This document shows, piece after piece, positions 1-64,000 of a stretch of DNA of 64,000 bases. A program made the translations under genes and the position numbers. Each line of letters starts with the position of its first letter. Positions within the stretch are counted from its first letter, which is position 1. The notes under the pieces are model-generated. The model had not been told where the DNA came from, did not search any database, and saw only the letters and a program-made list of their open reading frames with translations. The stretch spans positions 186,001 to 250,000 of the IMG/VR virus record IMGVR_UViG_3300042923_000569; one strand, given 5' to 3'.

Positions 1-258
1 ATAAGAATAAACGTACTTGTTACCAGCGACTACGGTATTAGTACTCGCATGAATATTAGTATTTCCTTGTGAAATACGATCAAAGAAACGTTCACGCTTC
101 ATAGGTTTGAAAAAACCAGTATGGTTTTTACAATAATTTCGATAGTAACGTTCAAGTATATCATAAGCTTCTACGTGAATTAGTCGGATGATTTCACGAT
201 AAGAGCCAAAGTGTTTTAGAATATCTTGAGATTGTTCTTCTGTTAGTTTGAATTCCAT
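1..258 (-). CDS. hypothetical protein, runs off the window edge
   Basis: ATG at 258 (MEFKLTEEQSQ...), frame open to base 1, overlaps end of upstream gene. Confidence 0.55.
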   Translation of the reverse strand, partial: MEFKLTEEQSQDILKHFGSYREIIRLIHVEAYDILERYYRNYCKNHTGFFKPMKRERFFDRISQGNTNIHASTNTVVAGNKYVYSY

Positions 259-791
259 TTAATAGCCCTGTTATATAAAAGATCTATTTGTTCTAACCAT
301 TTAATATCAGATTCATCAAACTCAAATGGCTTTGATGCATAGTTAATCAAAGTACTGTACTTGGTATGAAGTTCATAATTAAAAATGAAATAATCTGTAA
401 GTATTGCAGCTTCTTCAAGCATATCCAGTTCACTTTCAGTGAATCCGGGAACACCATAACTGGTAAAGATAGTATCAAATATCTTAGAATGAAATGTATG
501 TCTGAAAACTTTAAATGGTTTATTGAAAAAAGTTTTATCAAATAATGATGGATAGTTATGATTAAAATCTGTAAATCTTACACCCGACCAAGATAAATGT
601 TTACAGAATTTTTCAAAATCACAGGGTTTCCAAGTAAATAAACTAATTTTAAAATTATCAATATAATCATAGTACTTTGATAAAATTAGAAGATGTACTT
701 TTTCACTAATAGCGTACTGATAATCTGCAATAAGTGAGAACTTACTTATCAGTTCATTAGTTTCTGCTGGTGTATACGGACGTAGTTTCAT
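243..791 (-). CDS. hypothetical protein
   Basis: 182-aa ORF with AAGGA RBS. Confidence 0.75.
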   Translation of the reverse strand: MKLRPYTPAETNELISKFSLIADYQYAISEKVHLLILSKYYDYIDNFKISLFTWKPCDFEKFCKHLSWSGVRFTDFNHNYPSLFDKTFFNKPFKVFRHTFHSKIFDTIFTSYGVPGFTESELDMLEEAAILTDYFIFNYELHTKYSTLINYASKPFEFDESDIKWLEQIDLLYNRAIKWNSN

Positions 792-806
792 ATTTTCCTT
801 AAAAAT

Positions 807-828
807 AAAGCCGCAATTAAGCGGCTTT
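807..828. terminator. intrinsic terminator
   Basis: AAAGCCGC-AATTAA-GCGGCTTT hairpin after the 834..1280 stop. Confidence 0.7.
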
Positions 829-833
829 AATAA

Positions 834-1280
834 TTACTTCGCAATGTAGTTGTATTTGCTTAGATCGTTACTGTCAAGGATGCCGCAATCATATCCGTAC
901 TGTAAAATAATATCAAAACCTTCATCAACTTTACGCACAACATCTGCATAACGTTTGATATCAGAAGAATTGTCTTCTACTGATTTGATTAGCATATTAA
1001 GTACTGGTGCCATATGAGGTGCATGTAACTTCTGAAAGCGAGGTCGGCGTGTCGCTGCAAGAATATCATTCCATGAAGGAACAAAAGTCTCACCGCGAGT
1101 AGGAATATTCGCAAGAGTTATAGGAAAACTGCGATTATTACGCTTCATGAAATCTTCTTGTGCCGTGCGATAACCTCGACGGAACAATGGATGCATCTGC
1201 TTTAGTTGTTCATTTGAAAGTACTTCATTCTTCTTTTCCTGGAAGAATTCATATCCAAGATTATAATGGTTGGTGCTCAT
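834..1280 (-). CDS. hypothetical protein
   Basis: 148-aa ORF in packed operon. Confidence 0.75.
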   Translation of the reverse strand: MSTNHYNLGYEFFQEKKNEVLSNEQLKQMHPLFRRGYRTAQEDFMKRNNRSFPITLANIPTRGETFVPSWNDILAATRRPRFQKLHAPHMAPVLNMLIKSVEDNSSDIKRYADVVRKVDEGFDIILQYGYDCGILDSNDLSKYNYIAK

Positions 1281-1285
1281 CTATC

Positions 1286-1573
1286 TCAATCCTTTAGTAC
1301 TGCAACTTTCGTATTGAAAGCTCCTTTAGTATTACGTAATTCTATTGCATGTTCGAAAAGATAATCAGAATCAATATTCTTCGCCACAAGAAACTGACAA
1401 ACTAAATCTAGAATATCAGCCATTGCGTCTAGTACTGGTTCTGCTTCATCTGCATCTTTAATGCTAAGTGCAGTACTGGAAATTTGTTCCAATGCAACAC
1501 TCATAAACTCTGAAGTACTTATTGACTCGGAGTTGTTGGGAACATCATTTCCCCGAACTAAAGTTTTATTCAT
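1286..1573 (-). CDS. MazG-like / phosphoribosyl-ATP pyrophosphohydrolase-like protein, divergent
   Basis: NKTLVR start, DAMADILDLV and R..KGAF end resemble the small all-alpha NTP pyrophosphohydrolases; acidic EE motif looks degenerate. Confidence 0.45.
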   Translation of the reverse strand: MNKTLVRGNDVPNNSESISTSEFMSVALEQISSTALSIKDADEAEPVLDAMADILDLVCQFLVAKNIDSDYLFEHAIELRNTKGAFNTKVAVLKD

Positions 1574-1583
1574 AATTTATATT

Positions 1584-2267
1584 TTAAACCCAATCGAAAG
1601 AACCATCACGGCGTTTAACTTTGTACTGACCTAGTTCATTACGTTCACCCACAAGAATTCCATCAACGAAACCTTTAGTACCGTAGTTTAGAGATTCTTC
1701 TGCGTTCAACCACAAATCACGGTCAACATCTACTAAGAACTGTTTGTATGGTACACCAACAGCTTCAGCGATTTGTGAAGTTAAAAGTTCATTCAAACGG
1801 TCAGAGTGTGCTAGTGCAATTTTCTGATCAGTAATTAGACCTTTAGTACCTGATGATACTTGGTGTGCCATAATGAATGAATCTGCACCCATCAAACGCA
1901 TACCTGGAGTACCCATTACTGATTGAGTATAGCAACCCATACTTGCAGCATAACCCATTACAATAGTTTTAATAGGTGAACGACAGTTTTTAACTACATC
2001 TTTAATTCCAAGACCAGCATGAACTGAACCACCTGGGGAACTAATGAAAAGTGTAATTGGTTTGTCATTACGTGAATCAAGATACTGAAGTTGCATTTTG
2101 ATTACGTGAGCCATCTGATCATTAAAATCAGAATCGATAAAAATAAGGCGGTCTTGCATCATACGTGATGCTAGATCATAAGAACGTTCACTATCACCGG
2201 AACGCTCAAGTACGTATGGAATGGTTAGAGAAGTAGGGGTCATATCTTGAGTAGTTTTATCAAACAT
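1584..2267 (-). CDS. clpP: ATP-dependent Clp protease proteolytic subunit
   Basis: ISSPGGSV, YAASMG (catalytic Ser), MAHQ (His), DRDLWL (Asp). Confidence 0.92.
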   Translation of the reverse strand: MFDKTTQDMTPTSLTIPYVLERSGDSERSYDLASRMMQDRLIFIDSDFNDQMAHVIKMQLQYLDSRNDKPITLFISSPGGSVHAGLGIKDVVKNCRSPIKTIVMGYAASMGCYTQSVMGTPGMRLMGADSFIMAHQVSSGTKGLITDQKIALAHSDRLNELLTSQIAEAVGVPYKQFLVDVDRDLWLNAEESLNYGTKGFVDGILVGERNELGQYKVKRRDGSFDWV

Positions 2268-2276
2268 CTTAAATCC

Positions 2277-2708
2277 TTATTTTGAAATATCGCCAGAAAT
2301 GGTGCTACAATTGCCACCAATAATTTTAGATTGTACATCACCTGATACTGTAGTTACGTTTCCGGCTACATCATCACACTTCACATCTCCTGATGTTGTG
2401 GAAATATTACCATGAACATTTTCACATGCTACGTCACCGGAGATTGTTTTAATTCCATTCGTTACGTTGGCACAAGTAATTGTACCTGCACCCAACTCAA
2501 TTGATTCAACGTCACCATTGATTTCAATATTAATGTTTACGTCATCACCAAATGCTGGCACACCATCAACCATTACAACAGTACCGCCAGATGAGCTTTT
2601 CTTGATAACAAGATCCTGTCCAGTGATGTTTTTACCATTAACAATGATTTGTGTGTTTTGTTTTGTCACCATTTGCATAAGACGCATCATTGAATCATTA
2701 CTTGCCAT
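2277..2708 (-). CDS. beta-helix repeat protein (DUF4097-like)
   Basis: repeated T(I/T/V)SGD(V/I) units in the C-terminal half. Confidence 0.55.
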   Translation of the reverse strand: MASNDSMMRLMQMVTKQNTQIIVNGKNITGQDLVIKKSSSGGTVVMVDGVPAFGDDVNINIEINGDVESIELGAGTITCANVTNGIKTISGDVACENVHGNISTTSGDVKCDDVAGNVTTVSGDVQSKIIGGNCSTISGDISK

Positions 2709-2709
2709 G

Positions 2710-3504
2710 TTACACCTCTACGGTCAAAGTACTGTTAAAGTTTTTATTCTCAGGAGTCCCATTACTAAGCATATATCCATGTGGATTACATAGTACTTGT
2801 GTATTACCAATCATGTAATCATGAGAGGAATGAACATGTCCATGAATCCAAAGGTCTACGCCTAAACTTTCAATGAAACCTTCCATGTTAGAACAATAAC
2901 AGCCGTTCAGATTATCGTCCTTAAAATACGGGTCAACACTACCAAAGCTTGGAGCGTGGTGCGTCATTACCACCGTTTTTAAATTATCGCATACTTCTCG
3001 TTGATTGTCAAGACATTTCTGCAAAAATGTTTTAGTTTTATAATGCAGAAATTCAAGATCATCAGGGCTGACTTTACGCTGCCAGTACTGTTCTGGTGGT
3101 CCCGTCCTGATGTACTTGTAATCATTCATACAAAGTTGTGCTTGTAACTTCGTAATAGGATTAGAATTATCGTAGTCTGTCCAGAGCGTTCCCCCTAATA
3201 CAAGAACATCACCAAATATACGAAATTCATCATTTAGAAAATGAAAATTACCGAACTCATGTTCGAATGCTTTAAGTACTCGGTGAGTTTTGTTGAAATT
3301 TGAACCATAATATTCATGATTGCCAGTAATCATTACAACTTCATCAAACTTAGAAGTAAGTGCTGAAAGTATTTCTCTGTACTGACCTGTGCGGCGAGTT
3401 TCGTGAATATCACCAGGAATCAAAAGAATCGTATCTTTCTGATTAGGCAAATCATTAATAAAATCAGACTGGCCATGTAAGTCCGACATTACTGTAAATT
3501 TCAT
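2710..3504 (-). CDS. calcineurin-like metallophosphoesterase
   Basis: SDLH, PGDI, GNHEYY, THHAP, HGHVH motifs. Confidence 0.9.
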   Translation of the reverse strand: MKFTVMSDLHGQSDFINDLPNQKDTILLIPGDIHETRRTGQYREILSALTSKFDEVVMITGNHEYYGSNFNKTHRVLKAFEHEFGNFHFLNDEFRIFGDVLVLGGTLWTDYDNSNPITKLQAQLCMNDYKYIRTGPPEQYWQRKVSPDDLEFLHYKTKTFLQKCLDNQREVCDNLKTVVMTHHAPSFGSVDPYFKDDNLNGCYCSNMEGFIESLGVDLWIHGHVHSSHDYMIGNTQVLCNPHGYMLSNGTPENKNFNSTLTVEV

Positions 3505-3871
3505 CCATACACCTTAAGTATTCTTCAATGTCTTCACATGAATTTGCGGGTATTTTTAAACTTTTGAGATTTTTTAAAATACCAACTCCATGTAAACTAA
3601 TTCCATTATGAAATGTACATAATGAAAACTCAGTATCACCTATATTGTCGAGTATTGTACCACGCTGCCAAGTGTTGTCAACACGTTCGTATCGATTTTT
3701 TACAAAATAATAAGAATCATATCTTAAATCAACCAACGCAATCTGCGAACTATACAACATTATCTCGCGAGGAAGACGGTACGTTGATAAAAAATTCTGT
3801 GCAGTAACATTTTCAATATATGGAAGTACTAATATCGTTTTGGTATCTATGTTATTGATGTAAATTAACAT
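3464..3871 (-). CDS. hypothetical protein
   Basis: 135-aa ORF overlapping both neighbours. Confidence 0.65.
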   Translation of the reverse strand: MLIYINNIDTKTILVLPYIENVTAQNFLSTYRLPREIMLYSSQIALVDLRYDSYYFVKNRYERVDNTWQRGTILDNIGDTEFSLCTFHNGISLHGVGILKNLKSLKIPANSCEDIEEYLRCMDEIYSNVGLTWPV

Positions 3872-5283
3872 TCCAACTTCGCTAATTTTTCACGCAACAC
3901 ATGTACCGCAGATTCTTTAATCTCAAGAATTCGTTCGTATGTATCAGCAGTATTTTTATCAAAACGGAATTCAACAAATACGGGTAAGAAGATACTCATT
4001 TGACCAGTACGTTTATCTTTAGTCAATGAAGTACTTTCAACAGTGGCAATAGCACCATCAATTTCACTCCATCGTTCCATCATTGTCATTGGGGTCCATT
4101 CTACATCTTTTTCTTTAAATCCAGTACCGCATCCTACAACAATAATACCATCAGCAGATTCAAGAATTAACGATCCAATTCCACCAGCACGCTTACCTTC
4201 ACCTTCGTTATAACCAATAATACGAAGATCGAACTGCATTTTTAATTTTAGTTTTAACTGCTTAGGAGAAGTGTGTGATTTCCAAATACCAGATTCACAT
4301 TTAAGAATAGATCCTTCTTCACCTTGTTCAATCATTTCAGTGTTAAAATCAAACGCCTGACCAATATCAACACATTTGCGATATTCAACCATTCGAACGA
4401 ATTCAGACTCTAAAGTACTGATTGCTGCTTCTAGAATTTCCCGGCGTTCTTTACGTTCAACTTCCCATAAACCATTCTGGAATGCATCAAATGGTAGAAC
4501 ATCCCACAAAACAAAAACTACACGCATTGCTTCCTGTGTACTAATACTATCTTTTCCTGCTTTCTGAATAATACCGTTACCAGTTTCGCGATTTAGAATT
4601 TTACCATCATTGTCGATAACAAGACATTCGCCGTTGAATACAACACCACTGGAAAAACGATCATCATTTGCCTGGACATTCTTAGCAAGCTGAACCATAT
4701 CAGCATCTTTCATTCCTAAGAAGTCGTAAACTTTACCATTCCTTGAAGTACAAAGTAATGAATCATTCACTACTGCACTGTTTAAGTACTGTCCATCCAT
4801 TTTAACTTCAGCTACTGCGTAACCATGAGTTTTGAATGAAGTAATATTTTGGACGGTTTTTTCATTTACCAAAGAACAACGCATATAAGGCTCGTCTTTA
4901 ATAAACCCTTTACCATATACGTCATTTGCATTCTTTTCCTGAACACCACAATCGAGATTCTTTAAAACAACTTTACGAAGTACTTCAGCATCTTCTTCTG
5001 ATACAGAACCTAATAGTTCAGCAAGATATTGACGACCCGCATTACCCGTTAATTTACGAGTATATAAAACGTCAAGTGCATCAAGACCTTCTGTAAGAGT
5101 TAGTGACTTATCAGTTTCGATTGCTTCTGGTAATTTTTTAATACCACTTACAATAGAAGGCTCAAGTGCTAACTGAATTGCACGCTTAAGATCGATGTTA
5201 TTAATATTTTCGGTGAGAATATCTTTCTTTGCGTTAGTACTTGCAGTGTTTTTAATCTTTAAAATAATATCTAAAACTGACAT
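3865..5283 (-). CDS. ATP-dependent DNA ligase (T4 gp30-like)
   Basis: EVKMDG adenylation motif, NGECL, EEGSILK, C-terminal FLPVFVEFRFDK. Confidence 0.92.
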   Translation of the reverse strand: MSVLDIILKIKNTASTNAKKDILTENINNIDLKRAIQLALEPSIVSGIKKLPEAIETDKSLTLTEGLDALDVLYTRKLTGNAGRQYLAELLGSVSEEDAEVLRKVVLKNLDCGVQEKNANDVYGKGFIKDEPYMRCSLVNEKTVQNITSFKTHGYAVAEVKMDGQYLNSAVVNDSLLCTSRNGKVYDFLGMKDADMVQLAKNVQANDDRFSSGVVFNGECLVIDNDGKILNRETGNGIIQKAGKDSISTQEAMRVVFVLWDVLPFDAFQNGLWEVERKERREILEAAISTLESEFVRMVEYRKCVDIGQAFDFNTEMIEQGEEGSILKCESGIWKSHTSPKQLKLKLKMQFDLRIIGYNEGEGKRAGGIGSLILESADGIIVVGCGTGFKEKDVEWTPMTMMERWSEIDGAIATVESTSLTKDKRTGQMSIFLPVFVEFRFDKNTADTYERILEIKESAVHVLREKLAKLEC

Positions 5284-5306
5284 TCAAATTCCTTTAAAAC
5301 GGGTCA

Positions 5307-6545
5307 TCAGCCCCGTAGAGTATAATATCCAACTTCAATTGTTTCAGGTAACGCCATTGTACTTAGACGAGATTTGCCACGACTGTACCCGTAGCTGTAG
5401 GTGTCAAATGGGCTGTTATAACCAATTAATGTTCTACAACCATCGTAATCAACATGCGTAACTGGCACATTTGTAACAGCATCATACCCTAAAATAGGGT
5501 AAATTGCAAGTGCTTCTGGTTCATAATCGCTGCTGTAATTTCGTACAGAAAAATATTCTTTTTGAGAATTACGAGCAGTTGTATGAGTACATAAGTATCC
5601 AAATATTTGATTGTCACCAATTTTATAAACTTTATTAATATTAACACAATTAACATCATCTAATGGAACTTCAATATATTCCATCTTTAAATCTTCTGCC
5701 TTGAAAGGCTTTAGATTAACACAAAAAGCACTTACATAGTGAGGAACATAATTGTCGTAGTACGTTTCATTAGAAACAGTTTCATGAATAGTTTTAATTT
5801 GTTCATTCATTTCATGAACTACTTTATCACGATCAATTCCATCTACATGACCAGTTACCGTGAATCCGTCAAACAATTTAGAAACTGCATAGTACCGTCC
5901 ATCTTTCATATCTTTGAGAATGAAACGTAAAGTACTTTTCTCATTAAGTTCACATACATTATTTTTATTATTACTAATAACGTGCATCTTACCACAGAAT
6001 ACATAATTCCATGTTAGAGTTGGGCGGTAGTTATTCGAGAACTCATAAACCATTTGAACAGTATCACCAACTTCAAGCTCTTTAGTTTTCTCTGCTTCAG
6101 CTTTCTTATGTTCTTCTTGTTCAATTAGACCAGAAAAAAGTTTAGTTTTCTGATTTACCAATTTCTTATTATGTGTGAAGAATAGTGGATCTTGGAACTC
6201 ACCTTCAACAATAGTGTTTGTTTCTAACAAATCACAAAGGTTGTCTGAAGTAATTTCAAACTCAAAACCATCGGGATGCATGATTCGCCATACCACGTTA
6301 GACGTACTGTAACGGCTCACATTCGTTACCATTCGGAATCCAGTACGTGGCTCATTACTTACGTAAATCGGCTCCATAACGGGAACTGTGCTGGTTCTAT
6401 AGGGGGTAGCCCATTGATCAGCTTTCTTCTTTGAGTTCTCAAATGCTTTAGTATGTTCTTTGTCAGCAACTACCATCCATCCTAAAACTTCTTCAGATGA
6501 ACGGTATACACGTGCTACATAAAACTTTCCCGGTACTGCTACCAT
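5307..6545 (-). CDS. conserved phage hypothetical protein
   Basis: 412-aa ORF with RBS; NEPRTGF...HPDGFEFEIT segment. Confidence 0.75.
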   Translation of the reverse strand: MVAVPGKFYVARVYRSSEEVLGWMVVADKEHTKAFENSKKKADQWATPYRTSTVPVMEPIYVSNEPRTGFRMVTNVSRYSTSNVVWRIMHPDGFEFEITSDNLCDLLETNTIVEGEFQDPLFFTHNKKLVNQKTKLFSGLIEQEEHKKAEAEKTKELEVGDTVQMVYEFSNNYRPTLTWNYVFCGKMHVISNNKNNVCELNEKSTLRFILKDMKDGRYYAVSKLFDGFTVTGHVDGIDRDKVVHEMNEQIKTIHETVSNETYYDNYVPHYVSAFCVNLKPFKAEDLKMEYIEVPLDDVNCVNINKVYKIGDNQIFGYLCTHTTARNSQKEYFSVRNYSSDYEPEALAIYPILGYDAVTNVPVTHVDYDGCRTLIGYNSPFDTYSYGYSRGKSRLSTMALPETIEVGYYTLRG

Positions 6546-6555
6546 GAAATTATCC

Positions 6556-7026
6556 TTATTTTGCTAGTGGTAGATATGCAATTGCTTCAAATACACCGAA
6601 TGCAAACTTGCCATAAATGTCATAAATTTCTAACATTAGTGCTTCACGTTCTGGAGTATCAGGCTTTATGGAACGAATTAGACCCATATACTCAATCGCA
6701 TCTTCTGGCATAATAATGCTGATACTAGTTAGTGCATTGTTAATACCAGGTTCAAAGAATGGAGCAAATGGAAGATAAACGTCAGGGTTATGTTTAGCCC
6801 ACACTTCCATATTTTCTAGTAATGTTACTAGATTATCATGCATACCACCTTGTAGAACAATTGTGGTTTTATGATACTTAGCCCAATCAAAAATTACACA
6901 CGCCTTATCTGAGGTTGCGGAATTTGTCATTGGATATTTTACAAATAGTTCAGCAGTACTGTGTTGTGTTTGAATTCCTGCATGAATTCCAGCAGTGTAC
7001 ATATTAGTGATACTATAAAGACGCAT
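6556..7026 (-). CDS. peptidyl-tRNA hydrolase 2-like protein
   Basis: GIQTQH...W...KTTIVL...FFEPGIN.ALTSI pattern resembles the Pth2 fold. Confidence 0.5.
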   Translation of the reverse strand: MRLYSITNMYTAGIHAGIQTQHSTAELFVKYPMTNSATSDKACVIFDWAKYHKTTIVLQGGMHDNLVTLLENMEVWAKHNPDVYLPFAPFFEPGINNALTSISIIMPEDAIEYMGLIRSIKPDTPEREALMLEIYDIYGKFAFGVFEAIAYLPLAK

Positions 7027-7805
7027 TATGATTCCTTGATTGTATATCCATACTCACTACCCCATTCATCTGGAACAATAGTATAGAACTTCATTAAATG
7101 TGTTTCATCATTCATGGTAGCTATCGTGAACTGACCACTTCTGAATTGGGTATCTAGCCAAACCCTATTACCAAATACTAACGGTTCTGTTACGCCAGTA
7201 TGACCATGTATTACATAATCAACATTACTTACAACCGCCTCTAACTTTTCTTTTTGTGGAACTTGGTTATCATATACTGCATATTGAATCGCATCTCGAT
7301 CCCAAATAAGTTGATAACGATATTCGGCACTATCTTCAGCCCATTGCTTGATTATTTCCCAATCACTAACATTAGAATAATGTGGAATTCCTGCATGTGC
7401 AATTCCTAGTTTATAACCCCTGTGATTCACTTCAATTAGATAAGGTACGTCATCTAGTAGTTTACAGAAATGAGTAATACCGGGCTGGCCGATTTCATCA
7501 AGAGTTTCTTGACCACCATTATGTAACCAATTCAAATTCCACTCACGACTAGTTTGTGCACGAATCATCATATTTTCATGATTACCTAAAACCATATAAC
7601 GATTTTCTTTGGTAAGGAATTCGAATAACATCTTTGCATTATTCTTCCCACGATCAACCAAATCACCAACGCTGATTAATACATCATCATCAGTGATTCC
7701 TAGTTCTTTTAGTGTTTTTTCAAATAGTTCATAGTTTCCGTGAACATCACCAATTACAAATACACGTTTGTCATCTGGAACATCAATAATTTTTACGAAA
7801 CTCAT
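7026..7805 (-). CDS. Ser/Thr protein phosphatase (lambda-phosphatase/PrpA family)
   Basis: GDVHG, GDLVDRG, GNHE, HAG, HGHT. Confidence 0.92.
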   Translation of the reverse strand: MSFVKIIDVPDDKRVFVIGDVHGNYELFEKTLKELGITDDDVLISVGDLVDRGKNNAKMLFEFLTKENRYMVLGNHENMMIRAQTSREWNLNWLHNGGQETLDEIGQPGITHFCKLLDDVPYLIEVNHRGYKLGIAHAGIPHYSNVSDWEIIKQWAEDSAEYRYQLIWDRDAIQYAVYDNQVPQKEKLEAVVSNVDYVIHGHTGVTEPLVFGNRVWLDTQFRSGQFTIATMNDETHLMKFYTIVPDEWGSEYGYTIKES

Positions 7806-7828
7806 TTCTTACATTCTCCAGATTAATC

Positions 7829-8146
7829 TTATTCTATGAATTCTTCTTCTATTTCTTTATCTTTAACCAGTTCATCTTCTTCTTTCTTATAACCGATAGG
7901 TAACAGATTCTTAGTCCTGAAGAATGCAAATTCATTATAATTAGGTAATGCACAACCCCACCAATCATCATATGGAGTGTTCATATCTCCATAGCTAAAG
8001 ATACAGATCCTATTTTTAATTGGATCATAGTACTCGGTAGCACCAGTTTCAAGTTTATAAACAACTTCAACAGTAGTGCCATTAAATTCAGGCAATTCTA
8101 CTAAATTGATTAGTACAGAAAGTACTCCAGGAGCTATTTCACCCAT
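7829..8146 (-). CDS. hypothetical protein
   Basis: 105-aa ORF. Confidence 0.7.
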   Translation of the reverse strand: MGEIAPGVLSVLINLVELPEFNGTTVEVVYKLETGATEYYDPIKNRICIFSYGDMNTPYDDWWGCALPNYNEFAFFRTKNLLPIGYKKEEDELVKDKEIEEEFIE

Positions 8147-9059
8147 GTTCCACCTCGTGTGCTTTCAATAAATGTTGATTAGCTTTAAATCGTTTAATAT
8201 AATCGTCTTCACCAAATTTACGATACATTGAAACTACAGTATTGAAGTTTTCCCATGCATATTCACGAAACCATCCAGAAGTAATACTACTACAAACTTT
8301 TACTAGTGCAGTTATAAAACTCTGACGTGGATCAATCTCAAAGTTATTAGGAATCTGTGAACGCTCAAGAGCTAATACACAGGTTTCTTCGTAAACACCT
8401 AATAGCTTAATATAATCACTCTGTGCAAAGAATTTTTCTTTGCTTGTCATTACATCAGCACCTTCTACAATATAATTCATATATGCAGGTTTATCGGTGA
8501 TTTTAATTGCTTCGTGAATAGTATCATGATCGTAGACATAATCCACGCCATCACCACTAAAGAAGCTTGCTTTGTTCTGGTCAAGTACTGGATGCTTGTA
8601 GTTATACGTTTCTTTTTCACGCAATTTGAAGATTTCGTATAGTACTGGATCATCCATATTCGCACCTAATTTACGCATTTGCATAATATCACGAAGTGTC
8701 TTTAAGAAATGTGGAGAATTACGCAAGTAACGATGAGACATTTTAATTGCATAAAGTACATTTAAACCAGCAGTAACTACTTTATTATCAGAATTACAGT
8801 AGTTAATTAACTGCTCAGTACTGTTGTTATCATGACCTAGATAAATCTCAACATTATCGTAACCATATGCATTTTTAACATGCACATAATCTGACGTATC
8901 TTTGATAATTTCCATATCTGGAAATTGTACCGACCATGTATTAAGAACAATGGTGTCATATTCGTCATAGGTCATCATAACATCTAAATCAGATTCATGA
9001 TTAACAGGTCTTGCTGGTTTAGCATATTCTTTATATGCAGTACTACCAATAATTAACAT
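8139..9059 (-). CDS. putative nucleotidyltransferase-fold protein
   Basis: N-terminal IIGS...SDLDV (GS, DxD); YDHDTIH. Confidence 0.5.
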   Translation of the reverse strand: MLIIGSTAYKEYAKPARPVNHESDLDVMMTYDEYDTIVLNTWSVQFPDMEIIKDTSDYVHVKNAYGYDNVEIYLGHDNNSTEQLINYCNSDNKVVTAGLNVLYAIKMSHRYLRNSPHFLKTLRDIMQMRKLGANMDDPVLYEIFKLREKETYNYKHPVLDQNKASFFSGDGVDYVYDHDTIHEAIKITDKPAYMNYIVEGADVMTSKEKFFAQSDYIKLLGVYEETCVLALERSQIPNNFEIDPRQSFITALVKVCSSITSGWFREYAWENFNTVVSMYRKFGEDDYIKRFKANQHLLKAHEVEHG

Positions 9060-9712
9060 TAGTAATCCTCGTCGTAATCATTACCATCATATGAGTGGTT
9101 GATTGAAATATAATTAATAACATCTTCTAGAGATTTAGTTACATATACATCACGACGGCGGTGCCACGAAATAATAGAAACAATCCATTCTTCACGATCA
9201 GTATCGAAGAACAATGAATACGAACCATATTCAGATAGAGTATATTCAAATATTCCAAATACTTTAATATTAGGGCGTGTATCATCGATACCTTCAATAG
9301 TCTTCATATGTGGAAGTACTTTATTAATAATATCGATAGTCTGTTGGTTAGTACGTTTATCGGTATACAACATTACCTTTAATCCTTGCTGCTGGATAGA
9401 TGGGTAATATCCACTAGGCCATAGACCTTGATCCTGCCAAAACTTCTCTTTAGCTTTAAAGTGTTCCATACCTTTAGTGTCGCCATCATTTTCTAGATAA
9501 AAGGCGATACGCTGGTCATCAGTCATTTCTGGAGATTCGATTTCTTCCCGTTCAATACATGAAAGTTTATTTTGTAGTGCTTTGATTTCATTGTAGAGAA
9601 AACTAACCTTCTCTTTCAATGGTTCCATTTGATCAAAAACTGCTTCACGTTCTTTCGTTAGTTCTTCAATTTTCATCTTTAATGCTTCTTTAAACATAAT
9701 ATACCCTCTCAA
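9059..9712 (-). CDS. hypothetical protein, N-terminal coiled coil
   Basis: ORF with AATTGAGAG leader; true start probably 9697. Confidence 0.7.
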   Translation of the reverse strand: MRGYIMFKEALKMKIEELTKEREAVFDQMEPLKEKVSFLYNEIKALQNKLSCIEREEIESPEMTDDQRIAFYLENDGDTKGMEHFKAKEKFWQDQGLWPSGYYPSIQQQGLKVMLYTDKRTNQQTIDIINKVLPHMKTIEGIDDTRPNIKVFGIFEYTLSEYGSYSLFFDTDREEWIVSIISWHRRRDVYVTKSLEDVINYISINHSYDGNDYDEDY

Positions 9713-9741
9713 TTAAAATGGGGAATATAATTCCCCTTCTA

Positions 9742-9987
9742 TTAACAAAAATCAGAACTACTCATCCACTTGCCACTTTTTCCGTAACAATCTGCGTAAT
9801 AATCATCTAGATAAAGATAATTTTCTTCATCATCTGGATTACACATTTTGATGATTTCAGAACCCGGATAGAAAGTTTGATCTAGTACTTCAAAGGGTTT
9901 TCCAGTTTCATTGGAAAGTGCTTTACCTTCTTGAATTAGAGCTTCAATTTCTTTTTCAATCTGTTTAATGGTACGTACTTTAGACAT
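9742..9987 (-). CDS. hypothetical protein (WxSSSxxC family)
   Basis: start moved to MSKVRT after AAGGAG RBS; ends GKWMSSSDFC. Confidence 0.7.
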   Translation of the reverse strand: MSKVRTIKQIEKEIEALIQEGKALSNETGKPFEVLDQTFYPGSEIIKMCNPDDEENYLYLDDYYADCYGKSGKWMSSSDFC

Positions 9988-9997
9988 TTTATTTTCC

Positions 9998-10243
9998 TTA
10001 ACAAGTCTGACTTGACGAAACCCAGCCGCCTTGTTCAGCATCTAGATAATATTCATCAACTAACCATTCACCATCTTCACTCTGAAGGTACTGTGGTGGG
10101 TAATAGGTACAACCTGCACCATAAGCAATATCAAGTGAAAATTCCAAACCATGTTCATCTGCAATTTGTACTGCATCCGCAACTGCTTGATCGATTTTTG
10201 CAACTGCTGCATCTAACAGTTGTTTTGCTTCTTGTTCAGTCAT
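9998..10243 (-). CDS. hypothetical protein (WxSSSxxC family)
   Basis: ends GGWVSSSQTC; paralogue of neighbour. Confidence 0.75.
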   Translation of the reverse strand: MTEQEAKQLLDAAVAKIDQAVADAVQIADEHGLEFSLDIAYGAGCTYYPPQYLQSEDGEWLVDEYYLDAEQGGWVSSSQTC

Positions 10244-10244
10244 A

Positions 10245-10478
10245 TTAATAATCCTCGCGTTTCCAAGAGTCGTCGTACCAGGTAGACAACATTTCTTTTA
10301 CTTGTTCAATTTCTTCGTCAGTTGTATCATCACTGAAAGCAGTCTGGTATTCACATACTGGACAGTACCATTCCATTCCTTCATACAACTTAGATTTCAC
10401 TACTTCAATTGTGTCATTGACGAATAGCTCAACGTAGCTATCACCAGATTCACTTTTAATATGCATTGCAATAATCAC
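10245..10478 (-). CDS. hypothetical protein
   Basis: 77-aa acidic ORF in packed array. Confidence 0.65.
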   Translation of the reverse strand: MIIAMHIKSESGDSYVELFVNDTIEVVKSKLYEGMEWYCPVCEYQTAFSDDTTDEEIEQVKEMLSTWYDDSWKREDY

Positions 10479-10741
10479 ACAATCACCAATTTTAGCTTTT
10501 TAGTTAGTACTGCTTCTTCTTCACCATCAACAAAAACTTCAATAGTAGAAGTACTTAGCCATAGACCTAAGTCAATATTTTTACCTTCGTACTGCTTAAT
10601 AAAATCTTCACCAAATACATCAGCACGAAGTTTTACGTTATAGAAATAAAGGTCAGACACACCATGTTCGTCCCAATTTTCCCAAGATTCGATTAGTGAA
10701 AATTCAACACCAGAATCATCTTTTTCTGTTTTAATAGTCAT
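10475..10741 (-). CDS. hypothetical protein
   Basis: 88-aa ORF in packed array. Confidence 0.7.
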   Translation of the reverse strand: MTIKTEKDDSGVEFSLIESWENWDEHGVSDLYFYNVKLRADVFGEDFIKQYEGKNIDLGLWLSTSTIEVFVDGEEEAVLTKKLKLVIV

Positions 10742-10742
10742 A

Positions 10743-11114
10743 TTAATATTTCCTAATTACCTCAATCTTTGGATCATCATAACGACGACCACGATATTGA
10801 GAAGTTTCTTGATCTTCGTTCCATCGTTTTTCACAACATTTACATTCAATCACAAACCAGTAAGAATCCTGAGAACGATCATAGTTACCAGTATCAGACT
10901 TAGATTCAATGGTAATGTATTCATGAGTGCATTCTTCTTGAAAACTTAATTGTGCATCTAATGCTTTGGCTAGATTTTCTTGGAGCTTAAGAAACTCCTT
11001 TCGCTTCTCTGCAAATTCTGCACCAAGCTTATCAGCAGCCGTTTGATATTCCATAACGGCTTTTTTGGAACTGAATTCTGTACCGTCAGCAGCTACATAA
11101 ATTTTTTGTGTCAT
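10743..11114 (-). CDS. hypothetical protein, possible Zn-binding
   Basis: CTH...ECKCCEK. Confidence 0.7.
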   Translation of the reverse strand: MTQKIYVAADGTEFSSKKAVMEYQTAADKLGAEFAEKRKEFLKLQENLAKALDAQLSFQEECTHEYITIESKSDTGNYDRSQDSYWFVIECKCCEKRWNEDQETSQYRGRRYDDPKIEVIRKY

Positions 11115-11377
11115 TTCCTTTTCCTTTTTAAGAATTCTTCTTTAATTAACATAGGAATTGTTATAGGCCAAAATAAACCCAAAATAGCCATTATAGCCAT
11201 TCCAAAAACATTGCCCCAATCACGCCAGATGGTAATTCCAATAATGAATGTTAGAAAAATTCCTGCCAAATATATCATTGATATAGTACCTAGAATTTCC
11301 ATCATAATGAAAAGACTTCCATGATTAAAACTATAGGCCAGCATATTCCAGCCATAAGAGAAATAAGAGTTCCACAA
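11111..11377 (-). CDS. small membrane protein
   Basis: two hydrophobic helices, FWP motif; start probably further downstream. Confidence 0.6.
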   Translation of the reverse strand: MWNSYFSYGWNMLAYSFNHGSLFIMMEILGTISMIYLAGIFLTFIIGITIWRDWGNVFGMAIMAILGLFWPITIPMLIKEEFLKRKRK

Positions 11378-11487
11378 ATCATATTGGATATACCCACTGA
11401 ATCTAAAGTAAGTTCAACAAATGTATATGAAAATGCAATGATTCCACACAAAATATAAATGAATATAAAAATTGTTAGTACTGTCAT
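11302..11487 (-). CDS. small membrane protein
   Basis: hydrophobic, CWP motif. Confidence 0.55.
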   Translation of the reverse strand: MTVLTIFIFIYILCGIIAFSYTFVELTLDSVGISNMICGTLISLMAGICWPIVLIMEVFSL

Positions 11488-11720
11488 TTGTTTTCGCCTG
11501 TAATTTTTTCTTTAATTTTTACAAACCAGTATACAGGCCATAGAGCTGCAATCATAAATGCAAAACCCATCATTAATAATCCAAATACAAGTACTAGTGG
11601 ATGATCATCGTCACCGTTAATTCCCATTTCAGTAATAATATCACCGAATGTAACTACTGCCATTATTACATAGAAAATACAGAAAATTCCAATCCAAGAT
11701 AAAATTTCCATTATTCCCAT
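11484..11720 (-). CDS. small membrane protein
   Basis: two helices, LWP motif. Confidence 0.65.
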   Translation of the reverse strand: MGIMEILSWIGIFCIFYVIMAVVTFGDIITEMGINGDDDHPLVLVFGLLMMGFAFMIAALWPVYWFVKIKEKITGENK

Positions 11721-12058
11721 CCTAAATGATAACGCCAGCCTTGTGAACCGAAAGAGTCATCAAGGTCACCAGCATTAAGAACATCGATCATAAATTCGAT
11801 TTCACCAGATACCATATCACCATCAACTGGAGTTCCAGCGGCAATAGCGTCTAGTACTTCAGGCGTTAACGAAGAATAGTTTACAAATAGGTCTTCTTCT
11901 TCTGCACCTTCATAATCGTGATAATCATTATCGTACTGTACTGTTAAATCATAAATGGTTCGCAAATCACGAATAAAAGAATCACGGTCTTCTACATTTC
12001 TGAAGACGCCATTAATTTCAATTTCGTGTTGAAGACTACCGAAGTTACGTTCACTCAT
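11711..12058 (-). CDS. hypothetical acidic protein
   Basis: 115-aa ORF. Confidence 0.7.
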   Translation of the reverse strand: MSERNFGSLQHEIEINGVFRNVEDRDSFIRDLRTIYDLTVQYDNDYHDYEGAEEEDLFVNYSSLTPEVLDAIAAGTPVDGDMVSGEIEFMIDVLNAGDLDDSFGSQGWRYHLGWE

Positions 12059-12318
12059 AGATATTTGTCCATCAAAAAGTCGAATAATTCTTTACTATTT
12101 TTACCAACATACCAGTCAACTAGTTCGTTTTCTTCGTCTTCATCTTCTGGGTGTTCGAAAATTTCAACATGGAAATGTCCCTTAAAATCAACACCAATAC
12201 CGAAGATAAGTTCACCACAAGTATTTTCTTCAATATCCTCTATCATAGAACAGATATAGTCGAATTGTTCTGATTCATTGGCATTAGTTGGAAATTTATA
12301 TTCAGTTGTGTTTTTCAT
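12055..12318 (-). CDS. hypothetical acidic protein
   Basis: 87-aa ORF. Confidence 0.7.
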   Translation of the reverse strand: MKNTTEYKFPTNANESEQFDYICSMIEDIEENTCGELIFGIGVDFKGHFHVEIFEHPEDEDEENELVDWYVGKNSKELFDFLMDKYL

Positions 12319-12477
12319 TACTCTTTCCTAATACTAGTAAAATGATAATAACAAGAAATGGAGAAATGATAAAACTGATAATAGCCCATAGTAAAAATGA
12401 ACGATTATTCTTTTCTGTAATACAGAACATCACGTAGTAAGTGATTAGTAGGATAATTACGTAAATTGCAGTTGCCA

Positions 12478-12741
12478 TTATTCTTTACCTACTGAAACAT
12501 GATGTAGTACTGCTACAGTTTTAAATTCTTCTTCAGAATTGCCATTCAGATCAACAATCTTAACTTTAAGACCGTCAAGTGAATTATTTGCGTGGTACTT
12601 TTCCATTAGTGCTACATCATGGGTATCCGAAACAATATCAACTGCTTCACCAGTACGTTCAGCAATGAACTTAGCAACTTCAACTGCTAGGGTTGTTTTA
12701 CCTGAATGTACTGTATCTGACGTAATATTAACTGTAATCAT
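12478..12741 (-). CDS. small protein with P-loop-like motif
   Basis: HSGKTT near the N terminus. Confidence 0.6.
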   Translation of the reverse strand: MITVNITSDTVHSGKTTLAVEVAKFIAERTGEAVDIVSDTHDVALMEKYHANNSLDGLKVKIVDLNGNSEEEFKTVAVLHHVSVGKE

Positions 12742-12944
12742 TAATTATCCTCTAAATCTTGAATTTTTATACCTTCGCTTAAAATTTGTTTGCGTGGGTA
12801 TTTGTGTTGATAATACTTTAGACCATCATCGTGATCACGAAATGCACCTAGATTAGTACGACACATTTCATAAACTGCACCATCTGAATCGTGGTCTACG
12901 ATATCAGATTGTTCATAATAAAAAAGATAAACTAGCATATACAC
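12741..12944 (-). CDS. hypothetical protein
   Basis: AATTGAGAGG leader. Confidence 0.6.
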   Translation of the reverse strand: MYMLVYLFYYEQSDIVDHDSDGAVYEMCRTNLGAFRDHDDGLKYYQHKYPRKQILSEGIKIQDLEDN

Positions 12945-12980
12945 CTCTCAATTAAAATGGGGTACTTAGTACCCCTAGTA

Positions 12981-13196
12981 TTACTCAGCAGGATTTCCAG
13001 CCGAAGTAATATAACTTACTTTAATAACATACTCTGGTGATGGATATTCACGCTCTAAATCAGCACGAATACCACCAGAAACAGACGTCTTACCTACCCA
13101 ATGAGAATCAGTATGGGTAACAATATCATGAAGACTGTAAGAACGGTTTTCTTCATTGTTACTTTTATAAATGCTATATACTACATGAATTGCCAT
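12981..13196 (-). CDS. hypothetical protein
   Basis: 71-aa ORF with AAGGA RBS. Confidence 0.65.
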   Translation of the reverse strand: MAIHVVYSIYKSNNEENRSYSLHDIVTHTDSHWVGKTSVSGGIRADLEREYPSPEYVIKVSYITSAGNPAE

Positions 13197-13205
13197 TTTG
13201 TTTCC

Positions 13206-14144
13206 TTAGAAATCGCCCGGATTGACTTGATAGACTTTTAGACCCAATAGCTTACGCCACATGTCAACAACTTTGGTGCGATCATCAAATACTTTAACTA
13301 CTTTATATTCAGTACTTACATGATTCATAAACAACTCATACTTAACAATATCATCAGGGCGGTTATCATCCGCAGCACGCATGTAGATATGGTCATAAGG
13401 AACACCGTATTTCTGCAACCACTTCTCAGTATCTTCTTTGCAAGTTTCATGGCGACCACTCATGATGATTACCTTACGACCAAGATAGTTCTTTTCTGCC
13501 ATAACAGAAAAGATAACTTCAGGATCTGGATCATCAAGTAGTACTTTGTTTTCTTCATATGGACCACGTTTACCTTCCATATGAGCAAGAGTACCGTCAA
13601 TATCTACAATGATTGCTTCTTCCAAGCCAGAATCATAAGTGAATTTTGGTAAGACACTGTACAAGTACTTTTCTGCCATACCATCAATAACTTCTTCAGG
13701 TACGGACTTTTCCCGCATTAAGTTACGTTCTTTACACTGCTTAACATAATCTTTAATAGCGAAGAATTCATGTACGAAAGTTTTATCCTTCTTAAATTCA
13801 GTAAAGAAGTTTTGTTCTTTATAAGTGTAATTGTGTTCGCGTGCAAATTCTTTCCACTTATTACGTACTGCCGGATTTAAGTTGGTATCACCAACGATAA
13901 TGTTCCAGTTATTCAAAGCTGCATGTTTAGCTGCACTGTACTGAGCGTCTTGCACGTACTGTTCATTGTCTTTGCGGAACTTATAGTTTTGGTGTGATCC
14001 AGCCATAGTCTGGCGAATGTCGTCTAAGTTTACGATTACCGTTTTAGAACGAGCACTTTTTACATGTTCTTTCGCCCAGGTCGTTTTACCGCAACCTGGT
14101 GGTCCTACTGTTACTGTCAATACTGGCATGTTTTCCAATTCCAA
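13206..14144 (-). CDS. pseT: polynucleotide 5'-kinase / 3'-phosphatase (T4 PseT-like)
   Basis: GPPGCGKTT Walker A; HAD motifs DIDGT, SGR, FDDR. Confidence 0.92.
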   Translation of the reverse strand: MELENMPVLTVTVGPPGCGKTTWAKEHVKSARSKTVIVNLDDIRQTMAGSHQNYKFRKDNEQYVQDAQYSAAKHAALNNWNIIVGDTNLNPAVRNKWKEFAREHNYTYKEQNFFTEFKKDKTFVHEFFAIKDYVKQCKERNLMREKSVPEEVIDGMAEKYLYSVLPKFTYDSGLEEAIIVDIDGTLAHMEGKRGPYEENKVLLDDPDPEVIFSVMAEKNYLGRKVIIMSGRHETCKEDTEKWLQKYGVPYDHIYMRAADDNRPDDIVKYELFMNHVSTEYKVVKVFDDRTKVVDMWRKLLGLKVYQVNPGDF

Positions 14145-14340
14145 ATTTGTCAGAGAAATTTCTTAGTACTCGTTCTGATACACGAATACTCGCAGTGTCA
14201 TTCCTGGAGCTATATTTTAAAGGTGTCCATGATAGACCATTTGCATCTAAAAACTTTAATGCACGAAAATAATCTTTAAGTGTATTAAATTTAATTACAG
14301 TCATGTCCTGTTCAATGCTATGGCTTATTTCAACTTTCAT
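14086..14340 (-). CDS. hypothetical protein
   Basis: 84-aa ORF with GGAG RBS. Confidence 0.6.
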   Translation of the reverse strand: MKVEISHSIEQDMTVIKFNTLKDYFRALKFLDANGLSWTPLKYSSRNDTASIRVSERVLRNFSDKFGIGKHASIDSNSRTTRLR

Positions 14341-14349
14341 GGAATTCTC

Positions 14350-14580
14350 CTAAATGATTATGTACTTGTCACAGTATTTCATCGTTAGATTGAAGAATGC
14401 TCCTTCATCGAAATAAAATTCTTCATCAACGATAAAAGCTATGTCACCAATATTTTTTACGTATCCAAGCATCTCATTTTTTTCAACGATGCTTAAAGTT
14501 TTAGCTGGAATAACAGAAAATTCATGTTCTTTATATAAGACTTTGACTGTTTGTATTGTTTCCAATTTACTCACGTGCAA
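14350..14580 (-). CDS. hypothetical protein
   Basis: 76-aa ORF. Confidence 0.55.
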   Translation of the reverse strand: MHVSKLETIQTVKVLYKEHEFSVIPAKTLSIVEKNEMLGYVKNIGDIAFIVDEEFYFDEGAFFNLTMKYCDKYIII

Positions 14581-14806
14581 ATCTTCCTATATCATAAATT
14601 TTAGGTTTTTTGTTTTTGGGCTTACGTTCCTTCTTATACATAGTACTGCTAACACCAAAAGTATTTTTAAGACGCTTTGCAGACTTAACCACACCATTCC
14701 TTGAGCGGTCACTTTGCACAGCGTCTATCTCTTGTAGTATTCTTCTATGTTCTTCAGGAGTTCTTACGTCGCCCTTTTTTACTTTGTACTTAGGTTTAGC
14801 CATCAC
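14567..14806 (-). CDS. small basic protein
   Basis: Lys/Arg-rich, AAGGAG RBS. Confidence 0.65.
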   Translation of the reverse strand: MMAKPKYKVKKGDVRTPEEHRRILQEIDAVQSDRSRNGVVKSAKRLKNTFGVSSTMYKKERKPKNKKPKIYDIGRFARE

Positions 14807-14833
14807 TACTCCTTGTTAGGCTATGTTACGAAC

Positions 14834-15994
14834 TTAAACTTCAAACTCCTTAAGAACGTCTTTCATGTACTTTAACATGATAGCTTTATAATCTACGGGC
14901 TTAGAATTATAAAGTGAGAACGCAATACCAGGCATTCCAAGTTCGTTAGGTAATACCTTCTGTACTTGAATTGCATAATCTTTTCGTTCTAAATTTTTAT
15001 TTTCATTGTAAAATGATTCAGATTCACTTACTAGCTTATTATAGCAGGAAAATACAAGCTGTTCCATTTTTTCGATCTTTTTCATTGCGTACAAATCTGT
15101 ACTAAACATCTGCTTAAGATCATCTGATGCACCGGTAATCACTGCACCATATAAACGAGAATCAACATTAATGCTGTCCTTTGTAAAGTGTAGAGCACTA
15201 TACCAATCAGTCTTAACCTTACAAATACGACCATCTTTTAGAATGATAATATAACCTTCAATGTCATGCATTTCACGTACTGCATCAATGCTTTCAATTA
15301 AAGTCTCTTTCATTGGGAAAGTACTATCAATATCACCGTGTTTAGCCGACACAGAACGCTTGTACAAGCCCGGAAATGCATCTTTAAGGCGTTCACCCAC
15401 TAACATTTCACCGGTCTGACGATGGCGTACATTAAGCACAGTAAGGCCATCTTCCTGATACGGAAGAACAATACGGTACTCAGGTGAGGTATATTCTAAA
15501 TTTACAGTGAATCCTAGAATTTCTGCCTGATAGATTTCTTCGTAGAATTCTTTATCCTTGTGTAGCATTGCAGTACTGTTAATAGCATGGTCAGAATATA
15601 ATGATGCCTGGGACTTAGTACGTACTTTATAATCTGCATCCATGAAGGTACTGATAATAGAGCCGTCAAGTTTATCCATTACTACTGCAATCTCAGAACT
15701 TAAAGTACTTTTATCAAACATAGTGAATGGGTTTTCATATGCATTGAAAAACTTCATTGGTGGTCTAGAAACCAAACGAATAAAAGAACCTTTATCATTA
15801 CCTTGAGGATCTACTTCAAACATTGAACCACGGCATTCTAAAGCATTAGGCTCTAGAAAGTCAGTATAGCTTGCAAGACGATATGAGAAAATACGGAATG
15901 TGCCACCGCCAGCAGAAGTGAAGTCTTTCCATGAGAAAGCATCGTTCTTTGCGGTTAAAGCCATCAGATCGTTAAAAATAGTTTCAGTGCTCAT
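14834..15994 (-). CDS. rnlA: RNA ligase 1 (T4 gp63-like)
   Basis: ALECRG, PMKFFN, KLDGS adenylation motif, EGY, KVKTDWY. Confidence 0.9.
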   Translation of the reverse strand: MSTETIFNDLMALTAKNDAFSWKDFTSAGGGTFRIFSYRLASYTDFLEPNALECRGSMFEVDPQGNDKGSFIRLVSRPPMKFFNAYENPFTMFDKSTLSSEIAVVMDKLDGSIISTFMDADYKVRTKSQASLYSDHAINSTAMLHKDKEFYEEIYQAEILGFTVNLEYTSPEYRIVLPYQEDGLTVLNVRHRQTGEMLVGERLKDAFPGLYKRSVSAKHGDIDSTFPMKETLIESIDAVREMHDIEGYIIILKDGRICKVKTDWYSALHFTKDSINVDSRLYGAVITGASDDLKQMFSTDLYAMKKIEKMEQLVFSCYNKLVSESESFYNENKNLERKDYAIQVQKVLPNELGMPGIAFSLYNSKPVDYKAIMLKYMKDVLKEFEV

Positions 15995-16003
15995 TTTAAA
16001 CCC

Positions 16004-16318
16004 TTATTTGGTTTCGTAATCATCATTTACAAATGAATCTAAATCATAATATAAATTATCTGCACTAATTTGTGCCAGTAGTTCAGTACTTTCTTTGATT
16101 TGATTAATATTACCGTCAGAATCTACAAGAAAAATATTATCAGCATCACACTTAATTTCTTGGCGATTTTCACCATAAATCTTAATGCTGCGTCTAAGTG
16201 TATATTCTTTCTGTCCAGTTTTCTTCGTAACAATTGTTCCATCTTCTAAATCAGAAGCCTGGATAATAACCTTAAAGACACTTGGCATTGTTTTAAAATG
16301 TATCATTCTTATATCCAA
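16004..16318 (-). CDS. hypothetical protein
   Basis: ~100-aa ORF. Confidence 0.65.
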   Translation of the reverse strand: MDIRMIHFKTMPSVFKVIIQASDLEDGTIVTKKTGQKEYTLRRSIKIYGENRQEIKCDADNIFLVDSDGNINQIKESTELLAQISADNLYYDLDSFVNDDYETK

Positions 16319-16341
16319 AAAAAGCCCCGATTAGACGGGGC
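16317..16341 (-). terminator. intrinsic terminator
   Basis: GCCCCG-loop-CGGGGC followed by a T run on the minus strand. Confidence 0.65.
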
Positions 16342-16348
16342 ATAATAA

Positions 16349-17089
16349 TTAATACAATTCAACCATTCCCATCAAGACAGAATCATCTGGACGTGAATAT
16401 TGTTGTTTCGCAATTTTGAAATAAAATGAATCGGCGTTTTCTAAACAGTATCGCTTCTTCAAACATCTCGTATATGTTTGGTTATTAGGATGAACCCATT
16501 CGTAAATCTGAATTCCTTCATCATTATAACCAATTATTGATGTACGGTTTCCTTCATGACGGTTAAAGTTTTTACTCCTTTCAGTAAAGTACTTTACCTC
16601 GACGACTTCTGGCTCGTCATAAACATAAGGCATTTCAGTTAAACGAAAATAATAATAAGTCTCATCTTCAGAATATCCTAATAGAACTGTTTCAGTACTG
16701 CTAATACCATAGTGCTGTAAGCTCTTTGACTCATTATCTTTTATATCTGCAAGTACCTCTCTTAGTACTTGTACCGGTTCTCCATTAGGATCAGAAACTC
16801 CAGCAACCCTACGTTCAATAATAGGGTCAGTATATCTACGTTCTTCCTGAACTACACCGTTCATATATAGACCAACGAAATCATCCTTATATGTTTTTAC
16901 TGAGTACTGAGTACTGTTTAAAGTACTATATACATCAGCCAACATATTAGCCTGTCCACACTGTACACCATCAACAGCTCCAGCAGTTGCGTATTCTGCC
17001 ATTACTGATGTTAAGGTTTGAAAGTTGGACATGTTTAGTTCGTTAGCCATTTCTGTTGCAAATTTAATACGATCAATCATCGCACACAC
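16349..17089 (-). CDS. hypothetical protein
   Basis: 246-aa ORF with AAGGAG RBS. Confidence 0.75.
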   Translation of the reverse strand: MCAMIDRIKFATEMANELNMSNFQTLTSVMAEYATAGAVDGVQCGQANMLADVYSTLNSTQYSVKTYKDDFVGLYMNGVVQEERRYTDPIIERRVAGVSDPNGEPVQVLREVLADIKDNESKSLQHYGISSTETVLLGYSEDETYYYFRLTEMPYVYDEPEVVEVKYFTERSKNFNRHEGNRTSIIGYNDEGIQIYEWVHPNNQTYTRCLKKRYCLENADSFYFKIAKQQYSRPDDSVLMGMVELY

Positions 17090-17152
17090 TCCTTGTGTTT
17101 AAAATCTGCTGTCTCTCCCTTAAAAAAATCCCCGAATTAACGGGGAAAGATA

Positions 17153-18247
17153 TTAATCTAATTCTTTAATAGCAAGTAGTTTAATATTACCTGAAATTGT
17201 AAGTCCTTGATGAGTCATATCAAATTTACAATCATCTTCAACTTCAATAACTGCTGCATAATAGGCATTACTAGTTCTATAGTAGTAAGCTGATGGAACG
17301 TCATCAATACTTGGATAAACAGTAACATCTTTTCTGAAGTAACTAGATTGATCTAACGTAAATGTTTGTTCGTGATTATTGTTATCAACATATACACCAT
17401 TAATCTTACGAATGTACTTAAAGAAAATACGCTGATTAGCATATGGATTTCCTAGTACTGTAAAGAATAACATTTCAATCGTTGGGTTGGTAGCAGTTGG
17501 CTTATCCAGATATTCATGTACTGTTTCGATCATAGAAAAAGCATCTTCCATTGTAAAAGGTACTGAATGGTCGAAGAATTCTGATACATCAATACCATAG
17601 AAACCACTTAGCTGATCTTCCAATTCTTCCCATGAAGTAATGTTCAGATCACTAATAGCCATTCCGATCTTGAACATTTCTTTCTTAGAAATCTTATAAC
17701 CACGCTCTAAGTATTTTGAAACACGTAGGGAACTCATGATAGGATAACGAGTACCTTTATTAAAAGTTAGTCTACGTTCTGCAATGTCAGTTACAAACTT
17801 ATCGTGCAAAACGAATTGCGAAGTACTGAAATCATATGCAGCCATATTGATATGGAAATCATAACTTTTAAATATATCAGTCACATCTTGAAAGAAATCA
17901 AAATGGATTAATTGAAGTACTAAATCGTTATGAGTGAAGGTTATACTTCTGGAAGTGTGATTTTGACAGGTAAATTCAAAAGTACTCATATCCAAAAAAT
18001 CTTCTTCAGACAATGGGAAAGGATCTTCCCCGTCTTCCAAATCACCCTCACTGTTATAAGCATTACGAATGAAGGTGATAATATCTTTTTTGGATCTGAA
18101 ATAAATGTCATAGTCATTTACTTCTGCACCAGAAAAGATTGATGTAATTGCACCACCAGCAATAATTGCGTTTGTAGTGGTAAGCATACTAATTGCATCT
18201 TCTCCTAGATTGCGAAGAAGTGTGTTTTTGTGTCGTCCTAGATTCAT
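17153..18247 (-). CDS. Pol-beta superfamily nucleotidyltransferase (CCA/poly(A)-polymerase head-like)
   Basis: IAGGAITS...NDYDIYF, YDFHIN, RVSKYLERGY. Confidence 0.7.
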   Translation of the reverse strand: MNLGRHKNTLLRNLGEDAISMLTTTNAIIAGGAITSIFSGAEVNDYDIYFRSKKDIITFIRNAYNSEGDLEDGEDPFPLSEEDFLDMSTFEFTCQNHTSRSITFTHNDLVLQLIHFDFFQDVTDIFKSYDFHINMAAYDFSTSQFVLHDKFVTDIAERRLTFNKGTRYPIMSSLRVSKYLERGYKISKKEMFKIGMAISDLNITSWEELEDQLSGFYGIDVSEFFDHSVPFTMEDAFSMIETVHEYLDKPTATNPTIEMLFFTVLGNPYANQRIFFKYIRKINGVYVDNNNHEQTFTLDQSSYFRKDVTVYPSIDDVPSAYYYRTSNAYYAAVIEVEDDCKFDMTHQGLTISGNIKLLAIKELD

Positions 18248-18435
18248 TTACTAAGTTCTTTCCATTGTTTAATTATGTCATATATAAAAAATCCTGTTCC
18301 TAGTGAACTAATACTAATAGATACACCAGCAAGTATATGAGCTATTTCTAGCTCACCAGTACTTGTATATAGAAACCACGTACAAGCCCATAACAAGATT
18401 AAAGATAGGGCTTGTACAACTAAAACCGTCTTCAT
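18244..18435 (-). CDS. small membrane protein
   Basis: two hydrophobic segments. Confidence 0.6.
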   Translation of the reverse strand: MKTVLVVQALSLILLWACTWFLYTSTGELEIAHILAGVSISISSLGTGFFIYDIIKQWKELSK

Positions 18436-19295
18436 TATTGAGCCACAGCCTTACCATAATCAGGTGCATATTCTTGAACAATCTGCACAAATTTACGGAT
18501 GGTACGGACTTCAGTTAGAAGCATGAATTTTAGTACTTCGTATACTTCACGTTGATTGAAGTTGTTTTTGGCATCCTTCATCATATCTAGGAAGTACATT
18601 TCAACTTCATCACAATACTCAACAAGCTTAGCTGGTTTAAATACACCAACAGCAGTACTGAGATTATGAATACGGTCAATTAGTTTTACAACTGAACAGA
18701 CTTCACAATTAGAAACCTGTTGGAAATATCCATAATATTGTTCACTACCCTGATCCTTAAATTTAGATAGAATACGGCTGTACTTAACAACATCAGGGAA
18801 CATTTCGTGCAATTCATTTTCCCATTCAGGATAATCTTCAATGGTATCATGAATGATAATACCCATATACACATCGTAAGGCTTAAGAAGAGAGCTATGT
18901 AAACTAAGTGCCAAGCTCAACATTTCAAGTTGATGTGAAAATTCTGGATTACCATCTTTACGTTCATTGCAATGTACTTGCTCTGCAAAAGTGATTGCAC
19001 GACGAACATCAAAGTACTTTGGTTCTGCCAAAGTAAGACCTTCGATAATACCAAGTACTTTAGTGCGTAGTTTGTTATATTCTGTCTTTTCCATACGATC
19101 TACCTCTTCGTCGGTTTGATTCAACATATAAGCTGGCATTGGTTTTCCGTTATAAATCACATACTCACCAGTTTCTAGCTTACGTTGTGCAATGTTCGCA
19201 GATGCCTTTTTAAGACGACGATGAAGCCGGTCGCTTAACTCATCTGCTGTTAGAATTTTATCGTCCACGTTTACCTTTGATACGTTCTTCGCCAC
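18435..19295 (-). CDS. HD-domain (p)ppGpp hydrolase, RelA/SpoT/Mesh1-like
   Basis: H...RKDGNP...H, IIHDTIED, VKLIDRIHNL. Confidence 0.8.
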   Translation of the reverse strand: MAKNVSKVNVDDKILTADELSDRLHRRLKKASANIAQRKLETGEYVIYNGKPMPAYMLNQTDEEVDRMEKTEYNKLRTKVLGIIEGLTLAEPKYFDVRRAITFAEQVHCNERKDGNPEFSHQLEMLSLALSLHSSLLKPYDVYMGIIIHDTIEDYPEWENELHEMFPDVVKYSRILSKFKDQGSEQYYGYFQQVSNCEVCSVVKLIDRIHNLSTAVGVFKPAKLVEYCDEVEMYFLDMMKDAKNNFNQREVYEVLKFMLLTEVRTIRKFVQIVQEYAPDYGKAVAQ

Positions 19296-19464
19296 GTTTA
19301 ACCAAATCAGTAATGAGTACTTTTAACTCATTAGCAGCTTCGGTAATACTTGATAGATGATCTTTAAAGGTCATTTGTTCAAGTTCTTTTCGTGTTTTCT
19401 TACGCGAATTAGTTTTTTTCTTTTTCATAAGCTCACAACATGTCATTAACATTAAGTACTTCAA
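19258..19464 (-). CDS. small basic protein
   Basis: ORF filling the gap; start probably MKKKK. Confidence 0.5.
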   Translation of the reverse strand: MKYLMLMTCCELMKKKKTNSRKKTRKELEQMTFKDHLSSITEAANELKVLITDLVKRGEERIKGKRGR

Positions 19465-20023
19465 CTAGTGGATTGCTGAAGTCTTTAAATACGTCCATTT
19501 CACATTCTTCCACTACTAATGCAAACTTCATCATTGCATCAAAATCAGGTGGAACGTCACCCCATTCAACACCTAGCAGATTGCGAATTTTCTCAATAGC
19601 TTCAGTGAATTGTTCTGGATCGATAAAGTCCATGATCAATGAACAAATGGCTCCACGCGAATCACCAAAAGTACAATTCAACTGCCGTCCACCTTCAACC
19701 CGAACCCAAATATCAGTACTAAGTTTAGTTTTAATGTGGTCGTAAATGTCACGAACTAAAGTGTGGTTACGTTCGATAATCAACCGGCGTGATTCTAAAC
19801 ATTCAAGAATATATGATACATCCGCATCGATTTCATAGTCGCCCATGTCGTCAATAGCATATTGCACACCATCATGATAGATGCTGTACATATAATCCCC
19901 ATCCTTCCAGTTACCACGTACTGTCCGTGGGACGATTCCCATACGTAAGTACTTTGTATACGTATTAGTCATGACACTCGTCATTCTTCTTTTCCTTTTT
20001 AAATTTAGTCTAGATGCTATCAA
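19433..20023 (-). CDS. hypothetical protein
   Basis: ~185-aa ORF. Confidence 0.7.
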   Translation of the reverse strand: MIASRLNLKRKRRMTSVMTNTYTKYLRMGIVPRTVRGNWKDGDYMYSIYHDGVQYAIDDMGDYEIDADVSYILECLESRRLIIERNHTLVRDIYDHIKTKLSTDIWVRVEGGRQLNCTFGDSRGAICSLIMDFIDPEQFTEAIEKIRNLLGVEWGDVPPDFDAMMKFALVVEECEMDVFKDFSNPLVEVLNVNDML

Positions 20024-20318
20024 CCTTCTCTTGTATTGTCAAGAGAAATAGCTGAATTTCTTCGATTTTTATTTCGTTTGTGCATAAAAACGCCATTAAT
20101 TCAGGAAGTACATAAAACAACTTAGCGAACGAACTAATTTCAGATTGATTAAACGAGAATCCCATTGGTATAACACTGGAATTCCATACACCTTCGATTC
20201 TGTGCGATACTACTGCCATTATCACCCGATCACCGTACTCAACCGAAACATGCCGATAACCTGTCTGCTCATTCTCTTCCCAAAACATGTGGCTCGTTTT
20301 AAAAACCATACTTCTCAC
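20010..20318 (-). CDS. hypothetical protein
   Basis: ~100-aa ORF. Confidence 0.65.
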   Translation of the reverse strand: MRSMVFKTSHMFWEENEQTGYRHVSVEYGDRVIMAVVSHRIEGVWNSSVIPMGFSFNQSEISSFAKLFYVLPELMAFLCTNEIKIEEIQLFLLTIQEKVDSI

Positions 20319-20844
20319 CTAGTAGTTGTTTTAAGAGTTCAAAGTACGTCCTGTTCTTTGCGTGAGAACCCGGTGGCATCAAGCTACTGAATTCAGCAAA
20401 GTCATTACGTAAGATAGTATCACGAACGTTAGTACTTGAATAGGGATTATTTTCTCTAGGACCGGCACTAACTGTTTGAACTGTATCGAAATTGTACAAT
20501 TCTCCGTTATATTTGTGAAGCAGATCACCAAATTTACCAGACCTGTCGGACCCGCATAGCATGACAATATTACTATAAAGTGGATCTAATTCTTCCAAAA
20601 CACCAAATAACGTACTCGCATGATGTGGTTGAAAATACTTCATAATCCAGGGATAGTACTCTTCAATCATATCAATTTTAAAGTCATACGGTAATTGCTC
20701 TGAGTTAGTTACGTACAACTTAATTTCAGAATTTGGAATCGTTTGTTGTAGTATAAGTGCTTGTTGAAACATTTTTCCATGTCCCATATGAACCGGACTA
20801 AACTTACCATACATCATAATACATGTCTTTGGTGCAATGTTCAT
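20299..20844 (-). CDS. cytidylyltransferase-like (HIGH-motif) nucleotidyltransferase
   Basis: GKFSPVHMGH, CGSDR, SSTNVR. Confidence 0.75.
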   Translation of the reverse strand: MNIAPKTCIMMYGKFSPVHMGHGKMFQQALILQQTIPNSEIKLYVTNSEQLPYDFKIDMIEEYYPWIMKYFQPHHASTLFGVLEELDPLYSNIVMLCGSDRSGKFGDLLHKYNGELYNFDTVQTVSAGPRENNPYSSTNVRDTILRNDFAEFSSLMPPGSHAKNRTYFELLKQLLGEKYGF

Positions 20845-20849
20845 TGTTA

Positions 20850-21398
20850 TTACTCTAAGTCAATCCAAGGTTGCACTACAAAACCTATACTATGTAGTAC
20901 TTCTAGTTTCTCTTTAGTAATATTGTTATCATAGATAACTAACATACTTGGAAATGGTGCACCTGATTTTTTATGAGAACCATCTTCTCTCCATGAAGGA
21001 AGACTACGGTTATCAAACTTCAGACGACCTTTAACAAAACAAATAGCTTCCGCTGAACCTTGAATATAATTGTGAAAGTATCTTGTATCGGTTCTTGCTG
21101 GTGGCAATGCAACAATAGTAGTTCCATTTACACGGTGTTCTTCATCAAACTTTTTAAACCATTTACTGATTTCTCTTCCGTAAGGAGGATTACACCAGAC
21201 AGTTTCACCTTCCCATGAATGTGCAAGACCATCCGTTTCAGGTGTATAGTACTTCTCACATTTAGCAGTTTCATCCATTGCAGCAGGATCTAAAGTAAAG
21301 TTCCATACTGCGTTCAACCTCTGATAAAAATCATCAGGAGTATCCCACGTATTTGATGCTGAACTAAAATGAACTGATTTATTATTTTCTTCTTCCAT
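20850..21398 (-). CDS. phage DNA N6-adenine methyltransferase (T1/HP1 Dam-like family)
   Basis: WDTP, FTLDPAA, DGL..SW, WCNPPY, PARTDT, GRLKF, APFPS. Confidence 0.9.
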   Translation of the reverse strand: MEEENNKSVHFSSASNTWDTPDDFYQRLNAVWNFTLDPAAMDETAKCEKYYTPETDGLAHSWEGETVWCNPPYGREISKWFKKFDEEHRVNGTTIVALPPARTDTRYFHNYIQGSAEAICFVKGRLKFDNRSLPSWREDGSHKKSGAPFPSMLVIYDNNITKEKLEVLHSIGFVVQPWIDLE

Positions 21399-21410
21399 GA
21401 AGTTTCCTTT

Positions 21411-21935
21411 TTAAATTAATTGACAGTACTTCGTAATCTCGTCAAATTCAGAACTATATCGATCTGATTCAAAACAGAACCTGAAGTAATGACCGTACCT
21501 AGCCATTAAGTTAAACATTTCATCTTCCTGAAAGACGTAAAACTTAAATTCACTAGGTTCTTCTTTATAGCCAATAAAATTGATAATTTCATTTGTCACA
21601 TCTTTTCCATCGTAGTAGTACGTTCTGGATTCAAGATTTCCATTGATATCATATCTTTTATATTCACCATAGAGTTTGTTATTATGTTCAAAGTACTGAG
21701 AGCTGACTCGATTATTATTGTACCGGTTTTCTACATGTCCATAGTATTCAACTTTCTGAATGAGAGGTATTTTGGTGGGGCGATATGTTATAGTTGCAAG
21801 TACATTGTTCTGTTTGAACTCCGTAACTTTGCTTATTTTATTGTGGTCTATCTGAACACGATAGCCGATGAACTCATTCAAATCTACGGAATCTTTTACG
21901 ATTCCTGTTTTCTTACACTTGTACACGATTTTCAT
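21411..21935 (-). CDS. hypothetical protein with MORN-like segment
   Basis: GEYKRYDINGNLESRTYYYDG. Confidence 0.65.
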   Translation of the reverse strand: MKIVYKCKKTGIVKDSVDLNEFIGYRVQIDHNKISKVTEFKQNNVLATITYRPTKIPLIQKVEYYGHVENRYNNNRVSSQYFEHNNKLYGEYKRYDINGNLESRTYYYDGKDVTNEIINFIGYKEEPSEFKFYVFQEDEMFNLMARYGHYFRFCFESDRYSSEFDEITKYCQLI

Positions 21936-21944
21936 TTACATCTC

Positions 21945-22615
21945 ACGAATAGGAATCAGGATTATTTCTGATTCATTGATACAAGGAACATCCTACGGAC
22001 GTTCCAGTAAATCTCTTAACAGACTTCACTTACGTTACGTTCTGTAGAGATTTACATTTCTAACTTAAAAGGATTAATACGTTTAGTACTTTATACTGAC
22101 GAGATTTGTTGATGCAATTTCATCCCCCCAAAAGGAGGGAAGAATAAAGGTCTGACGATGATAGTCTTAGCTTTTCATGTCACGAATTTCAAATTGAGCG
22201 GAAGCGGGTTGTCCTGTTTCTCCCTATCGCGGTTCTATACAACGGTCGTAGTCTTACTACACTGATTCTAATAGCTACATGAACAGCTTTAGAATTGTCA
22301 AATTCAAGACGGATCTATATTGTACAAATCCAATCGCCAAATTTAACTCCCTTATACATTAGGTAGGTGCGATCCTATATGTCTATCTAGGCATGAACTT
22401 ATGTAGTACTGTCATGCTTTATACAGCCGCATTGCCGTGAGTGGTACAAACTATGCCAACATCTAACGGGTTTCTTTTGCTGTTCGTACTGAATGAACTA
22501 CTCATCTGGTGTTTACTTTTCAACATCATCAGGTCTTCAACTATCCTTGTTGTACAAGGTCATTCAGAGTTTTTCTCAATTAAAAAAGGACAACACCCAA
22601 AGTGCTGTCCTAGTA
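21945..22615. other. long hairpin-rich non-coding region (structured RNA or origin candidate)
   Basis: ~680 bp with no credible ORF in an otherwise packed genome; at least 8 inverted repeats. Confidence 0.5.
22582..22611 (-). terminator. intrinsic terminator
   Basis: AGGACAGCAC-TTTGG-GTGTTGTCCT then T run on the minus strand. Confidence 0.6.
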
Positions 22616-22633
22616 CTATTATACCACAAAAAA

Positions 22634-23455
22634 TTAAAACGTTTCATTTGTTAGCTGCATGATTTTAACACACAACTGCCGCATAAATTCAAAATTATTG
22701 TAGTTATATTCTTTCGTTGCATATACATCTTCATCATCATAACGGTAGAAATCAAAACACTTTTTAATATGGTCAACCGATACAGCAGTTTTGTGTATAA
22801 AATTTCGAGAATTATGTGGCACAAAATAAGTACTGAGATATGACATGATAGATGATTCATTCGAACTCAATTCAAACTCACACAATTTAAAAACAGATTC
22901 ATTGAACATAAAAGCTTTTTCATACTTTATATAAGGAATTAGTTCGTCGATAATATCCTGACGAAAAGCTTCTGGTACTTTAAACTCAAATACATCACTA
23001 TCATTTGTTGGGTGAGAAAAATCGAAAAACTCTTGACTTGATGGATTATTAGGTGCGTAATAAAATCCATTAGTACTCCAACCGCTGCTGGCATCACCGG
23101 TCATTGATGCATTAGATGCTCTCTGTGCCGTATTACCAAACCCAACTTCTTTAGATTCTAGATTATAAGTACAATAATTGTACTCAGTAACTCCTAATAA
23201 TTCCAACTGAAAAGTTATTTCATCTGGAATATTAACTGGGATTATTCTAGTACAATCATTAGTATTGGAGATGAATACATTGTTGCAACCAAACTTTGAA
23301 CTTAAGTTATGAACTATTGAGTAAAAAGATGTACTTATCTCTAATGGCTTTCGGAACGTACTGTGTGGGTTTGCTGGTGTCCCCATTCCACTTGCAGAAC
23401 CTATACTACCAGAACGATTGACATCGTGAAAAGTTATAAAAAAATTAACAAACAT
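22634..23455 (-). CDS. hypothetical protein
   Basis: 273-aa ORF; PDEITFQL resembles the FQ-family motif. Confidence 0.7.
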   Translation of the reverse strand: MFVNFFITFHDVNRSGSIGSASGMGTPANPHSTFRKPLEISTSFYSIVHNLSSKFGCNNVFISNTNDCTRIIPVNIPDEITFQLELLGVTEYNYCTYNLESKEVGFGNTAQRASNASMTGDASSGWSTNGFYYAPNNPSSQEFFDFSHPTNDSDVFEFKVPEAFRQDIIDELIPYIKYEKAFMFNESVFKLCEFELSSNESSIMSYLSTYFVPHNSRNFIHKTAVSVDHIKKCFDFYRYDDEDVYATKEYNYNNFEFMRQLCVKIMQLTNETF

Positions 23456-24229
23456 TTAATATATCCTATTATTTCTATCTCGCAAACTTACATTACCATC
23501 CATATCTAAACTAGATACAAAACTTGAAGAATCTACAAGAACACCTTCAGTTTCCATTACCTTTTTAAGAATAGCATGTCGTCTAACAGCAGTTTCATAT
23601 GAGTCTGGAATACGGGTGTCTTCGAATTTGCTTAGTGCAGGAATAATAATTGGATAGTCGAACGAATCTTTAATCTTTACTGCACGTTCCATTTTTTGGA
23701 TATTAGTTTCTCCAAATGACCTTTTGAATTTATTTCGATTGGCATTAATAAAACCACTAGGAGTAGAATCAGCTACAACTTGGATTGATTCATTATTACC
23801 GAAAAGTACATAACTATGTTTGGTCCAGAATGGTTGTACTTGTACATCGTATATCATTGAAGTCACTGCTTCATAGATAGGTTCAATTTCTACACACGGA
23901 ATATAATCACTATCAATTGCATACTTAAAATCATATGTCAATTCTCCGGTGCTGGATAAGTAACCAGTACTAGGAAGTATTAATGACATATCATTGATAA
24001 AGTTTATGATGTATTCAACCTCAGCCAGTTTAAATTCCTGACTGTACTGAACAAATAATGGATGTATTTTATCCAAGTATAATTGCTTGAATTTATCGTT
24101 ACAGTAATGATCGTTAAAGATATCCTCATAAAATAGCAGTCCTATAAGTTTAGGATCTATTTCATTTGCAGTACTGACAATATTGTCTTCCCAATCTTTT
24201 TGTAGTTTTTTAAGACTTTGTATTGACAT
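23456..24229 (-). CDS. hypothetical protein
   Basis: 257-aa ORF. Confidence 0.75.
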   Translation of the reverse strand: MSIQSLKKLQKDWEDNIVSTANEIDPKLIGLLFYEDIFNDHYCNDKFKQLYLDKIHPLFVQYSQEFKLAEVEYIINFINDMSLILPSTGYLSSTGELTYDFKYAIDSDYIPCVEIEPIYEAVTSMIYDVQVQPFWTKHSYVLFGNNESIQVVADSTPSGFINANRNKFKRSFGETNIQKMERAVKIKDSFDYPIIIPALSKFEDTRIPDSYETAVRRHAILKKVMETEGVLVDSSSFVSSLDMDGNVSLRDRNNRIY

Positions 24230-24579
24230 TAACTATCCTTTTCAATCCTTGCACGTGCTTTTACAATACTTGTATTAAGGAAAAATAATGATACAAAAGG
24301 CCAGAATACTAATGTACCTAATGAATATGCAAAAGTTCTTATAGAACTGAAGAATAAAATTTCGTACCAGTCATCATAATCACTCCATTCATAAAAATCA
24401 AGACCTAAGTACGTTTTTATTTTAGTTGGGGTTACATATTTTGCAGTATAAAGTTGTCGGAAATACGTGAAACATGACTTTAGGTGCATTAGTACTATGT
24501 ACATAAAGCCTAAAAGTCCAAAAGAAAAATAACCAATTATTAATATGGTGCTCATATTTTTGTCCAAAAAAAAGGGCAA
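24229..24579 (-). CDS. membrane protein
   Basis: two TM segments, FWP motif; start probably 24555. Confidence 0.65.
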   Translation of the reverse strand: MPFFLDKNMSTILIIGYFSFGLLGFMYIVLMHLKSCFTYFRQLYTAKYVTPTKIKTYLGLDFYEWSDYDDWYEILFFSSIRTFAYSLGTLVFWPFVSLFFLNTSIVKARARIEKDS

Positions 24580-24595
24580 TTAAGCCCTTTATAGT

Positions 24596-24835
24596 TTAGT
24601 GATAACGTGAACCGGTATAAACCTGCTCAGTAATATCAAAGTCTAGATAATGAAATGATTGTTCAAATCCTTCAATCATAATAAATGCTGAACCGCCTTT
24701 AATGCACGTCAATGGAATACCAGGTTCAATGATATTTTTATAAACCGAACTTTCTTTTAAAGTGATTACATCACCAGTGAATGCACCACGCCAATATTTT
24801 TCACTTCTTAGTTCATGACTTACTGCGTCAGACAT
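24596..24835 (-). CDS. hypothetical protein
   Basis: 79-aa ORF with RBS. Confidence 0.65.
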   Translation of the reverse strand: MSDAVSHELRSEKYWRGAFTGDVITLKESSVYKNIIEPGIPLTCIKGGSAFIMIEGFEQSFHYLDFDITEQVYTGSRYH

Positions 24836-24847
24836 ATAAATTCCTTA

Positions 24848-25195
24848 TTAGTGATTAGTACTGTAAGCGTAAGCTGGACGTAATAGTTCCTGTGGGTTAA
24901 TCTCCGGTACAAGTACGGTAACTTTTACCTGATAATCTTCTCCAGAAACTGGATGTGTAAGTGTTTCGTAGTGAATGGATTCAATGAAGGTTTCATAGTC
25001 TTCCTGAGAACGGGTCACTACTGAAGCAGCAAATTTCTTACGACTTTCAGTTTTCATTGTTATGCTGATGATTTCAACTTCTTCGTTATATTCATCAACA
25101 CTGTTTTCGTCATATGAATCTTCATGAAGTACTTTCTGTACTACTGGTTCATCATGACCATCGAACATATTAAATTTGTCATTTCCTTTTGACAT
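24848..25195 (-). CDS. hypothetical acidic protein
   Basis: 115-aa ORF with RBS. Confidence 0.7.
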   Translation of the reverse strand: MSKGNDKFNMFDGHDEPVVQKVLHEDSYDENSVDEYNEEVEIISITMKTESRKKFAASVVTRSQEDYETFIESIHYETLTHPVSGEDYQVKVTVLVPEINPQELLRPAYAYSTNH

Positions 25196-25218
25196 AATTT
25201 CTTCCTTAGTATAAAAAT

Positions 25219-25620
25219 TTATTGTTGAGACGCAACAAACTCAGTAATGGTTTGTTTAAAAAGCTCAATTTGTTTTTCGACGGTTTTACGTTCTACGATT
25301 TCTGGAACTTCTTCTTTAAGTTGTTCACATGCAGCGATCAAGAATTCATAATCAGAATCACAATTTTGATATGCAGAAGTTAACGCTTCCCAATCTTTGG
25401 AAATCGAATCATCAGAACTTACACGGTACTTAGGCCATAGCGAACCATAATCTTTAACGGACTTACCATTCAATACACGAATTGCATTGAAAATCTGCCC
25501 GATAGTAAAATGTTTAGTATTTTGTAAATCTTCAATGCAGCACAACATGTCAGTACCATCTTTACTGATTAGTAGTACTCCTGTAATTGCTTTTAGATAA
25601 CCAGAATGTGTATTACTCAT
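25219..25620 (-). CDS. hypothetical protein
   Basis: 133-aa ORF with GAGAGG RBS. Confidence 0.7.
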   Translation of the reverse strand: MSNTHSGYLKAITGVLLISKDGTDMLCCIEDLQNTKHFTIGQIFNAIRVLNGKSVKDYGSLWPKYRVSSDDSISKDWEALTSAYQNCDSDYEFLIAACEQLKEEVPEIVERKTVEKQIELFKQTITEFVASQQ

Positions 25621-25666
25621 TGTTTTTAAACCCTCTCTTTAGGTGCGTATATTATACCACAAAGTT

Positions 25667-25987
25667 CTATAGTGTTTCATTTTCTTCTGGAACTTCTAGG
25701 ACTTTATGCCATTCATTAAAGTCCATAAGCATAAGAAAGAAATTGTCTTCATCTTCATCATCCATGTACTGTACTAATGCATACAGAAACTTATCAGCTT
25801 CTTCTTTAACAAAAAATTTTGAAGCAGTTTTAATCCTGTCCAATGCCATTTTGTATGGGACATTTCTCTCTACATGAATAATAGAATCATCAAAAAACTG
25901 AACTTTATCCGCAGACCAAGGCCAGCCACGTTTCCCTAGCCAAATAAAAACTGGTACGTCATCTTTAAACTTCAACTTCCGTTTCAT
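25667..25987 (-). CDS. hypothetical protein
   Basis: 106-aa ORF. Confidence 0.7.
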   Translation of the reverse strand: MKRKLKFKDDVPVFIWLGKRGWPWSADKVQFFDDSIIHVERNVPYKMALDRIKTASKFFVKEEADKFLYALVQYMDDEDEDNFFLMLMDFNEWHKVLEVPEENETL

Positions 25988-26855
25988 TCTCTTTCATCTC
26001 TATCTGTGCTAACATGTCTCTGAACATACTTTTATTACCGACTTCTGTTTCTGAACAGTACTGTACGCTTTTCTTTAGAACATATAAACCTTGTTGATAG
26101 CATTGGAATAGTTCATTAGTTGGAAGCATCAAATCAATATGAAAACAATTTATTTCGTTGTAAAGATTTATTATCGATGCATCTTTTAAGTTAGGAAGTA
26201 CTATCGGATTTCGAAGATAACCATTTCTTTTGCTATCACCAGTAGAACACCAGAAAGTAACTCTCTTATGTTTATAATTTAATTGCACAGTACTACCGTC
26301 ACCAAAAAATAATAGACTGCAAGTACAAACACCTTTTGAGTTATAGTACTCTCTTATATTGACGCCATTAGGCATTAACATGAAAAATTCAGTAGTGCCA
26401 TTTCGATTAATCTTTTTAGTGTATCTATGATTTTCAAAGTACATAGTATATTCCTGACGCTGAATATCCATCCGTAATTTTCTAGTATCACTGAATTCAT
26501 ATCTCTTAGTACTTAATGTTTTAGTACCATCTTTCTTTATCTTGTAGCTGAATCCAACATTATCAAGATCTATTCTTTCTAAAAAACGCTCACTTATATA
26601 GTGTAATCTGTAAATTCCATCAACCTCTTTAATTGAAAATTCATAATTTTCATTTGGTTCTAACTTTCTAGAGCTATGACAATAAGATTGGGCTTTATAA
26701 TGGATATCATTAATTCGATAGTGCTGCTGAGAACCAGTTCTTCCAACAAAAAAATGTACTCGGTTTTCATCAGTTCCGATTACAAGTGGACTGTTATATC
26801 TGTACTTTGCATATTCTATCGCTTCATGTACTGAGTACTGTTTTAAATCAAACAT
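25965..26855 (-). CDS. hypothetical protein
   Basis: 296-aa ORF. Confidence 0.75.
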   Translation of the reverse strand: MFDLKQYSVHEAIEYAKYRYNSPLVIGTDENRVHFFVGRTGSQQHYRINDIHYKAQSYCHSSRKLEPNENYEFSIKEVDGIYRLHYISERFLERIDLDNVGFSYKIKKDGTKTLSTKRYEFSDTRKLRMDIQRQEYTMYFENHRYTKKINRNGTTEFFMLMPNGVNIREYYNSKGVCTCSLLFFGDGSTVQLNYKHKRVTFWCSTGDSKRNGYLRNPIVLPNLKDASIINLYNEINCFHIDLMLPTNELFQCYQQGLYVLKKSVQYCSETEVGNKSMFRDMLAQIEMKENETEVEV

Positions 26856-27037
26856 TATTTCTTTCCATAAACGTCAAAGGACGCATCATAGCGTCCTTTG
26901 TATTTCCCATTACCTTTTTTCATTTCTTTCTTTTGATCAACAAACGTTTTTGGTTTGTTAAAAGTCTCCATATGCTTTGCAACAGGATTCTCAACAATTG
27001 GTGTAAGTTTTTTTACACCCTTTTTAGACTTTGCCAT
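26855..27037 (-). CDS. small basic protein
   Basis: NPVAKH...NKPK.F.D.KK, a common small phage protein pattern. Confidence 0.65.
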   Translation of the reverse strand: MAKSKKGVKKLTPIVENPVAKHMETFNKPKTFVDQKKEMKKGNGKYKGRYDASFDVYGKK

Positions 27038-27040
27038 CTG

Positions 27041-27517
27041 TTACTCCAGTTGAGGGTTTTTTAATGTTAAACTTTCTATATCGTCGGAGGTTATCATAAC
27101 ATGCGGTTCACCTTCTGTAAAGAGAAAATCATGATAACTTTCACTTACAGTAAAATGATCCATAACAAAACCTTTGGACAGAAACATTAAAATATGTTTG
27201 TCATCTGGCTTGGTGTAGGTATTACGTAACTTCTCTACTTCGGATTGTGGGGTACTTCCTGGGTTGTTTCTCATGACACACTGATTGAAAGTAGTGTTCA
27301 TTGTCATTGGCGTAGCCATAATCCATTTCTCAGTACTGTTAACAGTTACTGCAAAACAATTACAATTAGGATTATTGAAAAATTCGTACATAGTTGTACT
27401 ACAAAGGAATAGACATTGTACAATATCCTTGATAGAAAACATTAACCCATGTACCTCAAATGCATCTTTAGTGATCACATCTTCAATCGGCCCATTATCT
27501 TTATGAATAATATTCAT
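27041..27517 (-). CDS. hypothetical protein
   Basis: 158-aa ORF with AAGGAG RBS. Confidence 0.7.
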   Translation of the reverse strand: MNIIHKDNGPIEDVITKDAFEVHGLMFSIKDIVQCLFLCSTTMYEFFNNPNCNCFAVTVNSTEKWIMATPMTMNTTFNQCVMRNNPGSTPQSEVEKLRNTYTKPDDKHILMFLSKGFVMDHFTVSESYHDFLFTEGEPHVMITSDDIESLTLKNPQLE

Positions 27518-27592
27518 GTGTTCACTCCTTGAACTCTTTTAATGCACGTTCCAGTGCTCTAAAAGTATTTATACTCATCCTTGAGTACATGT

Positions 27593-28036
27593 TTAGGCCG
27601 CAGCAATTTTCCGCAAGAATTCACTATGAACTCTACGGCACATTTCTATAGTACTTTGCATTGTACTGTAATCAAATTCAACCGGTAATCCAAACACGGA
27701 ACCGTTGTTGTCAAACACTTCAGGAAGTTCTTCTAACGTAAAAGTACCTTCAAATAGGTTAGTACTCAGTTCAGAACCAGCTTGAACAAAAAAGAACTCA
27801 GGACTATATCGTATTACAAGATTCTTCTTGTCAATAGCAATATTACATAAATCCTGTAAGTTCTGTGTTCGTACTTTTAACTTGAATACATTCTTTCGTA
27901 CTTCCTGTACATCAAGTGAGTATCCGTCACCGATGTAGTAGTTATTTCTTGGGGCTAAGTCTAACCCGTTAATGTTACTTAAAATATCCTGAATAATAAA
28001 ATTTATAGGATCAATATTATCAATTATACTAAGCAT
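27593..28036 (-). CDS. hypothetical protein
   Basis: 147-aa ORF. Confidence 0.7.
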   Translation of the reverse strand: MLSIIDNIDPINFIIQDILSNINGLDLAPRNNYYIGDGYSLDVQEVRKNVFKLKVRTQNLQDLCNIAIDKKNLVIRYSPEFFFVQAGSELSTNLFEGTFTLEELPEVFDNNGSVFGLPVEFDYSTMQSTIEMCRRVHSEFLRKIAAA

Positions 28037-28583
28037 TACTCAAACCCATTTCATCTAGTAATTTATCAATTGCTTTGATATGATGTTCCTCCAAATCTCC
28101 CATAGAAACTTGCAAAGAAACAATTTCTAAATCTTTTATTTCATTTAGTAACTTACATGATTCCTCGTAAAAGAATTCTTCAGGTAAATCGTATCGTGTT
28201 AAGTTCTGAAAATACATAGCTTCATCGTGAACAAAAGGATACTCAATCCTTAACTCATCAAAGTATGCTACTTGGCACGTCTTATTTAATGGACTATAAT
28301 TTATCCATCTTGGATTAACTGAGTTACCGGAATTAATTTCCTGATAGTGCAACATACCAGCACAGTTAGTACTTTTAAAACTTTCCGACCTGTCCGTGCA
28401 AATCCTGACAGAAACATTGTGATCTTTTACAATTACAATTTCTACATCATCGCATTTAGATACAATCTTGTGACTATGATTATTCTCTTGAAAGTACTTG
28501 TCAAGCTTAATAAGAGAATCAATAATAAACTTACCTGAATCTAGGAGTTCTTTATATTCTTCACGCGTTAAATTAATTTTCAT
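28029..28583 (-). CDS. FQ-motif paralogue family protein
   Basis: YPFVHDEAMYFQNLT. Confidence 0.7.
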   Translation of the reverse strand: MKINLTREEYKELLDSGKFIIDSLIKLDKYFQENNHSHKIVSKCDDVEIVIVKDHNVSVRICTDRSESFKSTNCAGMLHYQEINSGNSVNPRWINYSPLNKTCQVAYFDELRIEYPFVHDEAMYFQNLTRYDLPEEFFYEESCKLLNEIKDLEIVSLQVSMGDLEEHHIKAIDKLLDEMGLSNA

Positions 28584-29026
28584 TCTAATATTTCCAAATC
28601 ATAACGGTACTGGTCAGCATGAATACCACGTAAGTAATCTTCTGCTACATCCATATGCATTTTAGTACAATCCAAAATCTTAATCTTTGATGTTTCAAAG
28701 AAACAGTACGAAGGTACTACATCTGGTTCATACTCATTGATGTAACGTATGTAATCATAATCAACTTCATCGTTGAGTAGTTGGTAATATAATTTCTTCC
28801 AGCCAGAATCAGAACCCTGATCTTTTGCTTCATATTCTTCGCCTAATTCAATTAAGCAACGATGAATATAGATACTATCTAATGTTAAATCTCGAAGATG
28901 CCTTCGATCTTGTTTGAGTTTAAGTAAAGCACAATCAACGGCACTCATCATTCCACCCAAGTGTAATCCACCAAATGGAACATAAAACTCTTCAATTTTA
29001 ACAGTACTGGCATGAAATACAATCAT
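28580..29026 (-). CDS. hypothetical protein
   Basis: VFHAS...GLHLG...RYINEYE; weak resemblance to ADP-ribosyltransferase-fold phage proteins. Confidence 0.65.
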   Translation of the reverse strand: MIVFHASTVKIEEFYVPFGGLHLGGMMSAVDCALLKLKQDRRHLRDLTLDSIYIHRCLIELGEEYEAKDQGSDSGWKKLYYQLLNDEVDYDYIRYINEYEPDVVPSYCFFETSKIKILDCTKMHMDVAEDYLRGIHADQYRYDLEILE

Positions 29027-29610
29027 ATGATAATGAACCCGTCTAGTACATCTAAGTTAAATGTGGATAAATCGGAAACTTCAATAATAATTTCATTATC
29101 ATTTATTCGTTTGTAAAATTCAAAACAGAAATCAATCTCTTTTTGGAACTGTTCATATTCTACAATATTCTGTACAGTCATTTGCTGGAAAAACCATTCT
29201 TCAGGTCGTTCTAATAAAATATCTTCAACATCAGCATATAAATCAACTAATACCCGATTAGTTTTATAATCAATACTATCACCAACAACAATAGAAAACT
29301 CCCACCCGCCTTTGTAACAAAAATAATCATTGCACACAATGCTGTCATAAAATTCAATATTGTAGTCTTCGGTTCTACGTATGGAAAACATTGCTCCCTC
29401 GTCAGGTGCTGCATCTGATTCATATACATAAAACCCGTCACCCCTCATACAAACATCTAAACCTAAACCTTTGTAATTGTAAAACATGAAGTTATAGTAC
29501 TGTCCATTTTCAATGGATTCTTTGTACTTTTCTTCCATCATCTTATAAAGATTATAAACGTACATCAATTTATTAATTGTATTAGTATTATAGAAATCAT
29601 ATCTGTTCAT
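29023..29610 (-). CDS. FQ-motif paralogue family protein
   Basis: PEEWFFQQMTVQN. Confidence 0.7.
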   Translation of the reverse strand: MNRYDFYNTNTINKLMYVYNLYKMMEEKYKESIENGQYYNFMFYNYKGLGLDVCMRGDGFYVYESDAAPDEGAMFSIRRTEDYNIEFYDSIVCNDYFCYKGGWEFSIVVGDSIDYKTNRVLVDLYADVEDILLERPEEWFFQQMTVQNIVEYEQFQKEIDFCFEFYKRINDNEIIIEVSDLSTFNLDVLDGFIII

Positions 29611-30116
29611 TACAAAGAACCTAAGTGTGTCTCTTTAAGACGGTTAATGTGTGTACGTATTGCATTCAGAGTAAGTGGACTTATCATTCTATGAATATAC
29701 CCATTGAAACCTTTGGTATAAAGAATACAACAAATATAGTACTCATACAGTTCTTTATCTGTCATAACAGTACTTAACTGAAAGTCCAAGTCTTCTTTAA
29801 ACTCTGATACATTAATAAGTTCTCTGCTAACGTATCGATTACACTTTTTATCAATACCATTAAAAAACCAAAACGTATCATACAAATCTGTTAAACCTGG
29901 ATTAAACATTAAAAAAGTTTCAAAAATATCGGTTCTTGAATCTCTTATCCTGATAGTACTTTTATTAAAAAAATATTTGTTCTTTAGTGTATTATAATTA
30001 TTTGTATAAAGTCCAGAAGACTTGGTAAGTACATCAAGTAATTCGGTATGAATATCTTTTATATCCATAATCTTCTGAACGTAGAACTCAGCACGTTCGA
30101 ATATTCTTAAACTCAT
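29610..30116 (-). CDS. FQ-motif paralogue family protein
   Basis: EDLDFQLSTVMT. Confidence 0.7.
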   Translation of the reverse strand: MSLRIFERAEFYVQKIMDIKDIHTELLDVLTKSSGLYTNNYNTLKNKYFFNKSTIRIRDSRTDIFETFLMFNPGLTDLYDTFWFFNGIDKKCNRYVSRELINVSEFKEDLDFQLSTVMTDKELYEYYICCILYTKGFNGYIHRMISPLTLNAIRTHINRLKETHLGSL

Positions 30117-30724
30117 AATTTCTTCAAACTCCGAAAAGTACCAATTACTAATTTCATACCATCAGTTATTGATTTAACAAGCTTAGGATCTGAGATAAGA
30201 TTTTGTATAGGTTCTTCACACTCAGATTCTTTAGCACTGTTTAAATGAATCCCCGTCAGATAATCAGTACTGTAATAGCTCATTACCTTATCATAGAATG
30301 TTTCTGGTGCTAAATCCAGAACAGACAAATACTGAAAGTACTGTTCTTCCTGGATAGGATAGTTCATCTGATGATCATATTTTTCAGCACCAGCAGAACC
30401 CACCAAACTAATAACTGACGAAGATGCTCTCCGACCACATTCAATCTGAATGTTCAAATCATCAGTATAAACAATCGTATTTTCAGTAATGTAATCGTAA
30501 TATAAGTAAATCATATACACAAATGAATCATTAATCAGTTTGAATGAGACTGAATCAGGAAACACGCTAAACCGAAATTCTACTCCACTCTTGGTTCCAC
30601 CAAAGTTATAAGGTTTATCTGGAATGAAATTTTTATCGTTAATTGCAATACGAAGACCTTCCAACTCAGTAATTACTTCCGAAAAACTTTCGGTAATATC
30701 CTGTACTAACTCTAACCGTAACAT
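30113..30724 (-). CDS. FQ-motif paralogue family protein
   Basis: YPIQEEQYFQYLS. Confidence 0.7.
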   Translation of the reverse strand: MLRLELVQDITESFSEVITELEGLRIAINDKNFIPDKPYNFGGTKSGVEFRFSVFPDSVSFKLINDSFVYMIYLYYDYITENTIVYTDDLNIQIECGRRASSSVISLVGSAGAEKYDHQMNYPIQEEQYFQYLSVLDLAPETFYDKVMSYYSTDYLTGIHLNSAKESECEEPIQNLISDPKLVKSITDGMKLVIGTFRSLKKL

Positions 30725-30857
30725 CTTCGCCCCGTCGCCGCGTGCCGCCCATTATATCTTGATAACTATAATGAGAAGCGGAAATTTTTTTTGGTCATTT
30801 TTTAACCTGCCTTTTTTAAGGCAACACTTATTTATGCAAACCAAAAGAGGCCATTTT

Positions 30858-31478
30858 TCAATAGCCTTGTGTCTTAAAGCGTTTAATCTCTTCTGTCATT
30901 AAACCTTTTGTCGCATCCATAACGTATTGTACCACATTATCTAAACTTGTTTCATTTAATAGCGGATTCGATAAATGCATCTGCGTATGAAACGCCTGAA
31001 ACATTGGACAACTTTCAATAACGTACTGACTCGTGTACATAAACCTATCAATCAAATCCTCTGAAGGTAATTCCATTTGTGTTAAACGCTGAAAGTACTC
31101 AGCCTCGTCTAAAGGATATTTTAACGTAACATTTTCACGTTTCCACAAACTCACTATTTTCACTAAATTTATTTCATCGGTCAAACCACCCGTAACACTC
31201 AAAATACCTGGTTCGAAAAACCTAATCTCTGATGACTTCTCAGTACTACCATGATACAACCAAACTGAATGAAATAATGGTAACTTCTCTCCGTCTTCCC
31301 GAATGCTATGAACGTCAAATGTCATTCTGTCATGCACGAATCGTACCAACCTTATATATACATGGTCAGTACTATATTCCAAATCATCCTGTACACCTGG
31401 AGTAAAAGTACCAACAAGCTTCTGTACTTCAGCTAAAGCCTGATAGAACTCTAAAAACTTTATCCTGTTGTCTGACAT
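30858..31478 (-). CDS. FQ-motif paralogue family protein
   Basis: YPLDEAEYFQRLT. Confidence 0.7.
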   Translation of the reverse strand: MSDNRIKFLEFYQALAEVQKLVGTFTPGVQDDLEYSTDHVYIRLVRFVHDRMTFDVHSIREDGEKLPLFHSVWLYHGSTEKSSEIRFFEPGILSVTGGLTDEINLVKIVSLWKRENVTLKYPLDEAEYFQRLTQMELPSEDLIDRFMYTSQYVIESCPMFQAFHTQMHLSNPLLNETSLDNVVQYVMDATKGLMTEEIKRFKTQGY

Positions 31479-32023
31479 AATAATTCCTTTAGTACGTGTA
31501 TTAGGTGCCGTAAATCGTCTTCACTGAGAATATCGTATACATTGAAATTAATCTGTACTCTAGGATGCTCAGGACTGTAGTTACGGTACAAGTGTTCAAG
31601 TATCATAGCATTGACTTCATTCTGTGTGTACTTTGTTAGTAGCTGGAACTCCATCGATTCTAATTCATCGTGACTTAATCGTTCATCAGGAGAGTAAGGT
31701 AAAGATGGAAAACTATTCCTTGCCATATATAATTGTGCTGAACTTTCTCTTACTATATCCCTAAAGGTATTGTATCGTGTCTGTATCGTAAAATTATAGT
31801 CATCCCTCAAAGTACTATTAAGCGGTGCACTAAAGTCCTGTAAAGAAATAAACTCAGTGTAAGTAATCACATACAATGCAGTACTTGCACTATAACTGAA
31901 AAGCCTATAAGTCTTGTCAGACTTGTCAGATGGGAGTATCCTTATCTCATCATTAACTACTTTCTCATGGAAATGTAAGTCTTTAAGTAAACATACCAAT
32001 TCCGCTAGGAGTACAATTTTCAT
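31460..32023 (-). CDS. FQ-motif paralogue family protein
   Basis: ESMEFQLLTKYT. Confidence 0.7.
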   Translation of the reverse strand: MKIVLLAELVCLLKDLHFHEKVVNDEIRILPSDKSDKTYRLFSYSASTALYVITYTEFISLQDFSAPLNSTLRDDYNFTIQTRYNTFRDIVRESSAQLYMARNSFPSLPYSPDERLSHDELESMEFQLLTKYTQNEVNAMILEHLYRNYSPEHPRVQINFNVYDILSEDDLRHLIHVLKELLCQTTG

Positions 32024-32595
32024 TTCATCGAACTCTTAAGATAAGGAACCAGAATATTAACTACTTCATGAGGTTCTAACATATCATGATATAGTACCAC
32101 CCCAACGCTAAGTGCATCGTAGTTGGACAGTAGCTGTTGCATAACCCTAACCTCATCATCCAAGATTTTATACTGTTCTTCAGTAAGTAAGTTCTGGACA
32201 GTCATCAACTGAAAGTACTGTTCTTCACTGAAAGGATATGGCATAAAAGTATAAGGACTTTTAGAATCTTTGGAGTTATCCTTATCGTACAGTGCGTAAT
32301 ATCTTGGGAAGTCAGGTTTCCAGTGTGCTAGACGAATACTGTTCTCTGTTATAGTACTGAAGTACTGGTCTTTGCTATTATAACTAATCTCGTAGATAGT
32401 AGTTCTACCAGTAGGTAATTCACGGTGTAATCTTAGAATCCTGTCTAAACTTACAAAAGGGTTCTCTATAAATTCTATTACATAACCGTGTTCTATTATT
32501 GTAGTATCACACTTTCTTGGGTTAGCGTTGTACATTAAAGGTACTAAAGCCGCCCACGTACCAATGAACATATCCTGTAGTTTATCGTAATCCAT
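32020..32595 (-). CDS. FQ-motif paralogue family protein
   Basis: YPFSEEQYFQLMTVQN. Confidence 0.7.
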   Translation of the reverse strand: MDYDKLQDMFIGTWAALVPLMYNANPRKCDTTIIEHGYVIEFIENPFVSLDRILRLHRELPTGRTTIYEISYNSKDQYFSTITENSIRLAHWKPDFPRYYALYDKDNSKDSKSPYTFMPYPFSEEQYFQLMTVQNLLTEEQYKILDDEVRVMQQLLSNYDALSVGVVLYHDMLEPHEVVNILVPYLKSSMK

Positions 32596-32604
32596 ATCGT
32601 GCCT

Positions 32605-33120
32605 TTATAGTAGTTCTGTTAAGTTTAAAAATCGTATAGTGCAACGTTTAAGTCGTTCAGTCTTTTGCTCTATACTGTTGTCATCTTCGTTGGTTATCGT
32701 GATGCAATCGTAGGGAAGTTTTGCTTCGGTATAGAAAGTACTGCACAGGTTGCTTAACATCGTAGGTTCATCGTGTAGTGACATTTGCTGAAATATGAAC
32801 TCATCAGTGAGTGCTATCGTGCTGTACTTATCGTACTCATAATCTACTGGTGCGATTTGACCTGGACATTTCAGTACAGTACTTCGGTTGTTAGTTTTCC
32901 ATCCTGGTTCTTGATCTCGACCAATGATAGTATAAAGATTGTTGATATTAAAAATCATATTGTTTTTCTGTTTATAAGTAAGATTTAATCCTTCAACTGG
33001 TGAAATCGACCCTTCTAATTTAAAGTGCTTAAAGTATTGCTCTAATTTAAAGAACAGTATGTTGCCCGAAACGGACATATCAATGTATGCCCGAACGTAT
33101 TCCTGTATATCACCAAACAT
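32605..33120 (-). CDS. FQ-motif paralogue family protein
   Basis: TDEFIFQQMS. Confidence 0.7.
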   Translation of the reverse strand: MFGDIQEYVRAYIDMSVSGNILFFKLEQYFKHFKLEGSISPVEGLNLTYKQKNNMIFNINNLYTIIGRDQEPGWKTNNRSTVLKCPGQIAPVDYEYDKYSTIALTDEFIFQQMSLHDEPTMLSNLCSTFYTEAKLPYDCITITNEDDNSIEQKTERLKRCTIRFLNLTELL

Positions 33121-33324
33121 GTAAAACCTTTATCCTTATACCCCATTTATGTGTCGCTAAGCGTTACTGGCCTTTAGTACTAAAAAAATAAAACCATAGT
33201 CCAATGGTTTTTATTTTAGAAATGTCAAGGGATTACCTGTGCATTTTAAAAGTCAAGAAGTTTTATTTTGAGGTAACTATTTTTTGCACCTATATAAAAG
33301 TACGCTAATCCTTCGCAGGACACG

Positions 33325-33525
33325 TTATACGCGGCGTACAGTACAGCCTGACGTACCATACTCCACCTGGTACTCTGAGCCAGTAGGTAGTCGCTCAAGG
33401 GCGTTGCGTAGCGTGGTAGTCTTCTTCACGCTGATAGGTAGCTGACGTAGTACTACATGCACTGCTTCATCAGTACTATTAACCTGAGCCACGATGGAAC
33501 CGAGGCAACCGATAACTGTAAACAT
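33325..33525 (-). CDS. small early protein
   Basis: start moved to MFTV after AAGGA RBS. Confidence 0.6.
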   Translation of the reverse strand: MFTVIGCLGSIVAQVNSTDEAVHVVLRQLPISVKKTTTLRNALERLPTGSEYQVEYGTSGCTVRRV

Positions 33526-33605
33526 AATCTTATTGTCCTTATGAATAGGGAAAGCCACCAGCATTGTGCCAGTGGCTTAGGGATTTGTCAAGTACTATTG
33601 TACTT

Positions 33606-33902
33606 TTAATTATTGTCCTGCTGCAATTCATATTTGAATGATACGAGATCATCATTCAGATAGAATGTACTGTGACCAGGTTTAACATCAGCGTGACCAT
33701 CAACTGACTGTTTGTAGTTTGACTCCAGCCATTCCATCTGGTCTTGCTGGTCTTCAGGGTCGGTAATCCCGCACGCCATCAGCACCATCATTACCGCCAG
33801 TTGTCTAGGGTTTTCAGTACCAACCAGGTTGATTCTAATGTCCAGTACGTTGAAGCCAAAACGGTTTACAGAAACATTAACGAACGGGGTAGATGTAGCC
33901 AT
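33606..33902 (-). CDS. small early protein
   Basis: start moved to MATS after GGAG RBS; C-terminal NDDLVSFKY resembles 34004 protein. Confidence 0.65.
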   Translation of the reverse strand: MATSTPFVNVSVNRFGFNVLDIRINLVGTENPRQLAVMMVLMACGITDPEDQQDQMEWLESNYKQSVDGHADVKPGHSTFYLNDDLVSFKYELQQDNN

Positions 33903-34003
33903 GATGTAAATCTCCGGGGTAATGTGAAAAGCACTATTGCCTTCCGATGAATATATAATACTACTACCTATCCGAGTACGCAAGTACTTTCTTAAAGATT
34001 ATT

Positions 34004-34249
34004 CTAAGAAATGTATTCAATACTTACTACCATATCATTGCTAATATATCCTCTGCCGTTACCTGATACGCAGGCACGATAGTTAATCTCTGCTATTGCC
34101 TGATGGTCTTCGCGTTTAGTACTGTTAGTTGCAGCCATTGTAAGATCCACCAGCACTCTCATATGCCCAGGGGTCTTATCGCGGTTCAATGTGAATTCAG
34201 TAATATCAGTGTTGCCTAATGATACAGTTACTTTAATCTGATTTGACAT
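34004..34249 (-). CDS. small early protein
   Basis: 81-aa ORF; ends NDMVVSIEY. Confidence 0.65.
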   Translation of the reverse strand: MSNQIKVTVSLGNTDITEFTLNRDKTPGHMRVLVDLTMAATNSTKREDHQAIAEINYRACVSGNGRGYISNDMVVSIEYIS

Positions 34250-34305
34250 ATCCGTGCCCCTAGAGAAAGTGGGAAGTAGTCTTACTTCCCGATGTGATTA
34301 ATATA

Positions 34306-34575
34306 CTACTTAGCGATCTTTGCTGCAAGTACTTTCAAGAATGTTTTCAATTCTTTTTCGTTAGAAGTTTCTAACAGTACATTGCCATTAATTTCATTTA
34401 CTTTGAATGAACCGTTGGCATACACTCTTACAAAGTACATTGGTTCTGCTGCATCTTCTTCATCATCGATAGACCAGAACTCTACTTCAGTAGCTTCTTC
34501 ATCATCGATTGTTTCCATGAAGTCTGCAACCTGGTTAGCACCAAACAGTTTATTCAGCAGGGTGATAATTTTCAT
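34306..34575 (-). CDS. small acidic early protein
   Basis: own promoter TTGCGT-17-TATTAT and GGAG RBS. Confidence 0.7.
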   Translation of the reverse strand: MKIITLLNKLFGANQVADFMETIDDEEATEVEFWSIDDEEDAAEPMYFVRVYANGSFKVNEINGNVLLETSNEKELKTFLKVLAAKIAK

Positions 34576-34681
34576 TTCGTTTACTCCGTTGCGTTTCCGA
34601 TGTAGTAATAATAGTACTTCTGAATGTTTAACGCAAGCCTTTTTTAAATTAAAAGTATAATTTTTTATTTGCTGTAGGGTA

Positions 34682-34758
34682 TTGACAGGCCACCAGCACT
34701 AAGGCATAATTAACACACAGACGGCGAAACGTCTTTGACCCATAGGGTGCGGAGCTAT
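34682..34758 (+). ncRNA. promoter-hairpin-CCCATAGGGTGC unit 1 (Chi in promoter spacer)
   Basis: TTGACA-17-CATAAT; AGACG-GCGAAA-CGTCT; motif at 34739-34750; no ORF downstream. Confidence 0.55.
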
Positions 34759-34795
34759 ATAAAAAATAAAAGTACTATCCAATAGATAGATCTAT

Positions 34796-34865
34796 GCACC
34801 CTATGGGCTTAGTGGCTGTATCTGCCAATGAGATAAGTATAGCAAAAAGGGCTGACCGAAGTCAA
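34796..34865 (-). ncRNA. promoter-hairpin-CCCATAGGGTGC unit 2
   Basis: TTGACT-18-TATACT; TGGC-AGATACA-GCCA; motif at 34796-34807. Confidence 0.55.
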
Positions 34866-34873
34866 CCCCTTTT
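34844..34873 (-). terminator. UUCG terminator with an embedded -35 box
   Basis: GGGGTTGAC-TTCG-GTCAGCCC-TTTTT. Confidence 0.7.
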
Positions 34874-34889
34874 ATGTAATTCTTTTTGG

Positions 34890-35060
34890 TTATGCTGGCT
34901 GGTGATCGTGACGGCCTTTAGTGTAGGCGTCCTCTAATTCTTTACGTTGCCAGGTATCGAGTGAGTTAAACAAAAGGCGGTTATCATTATCAACCGGGCG
35001 GTTGTTGGTTCCTAATTCGTACCAACGTACTTTCAACATTTCTAAATCTACTTGAACCAT
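34890..35060 (-). CDS. 56-aa protein, paralogue of 35156..35365
   Basis: MVQVDLEMLKVRWY...LFNSL...ELEDAYTKG; below the ORF-track cutoff; AAGGA RBS. Confidence 0.65.
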   Translation of the reverse strand: MVQVDLEMLKVRWYELGTNNRPVDNDNRLLFNSLDTWQRKELEDAYTKGRHDHQPA

Positions 35061-35155
35061 TTTGTACTATCCTTATGGACTCATTGTAACGATTATATAA
35101 TGTGGGTTATACTAAGTCAACCCTATTGATATTATTTTTTATTATGACTGGAATT

Positions 35156-35365
35156 TTAGAATGTCTTTACTGTTGGTAGTACTGTTGATTGCATCCACGT
35201 TTCTGATTCATCGTTGACGCCGTACAGATAGGCTTTCTTTAGTTCAGCCTGGATGTGGGATGGAAGGGAATCGAATAGTTCTTTGTCTTTCCCAATGATT
35301 GGATTTCCTGCAACTGCCTGCTTGTACCAACGGATTTTTAAAGCTTCGACTTGACTGTTTTGCAT
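35156..35365 (-). CDS. small early protein
   Basis: LKIRWY...LFDSL...ELKKAYLYG. Confidence 0.7.
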   Translation of the reverse strand: MQNSQVEALKIRWYKQAVAGNPIIGKDKELFDSLPSHIQAELKKAYLYGVNDESETWMQSTVLPTVKTF

Positions 35366-35533
35366 TGTTGGCCTACACCTTTCTTTGTTTTGTTAAGAAC
35401 ATCTTATCGGATTCCTCTTAATCTGTCAACTACCTTGACGAATTTTATTTTATGGTCTACCGTCAGGCTTAGTTGAGATATAAAAAAAGAGGTTGACAAT
35501 TGCCAACCTCTGTGAATCTAAACGTGTAATAGG

Positions 35534-35878
35534 TTAAACGCTGTATGTTTCGATCTGATGCTGCTTGATCGCATTGCGTTGTACTGCATCCAATTTATTA
35601 AACGCTGGCGATCCGTATGCAGGTTCGATCTGAGTCCAGTTTTCCAGGTTGATAGGTTGCCCGTATGCGATAGCCTGAAGCATACGCATAATGCGACGGT
35701 TCTGGATATCACGGATTTCCCGATCCGTTTTATCTTCATCTGACAACAGAGAAGATTCCAGCTTGAAGCGGCGACCATTGTAATCTTGTCCAGCGATTAC
35801 ATATTCAGTACTGTTATTTTTACCCGGCGACGTCATTACAAACAAGTTCATCTTCATGTAATTATCCTCCATAAACAA
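35534..35878 (-). CDS. hypothetical early protein
   Basis: GGAGG RBS; consensus promoter upstream. Confidence 0.7.
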   Translation of the reverse strand: MFMEDNYMKMNLFVMTSPGKNNSTEYVIAGQDYNGRRFKLESSLLSDEDKTDREIRDIQNRRIMRMLQAIAYGQPINLENWTQIEPAYGSPAFNKLDAVQRNAIKQHQIETYSV

Positions 35879-35887
35879 TATAATATG

Positions 35888-35921
35888 ATTATAGGCTAAG
35901 GGCTGACGGTTGTCAACCCTT
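35888..35921 (-). promoter_or_regulatory. consensus sigma70 promoter fused to a hairpin
   Basis: TTGACA (35911-16)-17-TATAAT (35888-93); -35 lies in the stem AGGGTTGAC/GTCAGCCCT. Confidence 0.8.
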
Positions 35922-35937
35922 TTTTTATATTTTAAAC

Positions 35938-36840
35938 TTAAAAATCGAGAAGTTCTTCAGGTTCGGCGTTTTTCAGTGCCAGCCTCTGATCTACCAGGTT
36001 CATCGCCATTTGCCAGAGTGAGCTATTCAACACGATGTTTTTATCAATGTTGGTGATAGCACGGCTGGTGCGTTTGCGTCCTGTTTCTGGATTGAAGCCT
36101 GACTGCCCGCCTTGCATCAAATGCTGTTGAACCGTATTAAAAGTACTATACAGGGAATTATCGTATTTGTCAGTACTATTTAAGCCTTTATGTGATAAAA
36201 GTGAACGCGGCTGGAATACGGCGTTTGTGAAATCACCGTTAAGCGGCATACCTTCTTTTAACACATACGCGGCAATGGCGAATGAATCACGTTCTGAAAT
36301 GTTCAGATCAATCTGTTTCATTTCTTCTTTATAACGTTCAATATCATCAAAGTCTTTTACTACAGTGTAAACACCTTCGATAACATCATCCATAACGCCT
36401 TTGCCTTTCGTGCCATTACCTTTGTGATAGATTTTAGTATTGTGTGACATATCACCCATTACTAAACCATTAGCACAAACAAAGCGAAATTGTCCCGCCA
36501 TTAACTGGTAAGCACTTGTACCATCATTGGCATTCACCAAAATGATTTCGTTTGCTTCACCTTCAACCTTACCAGGCTGACGGAAACGGATCATATGTTT
36601 AGTATAATCACGTTTGGTAGTATCGCGTACTTTTGCCTGTATCGCGTACATAGGAAAATAGTTTTCTTGTGCCAGGCGATCAACAATGTCAATCGTTGCC
36701 ACTGGTGCAAATCTTGATGACCGGCTTTCGTGCCCTTCAACTGCGAAGATTGAAGGAACCACTTCTAACAGTTCAGTACGGTTCAATGGACGGTTATCTT
36801 TAAGGGCAAAGCCGTTGATTCCTTGATACATTTTGTTCAT
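35938..36840 (-). CDS. DUF932/DUF945 family protein
   Basis: PSIFA.E.HESRS.RF, KHMIRFR, EIILVNANDGTSAYQLMAG.FRFVCANGLV. Confidence 0.85.
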   Translation of the reverse strand: MNKMYQGINGFALKDNRPLNRTELLEVVPSIFAVEGHESRSSRFAPVATIDIVDRLAQENYFPMYAIQAKVRDTTKRDYTKHMIRFRQPGKVEGEANEIILVNANDGTSAYQLMAGQFRFVCANGLVMGDMSHNTKIYHKGNGTKGKGVMDDVIEGVYTVVKDFDDIERYKEEMKQIDLNISERDSFAIAAYVLKEGMPLNGDFTNAVFQPRSLLSHKGLNSTDKYDNSLYSTFNTVQQHLMQGGQSGFNPETGRKRTSRAITNIDKNIVLNSSLWQMAMNLVDQRLALKNAEPEELLDF

Positions 36841-36910
36841 GGGATAGCCTCTAAGCATTAAGTTTTTAAATTATAATATGCTAAACTTTAATTGTCTAGC
36901 ACATTTGAGA

Positions 36911-37108
36911 TTATTTTTTATTCAGTTCAATTGATAAAGCATCAAACTCTTTCTGTTGAGTACTGGTAAGATCCACCAGCCAACTTACAGAAACCTCTAC
37001 ACGATAGCCATAATCAATCGCATAGATTGTGTTATCCAGAATCAGAGGCTGAATCGAGGGAAACTTTTCAGCTACCGCTGTATTGATGTTCAGTACTTTG
37101 CACCCCAT
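36911..37108 (-). CDS. small early protein
   Basis: own promoter cassette upstream. Confidence 0.6.
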   Translation of the reverse strand: MGCKVLNINTAVAEKFPSIQPLILDNTIYAIDYGYRVEVSVSWLVDLTSTQQKEFDALSIELNKK

Positions 37109-37230
37109 TTCTTCAACCCCTGTTCTGTTTCGATGTAGTAATAATAGTACTTTTATAAGTTAAACGCAAGTACTTTTTAAATTAAAAGTATAATTATTTG
37201 AAATTATTTTATTAGTACTGCTACAATACA

Positions 37231-37300
37231 GCACCCCAATGGGTTAGTAGCTGTATCTGCCAATGAGATAAGTATAGCAAAAAGGGCTGACCGAAGTCAA
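37231..37300 (-). ncRNA. promoter-hairpin-motif unit 3 (variant CCCATTGGGGTGC)
   Basis: TTGACT-18-TATACT; near-copy of unit 2. Confidence 0.5.
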
Positions 37301-37323
37301 CCCCTTTATTAAGAATTTTGGAT

Positions 37324-37902
37324 TTAAATGTAAGTTACTGAATGGTCAGTTTCTTCGAAATCAATATCATTTGCAATGATTGATTCCTTGACATTTTCGT
37401 CAGAAATCAGGTCATAATAACATTTGTCCAGGTCGAAGTAGTACGCATCGCCAGCGGCTTTAATGTACGCGTCAATCTCTAATTGCAATTTGTCATAAAG
37501 AGATTGCTGTTTTGGTGAAAGGTCATTTTGCCAATCACCATCCATTTCCGCTGAAGTAGTATTTGAATGGTAGTAGCGACTTGAACCACGAACCACTTTA
37601 CAAGAAATATCGTTGCCCTTGATCAGTTCATGCAACAGGCGATAATGTGACCAGTGTTTTGCTGCACGTAAAAACTTTTCAATGTCAACGTTATCAGCGG
37701 TAAAACTTGCACCATCGCCCTGGCTGCAAAAGCCGGAGTACTGAGATTCTACATCTTCAAAGCCAACGGCTTTCAGTTTATCATGATGTTCAGCGGTTAC
37801 GTGTTCGCACCAACCATCATAATCAACGTTAATATCTCTGTGCTTGTCAAGTGCTTTGGCCTGTTGCTGTGCGTTCAGTTCGTTGAATTTCATGATGTTC
37901 AT
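37324..37902 (-). CDS. conserved phage/plasmid hypothetical protein
   Basis: YSGFCSQGDGASF and YYHSNT motifs. Confidence 0.75.
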   Translation of the reverse strand: MNIMKFNELNAQQQAKALDKHRDINVDYDGWCEHVTAEHHDKLKAVGFEDVESQYSGFCSQGDGASFTADNVDIEKFLRAAKHWSHYRLLHELIKGNDISCKVVRGSSRYYHSNTTSAEMDGDWQNDLSPKQQSLYDKLQLEIDAYIKAAGDAYYFDLDKCYYDLISDENVKESIIANDIDFEETDHSVTYI

Positions 37903-38100
37903 CTCAATTAAAATGGTTAGGAACTATTCCTTAACCTTGAATACATTATACATTACTACGTTAAACTTGCAAGTACTTTCTAGTAGATAATCAGGTAAAT
38001 TATGAAGATAATTACTATCAGTACTTTTACCATTTTTTCCATCTGCATGGCTACTATATGTGCTAGGCTCTTAGTACTGTATAGTACTACATAACGTTTC

Positions 38101-38325
38101 TTAGTGGACATACCTCATTGCCCCAAATGTAAGAGGGGTATTAACAACACTAACTTTTGTGATAATAAGGTTAGGTTCAATCCCGTTAAAGTAGCGAAGT
38201 GCGAACACTGTATCGCCCATTGAATAGTCTTCACGTAAACAAATAGGTTGCAGTACTTCAGACATTTGTCTATCTTCATCTGAAGGTTCTTCAAAAATAA
38301 TCTTCTTTAAAAAGTCTTCAATCAT
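38101..38325 (-). CDS. small early protein
   Basis: AAGGA RBS. Confidence 0.6.
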   Translation of the reverse strand: MIEDFLKKIIFEEPSDEDRQMSEVLQPICLREDYSMGDTVFALRYFNGIEPNLIITKVSVVNTPLTFGAMRYVH

Positions 38326-38435
38326 TACCGTATTCCTTTATGTTGTGGTATGAAACTAATCTTAGTACAACTTATTAGTACTTGCAAGAATTATTTTAGT
38401 ACAATATATAACCTATAACTAACAAATATATCTAT

Positions 38436-38504
38436 GCACCCTATGGGTTAGTAGCGGTATCTGCCAATGAGATAAGTATAGCAAAAGGGGCTAACCTAAG
38501 TCAA
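38436..38504 (-). ncRNA. promoter-hairpin-CCCATAGGGTGC unit 4
   Basis: TTGACT-18-TATACT; motif at 38436-38447. Confidence 0.5.
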
Positions 38505-38518
38505 CCCCTTGTTTAAAA

Positions 38519-38860
38519 TTATTTGCAAGTATAGATAACTTTAGCGGGAACATACTTACCAGTACTTTCATCCGGGATCGCAGTTTCCATAGTATATTTG
38601 TTATGGATGCGGTCTGAAATGATCCGGCCTGTATCGTTTCGGTAATCGTTACCGTCTTTCCAGAATTCCAGGGCATGACCGTGACTAGTCAAAGTAACTT
38701 TTGGTTGAGTAAGTTCAATCGTTGAACCTACAGACATAGGAACATTACTTGCGACTGTGTTCCCATTAACGATCAGTGTTTGAGTACTACAGGTTAGTAC
38801 TTCAGCTTGAACGGACAGTGACAGTACTGATAAGATACCAAAGGCGATTAACTTTTTCAT
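38519..38860 (-). CDS. secreted/periplasmic protein
   Basis: MKKLIAFGILSVLSLSVQA signal peptide; one Cys pair. Confidence 0.7.
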   Translation of the reverse strand: MKKLIAFGILSVLSLSVQAEVLTCSTQTLIVNGNTVASNVPMSVGSTIELTQPKVTLTSHGHALEFWKDGNDYRNDTGRIISDRIHNKYTMETAIPDESTGKYVPAKVIYTCK

Positions 38861-38929
38861 TTTATAATCCTGTTCAGTTGATATAGTTATTATAATAAAA
38901 AAGGCTGACAAACGTCAACCTCTTTTTGA

Positions 38930-39454
38930 TTATTCTATAGTACTATTTAAAATTGCGTTCTGTATGTATTCCATAATTTCATATTGGTCTACATTGTCTT
39001 TTGATGTAATTTCTTGCATTGCACGATATGCCGCGAAGACGCCAGCTTTAAATTTAGCTGGTGGCACTGCTTTGAGAGAATTCACTATACTAGATAAGTA
39101 ACCTGGATTATTAGCAAAGATTCTCGCTAAGTCCTGGGTTAGAGCTTGTACTTTTGTTCTACTGTTATGTACTGGATCTTTCGGAGCTTCTTCTGGTTCA
39201 GCGGTAGGAGTTGAACCCGGCATAAGCCCTAATGATTTAAAGTACTTTAACTTTTCTTCAGGCTTCATTTTTGACGTATCGATACCCTGAGAAGGCATTG
39301 TGTTTAATTTGCCTTGCATTCCTGTACCCTGATTACGTTTACCTTTGCTACCTTGTCCGGCGTCGTGACTGTTTGCACTGCGTTCACTGTTCGACCACTT
39401 ATCAGAGTGTCCTGAAAGTGTTGCACCGTTTTTACTTCTGAATGTTCCAGGCAT
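38930..39454 (-). CDS. hypothetical protein
   Basis: start moved to MPGTFRS. Confidence 0.65.
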   Translation of the reverse strand: MPGTFRSKNGATLSGHSDKWSNSERSANSHDAGQGSKGKRNQGTGMQGKLNTMPSQGIDTSKMKPEEKLKYFKSLGLMPGSTPTAEPEEAPKDPVHNSRTKVQALTQDLARIFANNPGYLSSIVNSLKAVPPAKFKAGVFAAYRAMQEITSKDNVDQYEIMEYIQNAILNSTIE

Positions 39455-39511
39455 AATAAAAAATCCCCAATATGTTATAAAGTTTATTATAATCATATTT
39501 AGGGATTATGT

Positions 39512-39754
39512 CTACCGCCGTTCAACGAATTTGTTATACTGTTCATGCGTCATTAGGTTTAGTACTTCATCCCGGATCACAATGCGTTCATTGTGTGATA
39601 CGTCAAGTACTTTAAACAATCCACAACCTAACTTCCTGGCATGAATAGATCCGCTTTTGTATCCGGTCACAACCTTGATCGCTTTGTCAAGTATCTTTGT
39701 TTGTACTTTAAAGTGCAATCGAAGTTGTATATCTTGAATCATTATCCGCTTCAT
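39512..39754 (-). CDS. ParE/RelE-fold-like small protein
   Basis: ARKL...LDV....RI......LMTHEQYNK resembles stand-alone ParE-like phage proteins. Confidence 0.4.
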   Translation of the reverse strand: MKRIMIQDIQLRLHFKVQTKILDKAIKVVTGYKSGSIHARKLGCGLFKVLDVSHNERIVIRDEVLNLMTHEQYNKFVERR

Positions 39755-39798
39755 AGATACACCTTCTAAGGGGCTTGTCAAGCCCCCTACGATTGATT

Positions 39799-40263
39799 TT
39801 AAGCACTTTTCGCAATGGACTGAGCCAGACGGATAGGCACAAGTGAGCGGCGATACATGACGCGTACACGCTTATCATTAGGGGTAGTTAGTACTTGTTC
39901 ACCGATGATCCCTGCGATAATCTTACGTACTTCTTTCACTGCAACGTGAGCAACTTCTACAACTTTCTTTTCAAAGTTGTTTGCATTCAGGAAGGAAATA
40001 CGATCCTTAATTGCTGGTGCTGGTTTAGCAACATCAACAGCTTTAAGAGCGGCAGCCAGGCTTGCAGTAGTTTCTGAATGAATCTCTACTGAATGCTCTT
40101 TCGCTGGAATTGCTGGTGCAACTTCAACCGCTGCAACTACTTCAGACAGTACAGCCCAACGTTCACCGGCTGCTGCATCTTTACCAAAATCTTTGACTTT
40201 GCCGCCGTTCTCTGAAGCGAAGTTACGAGCCAGGGTGCGTGATGCGAAGAATTCAGTTCTCAT
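39799..40263 (-). CDS. hypothetical early protein
   Basis: FASRTLAR...GKVKDFG...GERW. Confidence 0.75.
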   Translation of the reverse strand: MRTEFFASRTLARNFASENGGKVKDFGKDAAAGERWAVLSEVVAAVEVAPAIPAKEHSVEIHSETTASLAAALKAVDVAKPAPAIKDRISFLNANNFEKKVVEVAHVAVKEVRKIIAGIIGEQVLTTPNDKRVRVMYRRSLVPIRLAQSIAKSA

Positions 40264-40338
40264 TTTTTCAATCTCTCTTGTGTGGTTGATGTGATAATTA
40301 TAAGTTCTTTCGGGTTTTAGTGCAAGTACTTTTTAAAT

Positions 40339-40671
40339 TTAATTTTTAATACATTCTACACTGTAATCGATTGTTGTATCATCAGTTGGTTTTACATAAA
40401 ACATCTTTTCTTCTTCCGTCTGGTATCCAGTAAGTGTCACTTTCATACCATCAAAATAAGAATCAGTTTTGATACGGTTTACTACTTCAGGCGATACTGT
40501 CAAGTTATAATTAACAGGATAGTAATCCTCTCTGGCACCACTTACTTTACAAACATAATTAGGATTAGTAAATGATTTAAATTTATTATATCCTTCTTTA
40601 AGTACTGGATGAATAACAAAACCACATACTGAGCTTACTAATACAATTGCAATCAAAGACGAAGTTTTCAT
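40339..40671 (-). CDS. membrane-anchored/secreted protein
   Basis: N-terminal hydrophobic segment. Confidence 0.65.
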   Translation of the reverse strand: MKTSSLIAIVLVSSVCGFVIHPVLKEGYNKFKSFTNPNYVCKVSGAREDYYPVNYNLTVSPEVVNRIKTDSYFDGMKVTLTGYQTEEEKMFYVKPTDDTTIDYSVECIKN

Positions 40672-40743
40672 TATTATATTCCAGTTCAGTTTATATTATA
40701 AAGTACTCTGATTATATAAAGTACTTTGACTAATATCCACTAA

Positions 40744-41190
40744 TTAAACGTAATTATATTTGCTAATATATGTTTTAACATTAGAAGATAATTCTTCCAA
40801 CATTACGCCAGCATCCTCACCTTTATAATTACAAAGTTGAACAAAGCGAATACCATTATCTAATAGATCTTCTGCGATTGAATACATAGCCTCAATTGCT
40901 GATCTATCTTCCATGTAATTACTTTCCATCATTTCCCGGCGTTCTTCTGGCGTCAGTGGGATATAAGTACCGGCAGCAATTGCCAATGATTCTGCAACAA
41001 CATCGCGGTACTCTCTGCGAATTTCCATTGTCATATGAGGATCATTCACTGACAGAGTATCACCCAAGGTAAAAGATTCTGCTGATTTGTAAACTGAAGA
41101 ATATACAGCTTCAGCTTCAGCCAGACAAGTTTCAATCCCGTAAGTACTTTCGATTGCTTGCAATGCTTCAGCCAGTTTCTTGAGTTGCAT
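40744..41190 (-). CDS. hypothetical acidic protein
   Basis: own promoter cassette upstream. Confidence 0.7.
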   Translation of the reverse strand: MQLKKLAEALQAIESTYGIETCLAEAEAVYSSVYKSAESFTLGDTLSVNDPHMTMEIRREYRDVVAESLAIAAGTYIPLTPEERREMMESNYMEDRSAIEAMYSIAEDLLDNGIRFVQLCNYKGEDAGVMLEELSSNVKTYISKYNYV

Positions 41191-41335
41191 TTTCTTATCC
41201 CCTGTACGATTCGCCGTGAACCGTTTCGATGTAGTAATAATAGTACTTCTGAATGTTTAATGCAAGTACTTTTTAAATCGAAAGTATAATTTTTGATGTA
41301 AAAAAAAAGCCTCGACAATGCGAGGCTTTTGTGGG

Positions 41336-42190
41336 TTACTTGAGACTTACAAACGGTACTGACGAACCTGGTACAAACTGAGTAGGTAACACACCGTTCC
41401 ATTTGTCAACCGCTGCAAGCTGTACAAGTTGCGGATTGTTGTTTAGTGCGTCTGCTTTCGCCTTAATCGCTGCTGCATCAGCTTCACCTTGTAGGCGAGT
41501 TGCCTGTGCGTCTGCTTTAGCTTGTGCAACTTTTGCATCGGCGGTGGCTTGTGCGTTAGTTACCTGGATCTGTGCGGTAACTTTCGATTCTTCCCACTGC
41601 TGCTGGCGTTTCGTTACGGCAATCTCTGCCTGCATACGTTCTTCAATCGACTTTTCATACGCTGGACTGAATGACAAGTTTTCGATCTGGACGCTTTCAA
41701 TTAGTACCGGATAGTTTTGCATAGCACCTTTAACCGCTAGGTTAAGATTGGTAACTAGCTTTTGACGATCCTGTACTGCTGTAATAGCATTGAATTGTCC
41801 GAAAACGTTTTCAAGTGCTTGCGGTACTTGACGATCAATAACACGTGCAACAAAGTTATCGATACTACCAAATTGGCTATACAGTTCACCAACTTTGCCC
41901 GGTGGAATAGAATACGAAACTGAAATATTCATATCTGCCGGTTGCTGGTCACGCGAATATGCCTGAGTTTTTGGATAAGATTTACTCTGACCAGAAACTT
42001 TAACTTCTACTACTGAATCAACAAATGGCTTTTTCCAGTGGAAGCCAGGATCGGCAATGCCAGTTAATTTACCATTAGTAAGAATAACGCCGCGATCTTG
42101 CTGGTCAACAGTATAGAACGAACCACCAGCAATCATCGCACCTACTAGTAGTACGAATACTACAAGACCAATACCAAAGTACTTACCCAT
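41336..42190 (-). CDS. SPFH/band 7/prohibitin family membrane protein
   Basis: N-terminal TM, YTVDQ..RGV, PGFHWK.PF, SRDQQ, coiled coil, KWNGVLP. Confidence 0.9.
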   Translation of the reverse strand: MGKYFGIGLVVFVLLVGAMIAGGSFYTVDQQDRGVILTNGKLTGIADPGFHWKKPFVDSVVEVKVSGQSKSYPKTQAYSRDQQPADMNISVSYSIPPGKVGELYSQFGSIDNFVARVIDRQVPQALENVFGQFNAITAVQDRQKLVTNLNLAVKGAMQNYPVLIESVQIENLSFSPAYEKSIEERMQAEIAVTKRQQQWEESKVTAQIQVTNAQATADAKVAQAKADAQATRLQGEADAAAIKAKADALNNNPQLVQLAAVDKWNGVLPTQFVPGSSVPFVSLK

Positions 42191-42200
42191 TGAAAACCTC

Positions 42201-42449
42201 TTAAGTTAATTTACCATTTTGATTATAAAGAAATAAAGGAATATCCTTCGAATTTAAATCTACTTTAAAACTACTATCACAATCACGTGCAAATGCAATT
42301 GCCCGATCATGAGTTAATGATTCTGCATCAGGAGTATTTGCCGCTTTATCAGCCTGAATAGTACAGCGAACATTTCCACCACAACGATCAAATAAATCGT
42401 TCTGTGTACTTCTGAATTTTTCAATTGCAGTAATTGGCTGTACTTTCAT
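42201..42449 (-). CDS. hypothetical protein
   Basis: 82-aa ORF. Confidence 0.6.
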   Translation of the reverse strand: MKVQPITAIEKFRSTQNDLFDRCGGNVRCTIQADKAANTPDAESLTHDRAIAFARDCDSSFKVDLNSKDIPLFLYNQNGKLT

Positions 42450-42451
42450 TT

Positions 42452-42688
42452 TTAATTATCCTTATACATAAGATAGATTAACAAACAAGTAAAACATTCC
42501 GCACACATGAAAATTAGAAATGTTCCAAAACCTTTTCCAAAAGTCATATATGTCATGAAATCTGAATTATGATTATACGCGATTGATTCGATTTGCCAAG
42601 TATAATCTACTGTAAAATTAGAATAGGTTAGCCCAAGTGCTAACAACAATAATGTTGCCAGTACCGCAATCCCCTTTACATATTGCAT
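42452..42688 (-). CDS. small membrane protein
   Basis: two TM segments. Confidence 0.6.
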   Translation of the reverse strand: MQYVKGIAVLATLLLLALGLTYSNFTVDYTWQIESIAYNHNSDFMTYMTFGKGFGTFLIFMCAECFTCLLIYLMYKDN

Positions 42689-42719
42689 ATTCTACCTGCT
42701 TTTGTCAGTGTGTCAACAG

Positions 42720-42998
42720 TTATTTTACTACTGCTTTCTTTGCCTGGTAACTGCGATAGACAGTTTCAGAAAGATCAACTAATATCAGGAACCCGGCAGG
42801 GAATAACCCCATAAAGGCAGTACTGAAAGAAGCAGGTAACACGAAATGAATAAACGCCTTCCAGCGATCACCACCTTCAATGTAATTGAACATTTCGTGA
42901 TTGCAGATCATCAGTACTAAACAAACGGTAATACTGAATACTACACCAAACAGATAAGAGTATCCAATCCACTTCAGGTATTTTGGTAATCGTTTCAT
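42720..42998 (-). CDS. small membrane protein
   Basis: two TM segments, basic tail. Confidence 0.65.
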   Translation of the reverse strand: MKRLPKYLKWIGYSYLFGVVFSITVCLVLMICNHEMFNYIEGGDRWKAFIHFVLPASFSTAFMGLFPAGFLILVDLSETVYRSYQAKKAVVK

Positions 42999-43110
42999 TT
43001 AAAAGTTCTCTACAAAAGTTGCCCTTTCAATGAGTGCATTCTACCAGAAATATCCTTATATGCAAGCACAATTTTAAATTAAAAATATAATGTTTATTTG
43101 CTCAACGGCA

Positions 43111-43190
43111 TTGACAGACCACCAGCAATAGGGCATAATTATCACATAGACAGCGAAATGTCTTATCCCATAGGGTGCGGAGTTGTACCT
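43111..43190 (+). ncRNA. promoter-hairpin-CCCATAGGGTGC unit 5 (Chi in spacer)
   Basis: TTGACA-17-CATAAT; AGACA-GCGAAA-TGTCT; motif at 43167-43178. Confidence 0.55.
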
Positions 43191-43249
43191 GTAATATATA
43201 AATTTAAAACAAAAATAAGTACTGGCTATTATACCAGTACTATGATATA

Positions 43250-43549
43250 CTATTTCCAGATATACTTGGTTACGCCGTAATATCCGCGATGCAGTACTAC
43301 CACATCATTACTTGTCATAACATGGCTTAGGGTAATGTCTACCAGTGTTTCGCCATTAAACAACGCCATCCAGCCATAACCAGTATCAACATATACATGA
43401 TGATCGCCATCGCTTTCAACTAATTGCCATTCAAACGGTTTACCGTTCTTATTCCACAATGCCAGATCTTCGCACGGTTCTGTTACCAGGCGATGCGGAA
43501 GATCGGACATATAATCAAAACGTTTTTCCAACTGTTCGATGATTGACAT
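43250..43549 (-). CDS. small early protein
   Basis: start moved to MSIIEQ after the AATTGAGAG leader. Confidence 0.65.
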   Translation of the reverse strand: MSIIEQLEKRFDYMSDLPHRLVTEPCEDLALWNKNGKPFEWQLVESDGDHHVYVDTGYGWMALFNGETLVDITLSHVMTSNDVVVLHRGYYGVTKYIWK

Positions 43550-43625
43550 ATGAATTCTCTCAATTAAAGTAACTACATTATAAAGTACTATCATAATAAT
43601 TACAATAGTACTTTTGATAATGTTT

Positions 43626-43832
43626 TTACGCGGCGTGATACTGCTTGCCTTTTTCTGGATGTTCGCCTGATTGTTTCCAACGACAGACTTCCTGCTCTGC
43701 TTCGTGACGTGTCGCCCAATCATTCACATAGTTGTCACAGAATCGAACAACAAAACGTTTTTTGCCTGAAATATCACCAGTGAATTCAGGAGTAATTGTA
43801 TAGCGGCGATCTTTAAAAGCCATGATAGTCAT
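43626..43832 (-). CDS. small early protein
   Basis: YTITPEFTG...RFVVRFC. Confidence 0.6.
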   Translation of the reverse strand: MTIMAFKDRRYTITPEFTGDISGKKRFVVRFCDNYVNDWATRHEAEQEVCRWKQSGEHPEKGKQYHAA

Positions 43833-43970
43833 CTCACTTAATAAGGTTAGTTAAGTATTCGAGTACATGCAACAATACAGGCTGTACTGAATCCCAATTA
43901 TAAAACATCAAAGCACAAACTACAATACCTAATAAGAATTGCATTTCGCTTTCTCCTACTCAGTAACTAC

Positions 43971-44003
43971 ATTATAAAGTACTCGCAGAATTAAGCAAGT
44001 ACT
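43971..44003 (-). promoter_or_regulatory. AGTACT-bracketed early promoter cassette (representative copy)
   Basis: TTGCTT-16-TATAAT with AGTACT at 43978 and 43998; near-copies at 45215, 46056, 46488, 46966, 47310, 48460, 48999. Confidence 0.75.
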
Positions 44004-44016
44004 TTTGATAATGTTT

Positions 44017-44256
44017 TTACTTAGAATATTCTAACAGTGCATCAGCGTCAATAAACCCGGTAACGCCATATTCAGAGAAATCAACAACAGGCGTTTGAAA
44101 CTGTGCCAGGTATGCAATCGACGTGTATTTGCCATAAGTCGCAGTGATATACTCCTGCAATTTGGCGTGAACATCAGTAGAGTTTTCGTCTTTGATAACT
44201 ACTGCGTACACATCAGGAAGGCCAACAGTCGGGGAAACTTTAACAATCTTCAACAT
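44017..44256 (-). CDS. small early protein
   Basis: AATTGAGAG leader. Confidence 0.65.
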   Translation of the reverse strand: MLKIVKVSPTVGLPDVYAVVIKDENSTDVHAKLQEYITATYGKYTSIAYLAQFQTPVVDFSEYGVTGFIDADALLEYSK

Positions 44257-44310
44257 AATGTTTTACTCTCTCAATTAAAATGATAACTTAATTATACAGT
44301 ACTATCTAAA

Positions 44311-44577
44311 TTATGCAAGCGATTTGCTATATTTTAAATGTACTTCTAATGCTTGGGACATACGATTACGCATTGCCTTTACAACCATTCGACGGCAAGA
44401 TAATTCTGTTTTATCATCCAGCTTAGATAATCCAGGCCGTTTCATTGAATACTTTTGCAGTACTCGCCAGTTGGCCCCGGTCTTGCTGTATATGCTGCAA
44501 GTGATACGATCATTCAAACAATCGAACAAAACAACTAACGTCCTGGTACTATACAACATAGAATAATTCTCAGACAT
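44311..44577 (-). CDS. small early protein
   Basis: AGGAGG RBS. Confidence 0.65.
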   Translation of the reverse strand: MSENYSMLYSTRTLVVLFDCLNDRITCSIYSKTGANWRVLQKYSMKRPGLSKLDDKTELSCRRMVVKAMRNRMSQALEVHLKYSKSLA

Positions 44578-44621
44578 TTTATAACCTCCTGTTATGGGGG
44601 ATAGTTAATCCCCCGGTGTGG

Positions 44622-44942
44622 TTAGTCGTCTGGAGTTTCTACATCATATGCGGGTTCAATTTTTTCCCCGGTGTGATCATCATAGAGATCATCATTTTCA
44701 TAATTCACTTCAACCCCGACGATATGCCATTGACTATCATCGGGATCATTAAAGTTAACTTTGTGATACTCATTGATAACAGTATCGATAGCCAGGCAAC
44801 CGCCATCAGCAGTTACAAAGTACTGGTACTTTTCATAACCGCCGGAATTGAAGCCCCAATTGATTGACGGCGTACCGTCATCCAATCTGATAGCCTGGCC
44901 GATGAATTCATTTTCGAAATTGCTTTGAGTATTCGATAACAT
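44622..44942 (-). CDS. small acidic early protein
   Basis: YFVTADGGCL...VNYE...LY pattern. Confidence 0.7.
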   Translation of the reverse strand: MLSNTQSNFENEFIGQAIRLDDGTPSINWGFNSGGYEKYQYFVTADGGCLAIDTVINEYHKVNFNDPDDSQWHIVGVEVNYENDDLYDDHTGEKIEPAYDVETPDD

Positions 44943-45250
44943 GGCTGTATTCCTATCTCGTTTAAAGTAACTACATTATAAAGTACTTGATGACATATTA
45001 CAAGTACTTTTAATGTTTACTGATCCCAATAATTCTGTAAAGATTGATATGTGATTTTATATTGATTAGCCGCTAACATTAACGCATCAGTTTCTGTTTT
45101 CCCTTCCTGTTGCATAAGATGCCAGGCATAATCACTAGCTAATTCATAATCGGATGAATCAAACGCTTCTTCTCTCATATGTTGTTCCTTTCGTTTAAAG
45201 TAACTACATTATAAAGTACTCGCGAATATATGCAAGTACTGTTAATGTTT

Positions 45251-45520
45251 TTACGCTAATAAATCTGCCAGGATGTTATCGCGTTTCATTACTTCTTTTA
45301 CATAATATCGATAATGAGTAACAGCGGCAATGTAAGTTTCAAAATCAAGGTATTCAGTTTTACCGGCGATCTGTGCTGTTACATAATAACCGATTTTAAT
45401 ATGTTCGCCGTGAAAATTAAAAGAATCTTTTTGAGTCAGTACTACAATATCCTTTTGAGTAGACAATCTAGCAACTTCAGTATCTTTTGAATCAAACTCG
45501 CAAGTATCTTTAAATGACAT
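45251..45520 (-). CDS. small early protein
   Basis: own promoter and GGAG RBS. Confidence 0.65.
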   Translation of the reverse strand: MSFKDTCEFDSKDTEVARLSTQKDIVVLTQKDSFNFHGEHIKIGYYVTAQIAGKTEYLDFETYIAAVTHYRYYVKEVMKRDNILADLLA

Positions 45521-45630
45521 TTTTCTTTCTCCGTCTCGTTTCGATATAAGTAAGTATACTCTCTTTTAGTTTATGTACAAGTACTTTTTAAATTAAAAGT
45601 ATAATTATATTTTTTAACGGGCACACTTCA

Positions 45631-45698
45631 GCACCCTAATGGGTTTGACCGTTTCGCCGGATTAAGATAAGTATACTAAAAGGGCTGACTTGCGTCAA
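45631..45698 (-). ncRNA. promoter-hairpin-motif unit 6 (variant CCCATTAGGGTGC)
   Basis: TTGACG-17-TATACT; CCG-GCGAAA-CGG. Confidence 0.5.
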
Positions 45699-45711
45699 CC
45701 CCTTTTTTCAA

Positions 45712-46011
45712 TTATTCTTCCATCTGTTGCTGATCATATACATCACCGCTAGCAATCCATAGCAGTTTAACATACAAATCAGTATCGGATTCATTTTCTA
45801 ATTCGTCATCATCCCATGCACCAGTTTCTAACAGTACTGATACAATCTTTTCGCGAGGTATCGCCTGCAATGTTTCCAGGAAGTAAGGAAGTTCTGCTTT
45901 AACAGATTCTTCACAGTCGCCTGCATGATGCATAGAATAGACCTGATCCAGATCTCTGAATGTAAACTCAATCTTACCACAAGATGACGTGTACCAGATT
46001 TGATCTTGCAT
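45712..46011 (-). CDS. small acidic early protein
   Basis: start moved to MQDQ; HAGDC, ETGAWDDDEL, LLWIA. Confidence 0.7.
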   Translation of the reverse strand: MQDQIWYTSSCGKIEFTFRDLDQVYSMHHAGDCEESVKAELPYFLETLQAIPREKIVSVLLETGAWDDDELENESDTDLYVKLLWIASGDVYDQQQMEE

Positions 46012-46094
46012 TTTGTTTTCTCTCAATTAAAAGTAAGTCAGTAACTACATTATAAAGTACTCGCAGTAATAAGCAAGTACTTTTGATAATGTTT

Positions 46095-46439
46095 TTACGA
46101 TTCGTCTGCCATACTATCCACCAGCTCATAAACCGGCTTAAGTAATGCATCAAACGCCGCATGATCACCGCTAGCAGTATTAGCGATTAAATCAATACCA
46201 TCATTGCCGTTATTATAGATAAGCAGTATAGAACCGATTTGATAAGGATCATCTTTCTTTAATACGCGGAGCCAGTCCAGTCCAGTACTGTTAAGGGCTT
46301 CTTTGATTGTGCTAACATCACTTGAACGGCGTAACACGAACTCCTCACCATCAAAAATGCTAACCTCATAGCCACCAGCAAAAACAGTACTCAAAATACA
46401 ATCAATGATTCTGTTTTCGTTTTCCAGGAGTGCAGCCAT
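46095..46439 (-). CDS. small early protein
   Basis: GYEVSIFDGEE...STGLD pattern. Confidence 0.7.
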   Translation of the reverse strand: MAALLENENRIIDCILSTVFAGGYEVSIFDGEEFVLRRSSDVSTIKEALNSTGLDWLRVLKKDDPYQIGSILLIYNNGNDGIDLIANTASGDHAAFDALLKPVYELVDSMADES

Positions 46440-46526
46440 AATATCCTCTCAATTAAAAGTAATTCGTTTGCAGTAACTACATTATAAAGTACTCGCTAGT
46501 TAATGCAAGTACTTTTGATAATGTTT

Positions 46527-46919
46527 TTACTTATTCAGATAACGATGAAAGTAATACATAGGGGAATGTTGGCGATCTTTCGCTGGCGGTACTTTGTACT
46601 TACAAAGCTCATAAACCTTTTGCATCATCTGGATATCAGACGCTGGCAATGCATAGTACTCAGTCTTTTTAACATCAATCGCGAAGTGTTGAAGTAGTAA
46701 AGCCCTGGCTGATTCAGCACTTAAGCCAGTGTGAAGAATAGCGGCTTTTTCTTCAAATGCTTTAAGCATTTGCTCGTTAGGCAAATTCTTACGTGGTAAC
46801 GCATTGATAGTTGCCTTATGGAATTTCTTACCATTGGCTAACAGCAATTCATGTACTGACATTTCTTTGCCATTGAACAAGAAACAAAAACCGTTTTCAT
46901 AACCTCTGACTTCTAACAT
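46527..46919 (-). CDS. small early protein
   Basis: AATTGAGAGG leader. Confidence 0.7.
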   Translation of the reverse strand: MLEVRGYENGFCFLFNGKEMSVHELLLANGKKFHKATINALPRKNLPNEQMLKAFEEKAAILHTGLSAESARALLLQHFAIDVKKTEYYALPASDIQMMQKVYELCKYKVPPAKDRQHSPMYYFHRYLNK

Positions 46920-46925
46920 AGTAAT

Positions 46926-47348
46926 CCTCTCAATTAAAATTAACTACTCAATAAGTTTATTATATAGTACTCGCTTGTTATTGCAAGTACTATCGAACTA
47001 CTTATTATGATTATCATTGTACAGGCGATCACATAATCGCCCATGATAAACCCGCCCATTCTTTAAACGTTTACCCAAAGGCATAAACCATTTAAGATGG
47101 AAACCAGTAAGAAAGATTATATCTTTCATTCGGAAACTTCTACAGTCCAGCCTTTATAGGCGTCGATGTAATTGATCCAGTCCTGGTCATTCCAACGGGC
47201 AGTAGTTACACCAGGAGCTTTAAACTTGTAATGTCCAGCTTTATATGCTTCCATCTTAGTCATGTATCACCTCTCAATTAAAATTAACTACTCAATAAGT
47301 TTATTATATAGTACTCGCTTGTTATTGCAAGTACTATCGAACTACTTA
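46926..47348. repeat. 79-bp perfect direct repeat of a promoter/RBS cassette (46926-47004 and 47270-47348)
   Basis: identical CCTCTCAATTAAAATT...AGTACTATCGAACTACTTA copies. Confidence 0.85.
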
Positions 47349-47747
47349 CAGATCTTTTTTACGCTTCACATCATTGCAGTTATCATAGTAAGGAATCGAT
47401 AACATATTACACAACGTGTACAGGGTACGCACACGAACATTGTCAAAATCAACAAAGTTCCCCTGTACTGCTTCGCGGAAAATAGTATAACCAGTGTATT
47501 CATACTGATTACCATGCCCAGGCATAAACTCATTGCGAACTACATCGATCCAGACCTGTTCACCTTCAGGCCGGTTATAGTGGTTAGCGTTTAACTCGTT
47601 TGCCTTTTCCACATCAACCAGGCAGGCGACATAAGTACTGTGATACGTTACGCCTAATGAATCAGTCCAGCGATTACCAGTAAGAGTAATGCCCTTGATA
47701 TCTTCCAGGGTTAAACGTGCGATTGTGATTCTAGTATCTTTGTCCAT
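47346..47747 (-). CDS. small early protein
   Basis: RW.D..G.TYHS...G.QYEYT...V.RKKDL pattern. Confidence 0.7.
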   Translation of the reverse strand: MDKDTRITIARLTLEDIKGITLTGNRWTDSLGVTYHSTYVACLVDVEKANELNANHYNRPEGEQVWIDVVRNEFMPGHGNQYEYTGYTIFREAVQGNFVDFDNVRVRTLYTLCNMLSIPYYDNCNDVKRKKDL

Positions 47748-47874
47748 CTGGTAAACCTCTCAGTTAAAATTGTGTATCTCGTTTCGATATAAAAGATTAT
47801 ACGCGATTCTAGTTTATGTGCAAGTACTTTTTAAAATGAATTTATAATTATATTTTTTTAATGGGTATAACTCT

Positions 47875-47942
47875 GTACCCTATGGGCTAAGCCATTTCTC
47901 TGGCGTATGAGTACTATAACAAAAGAGGCTAACTTTCGTCAA
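47875..47942 (-). ncRNA. promoter-hairpin-motif unit 7 (CCCATAGGGTAC)
   Basis: TTGACG-18-TATAGT; GCCA-GAGAAA-TGGC. Confidence 0.5.
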
Positions 47943-47959
47943 CCCCTTTTGATAATTAA

Positions 47960-48415
47960 TTATAGATACTTTTCAGGGATAGAATCTTGCTGAATGATTT
48001 GCTTTTCAGCCGCGAGTTCTGTTACAAACTCTTTCAGCTTTTTAAAGTACTTGTCATAACCCGCGATTACTTTATCAGCATCGCCTTTAATCTTGCGTAC
48101 TGCAATCTTGCGGCTTTCAGCGTACATATGCGGCTTTTCAGTAATGCAAGTTACCCAGGCACCGTCAAATTCAACTTCCAGATCCTGGAGTTCAACTTCT
48201 GAATCATTAAACTTGATTCCTTTGTGAATGTATGACCGGAAAGTTACTGGATCATTCATTCTGATTTTTGCGGAAACATCATTAATGTCGCCAATCAAAC
48301 CGCAGAAGATAGCAATACCGCCACCTAGTGCTAGTGGGCTGATTCGAATACTTCCATTAGGAAAGTACTTCAGAAATGATTCTGTTACTGCTGCCTGGAG
48401 TTCGTTGGCTTTCAT
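47960..48415 (-). CDS. hypothetical early protein
   Basis: start moved to MKANE. Confidence 0.7.
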   Translation of the reverse strand: MKANELQAAVTESFLKYFPNGSIRISPLALGGGIAIFCGLIGDINDVSAKIRMNDPVTFRSYIHKGIKFNDSEVELQDLEVEFDGAWVTCITEKPHMYAESRKIAVRKIKGDADKVIAGYDKYFKKLKEFVTELAAEKQIIQQDSIPEKYL

Positions 48416-48497
48416 GTTCTGTTCTCTCAATTAAAAAGTTACTATATAACTAATTATAAAGTACTCGCTAGTTAATGCAAGTACTTTTGATAATTAA

Positions 48498-48941
48498 TTA
48501 TTCAACAGTTCCCGCCAGGATCTCTCCTACGCGTACCATTTCATAACGATCAACGATTGATAAAGATAGCTTAGTATCTTTTTGGCGTACACTATACCAG
48601 GTATCACCTTCAAACACATAACGGGTAATGTTTTTGTTTGCGATAAGGAACATCAACCATGATTTAGTAGTTAGTGGCTCTGTGCCAGTTTCACCACGAT
48701 CACGCCCATAAGCTACAGTATAGCCAGGAACCTTTTTATTGAAGCTGTGACCTTCTGGACACTCGATAGATTTATCCAGTACTGACAGATCACCCAGGGC
48801 GATTAGTGCCTTTGCACGTTCTGCATCGTTGTAATGCTCAACTAACATTCTACCAGTGTGACCGATATAGCCATCATAGTTTACAGATGACCAGGTAACA
48901 TGTTCGCCGTCTTTGATTGCAATAACTGCTGGAGTACCCAT
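48498..48941 (-). CDS. conserved phage early protein
   Basis: MGT...YDGY..HTG..L..HY...LI.LGDLSVL...YGRDRGE. Confidence 0.75.
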   Translation of the reverse strand: MGTPAVIAIKDGEHVTWSSVNYDGYIGHTGRMLVEHYNDAERAKALIALGDLSVLDKSIECPEGHSFNKKVPGYTVAYGRDRGETGTEPLTTKSWLMFLIANKNITRYVFEGDTWYSVRQKDTKLSLSIVDRYEMVRVGEILAGTVE

Positions 48942-49097
48942 TTTTAAATCCTCTCAATTAAAAGTAACATCGTCTCGTTTCGATATAGGTAATTATATAG
49001 TACTGGTAATCGAAAGCAAGTACTTTTTAAAATAAAAGTATAATTAAGAATCAAAAATAAATTTGCATCTAAAGAAAAATGATGATACGATGTTTAT

Positions 49098-49192
49098 GCG
49101 GCGAAAATGTGAGGTTCGCCGCAAGTCCAACGAATGATAACGCATTGTATTACTTTATAGGATAGCTATGGGTTTGCTATCCTTTTTTTTTT
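49098..49192 (+). ncRNA. candidate ~95-nt small RNA
   Basis: TTGCAT-17-TACGAT (extended -10) promoter; 8-bp 5' hairpin; unpaired core; AGGATAGC/GCTATCCT terminator plus a long T run; no ORF. Confidence 0.6.
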
Positions 49193-49207
49193 ATTTTCGA
49201 AAAGGTA

Positions 49208-49282
49208 TTGACTCCACCAGCCAAATAACCGATAATCACATCAAGACGGCGAAACGTCCTTTCCCATAGGGTGCGGAGCTAT
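49208..49282 (+). ncRNA. promoter-hairpin-CCCATAGGGTGC unit 8 (Chi in spacer)
   Basis: TTGACT-17-GATAAT; GACG-GCGAAA-CGTC; motif at 49263-49274. Confidence 0.55.
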
Positions 49283-49319
49283 GTCTTTAAAGTACTAATT
49301 TTCTTACGGGTATTCCTCT

Positions 49320-49387
49320 GCACCCTATGGGCTACGCCTTTGTCTCGGCTTGTATGTATTATTGCATTTTTCGGGGATTGAAGTCAA
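49320..49387 (-). ncRNA. promoter-hairpin-CCCATAGGGTGC unit 9
   Basis: TTGACT-18-AATAAT; GCC-GAGACAAA-GGC; motif at 49320-49331. Confidence 0.5.
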
Positions 49388-49405
49388 CCCCCGATTTGTA
49401 AAGAT

Positions 49406-49762
49406 TTATTCTTCTTGCGTTACACATTCCAGGCGGTAAGTACTGAAATGTTTACGGAATAAATCGCAAGCCTGATCGCCGTTTTCCGCTTGCATTATAA
49501 TCGAACCTTCTCGATTATTTTTAATATCGAAATATGTTACTATCCAGCCACGCGTTTTGATTTCAGATAGTGGCAAGTGAATTGATCCACCGCTGGTTAA
49601 TTGACCTTCAGGATCTTTGTTGATTGCTTCCTGGTCGATAGTCAGTGAATAGTTTTCACCATCTACAACGTGGAACAATTCAACAATCGGATCGATGTTT
49701 CCACGTTTGTTTGCGATGCGTTCCAGTGTAGAAAGTACTCCGCGAAGTTCTGATAATCTCAT
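49406..49762 (-). CDS. small early protein
   Basis: 118-aa ORF. Confidence 0.7.
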   Translation of the reverse strand: MRLSELRGVLSTLERIANKRGNIDPIVELFHVVDGENYSLTIDQEAINKDPEGQLTSGGSIHLPLSEIKTRGWIVTYFDIKNNREGSIIMQAENGDQACDLFRKHFSTYRLECVTQEE

Positions 49763-49801
49763 TTAAAATTTACTCTCGTTTGTTGGTGTGTGGTAATAGT
49801 A

Positions 49802-50203
49802 CTATACTACTTCAGAAGTAGCAAGAATATTTTCAAAGTATTCGATTAAATCACAAAGTAACTTGTAGCGAAGTTTACCAGGTTCAGAATCCATTACGCA
49901 AAGGTTACGCTGATTCCAATGTAAGTTAACAGCCCGATTAACATCATTATCAGTTAATTGCATTTCAACCGGATAACCGCAGTGTAAACCCATTTCCACA
50001 AATACAGGCTGCAAGTATTCGTGATCGATCCCGGTAACTTCACTGTTAGGAGTGTGGGCGAATACGTGCCAGCAGATACCATGCTGTCTGGTTAGGTTGA
50101 ATGATTCACCGTTGATAGTGGTGTAAGTAACATCACGATCTAAACAGTCTTTCATTGCTGTTAGTACTTTCAGGACTAAAACTGCCTGCTCTGTACGTTT
50201 CAT
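49802..50203 (-). CDS. small early protein
   Basis: start moved to MKRTEQ; GIC...YPV...R..L pattern. Confidence 0.7.
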   Translation of the reverse strand: MKRTEQAVLVLKVLTAMKDCLDRDVTYTTINGESFNLTRQHGICWHVFAHTPNSEVTGIDHEYLQPVFVEMGLHCGYPVEMQLTDNDVNRAVNLHWNQRNLCVMDSEPGKLRYKLLCDLIEYFENILATSEVV

Positions 50204-50337
50204 TGTATTGCCTCTCAATTAAAATTTGTTTTGTTTCGATACAGGGAAGTTTACACTACTCGAAAGTTTATACAAGTACTTTTATAAAATATTTTTAAAC
50301 TCTCTGTAACGCATTCTAAGCGATTTAAAGTACTGCC

Positions 50338-50619
50338 TTACACCTTCAACGATTGAACGTTAAAAGCCCCGCTAATAGGCTTACACGCAAGATCTATAGC
50401 ATAGTTCGCTTTCTTGTGGATTATGTACATACACGAATCAAACTGATGATTATACGGCATATCATAAACCCGGCGTTGTACAAGTTCACCACTAACAACA
50501 AAGGCCAGGTAGCCGCTGAAGGTACAACTACGCGGGCCAGCACTGGTCATCGTTTTAGCAATACGGGTACGGGGATCAATCAGGGACGAAATAGGCTTAA
50601 GGTTAAGATTGTTATTCAT
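50338..50619 (-). CDS. small early protein
   Basis: start moved to MNNNL. Confidence 0.6.
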   Translation of the reverse strand: MNNNLNLKPISSLIDPRTRIAKTMTSAGPRSCTFSGYLAFVVSGELVQRRVYDMPYNHQFDSCMYIIHKKANYAIDLACKPISGAFNVQSLKV

Positions 50620-50766
50620 GGCGTTTAGTCTCAATTAAAAGGTAGAATCTAAAACGCTCTGTAATCAATTCTAAGCGTTTCTAATAGTACTTTAAGCGAA
50701 TGTATCACAGTACTATTAGAAATGCTTAGCGGGGCATATAGCCCCGCCATGCTGTATTACTTTGTA

Positions 50767-51411
50767 TTACGCGGCGGTATCTTCAGAGGCTACGCGGAAA
50801 GTTTCGATGAAAGTTTCGCGGTCCATGTTTTTAGAAGCTACCAGATCTTTGAGTTCCTGGCTCATGTTGCCTTTTTCCGGCATATCGTACTGTTTGCCAT
50901 CGACTTCAACAGTGACGCGGTTGTATGCGTTGTTGCTGCCGGTAAGTGACGCTTTGATCTTCTTACCTACACCAGCAACCGCCGCCTGAGCTACTGCCAG
51001 ATCCACGCCACCAGCTACCAGAAGTTTGAGCATTTTTTCACGTTCTTCTTTCGCTTTCTCTTCCGCTTCAGCGTTCAGACGTTCACGTTCTGCCTGAGCT
51101 TTAACGCGGGCTTCTTCGCGGGCCGCTTCAGCACGTGCGGCTTCTTCTTTCTGGTACTGTACAGCAGCCGGGATTGCTTTAGACGCTGCAACCAGAATTT
51201 TAGAAATCACGTCAGTGTCAGTTGTTTTATCAACAAAGTACTGAGCCAGGTTAGTCGCAACAGTGTTTACGTGATCAGCAATGTCTGCTTTGTGCTGAGC
51301 CAGTACTTCTTTACTGTGTGTCTTACCTTCTTCCGGTGCCGCCAGGGTAGGAGCCTGAGCGAACAGGATTGAATTCAGTGTTACTTTAGGAGCTTTAGAA
51401 GTGTTAGTCAT
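50767..51411 (-). CDS. Ala/Glu/Lys-rich coiled-coil protein with a small C-terminal domain
   Basis: 214 aa; codon use suggests high expression; first gene of the leftward early region. Confidence 0.8.
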   Translation of the reverse strand: MTNTSKAPKVTLNSILFAQAPTLAAPEEGKTHSKEVLAQHKADIADHVNTVATNLAQYFVDKTTDTDVISKILVAASKAIPAAVQYQKEEAARAEAAREEARVKAQAERERLNAEAEEKAKEEREKMLKLLVAGGVDLAVAQAAVAGVGKKIKASLTGSNNAYNRVTVEVDGKQYDMPEKGNMSQELKDLVASKNMDRETFIETFRVASEDTAA

Positions 51412-51670
51412 GATATTACCCTCGAATTTTTTAAGTTAATTTGTTTGGCCTGATTGTTTCGGCTTGATTAAAATTTAAACTACTTGTTTCTTTCAGTCAA
51501 CTACTATTTTCAACTTTCAAGAAACTTTTTTTCTTTCTATCGTCTGGAGCATTTCGCCCTTTCGATAACCAACATCTTACACCATCCTTTCTAACTAGCA
51601 AGTACTTTTTAAAAACTTTTTTTCGTTCTATCCAAAAGAGAGTTTCTATCTTCAGGACTTGCTAGCCAGG

Positions 51671-51683
51671 TTGTTAAAGAGCG
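51671..51683 (-). promoter_or_regulatory. boxA antitermination element
   Basis: CGCTCTTTAACAA on the minus strand, ~20 nt past a TTGCAG-16-TACTAT promoter. Confidence 0.65.
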
Positions 51684-51941
51684 GTGTTCCGTGTTGATGT
51701 GGTAATAGTACACTAACCATAAAACTCTGCAAGCACTTTCTTATAAAAACTTATAACTTTTTTCATTCGTCGTTTTTCTTCCTTTATACGCGTAAAGAAA
51801 CCCACAACACATAGGAAGCATTTACAGCCCTTTAAAGTACTAATCTAAGTGTTTACCAGGCGTAATCCTCCAGCCTCTTATAGTGCGTCCTATGCGTTCC
51901 TATATAGAAGAAACTATTTTCAATCTTTTTAAAGAAAATGC

Positions 51942-52012
51942 TTGCTTCTCTGATTCAGTACTGTATAATCTTTTATATCGAAGCGAAATTCGTTATCCCA
52001 TAGGGTGCGGAG
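51942..52012 (+). ncRNA. promoter-hairpin-CCCATAGGGTGC unit 10
   Basis: TTGCTT-16-TATAAT; CGAA-GCGAAA-TTCG; motif at 51997-52008. Confidence 0.55.
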
Positions 52013-52045
52013 ATCCGTCTATTGCTTTTTTACTTTTTCCTGGGT

Positions 52046-52121
52046 ATAGCTCCGCACCCTATGGGAAAGGCCATTTCGCTGGCTTGTACGTATTATTGCA
52101 TAATTCGATCAGTACTGTCAA
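52046..52121 (-). ncRNA. promoter-hairpin-CCCATAGGGTGC unit 11
   Basis: TTGACA-18-AATAAT; GCCA-GCGAAA-TGGC; motif at 52054-52065. Confidence 0.55.
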
Positions 52122-52267
52122 CAAAAAAGAAAATTAAAATAATGCTTGATCTGGCTGGTGGCTGTGATATTATTACCCCGTCAACACGAAAAGACAGCTA
52201 TTGATTCTGCCTGGTACTAACCAGACGCGGAAGGGGAACTAATGGAAAAACGCAATGAAAAAGCGTT

Positions 52268-52395
52268 TAGCCATCTAAACGTCTAGAGTGCTAGCCACCT
52301 AGATGGATAGCCATTTAGCCGTCTAAACGTCTAGACATATAACCATCCAGAAGTACAGCCATCTTTCCATCTACACTGCCAGAAGTCTATCCGTC
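52268..52395. repeat. 16 x 8-bp degenerate tandem array, consensus TAG(C/A)C(A/G)TC
   Basis: tagccatc taaacgtc tagagtgc tagccacc tagatgga tagccatt tagccgtc taaacgtc tagacata taaccatc ... tatccgtc, in unbroken phase. Confidence 0.8.
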
Positions 52396-53075
52396 TGTTG
52401 ATAGCAGATAGGGATAGTACACCCAAAATTTAAGTAAAGTACAACATCGATCTATCCATAATTCTTTGACTAGGATCATTACATCCTGAAATATACAATA
52501 CAAAAAATAATAGCACTTAGGATAGTTCCTGGTACTGTAAACATCTACAGCAGGAATTATATTAAGTGCTATCAACGTACTTCTAATGTATATTCTCAGT
52601 ACTAAAGATTCCTGAGAAAGCAGGGTGTCCAGTCAAGACAACTTCGTTACAACGTTACGAGGGGAATCTCGTATAGTACTGTTACAGTCGGGATTCACCT
52701 TCCTGGTTACTCTCTTCCGCAACATGGATATATCTTACCATATCTAATTTGCACGTCAAGTACTTTATTTTTAATTTCCCACATTCTAGTATTCCCTGGG
52801 ACTGTTGTTTTGTCCAGTGATATCACGCTTCGGTTATAAAATTTACACAACGTTCGAAGTACTTTAAATTTAAGAATATCCTGAAACTTTTTTGTACTTT
52901 TGATGATCCAGGAAAAATCTGATAGGTACTCCAAATTTTTTAGGATTCGTCTTTTTTCTAACGCACCAACCAAGTTTTTCCCATACCTCATTGTACCTTT
53001 TTTAAAAAAGGTCATTTGTACAAAATGTGCTATTTACATTCGACTTCAGGAAGAGATATAGCGGCAGGGGGTAAC

Positions 53076-53155
53076 AGTACTGTTATGATGTTCTTAGTAC
53101 TGTTACCATACTCTTAGTACTGTTATGATGTTCTTAGTACTATATCATTACTATT
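53076..53155. repeat. 4 x 20-bp tandem repeat, each unit starting with AGTACT
   Basis: AGTACT at 53076, 53096, 53116, 53136; units 1 and 3 identical. Confidence 0.85.
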
Positions 53156-53396
53156 AATTCTCTGCAATATTAAAGTACTTTAAACATAATCATAAACCTT
53201 CGTAAACGCAATATAAGCGTGTTTGAATCCTGTAGATATCGCTGTGCATATCTCCAGCAAGCAAACAGAAGCTCTCAGAGAGCGTCCTATGCGGTTATAG
53301 GGGGTATTTGGAGGGTATATTATGGTATAGTTCTTAGGTACTGAAATGTTGTATATAGGGTAAATACCTATAATATAATAATGGAGAGGGAAGATT

Positions 53397-53906
53397 ATGT
53401 TACCATTTTCAATAATGAATCACTACGGTAATGTAGTTGTACGGGATGATTATAAAAGATTTGTAGATGAGTTAACTAATGACAGTACTAATAAGTTAGT
53501 TACATACACACAGTCATACAGTCAGTTAAATGGTACTACATACAATAGGATTTACATGTACGGTACTAATTCGGTATCTGGAACTATGTGGGGAACACCT
53601 TATGGTTCTAGGATGACATGGGACAGTTCATTCAGTAGGGTAATACAGCATTGTTTTCCTACACAGTCTTTATATAATGATTTTATTGCTAGTACAAATA
53701 ATAGCAGGGTAGTATGTTTAGTACGTTCAGATATTACTACTGGAGAGAGTTATATAAGTTTAGCTAGGAATGGATATACGAGTTCTACATACGGAAGATT
53801 TAGTGGTACGACTATAGATCAGTTCATATACTATGATGAAAGTACTGCTAGGGTGATGATATATAATCCTGGTACGATGAGTACGCCAGTTTTCTATTAC
53901 AATTAA
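53397..53906 (+). CDS. MLPF-leader family protein, probably virion-associated
   Basis: MLPFSIMNHYGNVV start; Ser/Thr/Tyr-rich. Confidence 0.75.
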   Translation: MLPFSIMNHYGNVVVRDDYKRFVDELTNDSTNKLVTYTQSYSQLNGTTYNRIYMYGTNSVSGTMWGTPYGSRMTWDSSFSRVIQHCFPTQSLYNDFIASTNNSRVVCLVRSDITTGESYISLARNGYTSSTYGRFSGTTIDQFIYYDESTARVMIYNPGTMSTPVFYYN

Positions 53907-53919
53907 TGAGGGGAGAGAG

Positions 53920-55941
53920 ATGTTACCATTTCCGGTTTTAAATAATTACGGTAATAATGTTATACCGCCGCAAAAGGGTATAAAGAAGTTTTCAGTTGGT
54001 GGTGGTGGACAGACGGTTATGTTACATTATGCCAATGGTGATTTATATGCAATAGGTAATAATAGCAATGGTAAGTTAGGTACAGGAGACACTACTGCTA
54101 TAAGTGGGGCATGGAGAAGAATAATCACTGATGTTCGTTTATATACATGTTCACATACAGGTACTATAGTAATAAAGAATGATGGTACTGTATGGTACTC
54201 AGGGAATATTACTTCTATATTCACTACTGCATTAGGTTATAATTTTCCTACTACATCTGCATTTACTGAGATGACTTCTGCATTTAGTACATTTAGTATA
54301 GGGACGATTAAGTACATAGAGATGTATCAGGATTCTGGTCAGCGTTTTCATATGGTTGATGGTTCTGATCAGTTATGGGGAATAGGAAGTAATCAGTACA
54401 ATGCATTAGGTAATGGTTCGAATACTGGTAATACGAATTGGGTATCTATAATAAATGGTTCTAGTGCTAAGAGTGTTCATCATTCATTAAACGTAACTTG
54501 GATGGAGAAGACTGACGGGACTTTCTGGAGTTGTGGTACTAATTCATTTGGTACATTGGCGAGTGGTGGTTCTACTACTACTGTATACAATAATTTCACT
54601 CTTATTAATAACTTTTCTATCAAGGCAATAAGTGTAACTCAGTACAACGTAACGTTATTATTAAATGACGGAACACTTAGAATATACGGAGTAAGTTCTT
54701 CTGGACAAGCAGGTAATGGAAGTACTTCAGCGGGTAACTTAATAAATCCATATCAGCCTGCATTAAATAACGTTCGCGGGTTAGGAGACAGTACTGGTTC
54801 TTTATACAGTACACAAATAAAGGGTGTAATAACTCCTATGGGTGCTGGTACGAACACGAACACATTATTAGGTACAGGTATAGCGACTGATCCTACATTA
54901 ACATTTACGAATGCTAATACCGGTGTTATGTCTAACTTAGATTATGCGAATTTAGATTTCTTCACATACGCGAGTAACACTGCTGGATATGCGGTTATAG
55001 GTAATGAGGTATATGCAGTAGGTAATAATGCATATACATTAGGTGGTGCTCTTAGTACTTGGACATTAATGAATACGCCATTGAGTACTTTATGGACGTC
55101 GAATCCTTCTTATAGTAATGTAGTTAACATAAGTACTGCTACACCTCCGTTATCTAGGAATGGACATGCTACATGTAGTTATGGTGCTAACAAGTTCATT
55201 ATGTACGGTGGAACTAACAGTGCTAATGCGTTGTTGAGTGATATATGGATATATGATGCAAGTACTTCAACGTGGAGTCAGGTTCCTGCTGTTGCGAGTG
55301 CTGTTGCTAGGATTGGTGCAGGAATAAGTGTATTTGGTGATAAGTTATATATATTTGGTGGACAGAGTTCTACTGCTACTGGAAGTACTACAAACAGTAT
55401 GTACAGTGTAGATTTAGTTACTGGAGAGTTCACATTACTTACTACTACTAATACACCTTCAGTCAGGGCGTATGCTTCTTTATGTACAGTGGGTTCGAGT
55501 TTATACGTATGGGGTGGAGCGAGTTTAAGTACATTCCATTCATTCAATCCGAGTACTAACGCATTTGTCACATTAACATCTTCACCTATATCTAGTGTAG
55601 TAGATGCGAATATGGAGACGGATGGTATTGATTTATACATTAACACATCGAGTAGTACTGCATTTTACAAGTACGATATAAGTACTGGATTATGGGTATT
55701 ACTTGCTAATAAGCCGGTTAACAACGCATTGAAGTACGTTTATAATTCTGGTTATTTGTATGCTACAGTTGCGAGTACATCTACGATATATGCTTATAGG
55801 GTAGAAACGAACATGTGGAAAATGGTTGGTAGTACTACATTGAATACTACTAAGGGTTGTATGAGTTCTGCTGGTAAGAGTGTATATTACAGTGGTGGAT
55901 TAACTGCGGTAGACAGTAATAACTTTTACAGAATATCATAA
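53920..55941 (+). CDS. MLPF-leader protein with RCC1-like and Kelch beta-propeller repeats
   Basis: GNN..GKLG / GSNQY.ALG / GTNSFG.L repeats, then YGG/FGG/WGG Kelch blades with YD...TW. Confidence 0.8.
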   Translation: MLPFPVLNNYGNNVIPPQKGIKKFSVGGGGQTVMLHYANGDLYAIGNNSNGKLGTGDTTAISGAWRRIITDVRLYTCSHTGTIVIKNDGTVWYSGNITSIFTTALGYNFPTTSAFTEMTSAFSTFSIGTIKYIEMYQDSGQRFHMVDGSDQLWGIGSNQYNALGNGSNTGNTNWVSIINGSSAKSVHHSLNVTWMEKTDGTFWSCGTNSFGTLASGGSTTTVYNNFTLINNFSIKAISVTQYNVTLLLNDGTLRIYGVSSSGQAGNGSTSAGNLINPYQPALNNVRGLGDSTGSLYSTQIKGVITPMGAGTNTNTLLGTGIATDPTLTFTNANTGVMSNLDYANLDFFTYASNTAGYAVIGNEVYAVGNNAYTLGGALSTWTLMNTPLSTLWTSNPSYSNVVNISTATPPLSRNGHATCSYGANKFIMYGGTNSANALLSDIWIYDASTSTWSQVPAVASAVARIGAGISVFGDKLYIFGGQSSTATGSTTNSMYSVDLVTGEFTLLTTTNTPSVRAYASLCTVGSSLYVWGGASLSTFHSFNPSTNAFVTLTSSPISSVVDANMETDGIDLYINTSSSTAFYKYDISTGLWVLLANKPVNNALKYVYNSGYLYATVASTSTIYAYRVETNMWKMVGSTTLNTTKGCMSSAGKSVYYSGGLTAVDSNNFYRIS

Positions 55942-55951
55942 GGAGATTGAA

Positions 55952-57103
55952 ATGTTACCATTTCCAATTATAAGTAATTTAAGACAACAGAGTATCTATA
56001 AGATACAAAAGTTTGTTGCTGGTTCATCGCACGTAGCAATATTAGGAACGAATGGACAGTTATTCACTAGAGGTGATAATACCTATGGACAATTAGGGGA
56101 TACTTCTTATACTACCAACTATCAGGGCTGGCAATTAAGTTTATCAGACGTTGCTGGTGTATATGGTGATCGTTCACAGAATACGGTTGCCATTAAGAAA
56201 GATGGTACTGTGTGGGTATGTGGTAGATTTTGGACTGCTACACAGTTCGGTTTTACATCTACAACAGGTGCACATTCATGGACTGAAATTACTTCGTACT
56301 TACCATTCAGTACTAATACTATTAAGGATATACAGGTTGGTTATCAGATGAGTGCATTTGTGCTTAATGATGGTAGTGTATATTTTTGTGGTACGAATAC
56401 GAATGGACAATTCGGTAATAACAATACTACTAACTTAACGAGTTATACCAAATCCCTAGCAACGGATGTACAGAAGTTATATATACAGCATCCTCTTTGG
56501 CAGGGACAAAACGTTATATCATATATAGACAGTACTGGTAAGCCTTATGCCTGTGGTTATAACGGTACTAAGCAGGTATCTAGTAGTTCAACTATATCAT
56601 CGTACAGTACATTCCAGTTATTATCGAGTGCAGTATATACTAGTGCAGCGATTGCTGGTACTACTAGTTGGTACATAAGAAGTAACGGCTCTGGTGATTA
56701 TTGCGGGTCGGCCTCTGTATTACAGAATACAAACAGTGGTATATTGAATATGTATTCTGCTACAGGTAACGGTGCTACACAATTAGGAGAAATACAGTTA
56801 GCATCATTTGCAATTGTATATGGTTATAAAACTACTAATACGTTTTGGGCTAAGACTTACTATTCTGGTGGTGGGTCAGAACTACCACTAATGAATAATG
56901 TATCGAACAGGGCTAACTGGTTACAGCAAAGTACTATGCCGGTGAGTGCAGGTGTATATAGTGGAATGGCTATGGGTAATTATAATAATGGATTTATATT
57001 ATTCTTAGGTTCAGACCAGCAAGAAATATTTGGTGTTGGATTAATGAGTTCAAATAATGCAAGTACTGCATTTGAGAAGTTAAGTATTCCAGAATTTAAA
57101 TAA
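55952..57103 (+). CDS. MLPF-leader protein with RCC1-like repeats
   Basis: AGSSH...GDNTYGQLG, KKDGTVWVCG, GTNTNGQFG. Confidence 0.8.
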   Translation: MLPFPIISNLRQQSIYKIQKFVAGSSHVAILGTNGQLFTRGDNTYGQLGDTSYTTNYQGWQLSLSDVAGVYGDRSQNTVAIKKDGTVWVCGRFWTATQFGFTSTTGAHSWTEITSYLPFSTNTIKDIQVGYQMSAFVLNDGSVYFCGTNTNGQFGNNNTTNLTSYTKSLATDVQKLYIQHPLWQGQNVISYIDSTGKPYACGYNGTKQVSSSSTISSYSTFQLLSSAVYTSAAIAGTTSWYIRSNGSGDYCGSASVLQNTNSGILNMYSATGNGATQLGEIQLASFAIVYGYKTTNTFWAKTYYSGGGSELPLMNNVSNRANWLQQSTMPVSAGVYSGMAMGNYNNGFILFLGSDQQEIFGVGLMSSNNASTAFEKLSIPEFK

Positions 57104-57104
57104 C

Positions 57105-57133
57105 AAAAAACCCGCCTTGAGCGGGTTTTCTTT
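57105..57133. terminator. bidirectional terminator between convergent genes
   Basis: AAAAAACCCGC-CTTGA-GCGGGTTTT. Confidence 0.8.
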
Positions 57134-57795
57134 TATCCACCATAACTATGAGAGCTTGATGAACTATGGTAAGACGAACTAGAAGCCCTGGCAGCGTTTG
57201 TACTGACAGTACTACCGAAGCCACCCCTTGTTACAGTACTTGTCACTGCGGGCTTAGGAGAGAGTGCAGAGCGTGATACAGAGGTAGTATTCGAGTGAGC
57301 AAAGCTACCGAATGAGTTTCCTTTAGCATCGACGAACTTGTTATACATAGGTGAAGATGAACGAGTACTTGAGTACAATGCCTGGCTTGGATAGTTCGAT
57401 GAGCTTGAACTAAATCCGTGCATCAACGGGAACCACATAAAGGAGCTATGCGATCCTGACGTAGTTTGTACATTACTGGCAGTAGTACTTTGTGAGTTAC
57501 ACTGCCCTGTTCCGAACTCATCTTCACAATCTTCTTTAGACATATACTTAGGAGCGGTACTACTTGATTTAGCGAGTGCATTCTGGTAATCAAGAGCACA
57601 GCGGTTCTTTTGTTCTGGTGATTGAGCACGGTATTCACAGTCTTGTACTGTTTGATAGACTGTTACTTTTTCCTGTTCATCGCATCCTGTCAAGAACAAT
57701 GACCCGCCAGAGATAGCAAGGAACAACGCACTGTATTTCCAGAATGTATGTACTTTACGAAAACGGTTGAGGTTAATGTTCTTAGTACGTTTCAT
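57133..57795 (-). CDS. ygiB: DUF1190 family lipoprotein, YgiB-like
   Basis: MKRTKNIN...FRK, LTGC lipobox, APKY...CE.EFG..QC, WFPLM.G, TRGGFG. Confidence 0.8.
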   Translation of the reverse strand: MKRTKNINLNRFRKVHTFWKYSALFLAISGGSLFLTGCDEQEKVTVYQTVQDCEYRAQSPEQKNRCALDYQNALAKSSSTAPKYMSKEDCEDEFGTGQCNSQSTTASNVQTTSGSHSSFMWFPLMHGFSSSSSNYPSQALYSSTRSSSPMYNKFVDAKGNSFGSFAHSNTTSVSRSALSPKPAVTSTVTRGGFGSTVSTNAARASSSSYHSSSSSHSYGG

Positions 57796-57986
57796 TTCTT
57801 TTTATTCTTCCCGAAGGTTTTGTTTTTCTTTTTGCGTTTAACACTTGGGCGACCGCGATCATTGCTACTGGTATTCCAGATACTTGAACTACCGCCCATA
57901 TCCAGGATCATTTGTTGTTCTAGGGTTAGCATTATAATTGTCCTCTCAATTAAAAATCCTGTACATATTACAGTACAGGAATTATA

Positions 57987-58316
57987 TTACTTACGTTCAG
58001 CAGCGTTGAGTACTTCAGTAGCTTGAGTATATTGACCTTCTTCTTTAACTAAAGGTTCTACTGGTTCAGTACGTTCTACTTCAGCGGCGAACGATGCAGC
58101 TTTAACATCAGTTTCGATTTCGTTGATAAGTTTTTTGTACTCATCATACGCTACCAATGCAATGATTAGAGCTATAGCGATTACTGTTACGTACACATTC
58201 CCCAATAGCAGACCGAGAATAGCAAACGGAATTACTACATTTGGAGTAGATTTGATCTGACGCTTAATTTCGTTGAAAGTGCGTTTTGCTACAGTACTGA
58301 TAAATTCGTCGTTCAT
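57987..58316 (-). CDS. membrane protein
   Basis: central hydrophobic hairpin. Confidence 0.7.
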   Translation of the reverse strand: MNDEFISTVAKRTFNEIKRQIKSTPNVVIPFAILGLLLGNVYVTVIAIALIIALVAYDEYKKLINEIETDVKAASFAAEVERTEPVEPLVKEEGQYTQATEVLNAAERK

Positions 58317-58380
58317 AGTAATTCCTCGGTTAATTATGAAATAATTATAAAGTTTAAATCGGATTAAGTCAATGAATTTT

Positions 58381-58728
58381 TTACTTTTTACGTCTTAAAA
58401 AGAAGTTTCTTACACCTGATAAGATTGTTGCAAGTGCAGTGACTCCATATACAAGTATCAAGATACCGAATGAGAAGATAGAACAAGTCAAATATAAAGC
58501 CCGTATCCACTCTGAACCAGTACAAAGATAAATTACTAATGATAGTACTGCAAATAATAGAAATATTGCAATAGGTGCCATAACTTCATCATCTTTTGAA
58601 CCAAGGAATTGATTAATTTTTGGAGCAATCTTATCAAATCCAAATAACCAATCCACAAATGAAATAAGGCATATTAATAAAAAACCGAATAGATAGAGAT
58701 TAGCCATAACTATTAGTACTTCACGCAT
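58381..58728 (-). CDS. 3-TM membrane paralogue
   Basis: three helices; tail VRNFFLRRKK. Confidence 0.7.
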   Translation of the reverse strand: MREVLIVMANLYLFGFLLICLISFVDWLFGFDKIAPKINQFLGSKDDEVMAPIAIFLLFAVLSLVIYLCTGSEWIRALYLTCSIFSFGILILVYGVTALATILSGVRNFFLRRKK

Positions 58729-59078
58729 TATGATTTACCCCTTCGTTTACGGATAGAATCACGCAGACTGCAAATATAAATGACAAATGCAGGAACTACA
58801 AACAACGCCCAAAGTAAAGTGTTATAGAAGATTGACCATGCGTTGGATGTTCCTAGTATAGCATTGAATAAAGTACCAAGACCAATTAATGAACAAATAA
58901 ACACATGAAAGCCTGATACTTCGTCTAGGTCACTAACAAAAGAATCATAATAATCGGTACTGAAGAACCAGCCGATAACCAGTACTGCATAGAGTACTAC
59001 AATGATGAAGAATGATGCACTATACCAATCAGAGTTTGATTGAATCAGATTATAAACACTAGCAATTGCTTCAATCAT
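58728..59078 (-). CDS. 3-TM membrane paralogue
   Basis: tail SLRDSIRKRRG. Confidence 0.7.
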   Translation of the reverse strand: MIEAIASVYNLIQSNSDWYSASFFIIVVLYAVLVIGWFFSTDYYDSFVSDLDEVSGFHVFICSLIGLGTLFNAILGTSNAWSIFYNTLLWALFVVPAFVIYICSLRDSIRKRRGKS

Positions 59079-59443
59079 GTACGACCTCGTTTATTTGCAA
59101 AATAACTTCTTAGTGAGATTACTGAATTGAATAACCAATTCGTTAGTACTAATAGAGAAACAGCCGCAATTAGTAAGGCATTAGTACTAAGTACACCTAT
59201 GCTCATGGTATCATTATATGAATATGATGAACAGAAAAGCATAAATGAAATAATAATAACAAACATAATGAATATGCCTACTCCGATTTCATCAATATAT
59301 AAACGAACTTTGAAGTAGTAGTTGGCACAAGTTAACCAGCCGACTGAAAGTACTATAGCGGTAATTAAGTTCACGCAGTACGCAGCTATCAGTATATAAT
59401 GTAGCCAATCTGGAACAGATAGATTAGTCATGTATATTTCCAA
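59075..59443 (-). CDS. 3-TM membrane paralogue
   Basis: tail SLRSYFANKR. Confidence 0.7.
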   Translation of the reverse strand: MEIYMTNLSVPDWLHYILIAAYCVNLITAIVLSVGWLTCANYYFKVRLYIDEIGVGIFIMFVIIISFMLFCSSYSYNDTMSIGVLSTNALLIAAVSLLVLTNWLFNSVISLRSYFANKRGRT

Positions 59444-59492
59444 AGATTTGAACTCCAGTTAAGGAGTTCAATTTATAAAGTATAATTTATAG

Positions 59493-60269
59493 TTACACCA
59501 CTTCGCTGTTATTGCGAATCCAGTTCATGTAACCACGAAGTGAATCACGATTTTGAAGTTTAGGACTATTACGAATAGTCATAATTGCTTCATTCCATGT
59601 GATACGTTCTACGCCGAGTTCTTTAAGAATACGGTTACAGTAATTAGTACCGGCATCACAAGCACCAGCACGACGGAGAATATTAGGGTCGATTTTACGG
59701 TTACGTTGGGCATTCTTCCCTGTAAGGCCAAGTTTCTTTGCTTCATCCGTAGTAATAAAAACAAGATTAGTAAGGCTTGAACCTTTATTTGTCAGTACTT
59801 TCATACCTTCTTCAGTGAACATATAATCAACTAATGCAGGAATTGAATTAGTATAAAGTACTTCGTTCAATGATGAAATACTAAGAATTTGGAGAGCATC
59901 TTGTACTGGAAGTGATTGCTGGGTACTTGCAATAGCATGACCATAACGATCTTTAGCATACGTTTGTTCAAGGATATACTTCAATGCACGATATGGAAGT
60001 TGTACCATATCAAAAATATTAGTATCTGATCGGTACATATCTGTCGTGAGATCATACCATTCTTCATTAGTAAGGTTAGATACTTGAACACGATTATTTT
60101 TAACCAATGATTTAATCACTGATGAATTCATTTTGAAAAGGTTCTGTGAAATTAATTCGTCAGAAACACCTTCCAAATCGGAAACTTTAAGACCTTTCCA
60201 TTGTACAAATGGAATGAGTGCTGGATCAAGAGTAGCTAAGGTAGCATCTTCAATACAAAGTTTAATCAT
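59493..60269 (-). CDS. hypothetical protein
   Basis: 258 aa; C-terminal LRRAGAC.AG. Confidence 0.75.
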   Translation of the reverse strand: MIKLCIEDATLATLDPALIPFVQWKGLKVSDLEGVSDELISQNLFKMNSSVIKSLVKNNRVQVSNLTNEEWYDLTTDMYRSDTNIFDMVQLPYRALKYILEQTYAKDRYGHAIASTQQSLPVQDALQILSISSLNEVLYTNSIPALVDYMFTEEGMKVLTNKGSSLTNLVFITTDEAKKLGLTGKNAQRNRKIDPNILRRAGACDAGTNYCNRILKELGVERITWNEAIMTIRNSPKLQNRDSLRGYMNWIRNNSEVV

Positions 60270-60282
60270 GATAAATCAAATC

Positions 60283-60645
60283 CTAAATGTTTAAATTACG
60301 TTTATTAGCGAAGTACTTTCTTGATTTATGAAAGCCCACAAAGAGATAATTAATACAGTGCAGAAAACCAAAGATTAATGTTAATGCTCCAAGCATTGGC
60401 ATTAATAGTAAAAACACTCGTAGCCCTACACCATCGGCTGCTAGTCCGAACATAACTAGTAAAGTTGAAAGCATACCACATACACCCAAGAAAACCGTAT
60501 ATGATGCTTTAAAATTGTTAGAGATTTTTGTGTAGTAATTAGAGCTTACCCAATATCCAACGAAGTAAACTACTAAAAAGATTACAAAAATGCAAAAGGA
60601 AAACATTAAGGTACAATTAATAATATTAAAAGTTAAAGTACTCAT
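60283..60645 (-). CDS. 3-TM membrane paralogue
   Basis: tail KSRKYFANKR. Confidence 0.7.
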   Translation of the reverse strand: MSTLTFNIINCTLMFSFCIFVIFLVVYFVGYWVSSNYYTKISNNFKASYTVFLGVCGMLSTLLVMFGLAADGVGLRVFLLLMPMLGALTLIFGFLHCINYLFVGFHKSRKYFANKRNLNI

Positions 60646-60977
60646 ATCTTATTTCTCTTCTTACCAAAGTACTCTCTGGTTTTAGAAAGTAAATGAAATA
60701 GAAAACAAATACCAATCACAATCAATGCTACAAACGAACAGATACCTAATGTAGATATTCCAGCGTCAATAGCTGCTGAAAAATCTTTGAATATCCATTG
60801 TAATATAGAAAACTCAAGAGTTACTGCAAAACAAATACCCTCGACTATACAGTAAATCATTTTATGATTCGGATTGAGGTTAGTAATGTAATCAGCGTAA
60901 GTCAAGAACCCGACTAATGCTATTACTGCAATAGCTAGGTTAATAACACTGAGTACTGTAAAAATGTCATGCCACAT
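60642..60977 (-). CDS. 3-TM membrane paralogue
   Basis: tail KTREYFGKKR. Confidence 0.7.
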   Translation of the reverse strand: MWHDIFTVLSVINLAIAVIALVGFLTYADYITNLNPNHKMIYCIVEGICFAVTLEFSILQWIFKDFSAAIDAGISTLGICSFVALIVIGICFLFHLLSKTREYFGKKRNKI

Positions 60978-60978
60978 A

Positions 60979-61782
60979 TTACACCTTCTGTGAAGTTACA
61001 AACATTCGTGTAGCGTGCTGTTCCCACTTCTCAGGAAATTGCAGATACAGACCTGCTAACTGTACTGGTAGACGCAGAGAAGGTAAACGCAGATTCGCAC
61101 AATTCTTTAACATGAAGTTCAGAATATTATCTGAACCTTCTTTACTGATACCATGACCTTTCACGATATTAGTAGTACGCATGATGTTCTCAATGTGAAC
61201 CATGATACTTTCGTTGTCGTGGATCTCTAGGTCAATAAATGCACCCCTGGTCATCAGTGCGTTTACGTGTGGAGACAGTGCAGAGTTTGCCTGCGAAATC
61301 TTCACAAGATCTTTGTTAGTGATAAAGATAACCTTACCACTGAATTCAAACTGAGTTGGGATACCATTGTCAGCCAAGACACGTGAAGAACTCATGTAAG
61401 TAATGATGCGTTTATCATCAGACTCAAGAGAGGCTTTCAGCAGGTTCAGCTTGTCTTCGGTATCGAATACATCAACGTCATCCATAAGGAGAACGTCACC
61501 AAGATTACGTGCATTGTAGAGAGCCTGATACAGACCTAAGCCAGTACACTTACCATTCAGATAATGGAAGTTACAGAATCCGGTATCATGGGCTTCTTCC
61601 AGACGTTTAATGAGGTTGTATGATTTACCAATACCACTTGCACCGGTCACTGTTAACGCTTTGATGGGATTGAAGGGGTCCATGATGCACTCAACAGTGT
61701 CCATCATTGCTTCAAAATTCTCAGCGATACGCAGTTTCAGTACTTCACGGCGGCTCATCATAGTAGTTTCCTCGGTACTCAT
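60979..61782 (-). CDS. AAA-type ATPase (T4 NrdC.10-like)
   Basis: GASGIGKS Walker A, LLMDD Walker B, FEFSGKVIFITN. Confidence 0.8.
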   Translation of the reverse strand: MSTEETTMMSRREVLKLRIAENFEAMMDTVECIMDPFNPIKALTVTGASGIGKSYNLIKRLEEAHDTGFCNFHYLNGKCTGLGLYQALYNARNLGDVLLMDDVDVFDTEDKLNLLKASLESDDKRIITYMSSSRVLADNGIPTQFEFSGKVIFITNKDLVKISQANSALSPHVNALMTRGAFIDLEIHDNESIMVHIENIMRTTNIVKGHGISKEGSDNILNFMLKNCANLRLPSLRLPVQLAGLYLQFPEKWEQHATRMFVTSQKV

Positions 61783-61846
61783 CTCAATTAATATACAGAG
61801 ATTATAAGGGAAAAATCTCTGTAGGTCAAGCTTTTTTTAATCTTTA

Positions 61847-62776
61847 TTAAGCAGATACGGATGTATTCTTTGTAAAGATAGTCAGCAAACGAGTCCATAA
61901 TGAACGTTTTTCAGTTACATTAAGTACTTGAATTGTTTCTTTCTCTGGACTTGTTTCGGTACTTTGTTTTTTAAGTTCATCACGATGTTTAGAATACTCA
62001 GCCTTAACAATATGGTTAAGTTTATTACACAGAGTTTCCATATTCTTTTTACTTTTATTATTAATAATCCCATGACCTTTATTAGAAGCAATAACTTCTT
62101 TACAGATTCGGATATTAATTAATTCTTTTGCAAACTCATTAATAAATTCATCCCATGCAGTATTTGATACCTTAATTAAATCTTTGAAATTAAGTGGCAT
62201 CAATGCCGGAATGAACTGATTATGTTTATTATAATGATTAATCAGTGCCAGCTTGTAATGTCCAGGCATAGTACTGAACTGAACAGATGGAATCTTGACA
62301 CTATGTTCTTTCTTAAATCCATTCTTATTCAAGTCCAGATAAGTAAAATTACGTTTTACTTTATTAATTTCAGCATTTGGATTTAAGTTGTTCAACAAGC
62401 ACCGATCATACCAGTACTTGAACTCTGCGTATTCAGCAAAAAGATTACTACGCATAAGGTTACATTTCTCACACAGCAAGTGCAAGTTATGCAACAAATT
62501 AGAACCTTCAAGAGAGTTAAGTAAGTTATGGTCAACTGTCATACGACGACCATTACCAGCGAACATAATCATACCGTACATATCATGAAGTTTGAATACA
62601 CCTTCTGAACCACAGCAATGACATTTTAATCCATCGCGTGTAGCTATATTGATAGCACGGATAGTACACGATTTAAATGGATAGTGTTTACGCATTTGTT
62701 CTAAGTTGTTGAGAACAAACTCACCTTTAAACGTTACATTCTTTACTGATGAAATATTCATTTGATTACCGTGCAA
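61847..62776 (-). CDS. HNH endonuclease-domain protein
   Basis: RDG..CHCCG...TVDH...GSN...NL.LLCEKCN. Confidence 0.75.
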   Translation of the reverse strand: MHGNQMNISSVKNVTFKGEFVLNNLEQMRKHYPFKSCTIRAINIATRDGLKCHCCGSEGVFKLHDMYGMIMFAGNGRRMTVDHNLLNSLEGSNLLHNLHLLCEKCNLMRSNLFAEYAEFKYWYDRCLLNNLNPNAEINKVKRNFTYLDLNKNGFKKEHSVKIPSVQFSTMPGHYKLALINHYNKHNQFIPALMPLNFKDLIKVSNTAWDEFINEFAKELINIRICKEVIASNKGHGIINNKSKKNMETLCNKLNHIVKAEYSKHRDELKKQSTETSPEKETIQVLNVTEKRSLWTRLLTIFTKNTSVSA

Positions 62777-63110
62777 TTAATTCATTTTCGTAAACAACCC
62801 AGCGTGCACCGCTGAACACAATAGCTTCGGCTTTATCGATATCCGCAGTACTATGTGGAGAAGAAAGAATGCGAACACGATCACAAATCAAGCCGTTTGC
62901 ATCGTCAACATAGGTGAATGATTCATCAAAGATTTTGCGGTACTTAGCATAATCTTCGTCACTAACATCATACACGAGATCATAAGACATACTATTAATA
63001 GTTTCAACTACATATGGAATGTCTGAACCTTGCATAAAAACTTTGTCTCCCACTTTAAATTTACTTGGTGGGATGATTGCAGTTTGCAGAAGATTTTTTA
63101 ATTGGCTCAT
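62766..63110 (-). CDS. hypothetical protein
   Basis: KFKVGDKV...VYENEL, YorP-like pattern. Confidence 0.7.
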   Translation of the reverse strand: MSQLKNLLQTAIIPPSKFKVGDKVFMQGSDIPYVVETINSMSYDLVYDVSDEDYAKYRKIFDESFTYVDDANGLICDRVRILSSPHSTADIDKAEAIVFSGARWVVYENELIAR

Positions 63111-63141
63111 TTAAAATGTTCTCTCTTGATTTGATAAGGTT

Positions 63142-63177
63142 ATCATAACAAAAAGGGCTGACCGAAGTCAACCCCTT
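63142..63177 (-). promoter_or_regulatory. terminator-promoter fusion
   Basis: same GGGGTTGAC-TTCG-GTCAGCCC hairpin; TTGACT-18-TATGAT. Confidence 0.7.
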
Positions 63178-63180
63178 ATA

Positions 63181-63510
63181 TTAATAATCTTTAAATTTTG
63201 AACGAATTTTTTTGGTTTTTCCAAAGCCAAACCATACCATGAAACACAGTAATACTACTACGGAGATTCCAACATAGTTAATAATTAGTGTGCCGCATAA
63301 TGTAAATTTGCTTGGGTCATTATCCATAGTAATATCAAGAATAATACACACGATATTAACGAAAGAAAATATATATAATGTTTCTTCTATACCGTCAAAA
63401 TACTTATTAACTAACTTATGACGGTTAAAGATTCTAAGTACTAATGCACATAATGCTACCAGTACTATTAAAGCCAGAACTAATGTTGAGATAAAGTTAT
63501 AGATTAACAT
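63181..63510 (-). CDS. 3-TM membrane paralogue
   Basis: three helices; FN..KLV.K...LY shared with 63517. Confidence 0.7.
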   Translation of the reverse strand: MLIYNFISTLVLALIVLVALCALVLRIFNRHKLVNKYFDGIEETLYIFSFVNIVCIILDITMDNDPSKFTLCGTLIINYVGISVVVLLCFMVWFGFGKTKKIRSKFKDY

Positions 63511-63516
63511 ATAGCC

Positions 63517-63846
63517 TTATGTATCAATAAATGAAGAACGAAATTCTGATAATATCATACATATCAGAGCAATAACAATAATCGAACCAATTAACCCTAT
63601 GGTTGACATTAATATAACTGCTAATGCCGCATATTGATCAATTTTTGGTGGATGGTATATGTCAACTGAAAGACAAATCATAAGAAATAAGTTATATGCA
63701 CTTAAATAATACAATGAATCATCATTACCAGAAAGTTTCGCTACTAACTTTCTTTTATTAAAGAAGCATAGTATCCATAAAGAACATACATAAAATATGT
63801 ACACACCACCTACTACAGAAAAAATTGTGTTAATCCAAAAAATCAT
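63517..63846 (-). CDS. 3-TM membrane paralogue
   Basis: three helices; paralogue of 63181. Confidence 0.7.
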   Translation of the reverse strand: MIFWINTIFSVVGGVYIFYVCSLWILCFFNKRKLVAKLSGNDDSLYYLSAYNLFLMICLSVDIYHPPKIDQYAALAVILMSTIGLIGSIIVIALICMILSEFRSSFIDT

Positions 63847-64000
63847 ATTAGAATCTCTAATGAAAAGGCACAGTTAAGTGCCTTATAGTTTTAGTTAATC
63901 TTGGTACATTTTGGTGATTCACCGGTACTGAGAATATCACCTTCAGAATTTTGGGTAATGATAGTAGCACTGTTACTTTTCTTGTAAACATAAATTACAG

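Follow-up and report, generated by a model that had tools for sequence, protein, structure and literature searches.

Jumbo phages of the RaK2/GAP32/CBB type, a clade of 350-kb enterobacterial viruses, purge most 6-bp palindromes from their genomes but keep about 1,000 copies of the palindrome AGTACT under selection. Copies also occupy fixed places in early promoters and cluster next to the boundary of the terminal repeat, which is predicted in the phage studied here. An unidentified factor therefore probably reads this word. Full-text searches found no paper that mentions AGTACT in connection with these phages.

Over-representation of AGTACT and selection on the word

We analyzed a 64,000-bp stretch of DNA (the window), which corresponds to positions 186,001-250,000 of a 357,873-bp genome (G000). 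The initial annotation, made from the sequence alone, had described AGTACT as strongly over-represented throughout the window, with about 29 copies in the first 10 kb, in all coding frames and in non-coding DNA. This observation is confirmed: exactly 29 copies lie within positions 1-10,000, and the whole window contains 257 copies compared with 21.5 expected from base composition. The full genome harbors 991 copies, whereas order 0, order 1 and order 2 Markov models predict 121, 110 and 217, respectively. With an observed/expected ratio of 9.03 (99th percentile of all hexamers, 2.67), AGTACT ranks first of 4,096 hexamers and is the only over-represented palindrome among 64. In contrast, 23 other 6-bp palindromes and GCGC are absent, and the premise that this phage otherwise depletes palindromes is strongly true.

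The annotation had named in advance a result that would overturn its claim, namely that the enrichment vanishes once codon and dipeptide usage are controlled for and that no modification or specific binder is found. This refutation fails when synonymous codons are shuffled while keeping every protein sequence and the codon usage of each gene. Under these conditions 238±13 coding sites are expected, but 865 are observed (z 49), and shuffling of codon order lowers the expectation to 145. Shuffles that additionally avoid the 26 absent words give 239±14, indicating that the excess is not a by-product of purging other palindromes. All three reading frames, which contain 428, 135 and 302 sites, and non-coding DNA are enriched. 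The density is 3.57 per kb in non-coding DNA (123 sites compared with 10.3 expected) and 2.67 per kb in coding DNA. Of all Ser-Thr pairs, 55% are encoded by AGT-ACT (15% expected), and 57% of Val-Leu pairs by GTA-CTN (22% expected), of which 73% follow a codon ending in A (32% background). Even the choice of dipeptides is affected: the observed/expected ratio is 1.52 for Ser-Thr but 1.00 for Thr-Ser.

Next, we asked if the signature is present in other phages. Every enterobacterial RaK2-like jumbo phage tested has 793-1,313 sites, including 1,114 in Kaldavass and 1,313 in Hallingskeid. XbC2 and XaC1, which are reported on Xanthomonas, are equally rich. No such enrichment was found in PA5oct (15 sites), T4 (29), T5 (23), lambda (5), P1 (1), FelixO1 (20), Atu_ph07, XacN1 (0) or E. 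coli K-12; the counts for T4, T5, lambda, P1 and FelixO1 are all below those of their reversed-word controls. PA5oct represents a sister lineage with similar GC content, and P1, XacN1 and PA5oct deplete AGTACT. Relative to E. coli K-12, the phage carries about 32 times more sites per kb. The same genomes show an extreme form of restriction-site avoidance, with 16-28 six-base palindromes at zero copies and GCGC absent.

Individual sites are conserved about twice as often as other hexamers. The conserved fraction is 0.40-0.47 compared with 0.19-0.21 between G000 and Kaldavass, 0.65-0.70 compared with 0.38 between GAP32 and CBB, and 0.77-0.79 compared with 0.56 between Kaldavass and XbC2. Against RaK2 it decays to near baseline (0.09-0.17 compared with 0.09-0.11) while the density is unchanged, and synonymous codons are retained more often inside the motif. 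The sites are dispersed almost Poisson-like over the genome: the coefficient of variation of the gaps is 0.92, the largest gap is 2.2 kb, and the per-gene chi2/df is 0.93. The preferred context is H-AGTACT-D, weakly ttC-AGTACT-Gaa. These symmetric flanks, together with the nearly equal enrichment of AGTACN and NGTACT although 90% of the genes lie on one strand, point to recognition of the duplex by a symmetric reader.

Placement in early promoters and next to the terminal-repeat boundary

Two placements of AGTACT are special (Table 1). In a conserved class of early promoters, two copies bracket the –35 element at about –39..–34 and –19..–14. This double-site design is present in G000, Kaldavass, XbC2, GAP32, CBB, RaK2 and Hallingskeid, but not in PA5oct. 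The cassettes within one genome are paralogous repeats, so that their site positions are not fully independent, and AGTACT is not restricted to regulatory DNA, since 863 of the 991 sites lie inside genes.

Table 1. Features of the window discussed in the text (positions refer to the 64,000-bp window).
Position	Strand	Feature	Description
1..64000		Dispersed AGTACT	257 copies, about 4.0 per kb, 12 times the base-composition expectation; part of the 991 genomic copies
20850..21398	-	Dam-type N6-adenine DNA methyltransferase	Pfam PF05869, E 3.4e-27, 95.6 bits (cut-off 28.1); 84% identical to Kaldavass CDS0605; probably GATC-specific, not the AGTACT reader
33160..53058		Predicted direct terminal repeat and early region	Collapsed to one copy in this assembly; 5.08 AGTACT per kb compared with 2.63 per kb elsewhere; boundaries from homology to both CBB DTR ends; inner boundary uncertain (32.3-34.8 kb), depth steps in related-strain contigs at 32.3 kb (X3) and 34.84 kb (X4)
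46056..46081	-	Example of the double-AGTACT early promoter	aaaAGTACTTGCTTattactgcgAGTACTtTATAAT; one AGTACT fused to the –35 hexamer, a second ending 1 nt before the –10 hexamer, starts 20 bp apart
48460..48485	-	Second example of the double-AGTACT early promoter	AGTACTTGCATtaactagcgAGTACTtTATAAT
37146/37169, 41242/41265, 43978/43998, 44982/45003, 45215/45235, 46488/46508, 46966/46986, 47310/47330, 48460/48480, 48999/49019		Site pairs of the same promoter design	
53036..53075	-	Conserved terminus box	AGTACT-GTTACCCCCTGCCGCTA|TATCTCTTCCTGAAGTCGAATG; predicted physical end / terminal-repeat start between 53059 and 53058; homologous (2 mismatches in 28) to the exact DTR start of phage CBB; contigs of related strains break here (X3 ends at 53066; X4 has 53.1x depth to the left and 32.4x to the right)
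53076..53179		Densest AGTACT cluster of the genome	Five copies starting at 53076, 53096, 53116, 53136 (exact 20-bp period, 3.3 copies of a 20-bp repeat) and 53174; immediately outside the predicted terminal-repeat boundary; only 170-nt window of the genome with 5 sites

The second placement is a cluster 17-100 bp outside the terminal-repeat boundary, which was found in G000, CBB, GAP32, Kaldavass, fENko-Kae01 and fEgEco12 and adjoins independently determined terminal-repeat starts. In G000, CBB, GAP32 and Kaldavass, 3-5 copies lie within 170 nt outside the terminal-repeat start, while copies are located at –21/–44/–101 in fENko-Kae01 and at –27/–48/–98 in fEgEco12; the nearest copy is 17-27 bp away. 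However, the cluster is the unique genome maximum only in G000, because in CBB, GAP32 and Kaldavass 9-46 other 170-nt windows reach the same count. A similar arrangement, with several copies of a palindromic hexamer clustered and phased next to the packaging cut, is seen in terminase recognition repeats such as the pac site of P1, where clustered TGATCA/G hexamers are read with Dam methylation. But pac hexamers are confined to pac, whereas about 99% of the AGTACT copies are elsewhere in the genome, and no methylation of AGTACT is reported in relatives. No gp16-type small terminase family was detected, and binding by terminase was not assayed.

Possible readers of AGTACT

Based on these observations, we propose that AGTACT is a selected recognition word on double-stranded phage DNA, most likely read by a two-fold-symmetric, not yet identified DNA-binding protein that is probably encoded by this clade of T4-related jumbo phages (Mimasvirus, Eneladusvirus, Asteriusvirus, Alcyoneusvirus and relatives). 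We favor this explanation over the alternatives, but only tentatively. Our data demonstrate that selection keeps about one site per 360 bp everywhere and in any frame by steering synonymous codons and even dipeptide choice, that sites are preserved above background but replaced over long evolutionary distances, so that density rather than exact position matters, and that the density differs strongly from that of E. coli K-12. It is an inference from these data that the factor coats or marks phage DNA as a phage-specific signature, for chromosome organization or protection or as a specificity signal for packaging, and that AGTACT is not a methylation mark in virion DNA. It is likewise inferred that the same factor acts at two high-occupancy places: the site pairs two helical turns apart at the strong early promoters, which could control early transcription, and the phased cluster where terminase must cut.

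No binder could be identified. Pfam/PHROG scans of about 60 clade-specific proteins gave no DNA-binding candidate that spans the clade. Six-frame family searches found no HU/IHF, TrpR or ScaI-nuclease relative in G000, and no RHH, AbrB/MazE or TetR relative in G000 or six other clade genomes. Moreover, a 6-bp palindrome is shorter than typical helix-turn-helix dimer operators, and no known system explains why a regulator or packaging factor would need about 1,000 sites inside genes.

The interpretation given in the initial annotation is partly supported. A selected genome-wide recognition site is well supported, and its suggestion of a DNA-organizing or packaging protein gains indirect support from the cluster at the terminal-repeat boundary. 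Its other suggestion, a self-mark for a modification enzyme with the Dam-like methyltransferase as candidate, is not supported, and we consider it improbable. In its favor, a Dam-family and a C5 methyltransferase are conserved across the rich clade and absent from PA5oct, about 1,000 unprotected ScaI-type sites would be a liability for a phage that purges other palindromes, and promoter and packaging-site copies could then work as methylation-sensitive switches, like the methylated palindromic hexamers (GATC) of P1 pac. But a native-versus-WGA nanopore methylome, the kind of data the annotation had asked for, reports only GATC and CCWGG for Kaldavass and Hallingskeid, plus TGCAT in Kaldavass, and nothing at AGTACT despite more than 1,100 sites in each (PMC11780129). 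The numbers of methyltransferases (3 and 2) equal the numbers of motifs found, and the enzyme of the window is the ortholog of one of those listed. This evidence rests on the motif table of one paper rather than on a test aimed at this word, and the DNA of the phage studied here was not examined. GATC 6mA is reported in both phages, but host Dam could also be responsible, and the target of the window's enzyme was not measured. G000 encodes only one Dam-type and one C5 enzyme, no N4/N6 PF01555 enzyme, and gives no match to PF09569 (RE_ScaI) at E≤1 in six frames. Finally, a protective mark does not by itself explain enrichment.

Among the remaining alternatives, recognition by a replication or recombination enzyme is unlikely but ranks highest. 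Such an enzyme could be a primase with a start signal needed on both strands, a symmetric endonuclease making occasional breaks or nicks to seed T4-style recombination-dependent replication, or a sequence-dependent junction resolvase that needs frequent cleavable sites before packaging. The density and near-Poisson spacing suit a process that must be able to start anywhere, the half-words GTACT/AGTAC are themselves 1.6-2.9 times enriched, and a palindrome serves both strands at half the coding cost. In addition, the clade is T4-related, and group 2.2 jumbo phages carry uncharacterized REase-fold and GIY-YIG proteins (PMC7824862). However, this view does not explain the double sites in early promoters or the phased terminal cluster, and known primases read about 3 nt of single-stranded DNA, not a 6-bp palindrome. 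Nor is a ScaI-type nuclease family present, and no nick-associated coverage drops were reported for Kaldavass or Hallingskeid, although the same study detected them in another phage (PMC11780129). In that study, the nick-associated motif WACTRTGAC of Pseudomonas phage Rembedalsseter and relatives is likewise a lineage-specific conserved word whose function is still unknown, but it has 13 strand-specific copies marking physical nicks, whereas AGTACT has about 1,000 symmetric copies with no reported nick or modification.

A host factor of Enterobacterales that the phage captures or exploits, for example RNA polymerase (perhaps after phage modification) or a nucleoid protein related to SlmA, is less likely still. 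All rich phages infect, or are very close to phages that infect, Enterobacterales, the word sits inside σ70-type promoters, and no phage-encoded candidate was found. The site of the nucleoid-occlusion factor SlmA of E. coli, GTGAGTACTCAC, has AGTACT as its core (Cho et al. 2011; Tonthat et al. 2011), and this 12-bp palindrome is read by a symmetric protein that decorates a chromosome. But other phages of the same hosts are not enriched, while XbC2 and XaC1, reported on Xanthomonas, are equally rich. The SlmA-type flank is the least favored: G at –1 amounts to 8% compared with about 18% background, and GAGTACTC occurs 4 times (3.4 expected), whereas CAGTACTG occurs 116 times (4.7 expected). SlmA also has tens of sites per 4.6 Mb, not 1,000 per 0.36 Mb. 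The absence of any function, with the excess being a compositional, codon-pair, repeat or mutational/repair-bias artefact, for example very-short-patch-type conversion towards AGTACT or fallout from removing other palindromes, is very unlikely and already largely refuted by the synonymous and codon-order shuffles, which leave a 3.6-6-fold excess with or without forced avoidance of the absent palindromes. The GTAC core and the codons AGT, ACT and GTA are common in this genome, and the maximal-order Markov expectation (870) is close to the observed count because the sub-words are themselves enriched. But non-coding DNA is enriched 12-fold, and the sites are dispersed rather than repeats and conserved above matched hexamers. 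One-mismatch neighbors are not depleted (0.55-2.9, mostly above 1; AATACT/AGTATT 1.10, AGCACT/AGTGCT 1.29, outer variants 1.6-2.9), unlike the precursors in very-short-patch repair.

Implications for RaK2-like jumbo phages

Genome-wide over-represented oligomers such as Chi (GCTGGTGG) of E. coli, KOPS and uptake sequences are likewise kept several-fold above expectation in coding DNA by selection on codon choice, differ greatly in density between self and foreign DNA, and turn over individually while density is kept. They are, however, asymmetric and strand- or orientation-skewed, and their readers (RecBCD, FtsK, uptake machinery) are known. AGTACT is a perfect palindrome for which no orientation is possible, is carried by a virus, is 9-12-fold enriched and has no known reader; a RecBCD/AddAB-type reader enzyme was not assayed. 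True Chi is separately about 5-fold enriched in this phage. A more far-reaching possibility, which we regard as doubtful although our data do not exclude it, is that these phages use a dense palindromic "self" barcode instead of base modification. In this view, a novel clade-encoded protein would read AGTACT to tell phage from host DNA and thereby couple control of the early promoters in the terminal repeat, recognition of the concatemer junction by the packaging machinery, and genome-wide coating or selection of the 358-kb chromosome. This would be a sequence-based equivalent of what hydroxymethylcytosine does for T4.

RaK2-, GAP32-, CBB- and 121Q-type jumbo phages are widespread in plant, food, gut and wastewater samples and are being developed against Klebsiella, E. 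coli, Salmonella, Erwinia and Pectobacterium. The word is a diagnostic for recognizing this clade in metagenomes and points to ScaI sensitivity and recoding limits for anyone engineering these phages. It also gives a handle to fish out the reader protein and offers a testable link between early transcription, terminal-repeat formation and packaging. About 1,000 copies are kept at the price of codon and even amino-acid choice in genomes that otherwise erase palindromes, which implies an important and entirely uncharacterized DNA-recognition step in the life cycle of these phages.

Abundance of AGTACT and its independence of codon usage

The window is bases 186,001–250,000 of a 357,873-bp virus record (hereafter G000). 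The record is 36% G+C, uses the standard code, is about 90% coding, and carries roughly nine genes in ten on the minus strand. Protein and DNA searches place it among the T4-related "RaK2-like" jumbo phages of Enterobacterales. Its nearest relatives are Erwinia phage Kaldavass, Xanthomonas phage XbC2, Cronobacter phage GAP32 and Pectobacterium phage CBB, with which it shares about 67% median protein identity, so that it represents a new genus-level relative.

We first recounted the word by computation. The initial annotation had estimated about 29 copies of AGTACT in the first 10 kb of the window, and this observation held: there are exactly 29, and 257 in the whole window against 21.5 expected. 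The genome contains 991 copies, compared with 121, 110 and 217 expected under order-0, order-1 and order-2 Markov models. AGTACT is the top-ranked hexamer at 9.0 times expectation, whereas the 99th percentile of all hexamers is 2.67. In the same genome, 23 of the 64 six-base palindromes have zero copies and GCGC is absent (293 expected). The remark that the excess runs against the usual depletion of palindromes in phages was therefore right and even understated, since this phage erases palindromes and AGTACT is the single exception. Kaldavass, XbC2, GAP32, CBB and RaK2 show the same extreme purging: across the six genomes, between 16 and 28 six-base palindromes have zero copies, including nearly all of those with four or more G/C, and GCGC is absent. 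Lineage-specific additions are CTTAAG in GAP32, CBB and RaK2, GATATC in the Mimasvirus group, and TTGCAA, ATCGAT and GTGCAC in Kaldavass and XbC2. PA5oct shows none of this.

Next, we tested if the excess can be explained by codon usage, dipeptide usage or composition. With simple gene calls, 863 sites lie wholly within coding DNA; counted inside the called genes they number 865 (428/135/302 by frame). Shuffling synonymous codons within each gene gives 238±13 sites (z = 49), and shuffling codon order gives 145. The excess is also not a by-product of purging other palindromes, since shuffles in which the 26 absent words were forced to stay absent give 239±14. Of all Ser-Thr pairs, 55% are written AGT-ACT (15% expected), and 57% of Val-Leu pairs are GTA-CTN (22% expected), 73% of which follow a codon ending in A (32% background). 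Even protein sequence is bent: Ser-Thr occurs at 1.52 times expectation against 1.00 for Thr-Ser, and Val-Leu at 1.21 against 0.96 for Leu-Val. Non-coding DNA holds 123 sites against 10.3 expected. The initial annotation had stated in advance that its claim would fall if the enrichment vanished under control for codon and dipeptide usage and no modification or specific binder was found; the enrichment did not vanish.

We then examined the shape of the signal. A longer hidden motif or a repeat family was rejected, because only position –1 (and symmetrically +6) carries flank information, with C or A preferred and G avoided, and because the spacing is Poisson-like. CAGTACTG occurs 116 times against 4.7 expected and GAGTACTC 4 times against 3.4, and in RaK2 there is a weak ttCAGTACTGaa. 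Outer one-base variants (NGTACT/AGTACN) are 1.6–2.9 times enriched, whereas inner variants are near 1. None is depleted as a repair-conversion model would need, and conversion of the very-short-patch type was rejected on these grounds. AGTACN and NGTACT are about equally enriched although transcription is 90% one-directional, which argues for recognition of the duplex by a symmetric reader and not of RNA or one strand. Spacing is close to random (gap CV 0.92, largest gap 2.2 kb, per-gene chi2/df 0.93), and one of the longest AGTACT-free gaps covers the stretch of the large terminase gene and the ORF wedged upstream of it. Helical phasing of all sites was not found, the only excess being at 18–22 bp, from promoter pairs and the array near the predicted genome end. 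Density is similar in genes shared with distant relatives, clade-specific genes and orphans (2.2–3.4 per kb).

Another over-represented word is the E. coli Chi octamer GCTGGTGG, which occurs 14 times in G000 and its complement 19 times, against 2.1 and 3.7 expected. Related words (CACCAGCA, TGCTGGTG) head the list of non-GTAC over-represented octamers. A similar excess is seen in GAP32 and RaK2, and none in PA5oct.

Distribution and conservation of sites in the phage clade

To determine how widely the trait is distributed, we counted AGTACT in related and unrelated genomes. In the eleven rich genomes the reversed control word occurs only 122–200 times. The trait belongs to the phage clade and not to the hosts, and a host-driven effect is disfavored by the counts in T4, T5, lambda, P1 and FelixO1.

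Copies of AGTACT in phage genomes and in E. coli K-12
Genome	AGTACT count
Kaldavass	1,114
XbC2	1,105
GAP32	1,011
CBB	1,235
Serratia BF	1,072
RaK2	937
phAPEC6	918
Munch	850
fENko-Kae01	941
SD-1_S14	793
Hallingskeid	1,313
PA5oct (more distant Pseudomonas relative)	15 (89 expected; no palindrome purging either)
T4	29
Atu_ph07	25
XacN1	0
lambda	5
T5	23
P1	1
FelixO1	20
E. coli K-12	400 in 4.64 Mb (0.086 per kb, against 2.8 per kb in the phage)

In other phages the word is depleted: besides PA5oct, this concerns P1 and XacN1, in which the control word occurs 35 and 127 times, respectively. AGTACT is therefore a restriction liability elsewhere. A scan of IMG/VR records for three close AGTACT copies, which covered only part of the collection and is not a survey, mostly hit in-frame Ser/Thr-rich coding repeats apart from relatives. 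It also returned a 31,807-bp contig annotated as provirus that has 103 AGTACT (13 for the control word) but only three genes about 44% identical to G000. This fragment may be a more distant lineage that shares the trait.

In codon alignments, AGTACT is kept at the same position about twice as often as the average hexamer in the same frame. For the first three comparisons listed below, it lies in the 95th–99th percentile of all frequent words. Against RaK2 positional conservation falls almost to baseline, while both genomes keep the same density. AGT and ACT codons are retained more often inside the word than outside it when the amino acid is unchanged. Sites are thus individually protected but replaceable in the long run, and what is held constant is density.

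Fraction of hexamers kept at the same position in codon alignments
Comparison	AGTACT	Average hexamer
G000 vs Kaldavass	0.40–0.47	0.19–0.21
GAP32 vs CBB	0.65–0.70	0.38
Kaldavass vs XbC2	0.77–0.79	0.56
G000 vs RaK2	0.09–0.17	0.09–0.11

Placement at early promoters and beside the predicted genome end

Two placements of the word stand out. The strong σ70-like early promoters carry two copies, one of which is fused to the –35 hexamer (aaaAGTAC-TTGCtt / TTGACA), while the other ends one base before TATAAT, with starts 20–22 bp apart. This design recurs in G000, Kaldavass, XbC2, GAP32, CBB, RaK2 and Hallingskeid and is absent from PA5oct, although the promoter cassettes within a genome are paralogous.

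The other placement is at the predicted genome end, which adjoins the only place in G000 with five sites in 170 nt. In CBB, GAP32 and Kaldavass, other windows reach the same site count. The cluster adjoins a box, AGTACT-GTTACCCCCTGCCGCTA|TATCTCTTCCTGAAGTCGAATG, homologous to the exact start of the 22,456-bp direct terminal repeat of CBB, which we verified as an identical repeat in the record. GAP32 and Kaldavass have the same box, with 3–4 AGTACT just outside it. In fENko-Kae01, which has an annotated PhageTerm repeat, and in fEgEco12, whose repeat was confirmed by digests (PMC13070987), copies are located at –21/–44/–101 and –27/–48/–98 from the repeat start, although their sequence there is different. 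Contigs of related strains break at this point, and in one run the word depth is 53 on the repeat side and 32 on the other. All runs holding G000 itself are kept only as contigs, so raw reads were not examined for ends or modification. The window therefore contains the predicted virion DNA end and appears to contain the whole terminal repeat of roughly 20 kb together with the early region, collapsed to one copy, where AGTACT density is double (5.1 against 2.6 per kb). The 127-bp "terminal repeat" of the record is only an assembly overlap. Both predicted boundaries share a CGCT(A)|TA junction.

Features in G000 (window coordinates unless marked G000)
Feature	Coordinates	Strand	Remarks
T4-like nucleic-acid repair set	3865-5283, 13206-14144, 14834-15994	–	ATP-dependent DNA ligase, polynucleotide kinase/phosphatase and RNA ligase 1
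Predicted direct terminal repeat and early region	33160-53058		Inner boundary uncertain: ~33160 by homology, steps at 32.3 or 34.8 kb in related-strain contigs
ParE-like toxin-domain protein with unannotated 154-aa ORF directly upstream	39512-39781 and 39799-40263	–	PF24732, E 1e-10; ParE-like protein conserved across the clade; may be a toxin-antitoxin-like pair in the early region
48-bp tandem repeat, 2.2 copies	52266-52373		Non-coding stretch between the last early gene and the repeat boundary
Predicted virion DNA end	53058|53059
AGTACT cluster	53076-53179		Five sites, including four copies at an exact 20-bp period
Island just beyond the repeat boundary	53397-57103	+	RCC1/Kelch beta-propeller proteins (673 and 383 aa), annotated in relatives as "regulator of chromosome condensation"; the name reflects the repeat family, not a DNA function
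Large terminase	G000:39413-41116	–	A 171-aa ORF, poorly conserved in the clade, is wedged upstream (stretch G000:39413-42240)
AGTACT-free gap	G000:39,956-41,733		One of the longest
Weak "leucine zipper" hit	G000:295766-296047		No basic region

DNA modification, candidate readers and interpretation

The initial annotation had proposed a selected genome-wide recognition site, either bound by a DNA-organizing or packaging protein or serving as a self-mark for a modification enzyme, with a Dam-like methyltransferase as candidate. G000 encodes one Dam-type (PF05869) and one C5 methyltransferase and no PF01555 enzyme. The two are the orthologs (84% and 85%) of Kaldavass CDS0605 and CDS0246. In the study that isolated Kaldavass and Hallingskeid, native and amplified DNA were compared on nanopore, and 6mA at GATC and 5mC at CCWGG, plus TGCAT in Kaldavass, were reported (PMC11780129). 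Motif numbers match methyltransferase numbers, and coverage drops indicating nicks were seen only in an unrelated Pseudomonas phage. With more than 1,100 AGTACT per genome, a modification there should have been the most obvious motif. This evidence is indirect, because it concerns relatives and was not a targeted test, but it makes the methylation-mark reading unlikely and assigns the candidate enzyme, probably, to GATC. In addition, fEgEco12 DNA cuts as predicted with ten enzymes, so the DNA is not globally hypermodified. The proposed interpretation is thus partly supported: the recognition site fits the data, the modification mark does not find support.

To identify a reader of the word, we scanned about 60 of the 135 genes shared by the rich genomes and missing from PA5oct against Pfam and PHROG. 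These scans found an IF3-like protein, lysozymes, NUDIX, a radical-SAM enzyme, dCMP deaminase, a ParE-like toxin and DUF1190, but no DNA binder. A small XRE-type HTH next to the phage sigma factor is not detectable in RaK2, and an ESM Atlas look-up of the ORF upstream of the ParE-like gene was uninformative. RE_ScaI, TrpR and HU/IHF families are absent from G000, RHH_1, MazE/AbrB and TetR_N families from G000 and six other clade genomes, and the T4 gp16 family was not found either. As no specific protein is claimed to bind, no protein–DNA complex was modeled.

Several other explanations compete with a clade-encoded binding factor. The word could be an enzyme site for priming, breaking or resolving DNA, it could be read by a host factor, which the low counts in other phages disfavor, or it could be a modification mark, which the published methylomes make unlikely. 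None of the three is ruled out. In contrast, an absence of function is essentially excluded by the shuffles, the non-coding excess and the lack of depleted neighboring words.

In how it is maintained, AGTACT behaves like Chi or other selected genomic words, but it is palindromic and viral. It resembles the P1 pac hexamers in its cluster at the packaging site, but it is not confined there, and it shares its core with the SlmA site but has the opposite flanks. Full-text searches, restricted to open-access papers, found no paper that mentions AGTACT together with any of these phages. Selected genome-wide oligomers as such are already known, but there is a real chance that the reader and mechanism are new in this case.

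The excess, its maintenance by selection and the constancy of its density follow from the sequence analyses, whereas the existence of a reader and its roles are inferred. Taken together, the data fit a recognition word on duplex DNA, read by a two-fold-symmetric factor that the clade itself supplies. Because we could not identify the protein, we put this explanation forward only tentatively. In this view, genome-wide occupancy would be the main role of the factor, providing a phage-specific mark for chromosome organization, protection or packaging specificity, and high-occupancy arrays at the early promoters and next to the packaging cut would be its secondary roles.

Follow-up and report, generated by a model that had tools for sequence, protein, structure and literature searches.

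The sequence analysed here, referred to below as the window, is a stretch of 64,000 nucleotides corresponding to bases 186,001-250,000 of a phage genome of 357,873 bp with direct terminal repeats. The nearest named relatives of this source phage are the Rak2-like jumbo myoviruses GAP32, XbC2, CBB, BF, fHe-Yen9-04 and PBECO4/121Q, and the majority of its genes lie on the minus strand. Two minus-strand ORFs, both members of phage families of unknown function, flank a gap that extends from the stop of ORF 22634..23455 to the start of ORF 21411..21935 and has no ORF of 40 aa or more on the gene (minus) strand. An initial annotation, made from the sequence alone, had described this as the only large gap in 33 kb of packed genes. 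The claim holds for window positions 1-34,600, where no other stretch of 300 nt or more lacks a long ORF; five further gaps of this size occur from 34.6 to 53.4 kb.

The gap is one copy, of a type that we call A, of a conserved cassette of about 700 bp read on the minus strand. From 5' to 3' on this strand, the cassette is made of a promoter, a terminator-like hairpin (types A and D), a region named RNA1, a direct repeat (DR1), an intrinsic terminator (types C, D and E only), a C-run/G-run hairpin, a second direct repeat (DR2) and a smaller structured module, part 2 (Table 1). RNA positions are numbered such that position p corresponds to window position 22618-p.

The local features listed by the initial annotation were confirmed. 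Its inverted repeats at 21953-74, 22007-55, 22265-95, 22391-417 and 22545-59 were recovered exactly, and two others held by direct reading of the sequence: GGAAC..GTTCC at 21985-22005, and TCCC/GGGA at 22123-40, the latter forming the conserved C-run/G-run hairpin. The minus-strand promoter element that it placed at about 22620, facing the gap, also held. The region was said to be packed with hairpins; these are present, but their density is not above chance (z = -1.49). The suggestion of a large structured non-coding RNA is strongly supported, the hairpins at 22545-59, 22391-417 and 22265-95 corresponding to helices P1a, P5 and P7. Long-range helices and pseudoknots were absent from that annotation.

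Table 1. Features of the cassette copy located in the gap, in window coordinates
Feature	Position	Strand	Remarks
Non-coding gap	21936-22633		698 nt, between minus-strand ORFs 22634..23455 and 21411..21935
Whole promoter	22618..22646	minus	TGAAAC box, 17-nt spacer with extended -10 TGTGG, then TATAAT at 22618-22623
TGAAAC box	22641-22646	minus	inside 3' end of upstream ORF
TGTGGTATAAT promoter element	22618-22628	minus	promoter scan
Terminator-like hairpin and U6	22581..22611	minus	11-bp stem and T-run, directly 3' of -10 box
RNA1 core	22151..22567	minus	P1 5' strand to DR1; whole RNA about 450 nt
Helix P1	22560-67/22489-96	minus	covariation scans
Helix P1a	22545-59	minus	sequence variable, hairpin still formed in most copies
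Helix P2	22508-27	minus	covariation scans
Helix P3	22479-83/22423-27	minus	covariation scans
Helix P4	22466-69/22435-38	minus	
Helix P5	22391-22417	minus	compensatory changes in alignment
Helix P7	22265-95	minus	compensatory changes in alignment
Helix P8	22248-60	minus	
Pseudoknot PK2 (P9)	22208..22243	minus	GUUGY 22239-22243 with RCAAC 22208-22212 in P11 loop
Helix P10	22227-31/22181-85	minus	covariation, RNAalifold
Helix P11	22220-24/22200-04	minus	covariation, RNAalifold
Helix P12	22189-97	minus	covariation scans
Pseudoknot PK1	22174..22283	minus	pairing of P7 loop, 22277-22283, with the 7 nt that immediately follow P10, 22174-22180
DR1	22152..22165	minus	consensus A-Y-C-A-N-Y-GUCA-R, end of RNA1
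C-run/G-run hairpin	22124..22139	minus	conserved, between DR1 and DR2
DR2	22096..22109	minus	consensus A-Y-C-N-Y-GUCA-R, 56 nt downstream of DR1
Part 2	21936..22095	minus	smaller structured module, then start of ORF 21411..21935
Part 2 hairpin with conserved loop motif	22007-22055	minus	GAACG..GUGA loop
Part 2 covarying hairpin	21985-22005	minus	
Part 2 type A hairpin	21953-21974	minus	specific to type A

A large pseudoknotted RNA

We aligned 72 non-identical homologues of RNA1 (median pairwise identity 62%) using MAFFT (E-INS-i) and counted covariation with custom scans, rather than with R-scape. As a control, the pairing partner of each helix was displaced by one or two columns. Helices P1, P2, P3, P5, P7b, P9, P10, P11 and P12, together with PK1, show 87-100% canonical pairs, versus 17-64% in the shifted controls. 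At least 10 helices of RNA1 have compensatory changes, and most base pairs of the tested helices show double changes. When RNAalifold is applied to the 3' domain of the 72 sequences, eight of the ten pairs in P10 and P11 are each supported by 13-40 compensatory sequences; one of the remaining pairs has a single double change and the other is invariant. Only a single pair is broken in P10/P11, in a single sequence.

Both pseudoknots are supported in the same way. PK1 is a perfect Watson-Crick 7-mer in 70 of the 72 sequences, yet 12 distinct 7-mer pairs are used; its canonical pairing reaches 97%, versus 20-39% with shifted partners, and its sequence is identical between orthologous copies of different genera. 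PK2, which crosses P10 and P11, has 100% canonical pairs, with double changes at three of five. Numerous nucleotides left unpaired in RNA1 are invariant.

Taken singly, RNA1 of the gap copy is not more stable than chance: its minimum free energy is -117.8 kcal/mol against -108.7 +/- 6.1 for shuffled sequences (z = -1.49), a stability equalled by 10 of 100 shuffles. The significance of the structure thus rests on conservation and covariation across the 72 homologues and not on the folding of any one sequence. The choice of the minus strand is based on three observations: G-U pairs are frequent in minus-strand sense only (GU:44 at one P11 pair), the promoter is conserved, and part 2 folds better in sense. 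Comparing sense and antisense free energies over whole RNA1 was uninformative (25 of 54 cassettes).

Conserved secondary structure backed by compensatory changes across homologues is what is generally expected of a structured non-coding RNA, and RNA1 fulfills this. There is very little doubt in our view that the gap contains a gene for a large, pseudoknotted structured RNA, an inference drawn from comparative sequence analysis with no transcript data.

We could not assign this RNA to any family. Rfam 15, whose families include RNase P, tmRNA, 6S, group I/II introns and self-cleaving ribozymes, gave no match at gathering score over the whole window, and a search of the window and five paralogues at E up to 10 returned only scattered, sub-threshold matches to unrelated sRNA and miRNA models, none of them recurrent. 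The GOLLD, ROOL and OLE covariance models have no match even at E up to 10, and ARAGORN detected no tRNA or tmRNA. Of the checks proposed in the initial annotation, the Rfam scan thus yielded no family and the covariation analysis, through our own counts, yielded strong support. No conserved ORF is present in the cassettes, the median longest sense ORF being 36 aa, and the small ORFs annotated in homologous regions of several GenBank records are likely spurious. As no description of the element was found in the literature searched, RNA1 very probably represents a family that has no Rfam match and has not been described in any literature we could find.

Promoter and 5' end

A promoter combining the TGAAAC box and TGTGGTATAAT is present before every cassette copy. 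The source genome has about 35 promoters of the TGAAAC class, five of which precede cassettes; the same class has been noted, as a divergent RpoD-like promoter, in CBB and GAP32 (PMC5259590). The terminator-like hairpin that follows the -10 box is likely the terminator of the upstream operon, and would form the 5' end of the RNA. It is kept in cassette types A and D, and orthologous hairpins differ in sequence.

Direct repeats and downstream module

DR1 and DR2 are direct repeats of 10-14 nt that flank the C-run/G-run hairpin. Across 30 haplotypes, the two Y positions of the consensus are always equal in DR1 and DR2 and the R position is mostly so, while the variants themselves differ among cassettes within one genome. 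In a pair of near-identical Serratia island cassettes, a GUCA-to-GACA change is present in both repeats. No consistent complement to the repeats was found within the cassette, either by an alignment scan or by a per-sequence 10-mer search allowing G-U pairs; a weak UGAC/GUCA 4-mer was the only complementarity seen. Since the repeats co-vary within cassettes and lack a complementary partner there, the constraint acting on them is likely one of identity within the cassette, rather than complementarity, although this too is inferred from sequence alone. A single genome-wide protein specificity fails to explain such identity; a strand made at DR1 and re-pairing at DR2 would explain it.

The stem of the C-run/G-run hairpin covaries between two Serratia islands. 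An intrinsic terminator lies just upstream of this hairpin in types C, D and E and is absent from type A, the gap copy. We considered a second promoter after DR2 and rejected it: the promoter scan was negative, and the TATAAA present there is conserved neither in the islands nor in other genera. For the latter reason, DR2 is probably not a promoter spacer.

Part 2 contains two covarying hairpins, one of which carries the GAACG..GUGA loop motif. Its sense fold is better than its antisense fold in 50 of 54 cassettes (Wilcoxon p = 1.3e-9). No long-range helices were found between RNA1 and part 2. The DNA located beyond the terminator is conserved to the same degree as the RNA.

Multiple copies in jumbo phages

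DNA matching the non-coding interval, with an identity of 74-86%, is present in 62 phage records, at three to five places in each. In Asteriusvirus and Munch-like phages, the alignment is limited to the non-coding core and flanking genes no longer align. The source phage has five cassettes, at about 64, 149, 208 (the gap copy), 257 and 338 kb, all on the minus strand and each occupying its own ORF-free gap of about 700 bp. Consecutive copies are 49-85 kb apart; their minimum spacing of 48.9 kb has P = 0.01 when compared with five random points. Copies are found at syntenic positions in nine other phages, and the even spacing amounts to a single evolutionary observation. RaK2 has three copies, unevenly spaced (184, 88 and 73 kb).

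Every Rak2-like jumbo phage tested carries three to five cassettes. A covariance model, limited to the 3' domain and not covering the full RNA, retrieves five copies in the source phage, four in PBECO4 and three each in RaK2 and K64-1; the PA5oct genome has no match to this 3'-domain model. A strict motif scan of IMG/VR produced matches only in genomes of 350-380 kb or fragments.

Four of the five source-phage copies head long minus-strand gene arrays in sense orientation. The genes downstream of the five copies are unrelated, with no family in common, and no recombinase gene adjoins the phage copies. The type-C copy keeps the genome-wide orientation despite opposite-strand neighbours: in GAP32 and UE-S1 it has opposite-strand genes on both sides, and the UE-S1 copy ends in an annotated terminator. 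Opposite-strand flanks and a terminator of its own argue that the cassette is an autonomous unit, not a leader. The GenBank record of UE-S1 labels 158 bp of one copy with a bare 'repeat_region'.

Cassettes in bacterial islands

A motif scan of species-representative genomes revealed the complete cassette in seven enterobacterial assemblies, including the closed chromosome of Serratia fonticola GTA-SR07. The hosts are Serratia, Enterobacter, Buttiauxella and E. coli, with one cassette per genome. These copies retain the promoter, every helix, PK1, both direct repeats, the C/G hairpin and part 2, and their RNA fold is likewise maintained by compensatory changes. The island form is rare, since only 2 of 5,426 complete E. 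coli genomes carry a cassette; no additional copy turned up among 151 enterobacterial species genomes sampled at the family level. Pattern matches in Opitutus and Planctomycetota MAGs were dismissed as chance (no model match, GC 0.57-0.67).

At six of eight bacterial loci examined, the cassette is at the edge of an island, where it closely follows a recombinase gene of the same orientation. The islands span 8-19 kb and have a GC content of 0.31-0.38, compared with 0.54-0.60 for the chromosome. Their recombinases come from unrelated families, some islands having a tyrosine integrase and others a large serine recombinase. The cassette is often followed by a convergent cI/LexA-like S24 repressor and then by defence cargo; in three islands (L144, L152 and L145) it is directed at the 3' end of the convergent cI-like gene. 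The defence cargo includes complete Kiwa (KwaA and KwaB), DUF4238, RmrT-like and HNH proteins. In the two islands scanned, Pfam detected no replication or packaging genes among ORFs of 90 aa or more. As the island proteins were compared with Pfam and PADLOC alone, an initiator of a novel kind may have escaped notice. Terminal integrase, repressor, atypical GC, chromosomal insertion and defence cargo match the layout of phage satellites, or phage-inducible islands.

The cassette is the sole DNA common to islands and phages. In one group of islands, it shares 85% identity with the type-C copy found in an uncultured jumbo phage, a copy that adjoins genes for a late sigma factor, gp46/47 and endonuclease VII. 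As the island copies have a promoter of the phage type, they would be expected to fire on infection.

Possible functions

The reading we favour, tentatively and with the balance still tilting slightly against it, is that the cassette is a cis-acting, RNA-primed replication-origin unit that has been pirated by islands. No expression or replication data are available for this. In this view, host RNA polymerase, redirected to the phage TGAAAC promoters, would transcribe the structured RNA. Through its fold and the G-run region, this transcript would then either stay on its template or be processed, to give a leading-strand primer. Thanks to the identical repeats, an RNA bearing the DR1 sequence could anneal again to the template strand at DR2. 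The 358-kb genome would be served by several origins of this kind, and islands in which no replication genes were found would carry the cassette in order to be amplified, and possibly mobilised, by an infecting Rak2-like phage. We favour an origin because one idea covers the dispersed, co-oriented copies, the conservation past the terminator, the identical repeats and the capture by islands. There are precedents: relatives of T4 fire several promoter-driven R-loop origins (PMC3016281), and jumbo phages mobilise islands made of an integrase and defence genes (PMC12595487). An R-loop origin of the T4 type calls for a phage-activator-type promoter directed into the element; the conserved TGAAAC box plus TGTGGTATAAT may be such a promoter, the factor that recognizes the box and the timing of this recognition being undetermined.

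Several points weigh against an origin. The R-loop origins of T4 do not depend on any specific sequence or fold in their RNA (PMC3016281), and cassettes of types C, D and E have an intrinsic terminator between RNA1 and the region of the G-run and DR2. To our knowledge, there is no precedent for a doubly pseudoknotted primer RNA of 450 nt. Folds of this sort are commoner in ribozymes or RNP scaffolds. The even spacing, a single evolutionary observation that does not extend to the three RaK2 copies, also weakens the case. A replication origin was also one of the two inferences of the initial annotation; it is neither shown nor excluded here, and we retain it on evidence that lay outside that reader's view, namely the copies, the direct repeats and the island capture. 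The GAAGCGG heptamer, cited there as the core of a PriA-type site, is unsupported: at 22200-22206 on the plus strand, it complements the P11 3' strand and adjacent bases, a conserved part of the RNA that covaries with the P11 5' strand, and nothing marks it as a site in its own right. The proposed GC-skew analysis was run and shows no inflection at any copy, but skew is uninformative about origins here, as it tracks gene orientation and transcription.

The closest competitor is a stable trans-acting RNA, which we consider possible and barely behind the origin in plausibility. RNA1 would be released and, during infection, would act at a distance from its locus, whether in catalysis as a ribozyme, in the scaffolding of an RNP or as an 'ornate' RNA that assembles with itself; its multiple copies would provide dosage or sub-functionalised paralogues, and islands would express a look-alike, to jam the phage as a decoy or to recruit the same partner. 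The elaborate pseudoknotted core with its many invariant unpaired nucleotides speaks for this view, as do the stand-alone type-C copy with its own promoter and terminator between opposite-strand genes, the sameness of PK1 in orthologous copies across genera, and the island copies that keep the fold by compensatory changes and have the phage-type promoter. However, a trans-acting RNA leaves unexplained both the identity of the direct repeats within each cassette, in spite of their difference between cassettes, and the strong conservation past the terminator; no protein gene is conserved in the neighbourhood, and the island decoy idea is ad hoc. A cis-regulatory leader appears unlikely. Here the RNA would modify polymerase, in the manner of HK022 put/EAR-like antitermination, or act on transcript processing or stability, for the benefit of the downstream array. 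This would fit the four of five copies placed in sense at the head of long minus-strand arrays, the terminators found after the promoter (A, D) or after RNA1 (C, D, E), through which a modified polymerase could read, and the fact that type A and B transcripts would enter the next gene. On the other hand, put and EAR elements are leaders in the same orientation as their operon, which does not hold for the type-C copy, convergent with its neighbours and ending in its own terminator; the cassette is convergent with the cI-like gene in islands L144, L152 and L145; and the downstream genes have no common family. Known antitermination RNAs are also far smaller (roughly 65-120 nt), which again counts against a leader.

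Two further explanations can largely be set aside. That the cassette is a non-autonomous mobile unit, either MITE-like or an RNA belonging to a recombinase system, with the direct repeats as recombination cores, is suggested by its multiple copies, its presence in both phages and integrative islands, the recombinase gene adjoining it at six of the eight bacterial loci examined, and the resemblance of identity-constrained repeats to crossover cores. We hold it to be very unlikely: the copies occupy orthologous positions in different genera, which makes them ancient rather than mobile in recent times, the island recombinases come from unrelated families and none lies beside phage copies, and there are no terminal inverted repeats. 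The last alternative, a DNA-only signal or chance (cruciforms, protein sites, a mere spacer with terminator and promoters, or small proteins), is all but ruled out. It could invoke the folding of the single sequence, no better than that of shuffles, and, for its coding variant, the small ORFs that some GenBank records annotate in homologous regions. Against it stand the covarying long-range helices and pseudoknots, G-U pairs frequent on one strand only, the lack of a conserved ORF, and a DNA identity of 74-86% that persists where neighbouring genes have diverged beyond alignment. 

A bolder version of the RNA-primed origin, less likely than not, is also possible: the cassette may be the handle of a hitherto unseen satellite-helper system, in which the islands would have copied the origin of the Rak2-like phages and would be amplified, and perhaps transduced, on infection by such a phage.

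Relationship to known systems

The T4 origins oriF (uvsY) and oriG (gene 34) resemble the cassette in being several per genome, in belonging to a myovirus that is T4-related and in having A+T-rich DNA downstream (PMC3016281). Each also starts, as the cassette may do, with a phage-specific promoter in which an unusual upstream box is joined to a -10 element of the sigma-70 type (Kreuzer & Brister 2010, PMC3016281). The T4 origin transcript serves in cis as leading-strand primer (PMC3016281). However, T4 origins measure about 100 bp, have little sequence in common and require no RNA fold (PMC3016281), whereas the cassette, whose origin activity remains hypothetical, has about 700 bp conserved across genera and a pseudoknotted RNA of 450 nt. 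Another comparison is with ColE1. RNA II of this plasmid is a structured RNA of roughly 500 nt with a promoter far upstream of the start site, in which RNA folding and a G-run govern the formation of a persistent hybrid without any initiator protein encoded by the element. A scheme of this kind, requiring no initiator, would suit islands in which no Rep gene was found. Unlike ColE1, the cassette gives no sign of an antisense RNA I; the two have no sequence similarity, and RNA II forms simple stem-loops, not pseudoknots.

Among large structured RNAs, GOLLD, ROOL and OLE belong to the same 450-700-nt class as RNA1, with many covarying helices, pseudoknots and invariant unpaired nucleotides (bioRxiv 10.1101/2024.12.08.627333). 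As for RNA1, their biochemical function is unknown, and GOLLD and ROOL are phage-associated. RNA1 differs from all three in being multi-copy and dispersed, in having its own promoter class and co-varying direct repeats, and in being shared with host islands. Another RNA of similar length is ncRNA002 of PA5oct, a phage related to the Rak2-like group: this is a 450-nt, highly transcribed lncRNA defined by RNA-seq (PMC7318152). Its locus gave nothing better than E = 8 by nhmmer and is not homologous.

The islands themselves find a parallel in the Pseudomonas island I55 and phage JPTI55, which likewise associate an integrase and defence cargo, without genes for autonomous transfer, with a jumbo phage (PMC12595487, PMC12772148). 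That system involves another host, another phage lineage and islands of 20-70 kb, compared with 8-19 kb here, and the main text of PMC12595487 reports no non-coding module common to island and phage. By analogy with I55/JPTI55, we may hypothesize that the enterobacterial islands are mobilised by a jumbo phage.

Implications

Few non-coding RNAs are both large and pseudoknotted, and with each class discovered, new biochemistry has tended to come to light. The RNA described here is unusually amenable to study. It is conserved across cultured, therapy-relevant jumbo phages, including GAP32, CBB, PBECO4/121Q, RaK2, K64-1, phAPEC6 and others, and genetic analysis is therefore feasible. With three to five paralogues per genome, natural covariation already suffices for a detailed fold. 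Another outcome is the correction of annotations, as several GenBank records place hypothetical proteins inside the cassette.

That the same cassette occurs in bacterial defence islands hints at a direct interaction between phage and island. If the trans-acting reading is true, RNA1 would represent a new class of ornate RNA with ready hosts. If the origin reading is true, the cassette would answer the question of how T4-like genomes of 350 kb begin replication, and would show how islands without any replication genes that we could find exploit jumbo phages. Should the bolder reading prove right, we would be dealing with a new kind of origin, combining a pseudoknotted primer RNA with identity-constrained repeats, and with the first defined cis element by which satellites are tied to their jumbo phage.

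Promoter class and start-site terminator

The TGAAAC promoter of the type-A cassette, the minus-strand copy in the window, belongs to a class with about 35 members in the phage genome: TGAAAC, 17 nt, then TATAAT with an extended -10 TGTGG. These promoters are dispersed genome-wide, nearly all on the minus strand, and their shared class suggests a phage factor recognizing the TGAAAC box. In types A and D, a hairpin with a U-run, resembling an intrinsic terminator, follows immediately after the -10 box and is kept across genera. Because it abuts the -10 box, transcripts from either promoter would start with a terminator.

A possibly movable motif and variable repeats

In type A, a sub-module of about 25 nt, UACAAUAUAGAUCCGUC then AAAUUU, occupies a central position in RNA1; in types D and E it lies within the insertion of the covarying helix P12, and bacterial cassettes carry it at both sites. 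It resembles a movable structural motif. The direct repeats, spaced 56 nt apart in type A, change together inside each cassette, and their sequences vary between cassettes of one genome. No complement to DR1 or DR2 was found inside the cassette.

Annotation and genomic surroundings

Several GenBank records place small 'hypothetical protein' CDSs within homologous cassettes: g047/g048 in LT960551, GAP32_503A in JN882285, RaK2_00245 in JQ513383 and three in PQ464595 (Kaldavass). None of these is conserved as an ORF, and they are likely mis-annotations. In ON568341 (UE-S1), 158 bp are labelled as a bare repeat_region. The RNA-seq-defined 450-nt lncRNA ncRNA002 of PA5oct, a related jumbo phage, is similar in size to RNA1. 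It resembles the cassette RNA family neither in sequence nor by model.

The second half of the window contains six more stretches without a long ORF, 300-500 nt each; none has a cassette match. Genes downstream of types A and E are included in the table.

Coordinates of features (L, locus; L005, type E; L129, PA5oct; other L numbers, enterobacterial)
Feature	Position	Strand
TGAAAC promoter	window 22618-22646	-
TGAAAC promoter	window 25679 (genome 211679)	-
TGAAAC promoter	window 30954 (genome 216954)	-
Terminator-like hairpin, type A	window 22581-22611	-
Sub-module, type A	window ~22300-22325	-
Direct repeats, type A	window 22152-22165, 22096-22109	-
Dam-type N6-adenine methyltransferase and cytidylyltransferase-like genes	window 20299-21398	-
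ADP-ribosylglycohydrolase gene	L005 32-967	-
ncRNA002	L129 1452-1902	
No long ORF	window 34661-35155	
No long ORF	window 44943-45250	
No long ORF	window 46920-47345	
No long ORF	window 48942-49405	
No long ORF	window 51412-51882	
No long ORF	window 53016-53396	
Complete cassette	L146 6197-6983	+
Complete cassette	L149 3561-4273	-
Complete cassette	L144 2735-3519	+
Complete cassette	L152 2361-3147	-
Complete cassette	L147 5277-6032	+
Complete cassette	L145 6365-7124	+
Complete cassette	L156 ~11900-12700	+

Cassettes in bacterial islands

Whole cassettes, one per genome, also occur in the chromosomes of enterobacteria (Serratia, Enterobacter, Buttiauxella, RIT714 and E. coli LR-29-1). Their setting is small, low-GC integrative islands, where the cassette usually lies directly 3' of an integrase or large serine recombinase gene. 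Downstream lie a cI-like repressor and defence genes, Kiwa among them. We may hypothesize that these islands are satellites of Rak2-like jumbo phages.

Follow-up and report, generated by a model that had tools for sequence, protein, structure and literature searches.

Strong over-representation of the host Chi octamer has been described in lambdoid phages (2025, PMC12315714; Bobay et al. 2013), where the sites are clustered toward one end and almost all oriented for RecBCD entering there, at one Chi per 1.86 kb in LLS. These are temperate cos or pac phages of about 40-50 kb without recombination genes, and they carry Chi genome-wide. Phage P1, with 50 Chi (one per 1.9 kb), relies on host RecA and RecBCD to circularise its injected linear DNA, which carries a terminal repeat of about 5-10 kb; this redundancy is circularly permuted through headful packaging, and therefore Chi is needed everywhere. 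On enterobacterial chromosomes the same octamer acts as a self-mark turning RecBCD from nuclease to recombinase, with a bias that tracks replication genome-wide and a density of one Chi per 4.6 kb in E. coli K-12. The trans-acting proteins T4 gp2, lambda Gam and T7 gp5.9 meet the same threat to injected linear DNA, attack by RecBCD, and T4 has just 3 Chi in 169 kb. RecBCD inhibitors set off guard systems (retron Eco6, OLD, Gabija), whereas a cis signal would leave RecBCD uninhibited. The enterobacterial phage T5 has a long fixed direct terminal repeat (DTR, 10.2 kb) with 2 Chi per copy, both oriented for the right end, versus 4 in its 101 kb of unique sequence, but these numbers were too small for significance.

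The locus described here shares the clustering, the end-directed orientation and the self-mark logic of these systems, in a virulent jumbo myovirus of 358 kb that has its own UvsX/RecA-like recombinase. Unlike in lambdoid phages, Chi was confined to a predicted 20 kb repeat and the rest of the genome was just at the coding-bias level. The spacing in the repeat was one Chi per 1.66 kb, similar to that of LLS and about 2.8x the density of E. coli K-12. Linear injected DNA with a terminal repeat would be common to this phage and P1, but the repeat here is predicted to be fixed, and Chi was restricted to it. In contrast to the chromosomes, the bias tracked DNA ends and stopped at the repeat boundary. 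No T4 gp2-type end protector was detected in this genome or in its relatives CBB and 121Q, with T4 as positive control, and no lambda Gam homologue was detectable in this phage. The Chi-RecBCD principle is already known for lambdoid phages and P1; the searchable literature yielded no report of DTR-restricted Chi in a virulent, Rec-proficient jumbo phage.

The window, the whole 64,000-nt stretch analysed, covered positions 186001-250000 of a 357,873 bp contig, treated as the genome of a metagenome-assembled Rak2-like jumbo myovirus with GAP32 and CBB as nearest relatives. It contained 15 Chi octamers (GCTGGTGG) against 0.62 +/- 0.75 expected from dinucleotide shuffles, and 12 of the 15 lay between 33555 and 52161 (10 on the minus strand, 2 on the plus strand). 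All 12 sites listed by the initial annotation were verified in coordinates and strand; its count of only two in the remaining ~45 kb held in part, as three were present, at 18153, 21097 and the overlooked 4181 (minus). Across the whole 357.9 kb genome 33 Chi were counted. Of these, 12 fell within a 19.9 kb segment, at 0.60/kb, and the remaining 338 kb contained 21, at 0.062/kb, so that the segment was 9.7x denser (binomial P = 1e-7). When three sites in copies of one repeat were counted once, the clustering remained (10/31, P = 4e-6). Chi ranked top of 168 same-composition octamers in the segment (12 vs a mean of 0.31), Markov models of orders 1-4 predicted only 0.2-1.0 sites there, and the 70 kb beyond 52,161 were Chi-free. 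Equal Chi density elsewhere in the genome had been named as a result that would refute the initial reading; this was checked and did not refute it.

The cluster (33555-52161) coincided with a predicted long DTR at 33160-53058 (19,899 bp), present as one collapsed copy in the circularised metagenome assembly. The DTR was placed by three lines of evidence, namely gene collinearity with CBB, nucleotide alignment of both CBB boundaries, and contig depth. CBB has a 22.5 kb DTR defined by read depth; its annotated DTR genes mapped collinearly to window positions 53,011 down to 34,324, and its first post-DTR gene mapped to 32,589-32,035. Position 1 of both the CBB and BF records aligned to 53,058, and the CBB boundary 22,456|22,457 aligned to 33,160|33,159. 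Contigs inside the DTR were deeper than the flanking long contig by 1.75x, 1.52x and 1.82x in three metagenome runs, evidence which was at contig level and covered one boundary only. The prediction was thus a linear packaged DNA that carries the ~19.9 kb segment 33,160-53,058 as a repeat at each end, the exact termini being inferred from homology and from contig-level depth at the one boundary. A 127-nt end overlap of the contig was an assembly artefact. Within the DTR were early promoters of the sigma70 type and, on the minus strand, small early genes. Such promoters also concentrated in the same 20 kb of this genome, so that "DTR" and "early region" were inseparable here; in CBB alone, a non-DTR early region appeared to be at background Chi density (region coordinates estimated from ORF numbering).

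The enrichment was specific for the exact octamer. The ratio of Chi to its 24 one-mismatch variants together was 12:11 within the DTR and 21:249 in the rest of the genome (odds ratio 12.9, P = 3e-7), and in CBB it was 9:8 inside the empirically defined DTR and 20:249 outside (odds ratio 14, P = 5e-6). The DTR/outside density ratio of the variants was 0.75, versus 9.7 for Chi. All 12 CTGGTGG heptamers in the DTR were full Chi versus 21 of 61 outside, and the corresponding fractions in CBB were 9/9 and 20/64. Outside the DTR, Chi (21) was not commoner than its neighbours GCTGGTGA (25) and GGTGGTGG (22), and its genome-wide excess over shuffles was therefore a coding effect. The DTR sites could not be explained in this way, because 5 of the 12 were intergenic and the coding ones used two different reading frames (Leu-Val and Ala-Gly-Gly), including CTG. 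At 36% GC, CTG is expected to be a rare Leu codon; codon usage was unmeasured. The exact octamer is under selection, with about one site per 1.7 kb, inside the DTR but nowhere else.

The orientation of the sites followed the predicted ends. RecBCD that enters at the right end (mapping to 33,160) would meet the ten minus-strand Chi in their active orientation, and for the left end (mapping to 53,058) the two plus-strand sites, 52154 and 39057, are the active ones. The outermost sites were 395 bp (right) and 897 bp (left) from the predicted ends, each facing incoming RecBCD. Co-oriented Chi numbered 10:2 in the DTR versus 8:13 outside (Fisher P = 0.027), and 7:2 versus 9:11 in CBB, which showed that the bias was DTR-specific. 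The rule used by the initial annotation, that RecBCD reads Chi from its 3' side, agreed with the literature, and orientation unrelated to the DNA ends, which would have counted against its reading, was not observed. Its overall interpretation was supported, while RecBCD action, RecA-driven repeat recombination and reduced CRISPR spacer supply remained inference. The strong asymmetry, 10 sites for one end versus 2 for the other, had not been foreseen.

Five sites were intergenic or promoter-associated. The site at 33555-33562 (minus) was intergenic and directly followed the -10 of a minus-strand promoter (33591-33563). Those at 34690-34697, 43119-43126 and 49214-49221 (all minus, intergenic) lay in spacers of strong sigma70-like matches (TTGACA/T-17-C/GATAAT, 10-11/12) at 34682-34710, 43111-43139 and 49208-49236. 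These plus-strand promoters were antisense to the early genes and belonged to copies 1, 2 (truncated) and 3 of one repeated intergenic element; the position of the octamer with respect to the -35 differed by 2 nt in copy 3 from that in copies 1 and 2. The site at 52154-52161 (plus), facing the left end, occupied the 16-nt spacer of a weaker plus-strand promoter-like match (TTGATC 52146-52151, TATTAT 52168-52173), whose -35/-10 positions were conserved in GAP32 and BF, both without Chi there. The claim of four promoter-spacer sites thus held strongly for three and in a weaker match for 52154; that the three were paralogous copies on the antisense strand had not been foreseen. In the Leu-Val frame (G-CTG-GTG-G), minus-strand Chi lay on the sense strand of an 81-aa ORF (34147-34154), a 65-aa ORF (36973-36980) and the 114-aa ORF 46095-46439 (46118-46125). 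In the Ala-Gly-Gly frame (GCT-GGT-GG) they lay on the sense strand of an SPFH/Band_7 gene (42123-42130), as a second Chi in ORF 46095-46439 (46372-46379), and in the 214-aa ORF 50767-51411 (51008-51015). The CBB homologue of the SPFH/Band_7 gene also carried Chi, at a different position. The remaining site, 39057-39064 (plus), was antisense to a virion-structural-protein gene (38930-39496) and faced the left end; it alone of the 12 had a CBB counterpart at the homologous position (14624).

Each of the 12 Rak2-like jumbo genomes studied (this phage and CBB, GAP32, BF, 121Q, fHe-Yen9-04, XbC2, Kaldavass, Munch, RaK2, Sharanji and one IMG/VR genome) had a Chi cluster of 13-21 kb, with 6-13 Chi, the same orientation logic and mostly non-homologous positions. 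The clusters of 121Q and RaK2 were in regions homologous to the DTR of the window, and Sharanji has a PhageTerm DTR of 20,668 bp. Since just 1 of the 12 DTR Chi was positionally shared with CBB, the sites appeared to turn over under selection for density. BF and fHe-Yen9-04 had no Chi facing the left end, and Asteriusviruses carried a palindromic back-to-back Chi pair in a terminal non-coding region. The DTR was the most divergent part of the genome (<=4% covered in any single related record by megablast), was full of repeated promoter and hairpin cassettes, and had a gene order shuffled relative to 121Q and RaK2. The enterobacterial host proposed initially fitted all cultured relatives, and also the use of Chi by every enteric species tested.

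The phage encoded its own UvsX/RecA-like recombinase, which the initial annotation had not anticipated, and CBB has gp46/47 and UvsW homologues. These genes break the lambdoid rule that phages without a Rec module have high Chi. No glucosyl-hydroxymethylcytosine genes were found in CBB; this and the lack of gp2-type and Gam proteins counted in favour of the reading given next.

The reading we favour, with a probability of roughly 0.6, is that Chi in the DTR works in cis to attenuate RecBCD and load RecA, at places for which the second copy of the repeat gives homology; all RecBCD and RecA steps are inferred and untested. The blunt ends of injected DNA would be entry points for host RecBCD. Enzyme entering at the right end would meet ten correctly oriented Chi, and enzyme entering at the left end would meet 52154 and next 39057. 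At Chi, destructive degradation would end and RecA would be loaded on the 3' tail, which would find a homologous duplex in the other repeat copy of the same or a sister molecule; because the sites are inside the repeat, such a duplex would always be available. Nuclease attack would then be turned into circularisation, concatemer formation or recombination-primed replication at the cost of redundant sequence, and the repeat may be a sacrificial, self-repairing buffer acting in cis ahead of any phage protein synthesis. By analogy, lambdoid phages and P1 offer a precedent of abundant, terminally clustered, oriented Chi used with RecBCD. Against this reading stands the lack of experiments showing RecBCD access to the ends or activity of the sites. 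The protection is also lopsided, with left-facing sites absent from BF and fHe-Yen9-04, and three of the sites sit in copies of a single repeat. The inferred termini, the phage's own recombinase together with the CBB homologues, and the overlap of DTR and early region in this genome likewise count against it. An early RecBCD inhibitor of unknown identity could possibly make Chi irrelevant.

That the cluster is merely a side effect of base composition, codon usage or amplified repeats, with a slightly GC-richer, repeat-rich early region simply containing more Chi-like words, was all but excluded. The GC content (38.5% in the DTR vs 35.6% elsewhere), the three repeat-borne sites and the ordinary frequency of Chi outside the DTR spoke for it; however, the one-mismatch neighbours were not enriched (11 vs 249), the Markov expectations were far too low, the excess survived collapsing of the repeat copies, five sites were intergenic, and the other lineages examined showed the pattern too, at positions that are not homologous. 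Replication-linked orientation as on bacterial chromosomes, with Chi stopping RecBCD that, after fork breakage, heads back to an origin close to the repeat's left end, was considered unlikely. The cumulative GC skew minimum at ~50-52 kb was just left of the strand switch and of an iteron-like element (52,164-52,443), and RecBCD moving toward that point would find the co-oriented sites active; yet such a bias should run along the replichore, whereas both density and orientation bias stopped at the DTR boundary, with 8:13 outside and no Chi in the 70 kb beyond.

Recombination hotspots that help co-infecting relatives swap accessory early-gene cassettes, instead of protecting the ends, would agree with the divergence, cassettes and shuffled gene order of the DTR. 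This alternative was also unlikely, as it left unexplained the outward-facing outermost sites 0.4-0.9 kb from the predicted ends and the strict confinement to the repeat, and selection for evolvability, being second-order, is weak beside selection for the infecting genome to survive. Still less probable was starvation of CRISPR adaptation as the main benefit, with Chi halting RecBCD that makes spacer precursors from phage ends. RecBCD degradation, Chi and naive spacer acquisition are reported to be linked (Levy et al. 2015), and orientation and end proximity fit this idea as well as the main model. But it requires the same molecular events and would be an added benefit rather than an alternative, and active adaptation modules are not in all hosts, while the cluster is universal in the clade. 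Reading of the octamer by a non-RecBCD factor (a phage terminase, helicase-nuclease or transcription factor) was similarly improbable. It had no direct support beyond the four promoter-spacer sites and the Asteriusvirus pair, and against it the sites had no common flanking context, being coding in two frames, antisense or intergenic, and the word is identical to host Chi, which to our knowledge has no other reader.

The conserved non-coding element with iteron-like repeats (52164-52443, plus strand), 0.6-0.9 kb from the left end, is possibly an origin or packaging signal, its function being unknown. It had 82% column identity with GAP32 and BF, an exact 25-mer at CBB 657-681, and megablast matches at record positions ~630-890 in eight other relatives; in GAP32, whose record begins further upstream, it was at 3,418-3,691. 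Four tandem 20-nt units starting AGTACTGTTA (53076-53155, plus strand) were located directly outside the predicted left DTR boundary.

The signal octamer of host RecBCD, Chi (5'-GCTGGTGG-3'), was detected 15 times in the window by exact pattern search, compared with 0.62 ± 0.75 in dinucleotide-preserving shuffles, and 12 of the copies fell within 33555-52161. The initial annotation had listed these twelve sites as a dense, oriented cluster, and every coordinate and strand was correct; its count outside the cluster was one short, the minus-strand site at 4181 having been overlooked. The window corresponds to bases 186,001-250,000 of one contig of 357,873 bp. The whole contig contained 33 Chi, 12 of them in a predicted long direct terminal repeat (DTR, 33,160-53,058, 19.9 kb) and 21 in the other 338 kb, which corresponded to a 9.7-fold higher density in the DTR than in the rest of the genome (binomial P = 1e-7). 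No Chi was present in the 70 kb beyond 52,161.

The extent of the DTR was derived from comparison with relatives. By megablast and tblastn, the genome was placed among the Rak2-like jumbo myoviruses, with Cronobacter phage GAP32 and Pectobacterium phage CBB as the closest cultured relatives (about 76-78% identity in conserved genes). A terminal repeat of 22,456 bp is annotated in the CBB record, recognized by its authors from two-fold read depth, with the genome size confirmed by PFGE. Twenty-four CBB repeat genes were collinear, in strict order, with the window from 53,011 down to 34,324, and the first CBB gene past its repeat mapped to 32,589-32,035. Position 1 of the CBB and BF records aligned to the same nucleotide (53,058), and the inner boundary of CBB (22,456/22,457) corresponded to 33,160/33,159 inside a 472-nt alignment of 70.6% identity. 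In three independent public metagenome runs, contigs inside the DTR were deeper than the long flanking contig (359.5 vs 205, 407 vs 267 and 31.7 vs 17.4; ratios of 1.75x, 1.52x and 1.82x). This comparison used contig means only, at a single boundary (region 30,500-36,500) and without per-base resolution, and the flanking contig serving as depth reference was mostly unique sequence. Since gene order, both CBB boundary alignments and the higher contig depth agreed, 33,160-53,058 (19,899 bp) was inferred, from homology and from contig-mean depth at one boundary, to be the DTR in one collapsed copy. A contig break at 33,349 in run X15 was set aside as a boundary because it disagreed with the homology-derived one. 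The first and last 127 nt of the contig were identical, an exact overlap which represented the k-mer overlap of a circular assembly graph and not a biological repeat, and therefore the database flag "direct terminal repeats" did not describe the ~20 kb repeat itself.

Sigma70-type promoters were concentrated in the DTR region, with 15 strict gene-strand matches in two 10 kb bins, the other 10 kb bins holding 0-3. The DTR coded for small, mostly uncharacterised proteins, together with DUF932 and SPFH/Band_7 proteins. Given this concentration of promoters and small uncharacterised genes, the early region was equated with the DTR in this genome. A tRNA search of the window returned none.

The over-representation of Chi in the DTR resulted from selection on Chi itself, on which the shuffle, Markov, same-composition and one-mismatch controls agreed. 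Among 168 same-composition octamers in the DTR, Chi ranked first (12 vs a mean of 0.31), and in the whole genome it ranked only 2038th among octamers. When trained on DTR sequence, Markov models (orders 1-4) predicted 0.2-1.0 Chi; the maximal-order expectation was uninformative, because its 7-mers in the DTR were nearly all parts of Chi themselves. The set of 24 single-mismatch variants was the most telling of these controls. Pooled, the variants numbered 11 in the DTR and 249 in the rest of the genome, showing no DTR enrichment, and the distribution of Chi (12 and 21) tested against them gave an odds ratio of 12.9 (P = 3e-7). The same test on the empirically defined repeat of CBB gave Chi:variant counts of 9:8 vs 20:249 outside (odds ratio 14, P = 5e-6). 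The heptamer CTGGTGG was preceded by G in 12 of 12 cases in the DTR and in 9 of 9 in the CBB repeat, and outside the repeats in 21 of 61 (this genome) and 20 of 64 (CBB). Because Chi outside the DTR was not commoner than codon-friendly neighbour octamers, its modest genome-wide excess over shuffles was regarded as an ordinary coding effect.

Five of the 12 DTR sites were intergenic, six lay on the sense strand of ORFs and one was antisense. The six sense-strand sites used two frames, three encoding Leu-Val-Asp and three Ala-Gly-Gly. Three intergenic sites (34690, 43119 and 49214) sat in copies of one repeated element, and the DTR excess was still supported when these were counted once (P = 4e-6). 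Paralogy was considered for the genes carrying the coding sites 34147 and 36973 and rejected, as no protein similarity was found; seven identical bases followed Chi in the two. The Pseudomonas, Lactococcus and Haemophilus-variant Chi motifs were all absent from the DTR, and the short motifs of B. subtilis and S. aureus were about 3-6x denser there, in small counts (32 vs 165; 4 vs 12).

According to the literature, RecBCD reads 5'-GCTGGTGG-3' on approach from its 3' side. At the predicted right end (33,160), where the DNA lies on the higher-coordinate side, ten minus-strand Chi were in the active orientation for an entering enzyme, the first being reached after 395 bp (33555). The predicted left end (53,058) was faced by two plus-strand Chi, at 52154 after 897 bp and then at 39057. 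The orientation of Chi fitted enzyme entry at the ends, with 10 vs 2 sites, a result only as firm as the termini, which homology and depth were used to infer. The bias was 10:2 inside the DTR vs 8:13 outside (Fisher P = 0.027), and in CBB 7:2 in the repeat vs 9:11 outside. It was not a coding-strand artefact, because four of the five intergenic sites kept the majority orientation. The earlier proposal that the sites are oriented against enzyme entering from the genome ends held on the predicted ends, with the bias confined to the repeat; the action of RecBCD itself is inferred.

Four Chi had also been assigned from sequence alone to promoter spacers, of which three lay in strong plus-strand matches (34690, 43119 and 49214) and 52154 in a weaker one. 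The strong matches in the consensus scan were TTGACA-17-CATAAT at 34682-34710 and 43111-43139 and TTGACT-17-GATAAT at 49208-49236, each with the complement of Chi in the spacer. These plus-strand promoters, starting at 34682, 43111 and 49208, ran antisense to the early genes, and each opened a copy of the repeated element; in the third copy (49214) the octamer had moved by 2 nt relative to the -35 box and was still intact. At the promoter-like site of 52154, the -35 and -10 boxes were kept in GAP32 and BF, both without Chi there, and CBB carried a sense-strand Chi in its own promoter spacer at 21020. It was inferred that Chi in promoter spacers makes use of sequence-unconstrained positions in gene-dense DNA, without a functional link to transcription.

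The repeated element began with a plus-strand sigma70-like promoter, followed by a short hairpin (AGACGGCGAAACGTCT) and then by a 16-bp inverted repeat (CCCATAGGGTGCGGAG and its complement), and ended with a facing minus-strand promoter, the two promoters being convergent. Copies were located at ~34680-34890, 43110-43240 (truncated), 49205-49400 and 51940-52125, and partial copies at 37235-37319, 38439-38523 and 47855-47943. The GGGTGCGGAG words of the element were DTR-specific in CBB too. A search of Rfam, run on the window at the gathering threshold and on 33-53.5 kb at E <= 0.1, returned nothing relevant for the hairpin elements or for a conserved terminal element near the left end. The element might serve as a cassette for an antisense or small RNA, or be a mobile module of promoter and stem-loop.

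A Chi cluster was present in the repeat-syntenic region of every Rak2-like genome examined. Counted as sites co-oriented with transcription plus opposite sites, the clusters contained 7+2 Chi in CBB (22.5 kb), GAP32 and XbC2 (first 16.4 kb of OP292654.1), 6+0 in BF and fHe-Yen9-04, 8+1 in Kaldavass, 11+2 in Munch, 9+1 in 121Q (18 kb), 8+1 in RaK2 (13.7 kb), 9+1 in Sharanji (18.7 kb) and 10+1 in an IMG/VR genome (19 kb); the background density in all these genomes was about 0.03-0.08 per kb. The DTR of Sharanji measures 20,668 bp by PhageTerm analysis. In 121Q and RaK2 the clusters started right after a non-coding gap of 1.5-2 kb, among loosely spaced small genes, several of which were homologous to repeat genes of the window. 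Of the 12 sites of the cluster, 39057 alone had a CBB site at the homologous position, and the SPFH gene carried Chi in both phages at differing positions. Because positions were mostly unshared with CBB, Chi density appeared to be kept through turnover, as for selection on a signal and not inheritance. The relatives were not all phylogenetically independent, as CBB, GAP32 and XbC2 all belong to Mimasvirus. Most GAP32 Chi stood at a near-constant offset (~2.0-2.7 kb) from CBB sites; most Chi of these two phages are likely to be identical sites, and XbC2 may share some of them.

Two further arrangements were observed in the relatives. A back-to-back palindromic Chi pair, CCACCAGC-4 nt-GCTGGTGG, occurred in 121Q (record 136034-136053, CCACCAGC-TTGT-GCTGGTGG, in the terminal non-coding gap), Sharanji (35841-35860) and Munch (484-503, ~0.5 kb from the record start). 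Such a pair would act in both directions and might form a hairpin. Groups of 2-4 opposite-orientation Chi were located a few kb upstream of the left boundary of the repeat in four relatives (BF, 348.5-351.1 kb; 121Q, 124.5-125.0 kb; Munch, 342.1-342.4 kb; CBB, 353.2-353.7 kb), with no counterpart in this window. The group of 121Q consisted of three Chi in gene 243, 255-258 bp apart, among divergently transcribed RCC1-like genes, a spacing more suggestive of a motif repeated in the protein than of a signal. Extension of the idea to Xanthomonas phage XacN1 (66 kb DTR) gave no clear signal: E. coli Chi was only 2.7x denser in its DTR, in mixed orientation, and an unbiased scan of DTR-enriched octamers returned promoter and tRNA words without a convincing Chi-like candidate.

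The assembly and near-identical sequences originated from soil, plant, phyllosphere, insect-gut and food metagenomes, and the cultured relatives all infect Enterobacterales except XbC2, labelled Xanthomonas. For this metagenome assembly the host is inferred to be an enterobacterium, probably plant- or soil-associated; the enterobacterial host claimed in the initial annotation was supported as a reasonable inference from the cultured relatives. XbC2 (OP292654.1), with Xanthomonas vesicatoria as recorded host, is classed in Mimasvirus and carried an E. coli-type cluster of 9 sites; Xanthomonas RecBCD may read the same octamer, or the usual host may be an enterobacterium.

RecBCD is the first nuclease met by a linear phage genome, and the textbook phage answers to it are the proteins gp2, Gam and gp5.9. 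It has been reported that RecBCD loads on blunt duplex ends, degrades to Chi, then spares the 3' strand and loads RecA. Our main reading, held at a probability of roughly 0.6 and untested, is that the DTR Chi serve as a cis-acting RecBCD attenuator and RecA loader. The injected linear genome would show two ends before any phage protein exists. Chi in the repeat would redirect the nuclease, so that its attack ended in a RecA filament formed on repeat DNA, for which the other repeat copy would be an assured source of homology even in an infection at a multiplicity of one. The genome would then circularise, form concatemers or enter recombination-primed replication, and the sequence degraded distal to Chi would be redundant. 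We propose that Chi are confined to the repeat because Chi in unique DNA would lack a partner in single infection, and that the outermost sites lie near both boundaries because such placement would maximise the overlap kept by two resected repeats. If about one-third of RecBCD-Chi encounters are productive, as in published estimates, ten sites would halt ~99% of enzymes before they left the repeat, and two sites only ~60%. The 10 vs 2 asymmetry is the main feature left unexplained by this mechanism. The ten-site end may be exposed first or longest, for example as the last-packaged, first-ejected end, and the two-site end may enter once an early inhibitor is present, or the particle may retain it. 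No general rule could be drawn, since the two sites of T5 face its last-entering end.

No homologue of T4 gp2 was found in this genome, CBB or 121Q with a profile that finds T4's own gene (E = 1.6e-82), and lambda-type Gam was not found in this genome, in which most early ORFs are without known function. As CBB has no genes for glucosylation of hydroxymethylcytosine, the DNA is expected to be an ordinary substrate for RecBCD. A RecA/UvsX-like ORF was located at genome positions 35,858-36,619, and CBB encodes UvsX, gp46/47, UvsW and EndoVII homologues; if the phage recombinases act later, as inferred from T4, processing by the host would count only at the outset. According to a published review, retron Eco6, OLD and Gabija are activated when RecBCD is inhibited with Gam or gp5.9, and a cis signal leaving RecBCD active might evade these systems, which is speculation. 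A bolder reading, to which we give rather less credence than to its alternatives combined, is that the long fixed DTRs of enterobacterial jumbo phages are Chi-armed sacrificial buffers, protein-free and immediate, through which host RecBCD-RecA would circularise or concatemerise a 380 kb genome in a single infection.

Other explanations of the cluster were weighed against the attenuator reading. An artefact of composition or repeats would make Chi dense without any selection on it; it is all but ruled out by the one-mismatch neighbour test and by the recurrence of the cluster across the clade. A chromosome-like, replication-linked Chi bias is improbable, as both density and orientation bias end at the repeat boundary. 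A reader of the octamer other than RecBCD is very improbable and is without support. Promotion of cassette exchange and a lower supply of CRISPR spacers, the latter also suggested in the initial annotation, are compatible as side benefits of the attenuator, but neither alone explains outward-facing terminal sites.

Carriage of host Chi by phages to exploit RecBCD is already known from P1, from prophages and from lambdoid phages of the LLS class. Lambdoid phages that lack recombination genes have been reported to gather oriented, end-clustered Chi and to grow better with RecBCD, and recombination of the P1 terminal redundancy requires host RecA and RecBCD. The abundant, terminally clustered, mainly one-orientation Chi of the LLS class was met here locally in the DTR but not genome-wide. 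LLS phages lack a recombination module, whereas this phage has a UvsX/RecA-like gene; since this feature was tested and not met, the phage was not filed in that class. T4 contained 3 Chi in 169 kb, without a cluster, and T5 (NC_005859) contained 2 Chi per 10.2 kb repeat copy (8127 and 8689; 119658 and 120220, both oriented to act on enzyme entering at the right end) vs 4 in the 101 kb unique part, too few to interpret. The difference here lies in the architecture, Chi being restricted to a fixed terminal repeat of ~20 kb in several genera of a virulent myovirus clade (358 kb) that encodes a recombinase of its own. No report connecting Chi or RecBCD to jumbo phages, to direct terminal repeats or to Asteriusvirus was found in the open full-text literature searched (subscription journals being outside its scope), and neither Chi nor RecBCD is mentioned in the CBB paper.

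A virulent jumbo clade appears to write a host "self" signal into the sole part of its genome with a spare copy. If this is true, long terminal repeats would be useful beyond early gene dosage, Chi exploitation would reach beyond small temperate phages without recombinases, and RecBCD would be countered without detection by guard systems. On the bolder reading, the 10 vs 2 asymmetry would show which end is the first into the cell, and oriented octamers restricted to the DTR could provide a sequence-only host predictor for uncultivated jumbo phages. The reading is directly testable, because the same-cluster relatives Sharanji and 121Q grow on E. coli K-12, for which rec mutants and Chi-blind recC alleles are available.

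Near the predicted left end, the segment 52164-52443 was conserved across genera better than any other non-coding DNA (82% column identity to GAP32 and BF). It lay 0.6-0.9 kb from that end, contained the iteron-like repeats GTCTAAACGTCTAGA and CCATCTA, and was preceded by a conserved promoter directed outward to the left end; one hairpin showed a compensatory change, but the three sequences compared are too few for a verdict. This segment is a possible origin or packaging signal. The commonest hexamer of the whole genome was AGTACT, with 991 copies (8.2x the base-composition expectation, ~1 per 360 bp) in coding and non-coding DNA alike. It was part of the early-promoter word AAAGTACTTGC and occurred also within a 4x tandem 20-mer at 53076-53155, just outside the predicted left repeat boundary, and the DTR of CBB was enriched for AAGTACTT words too.
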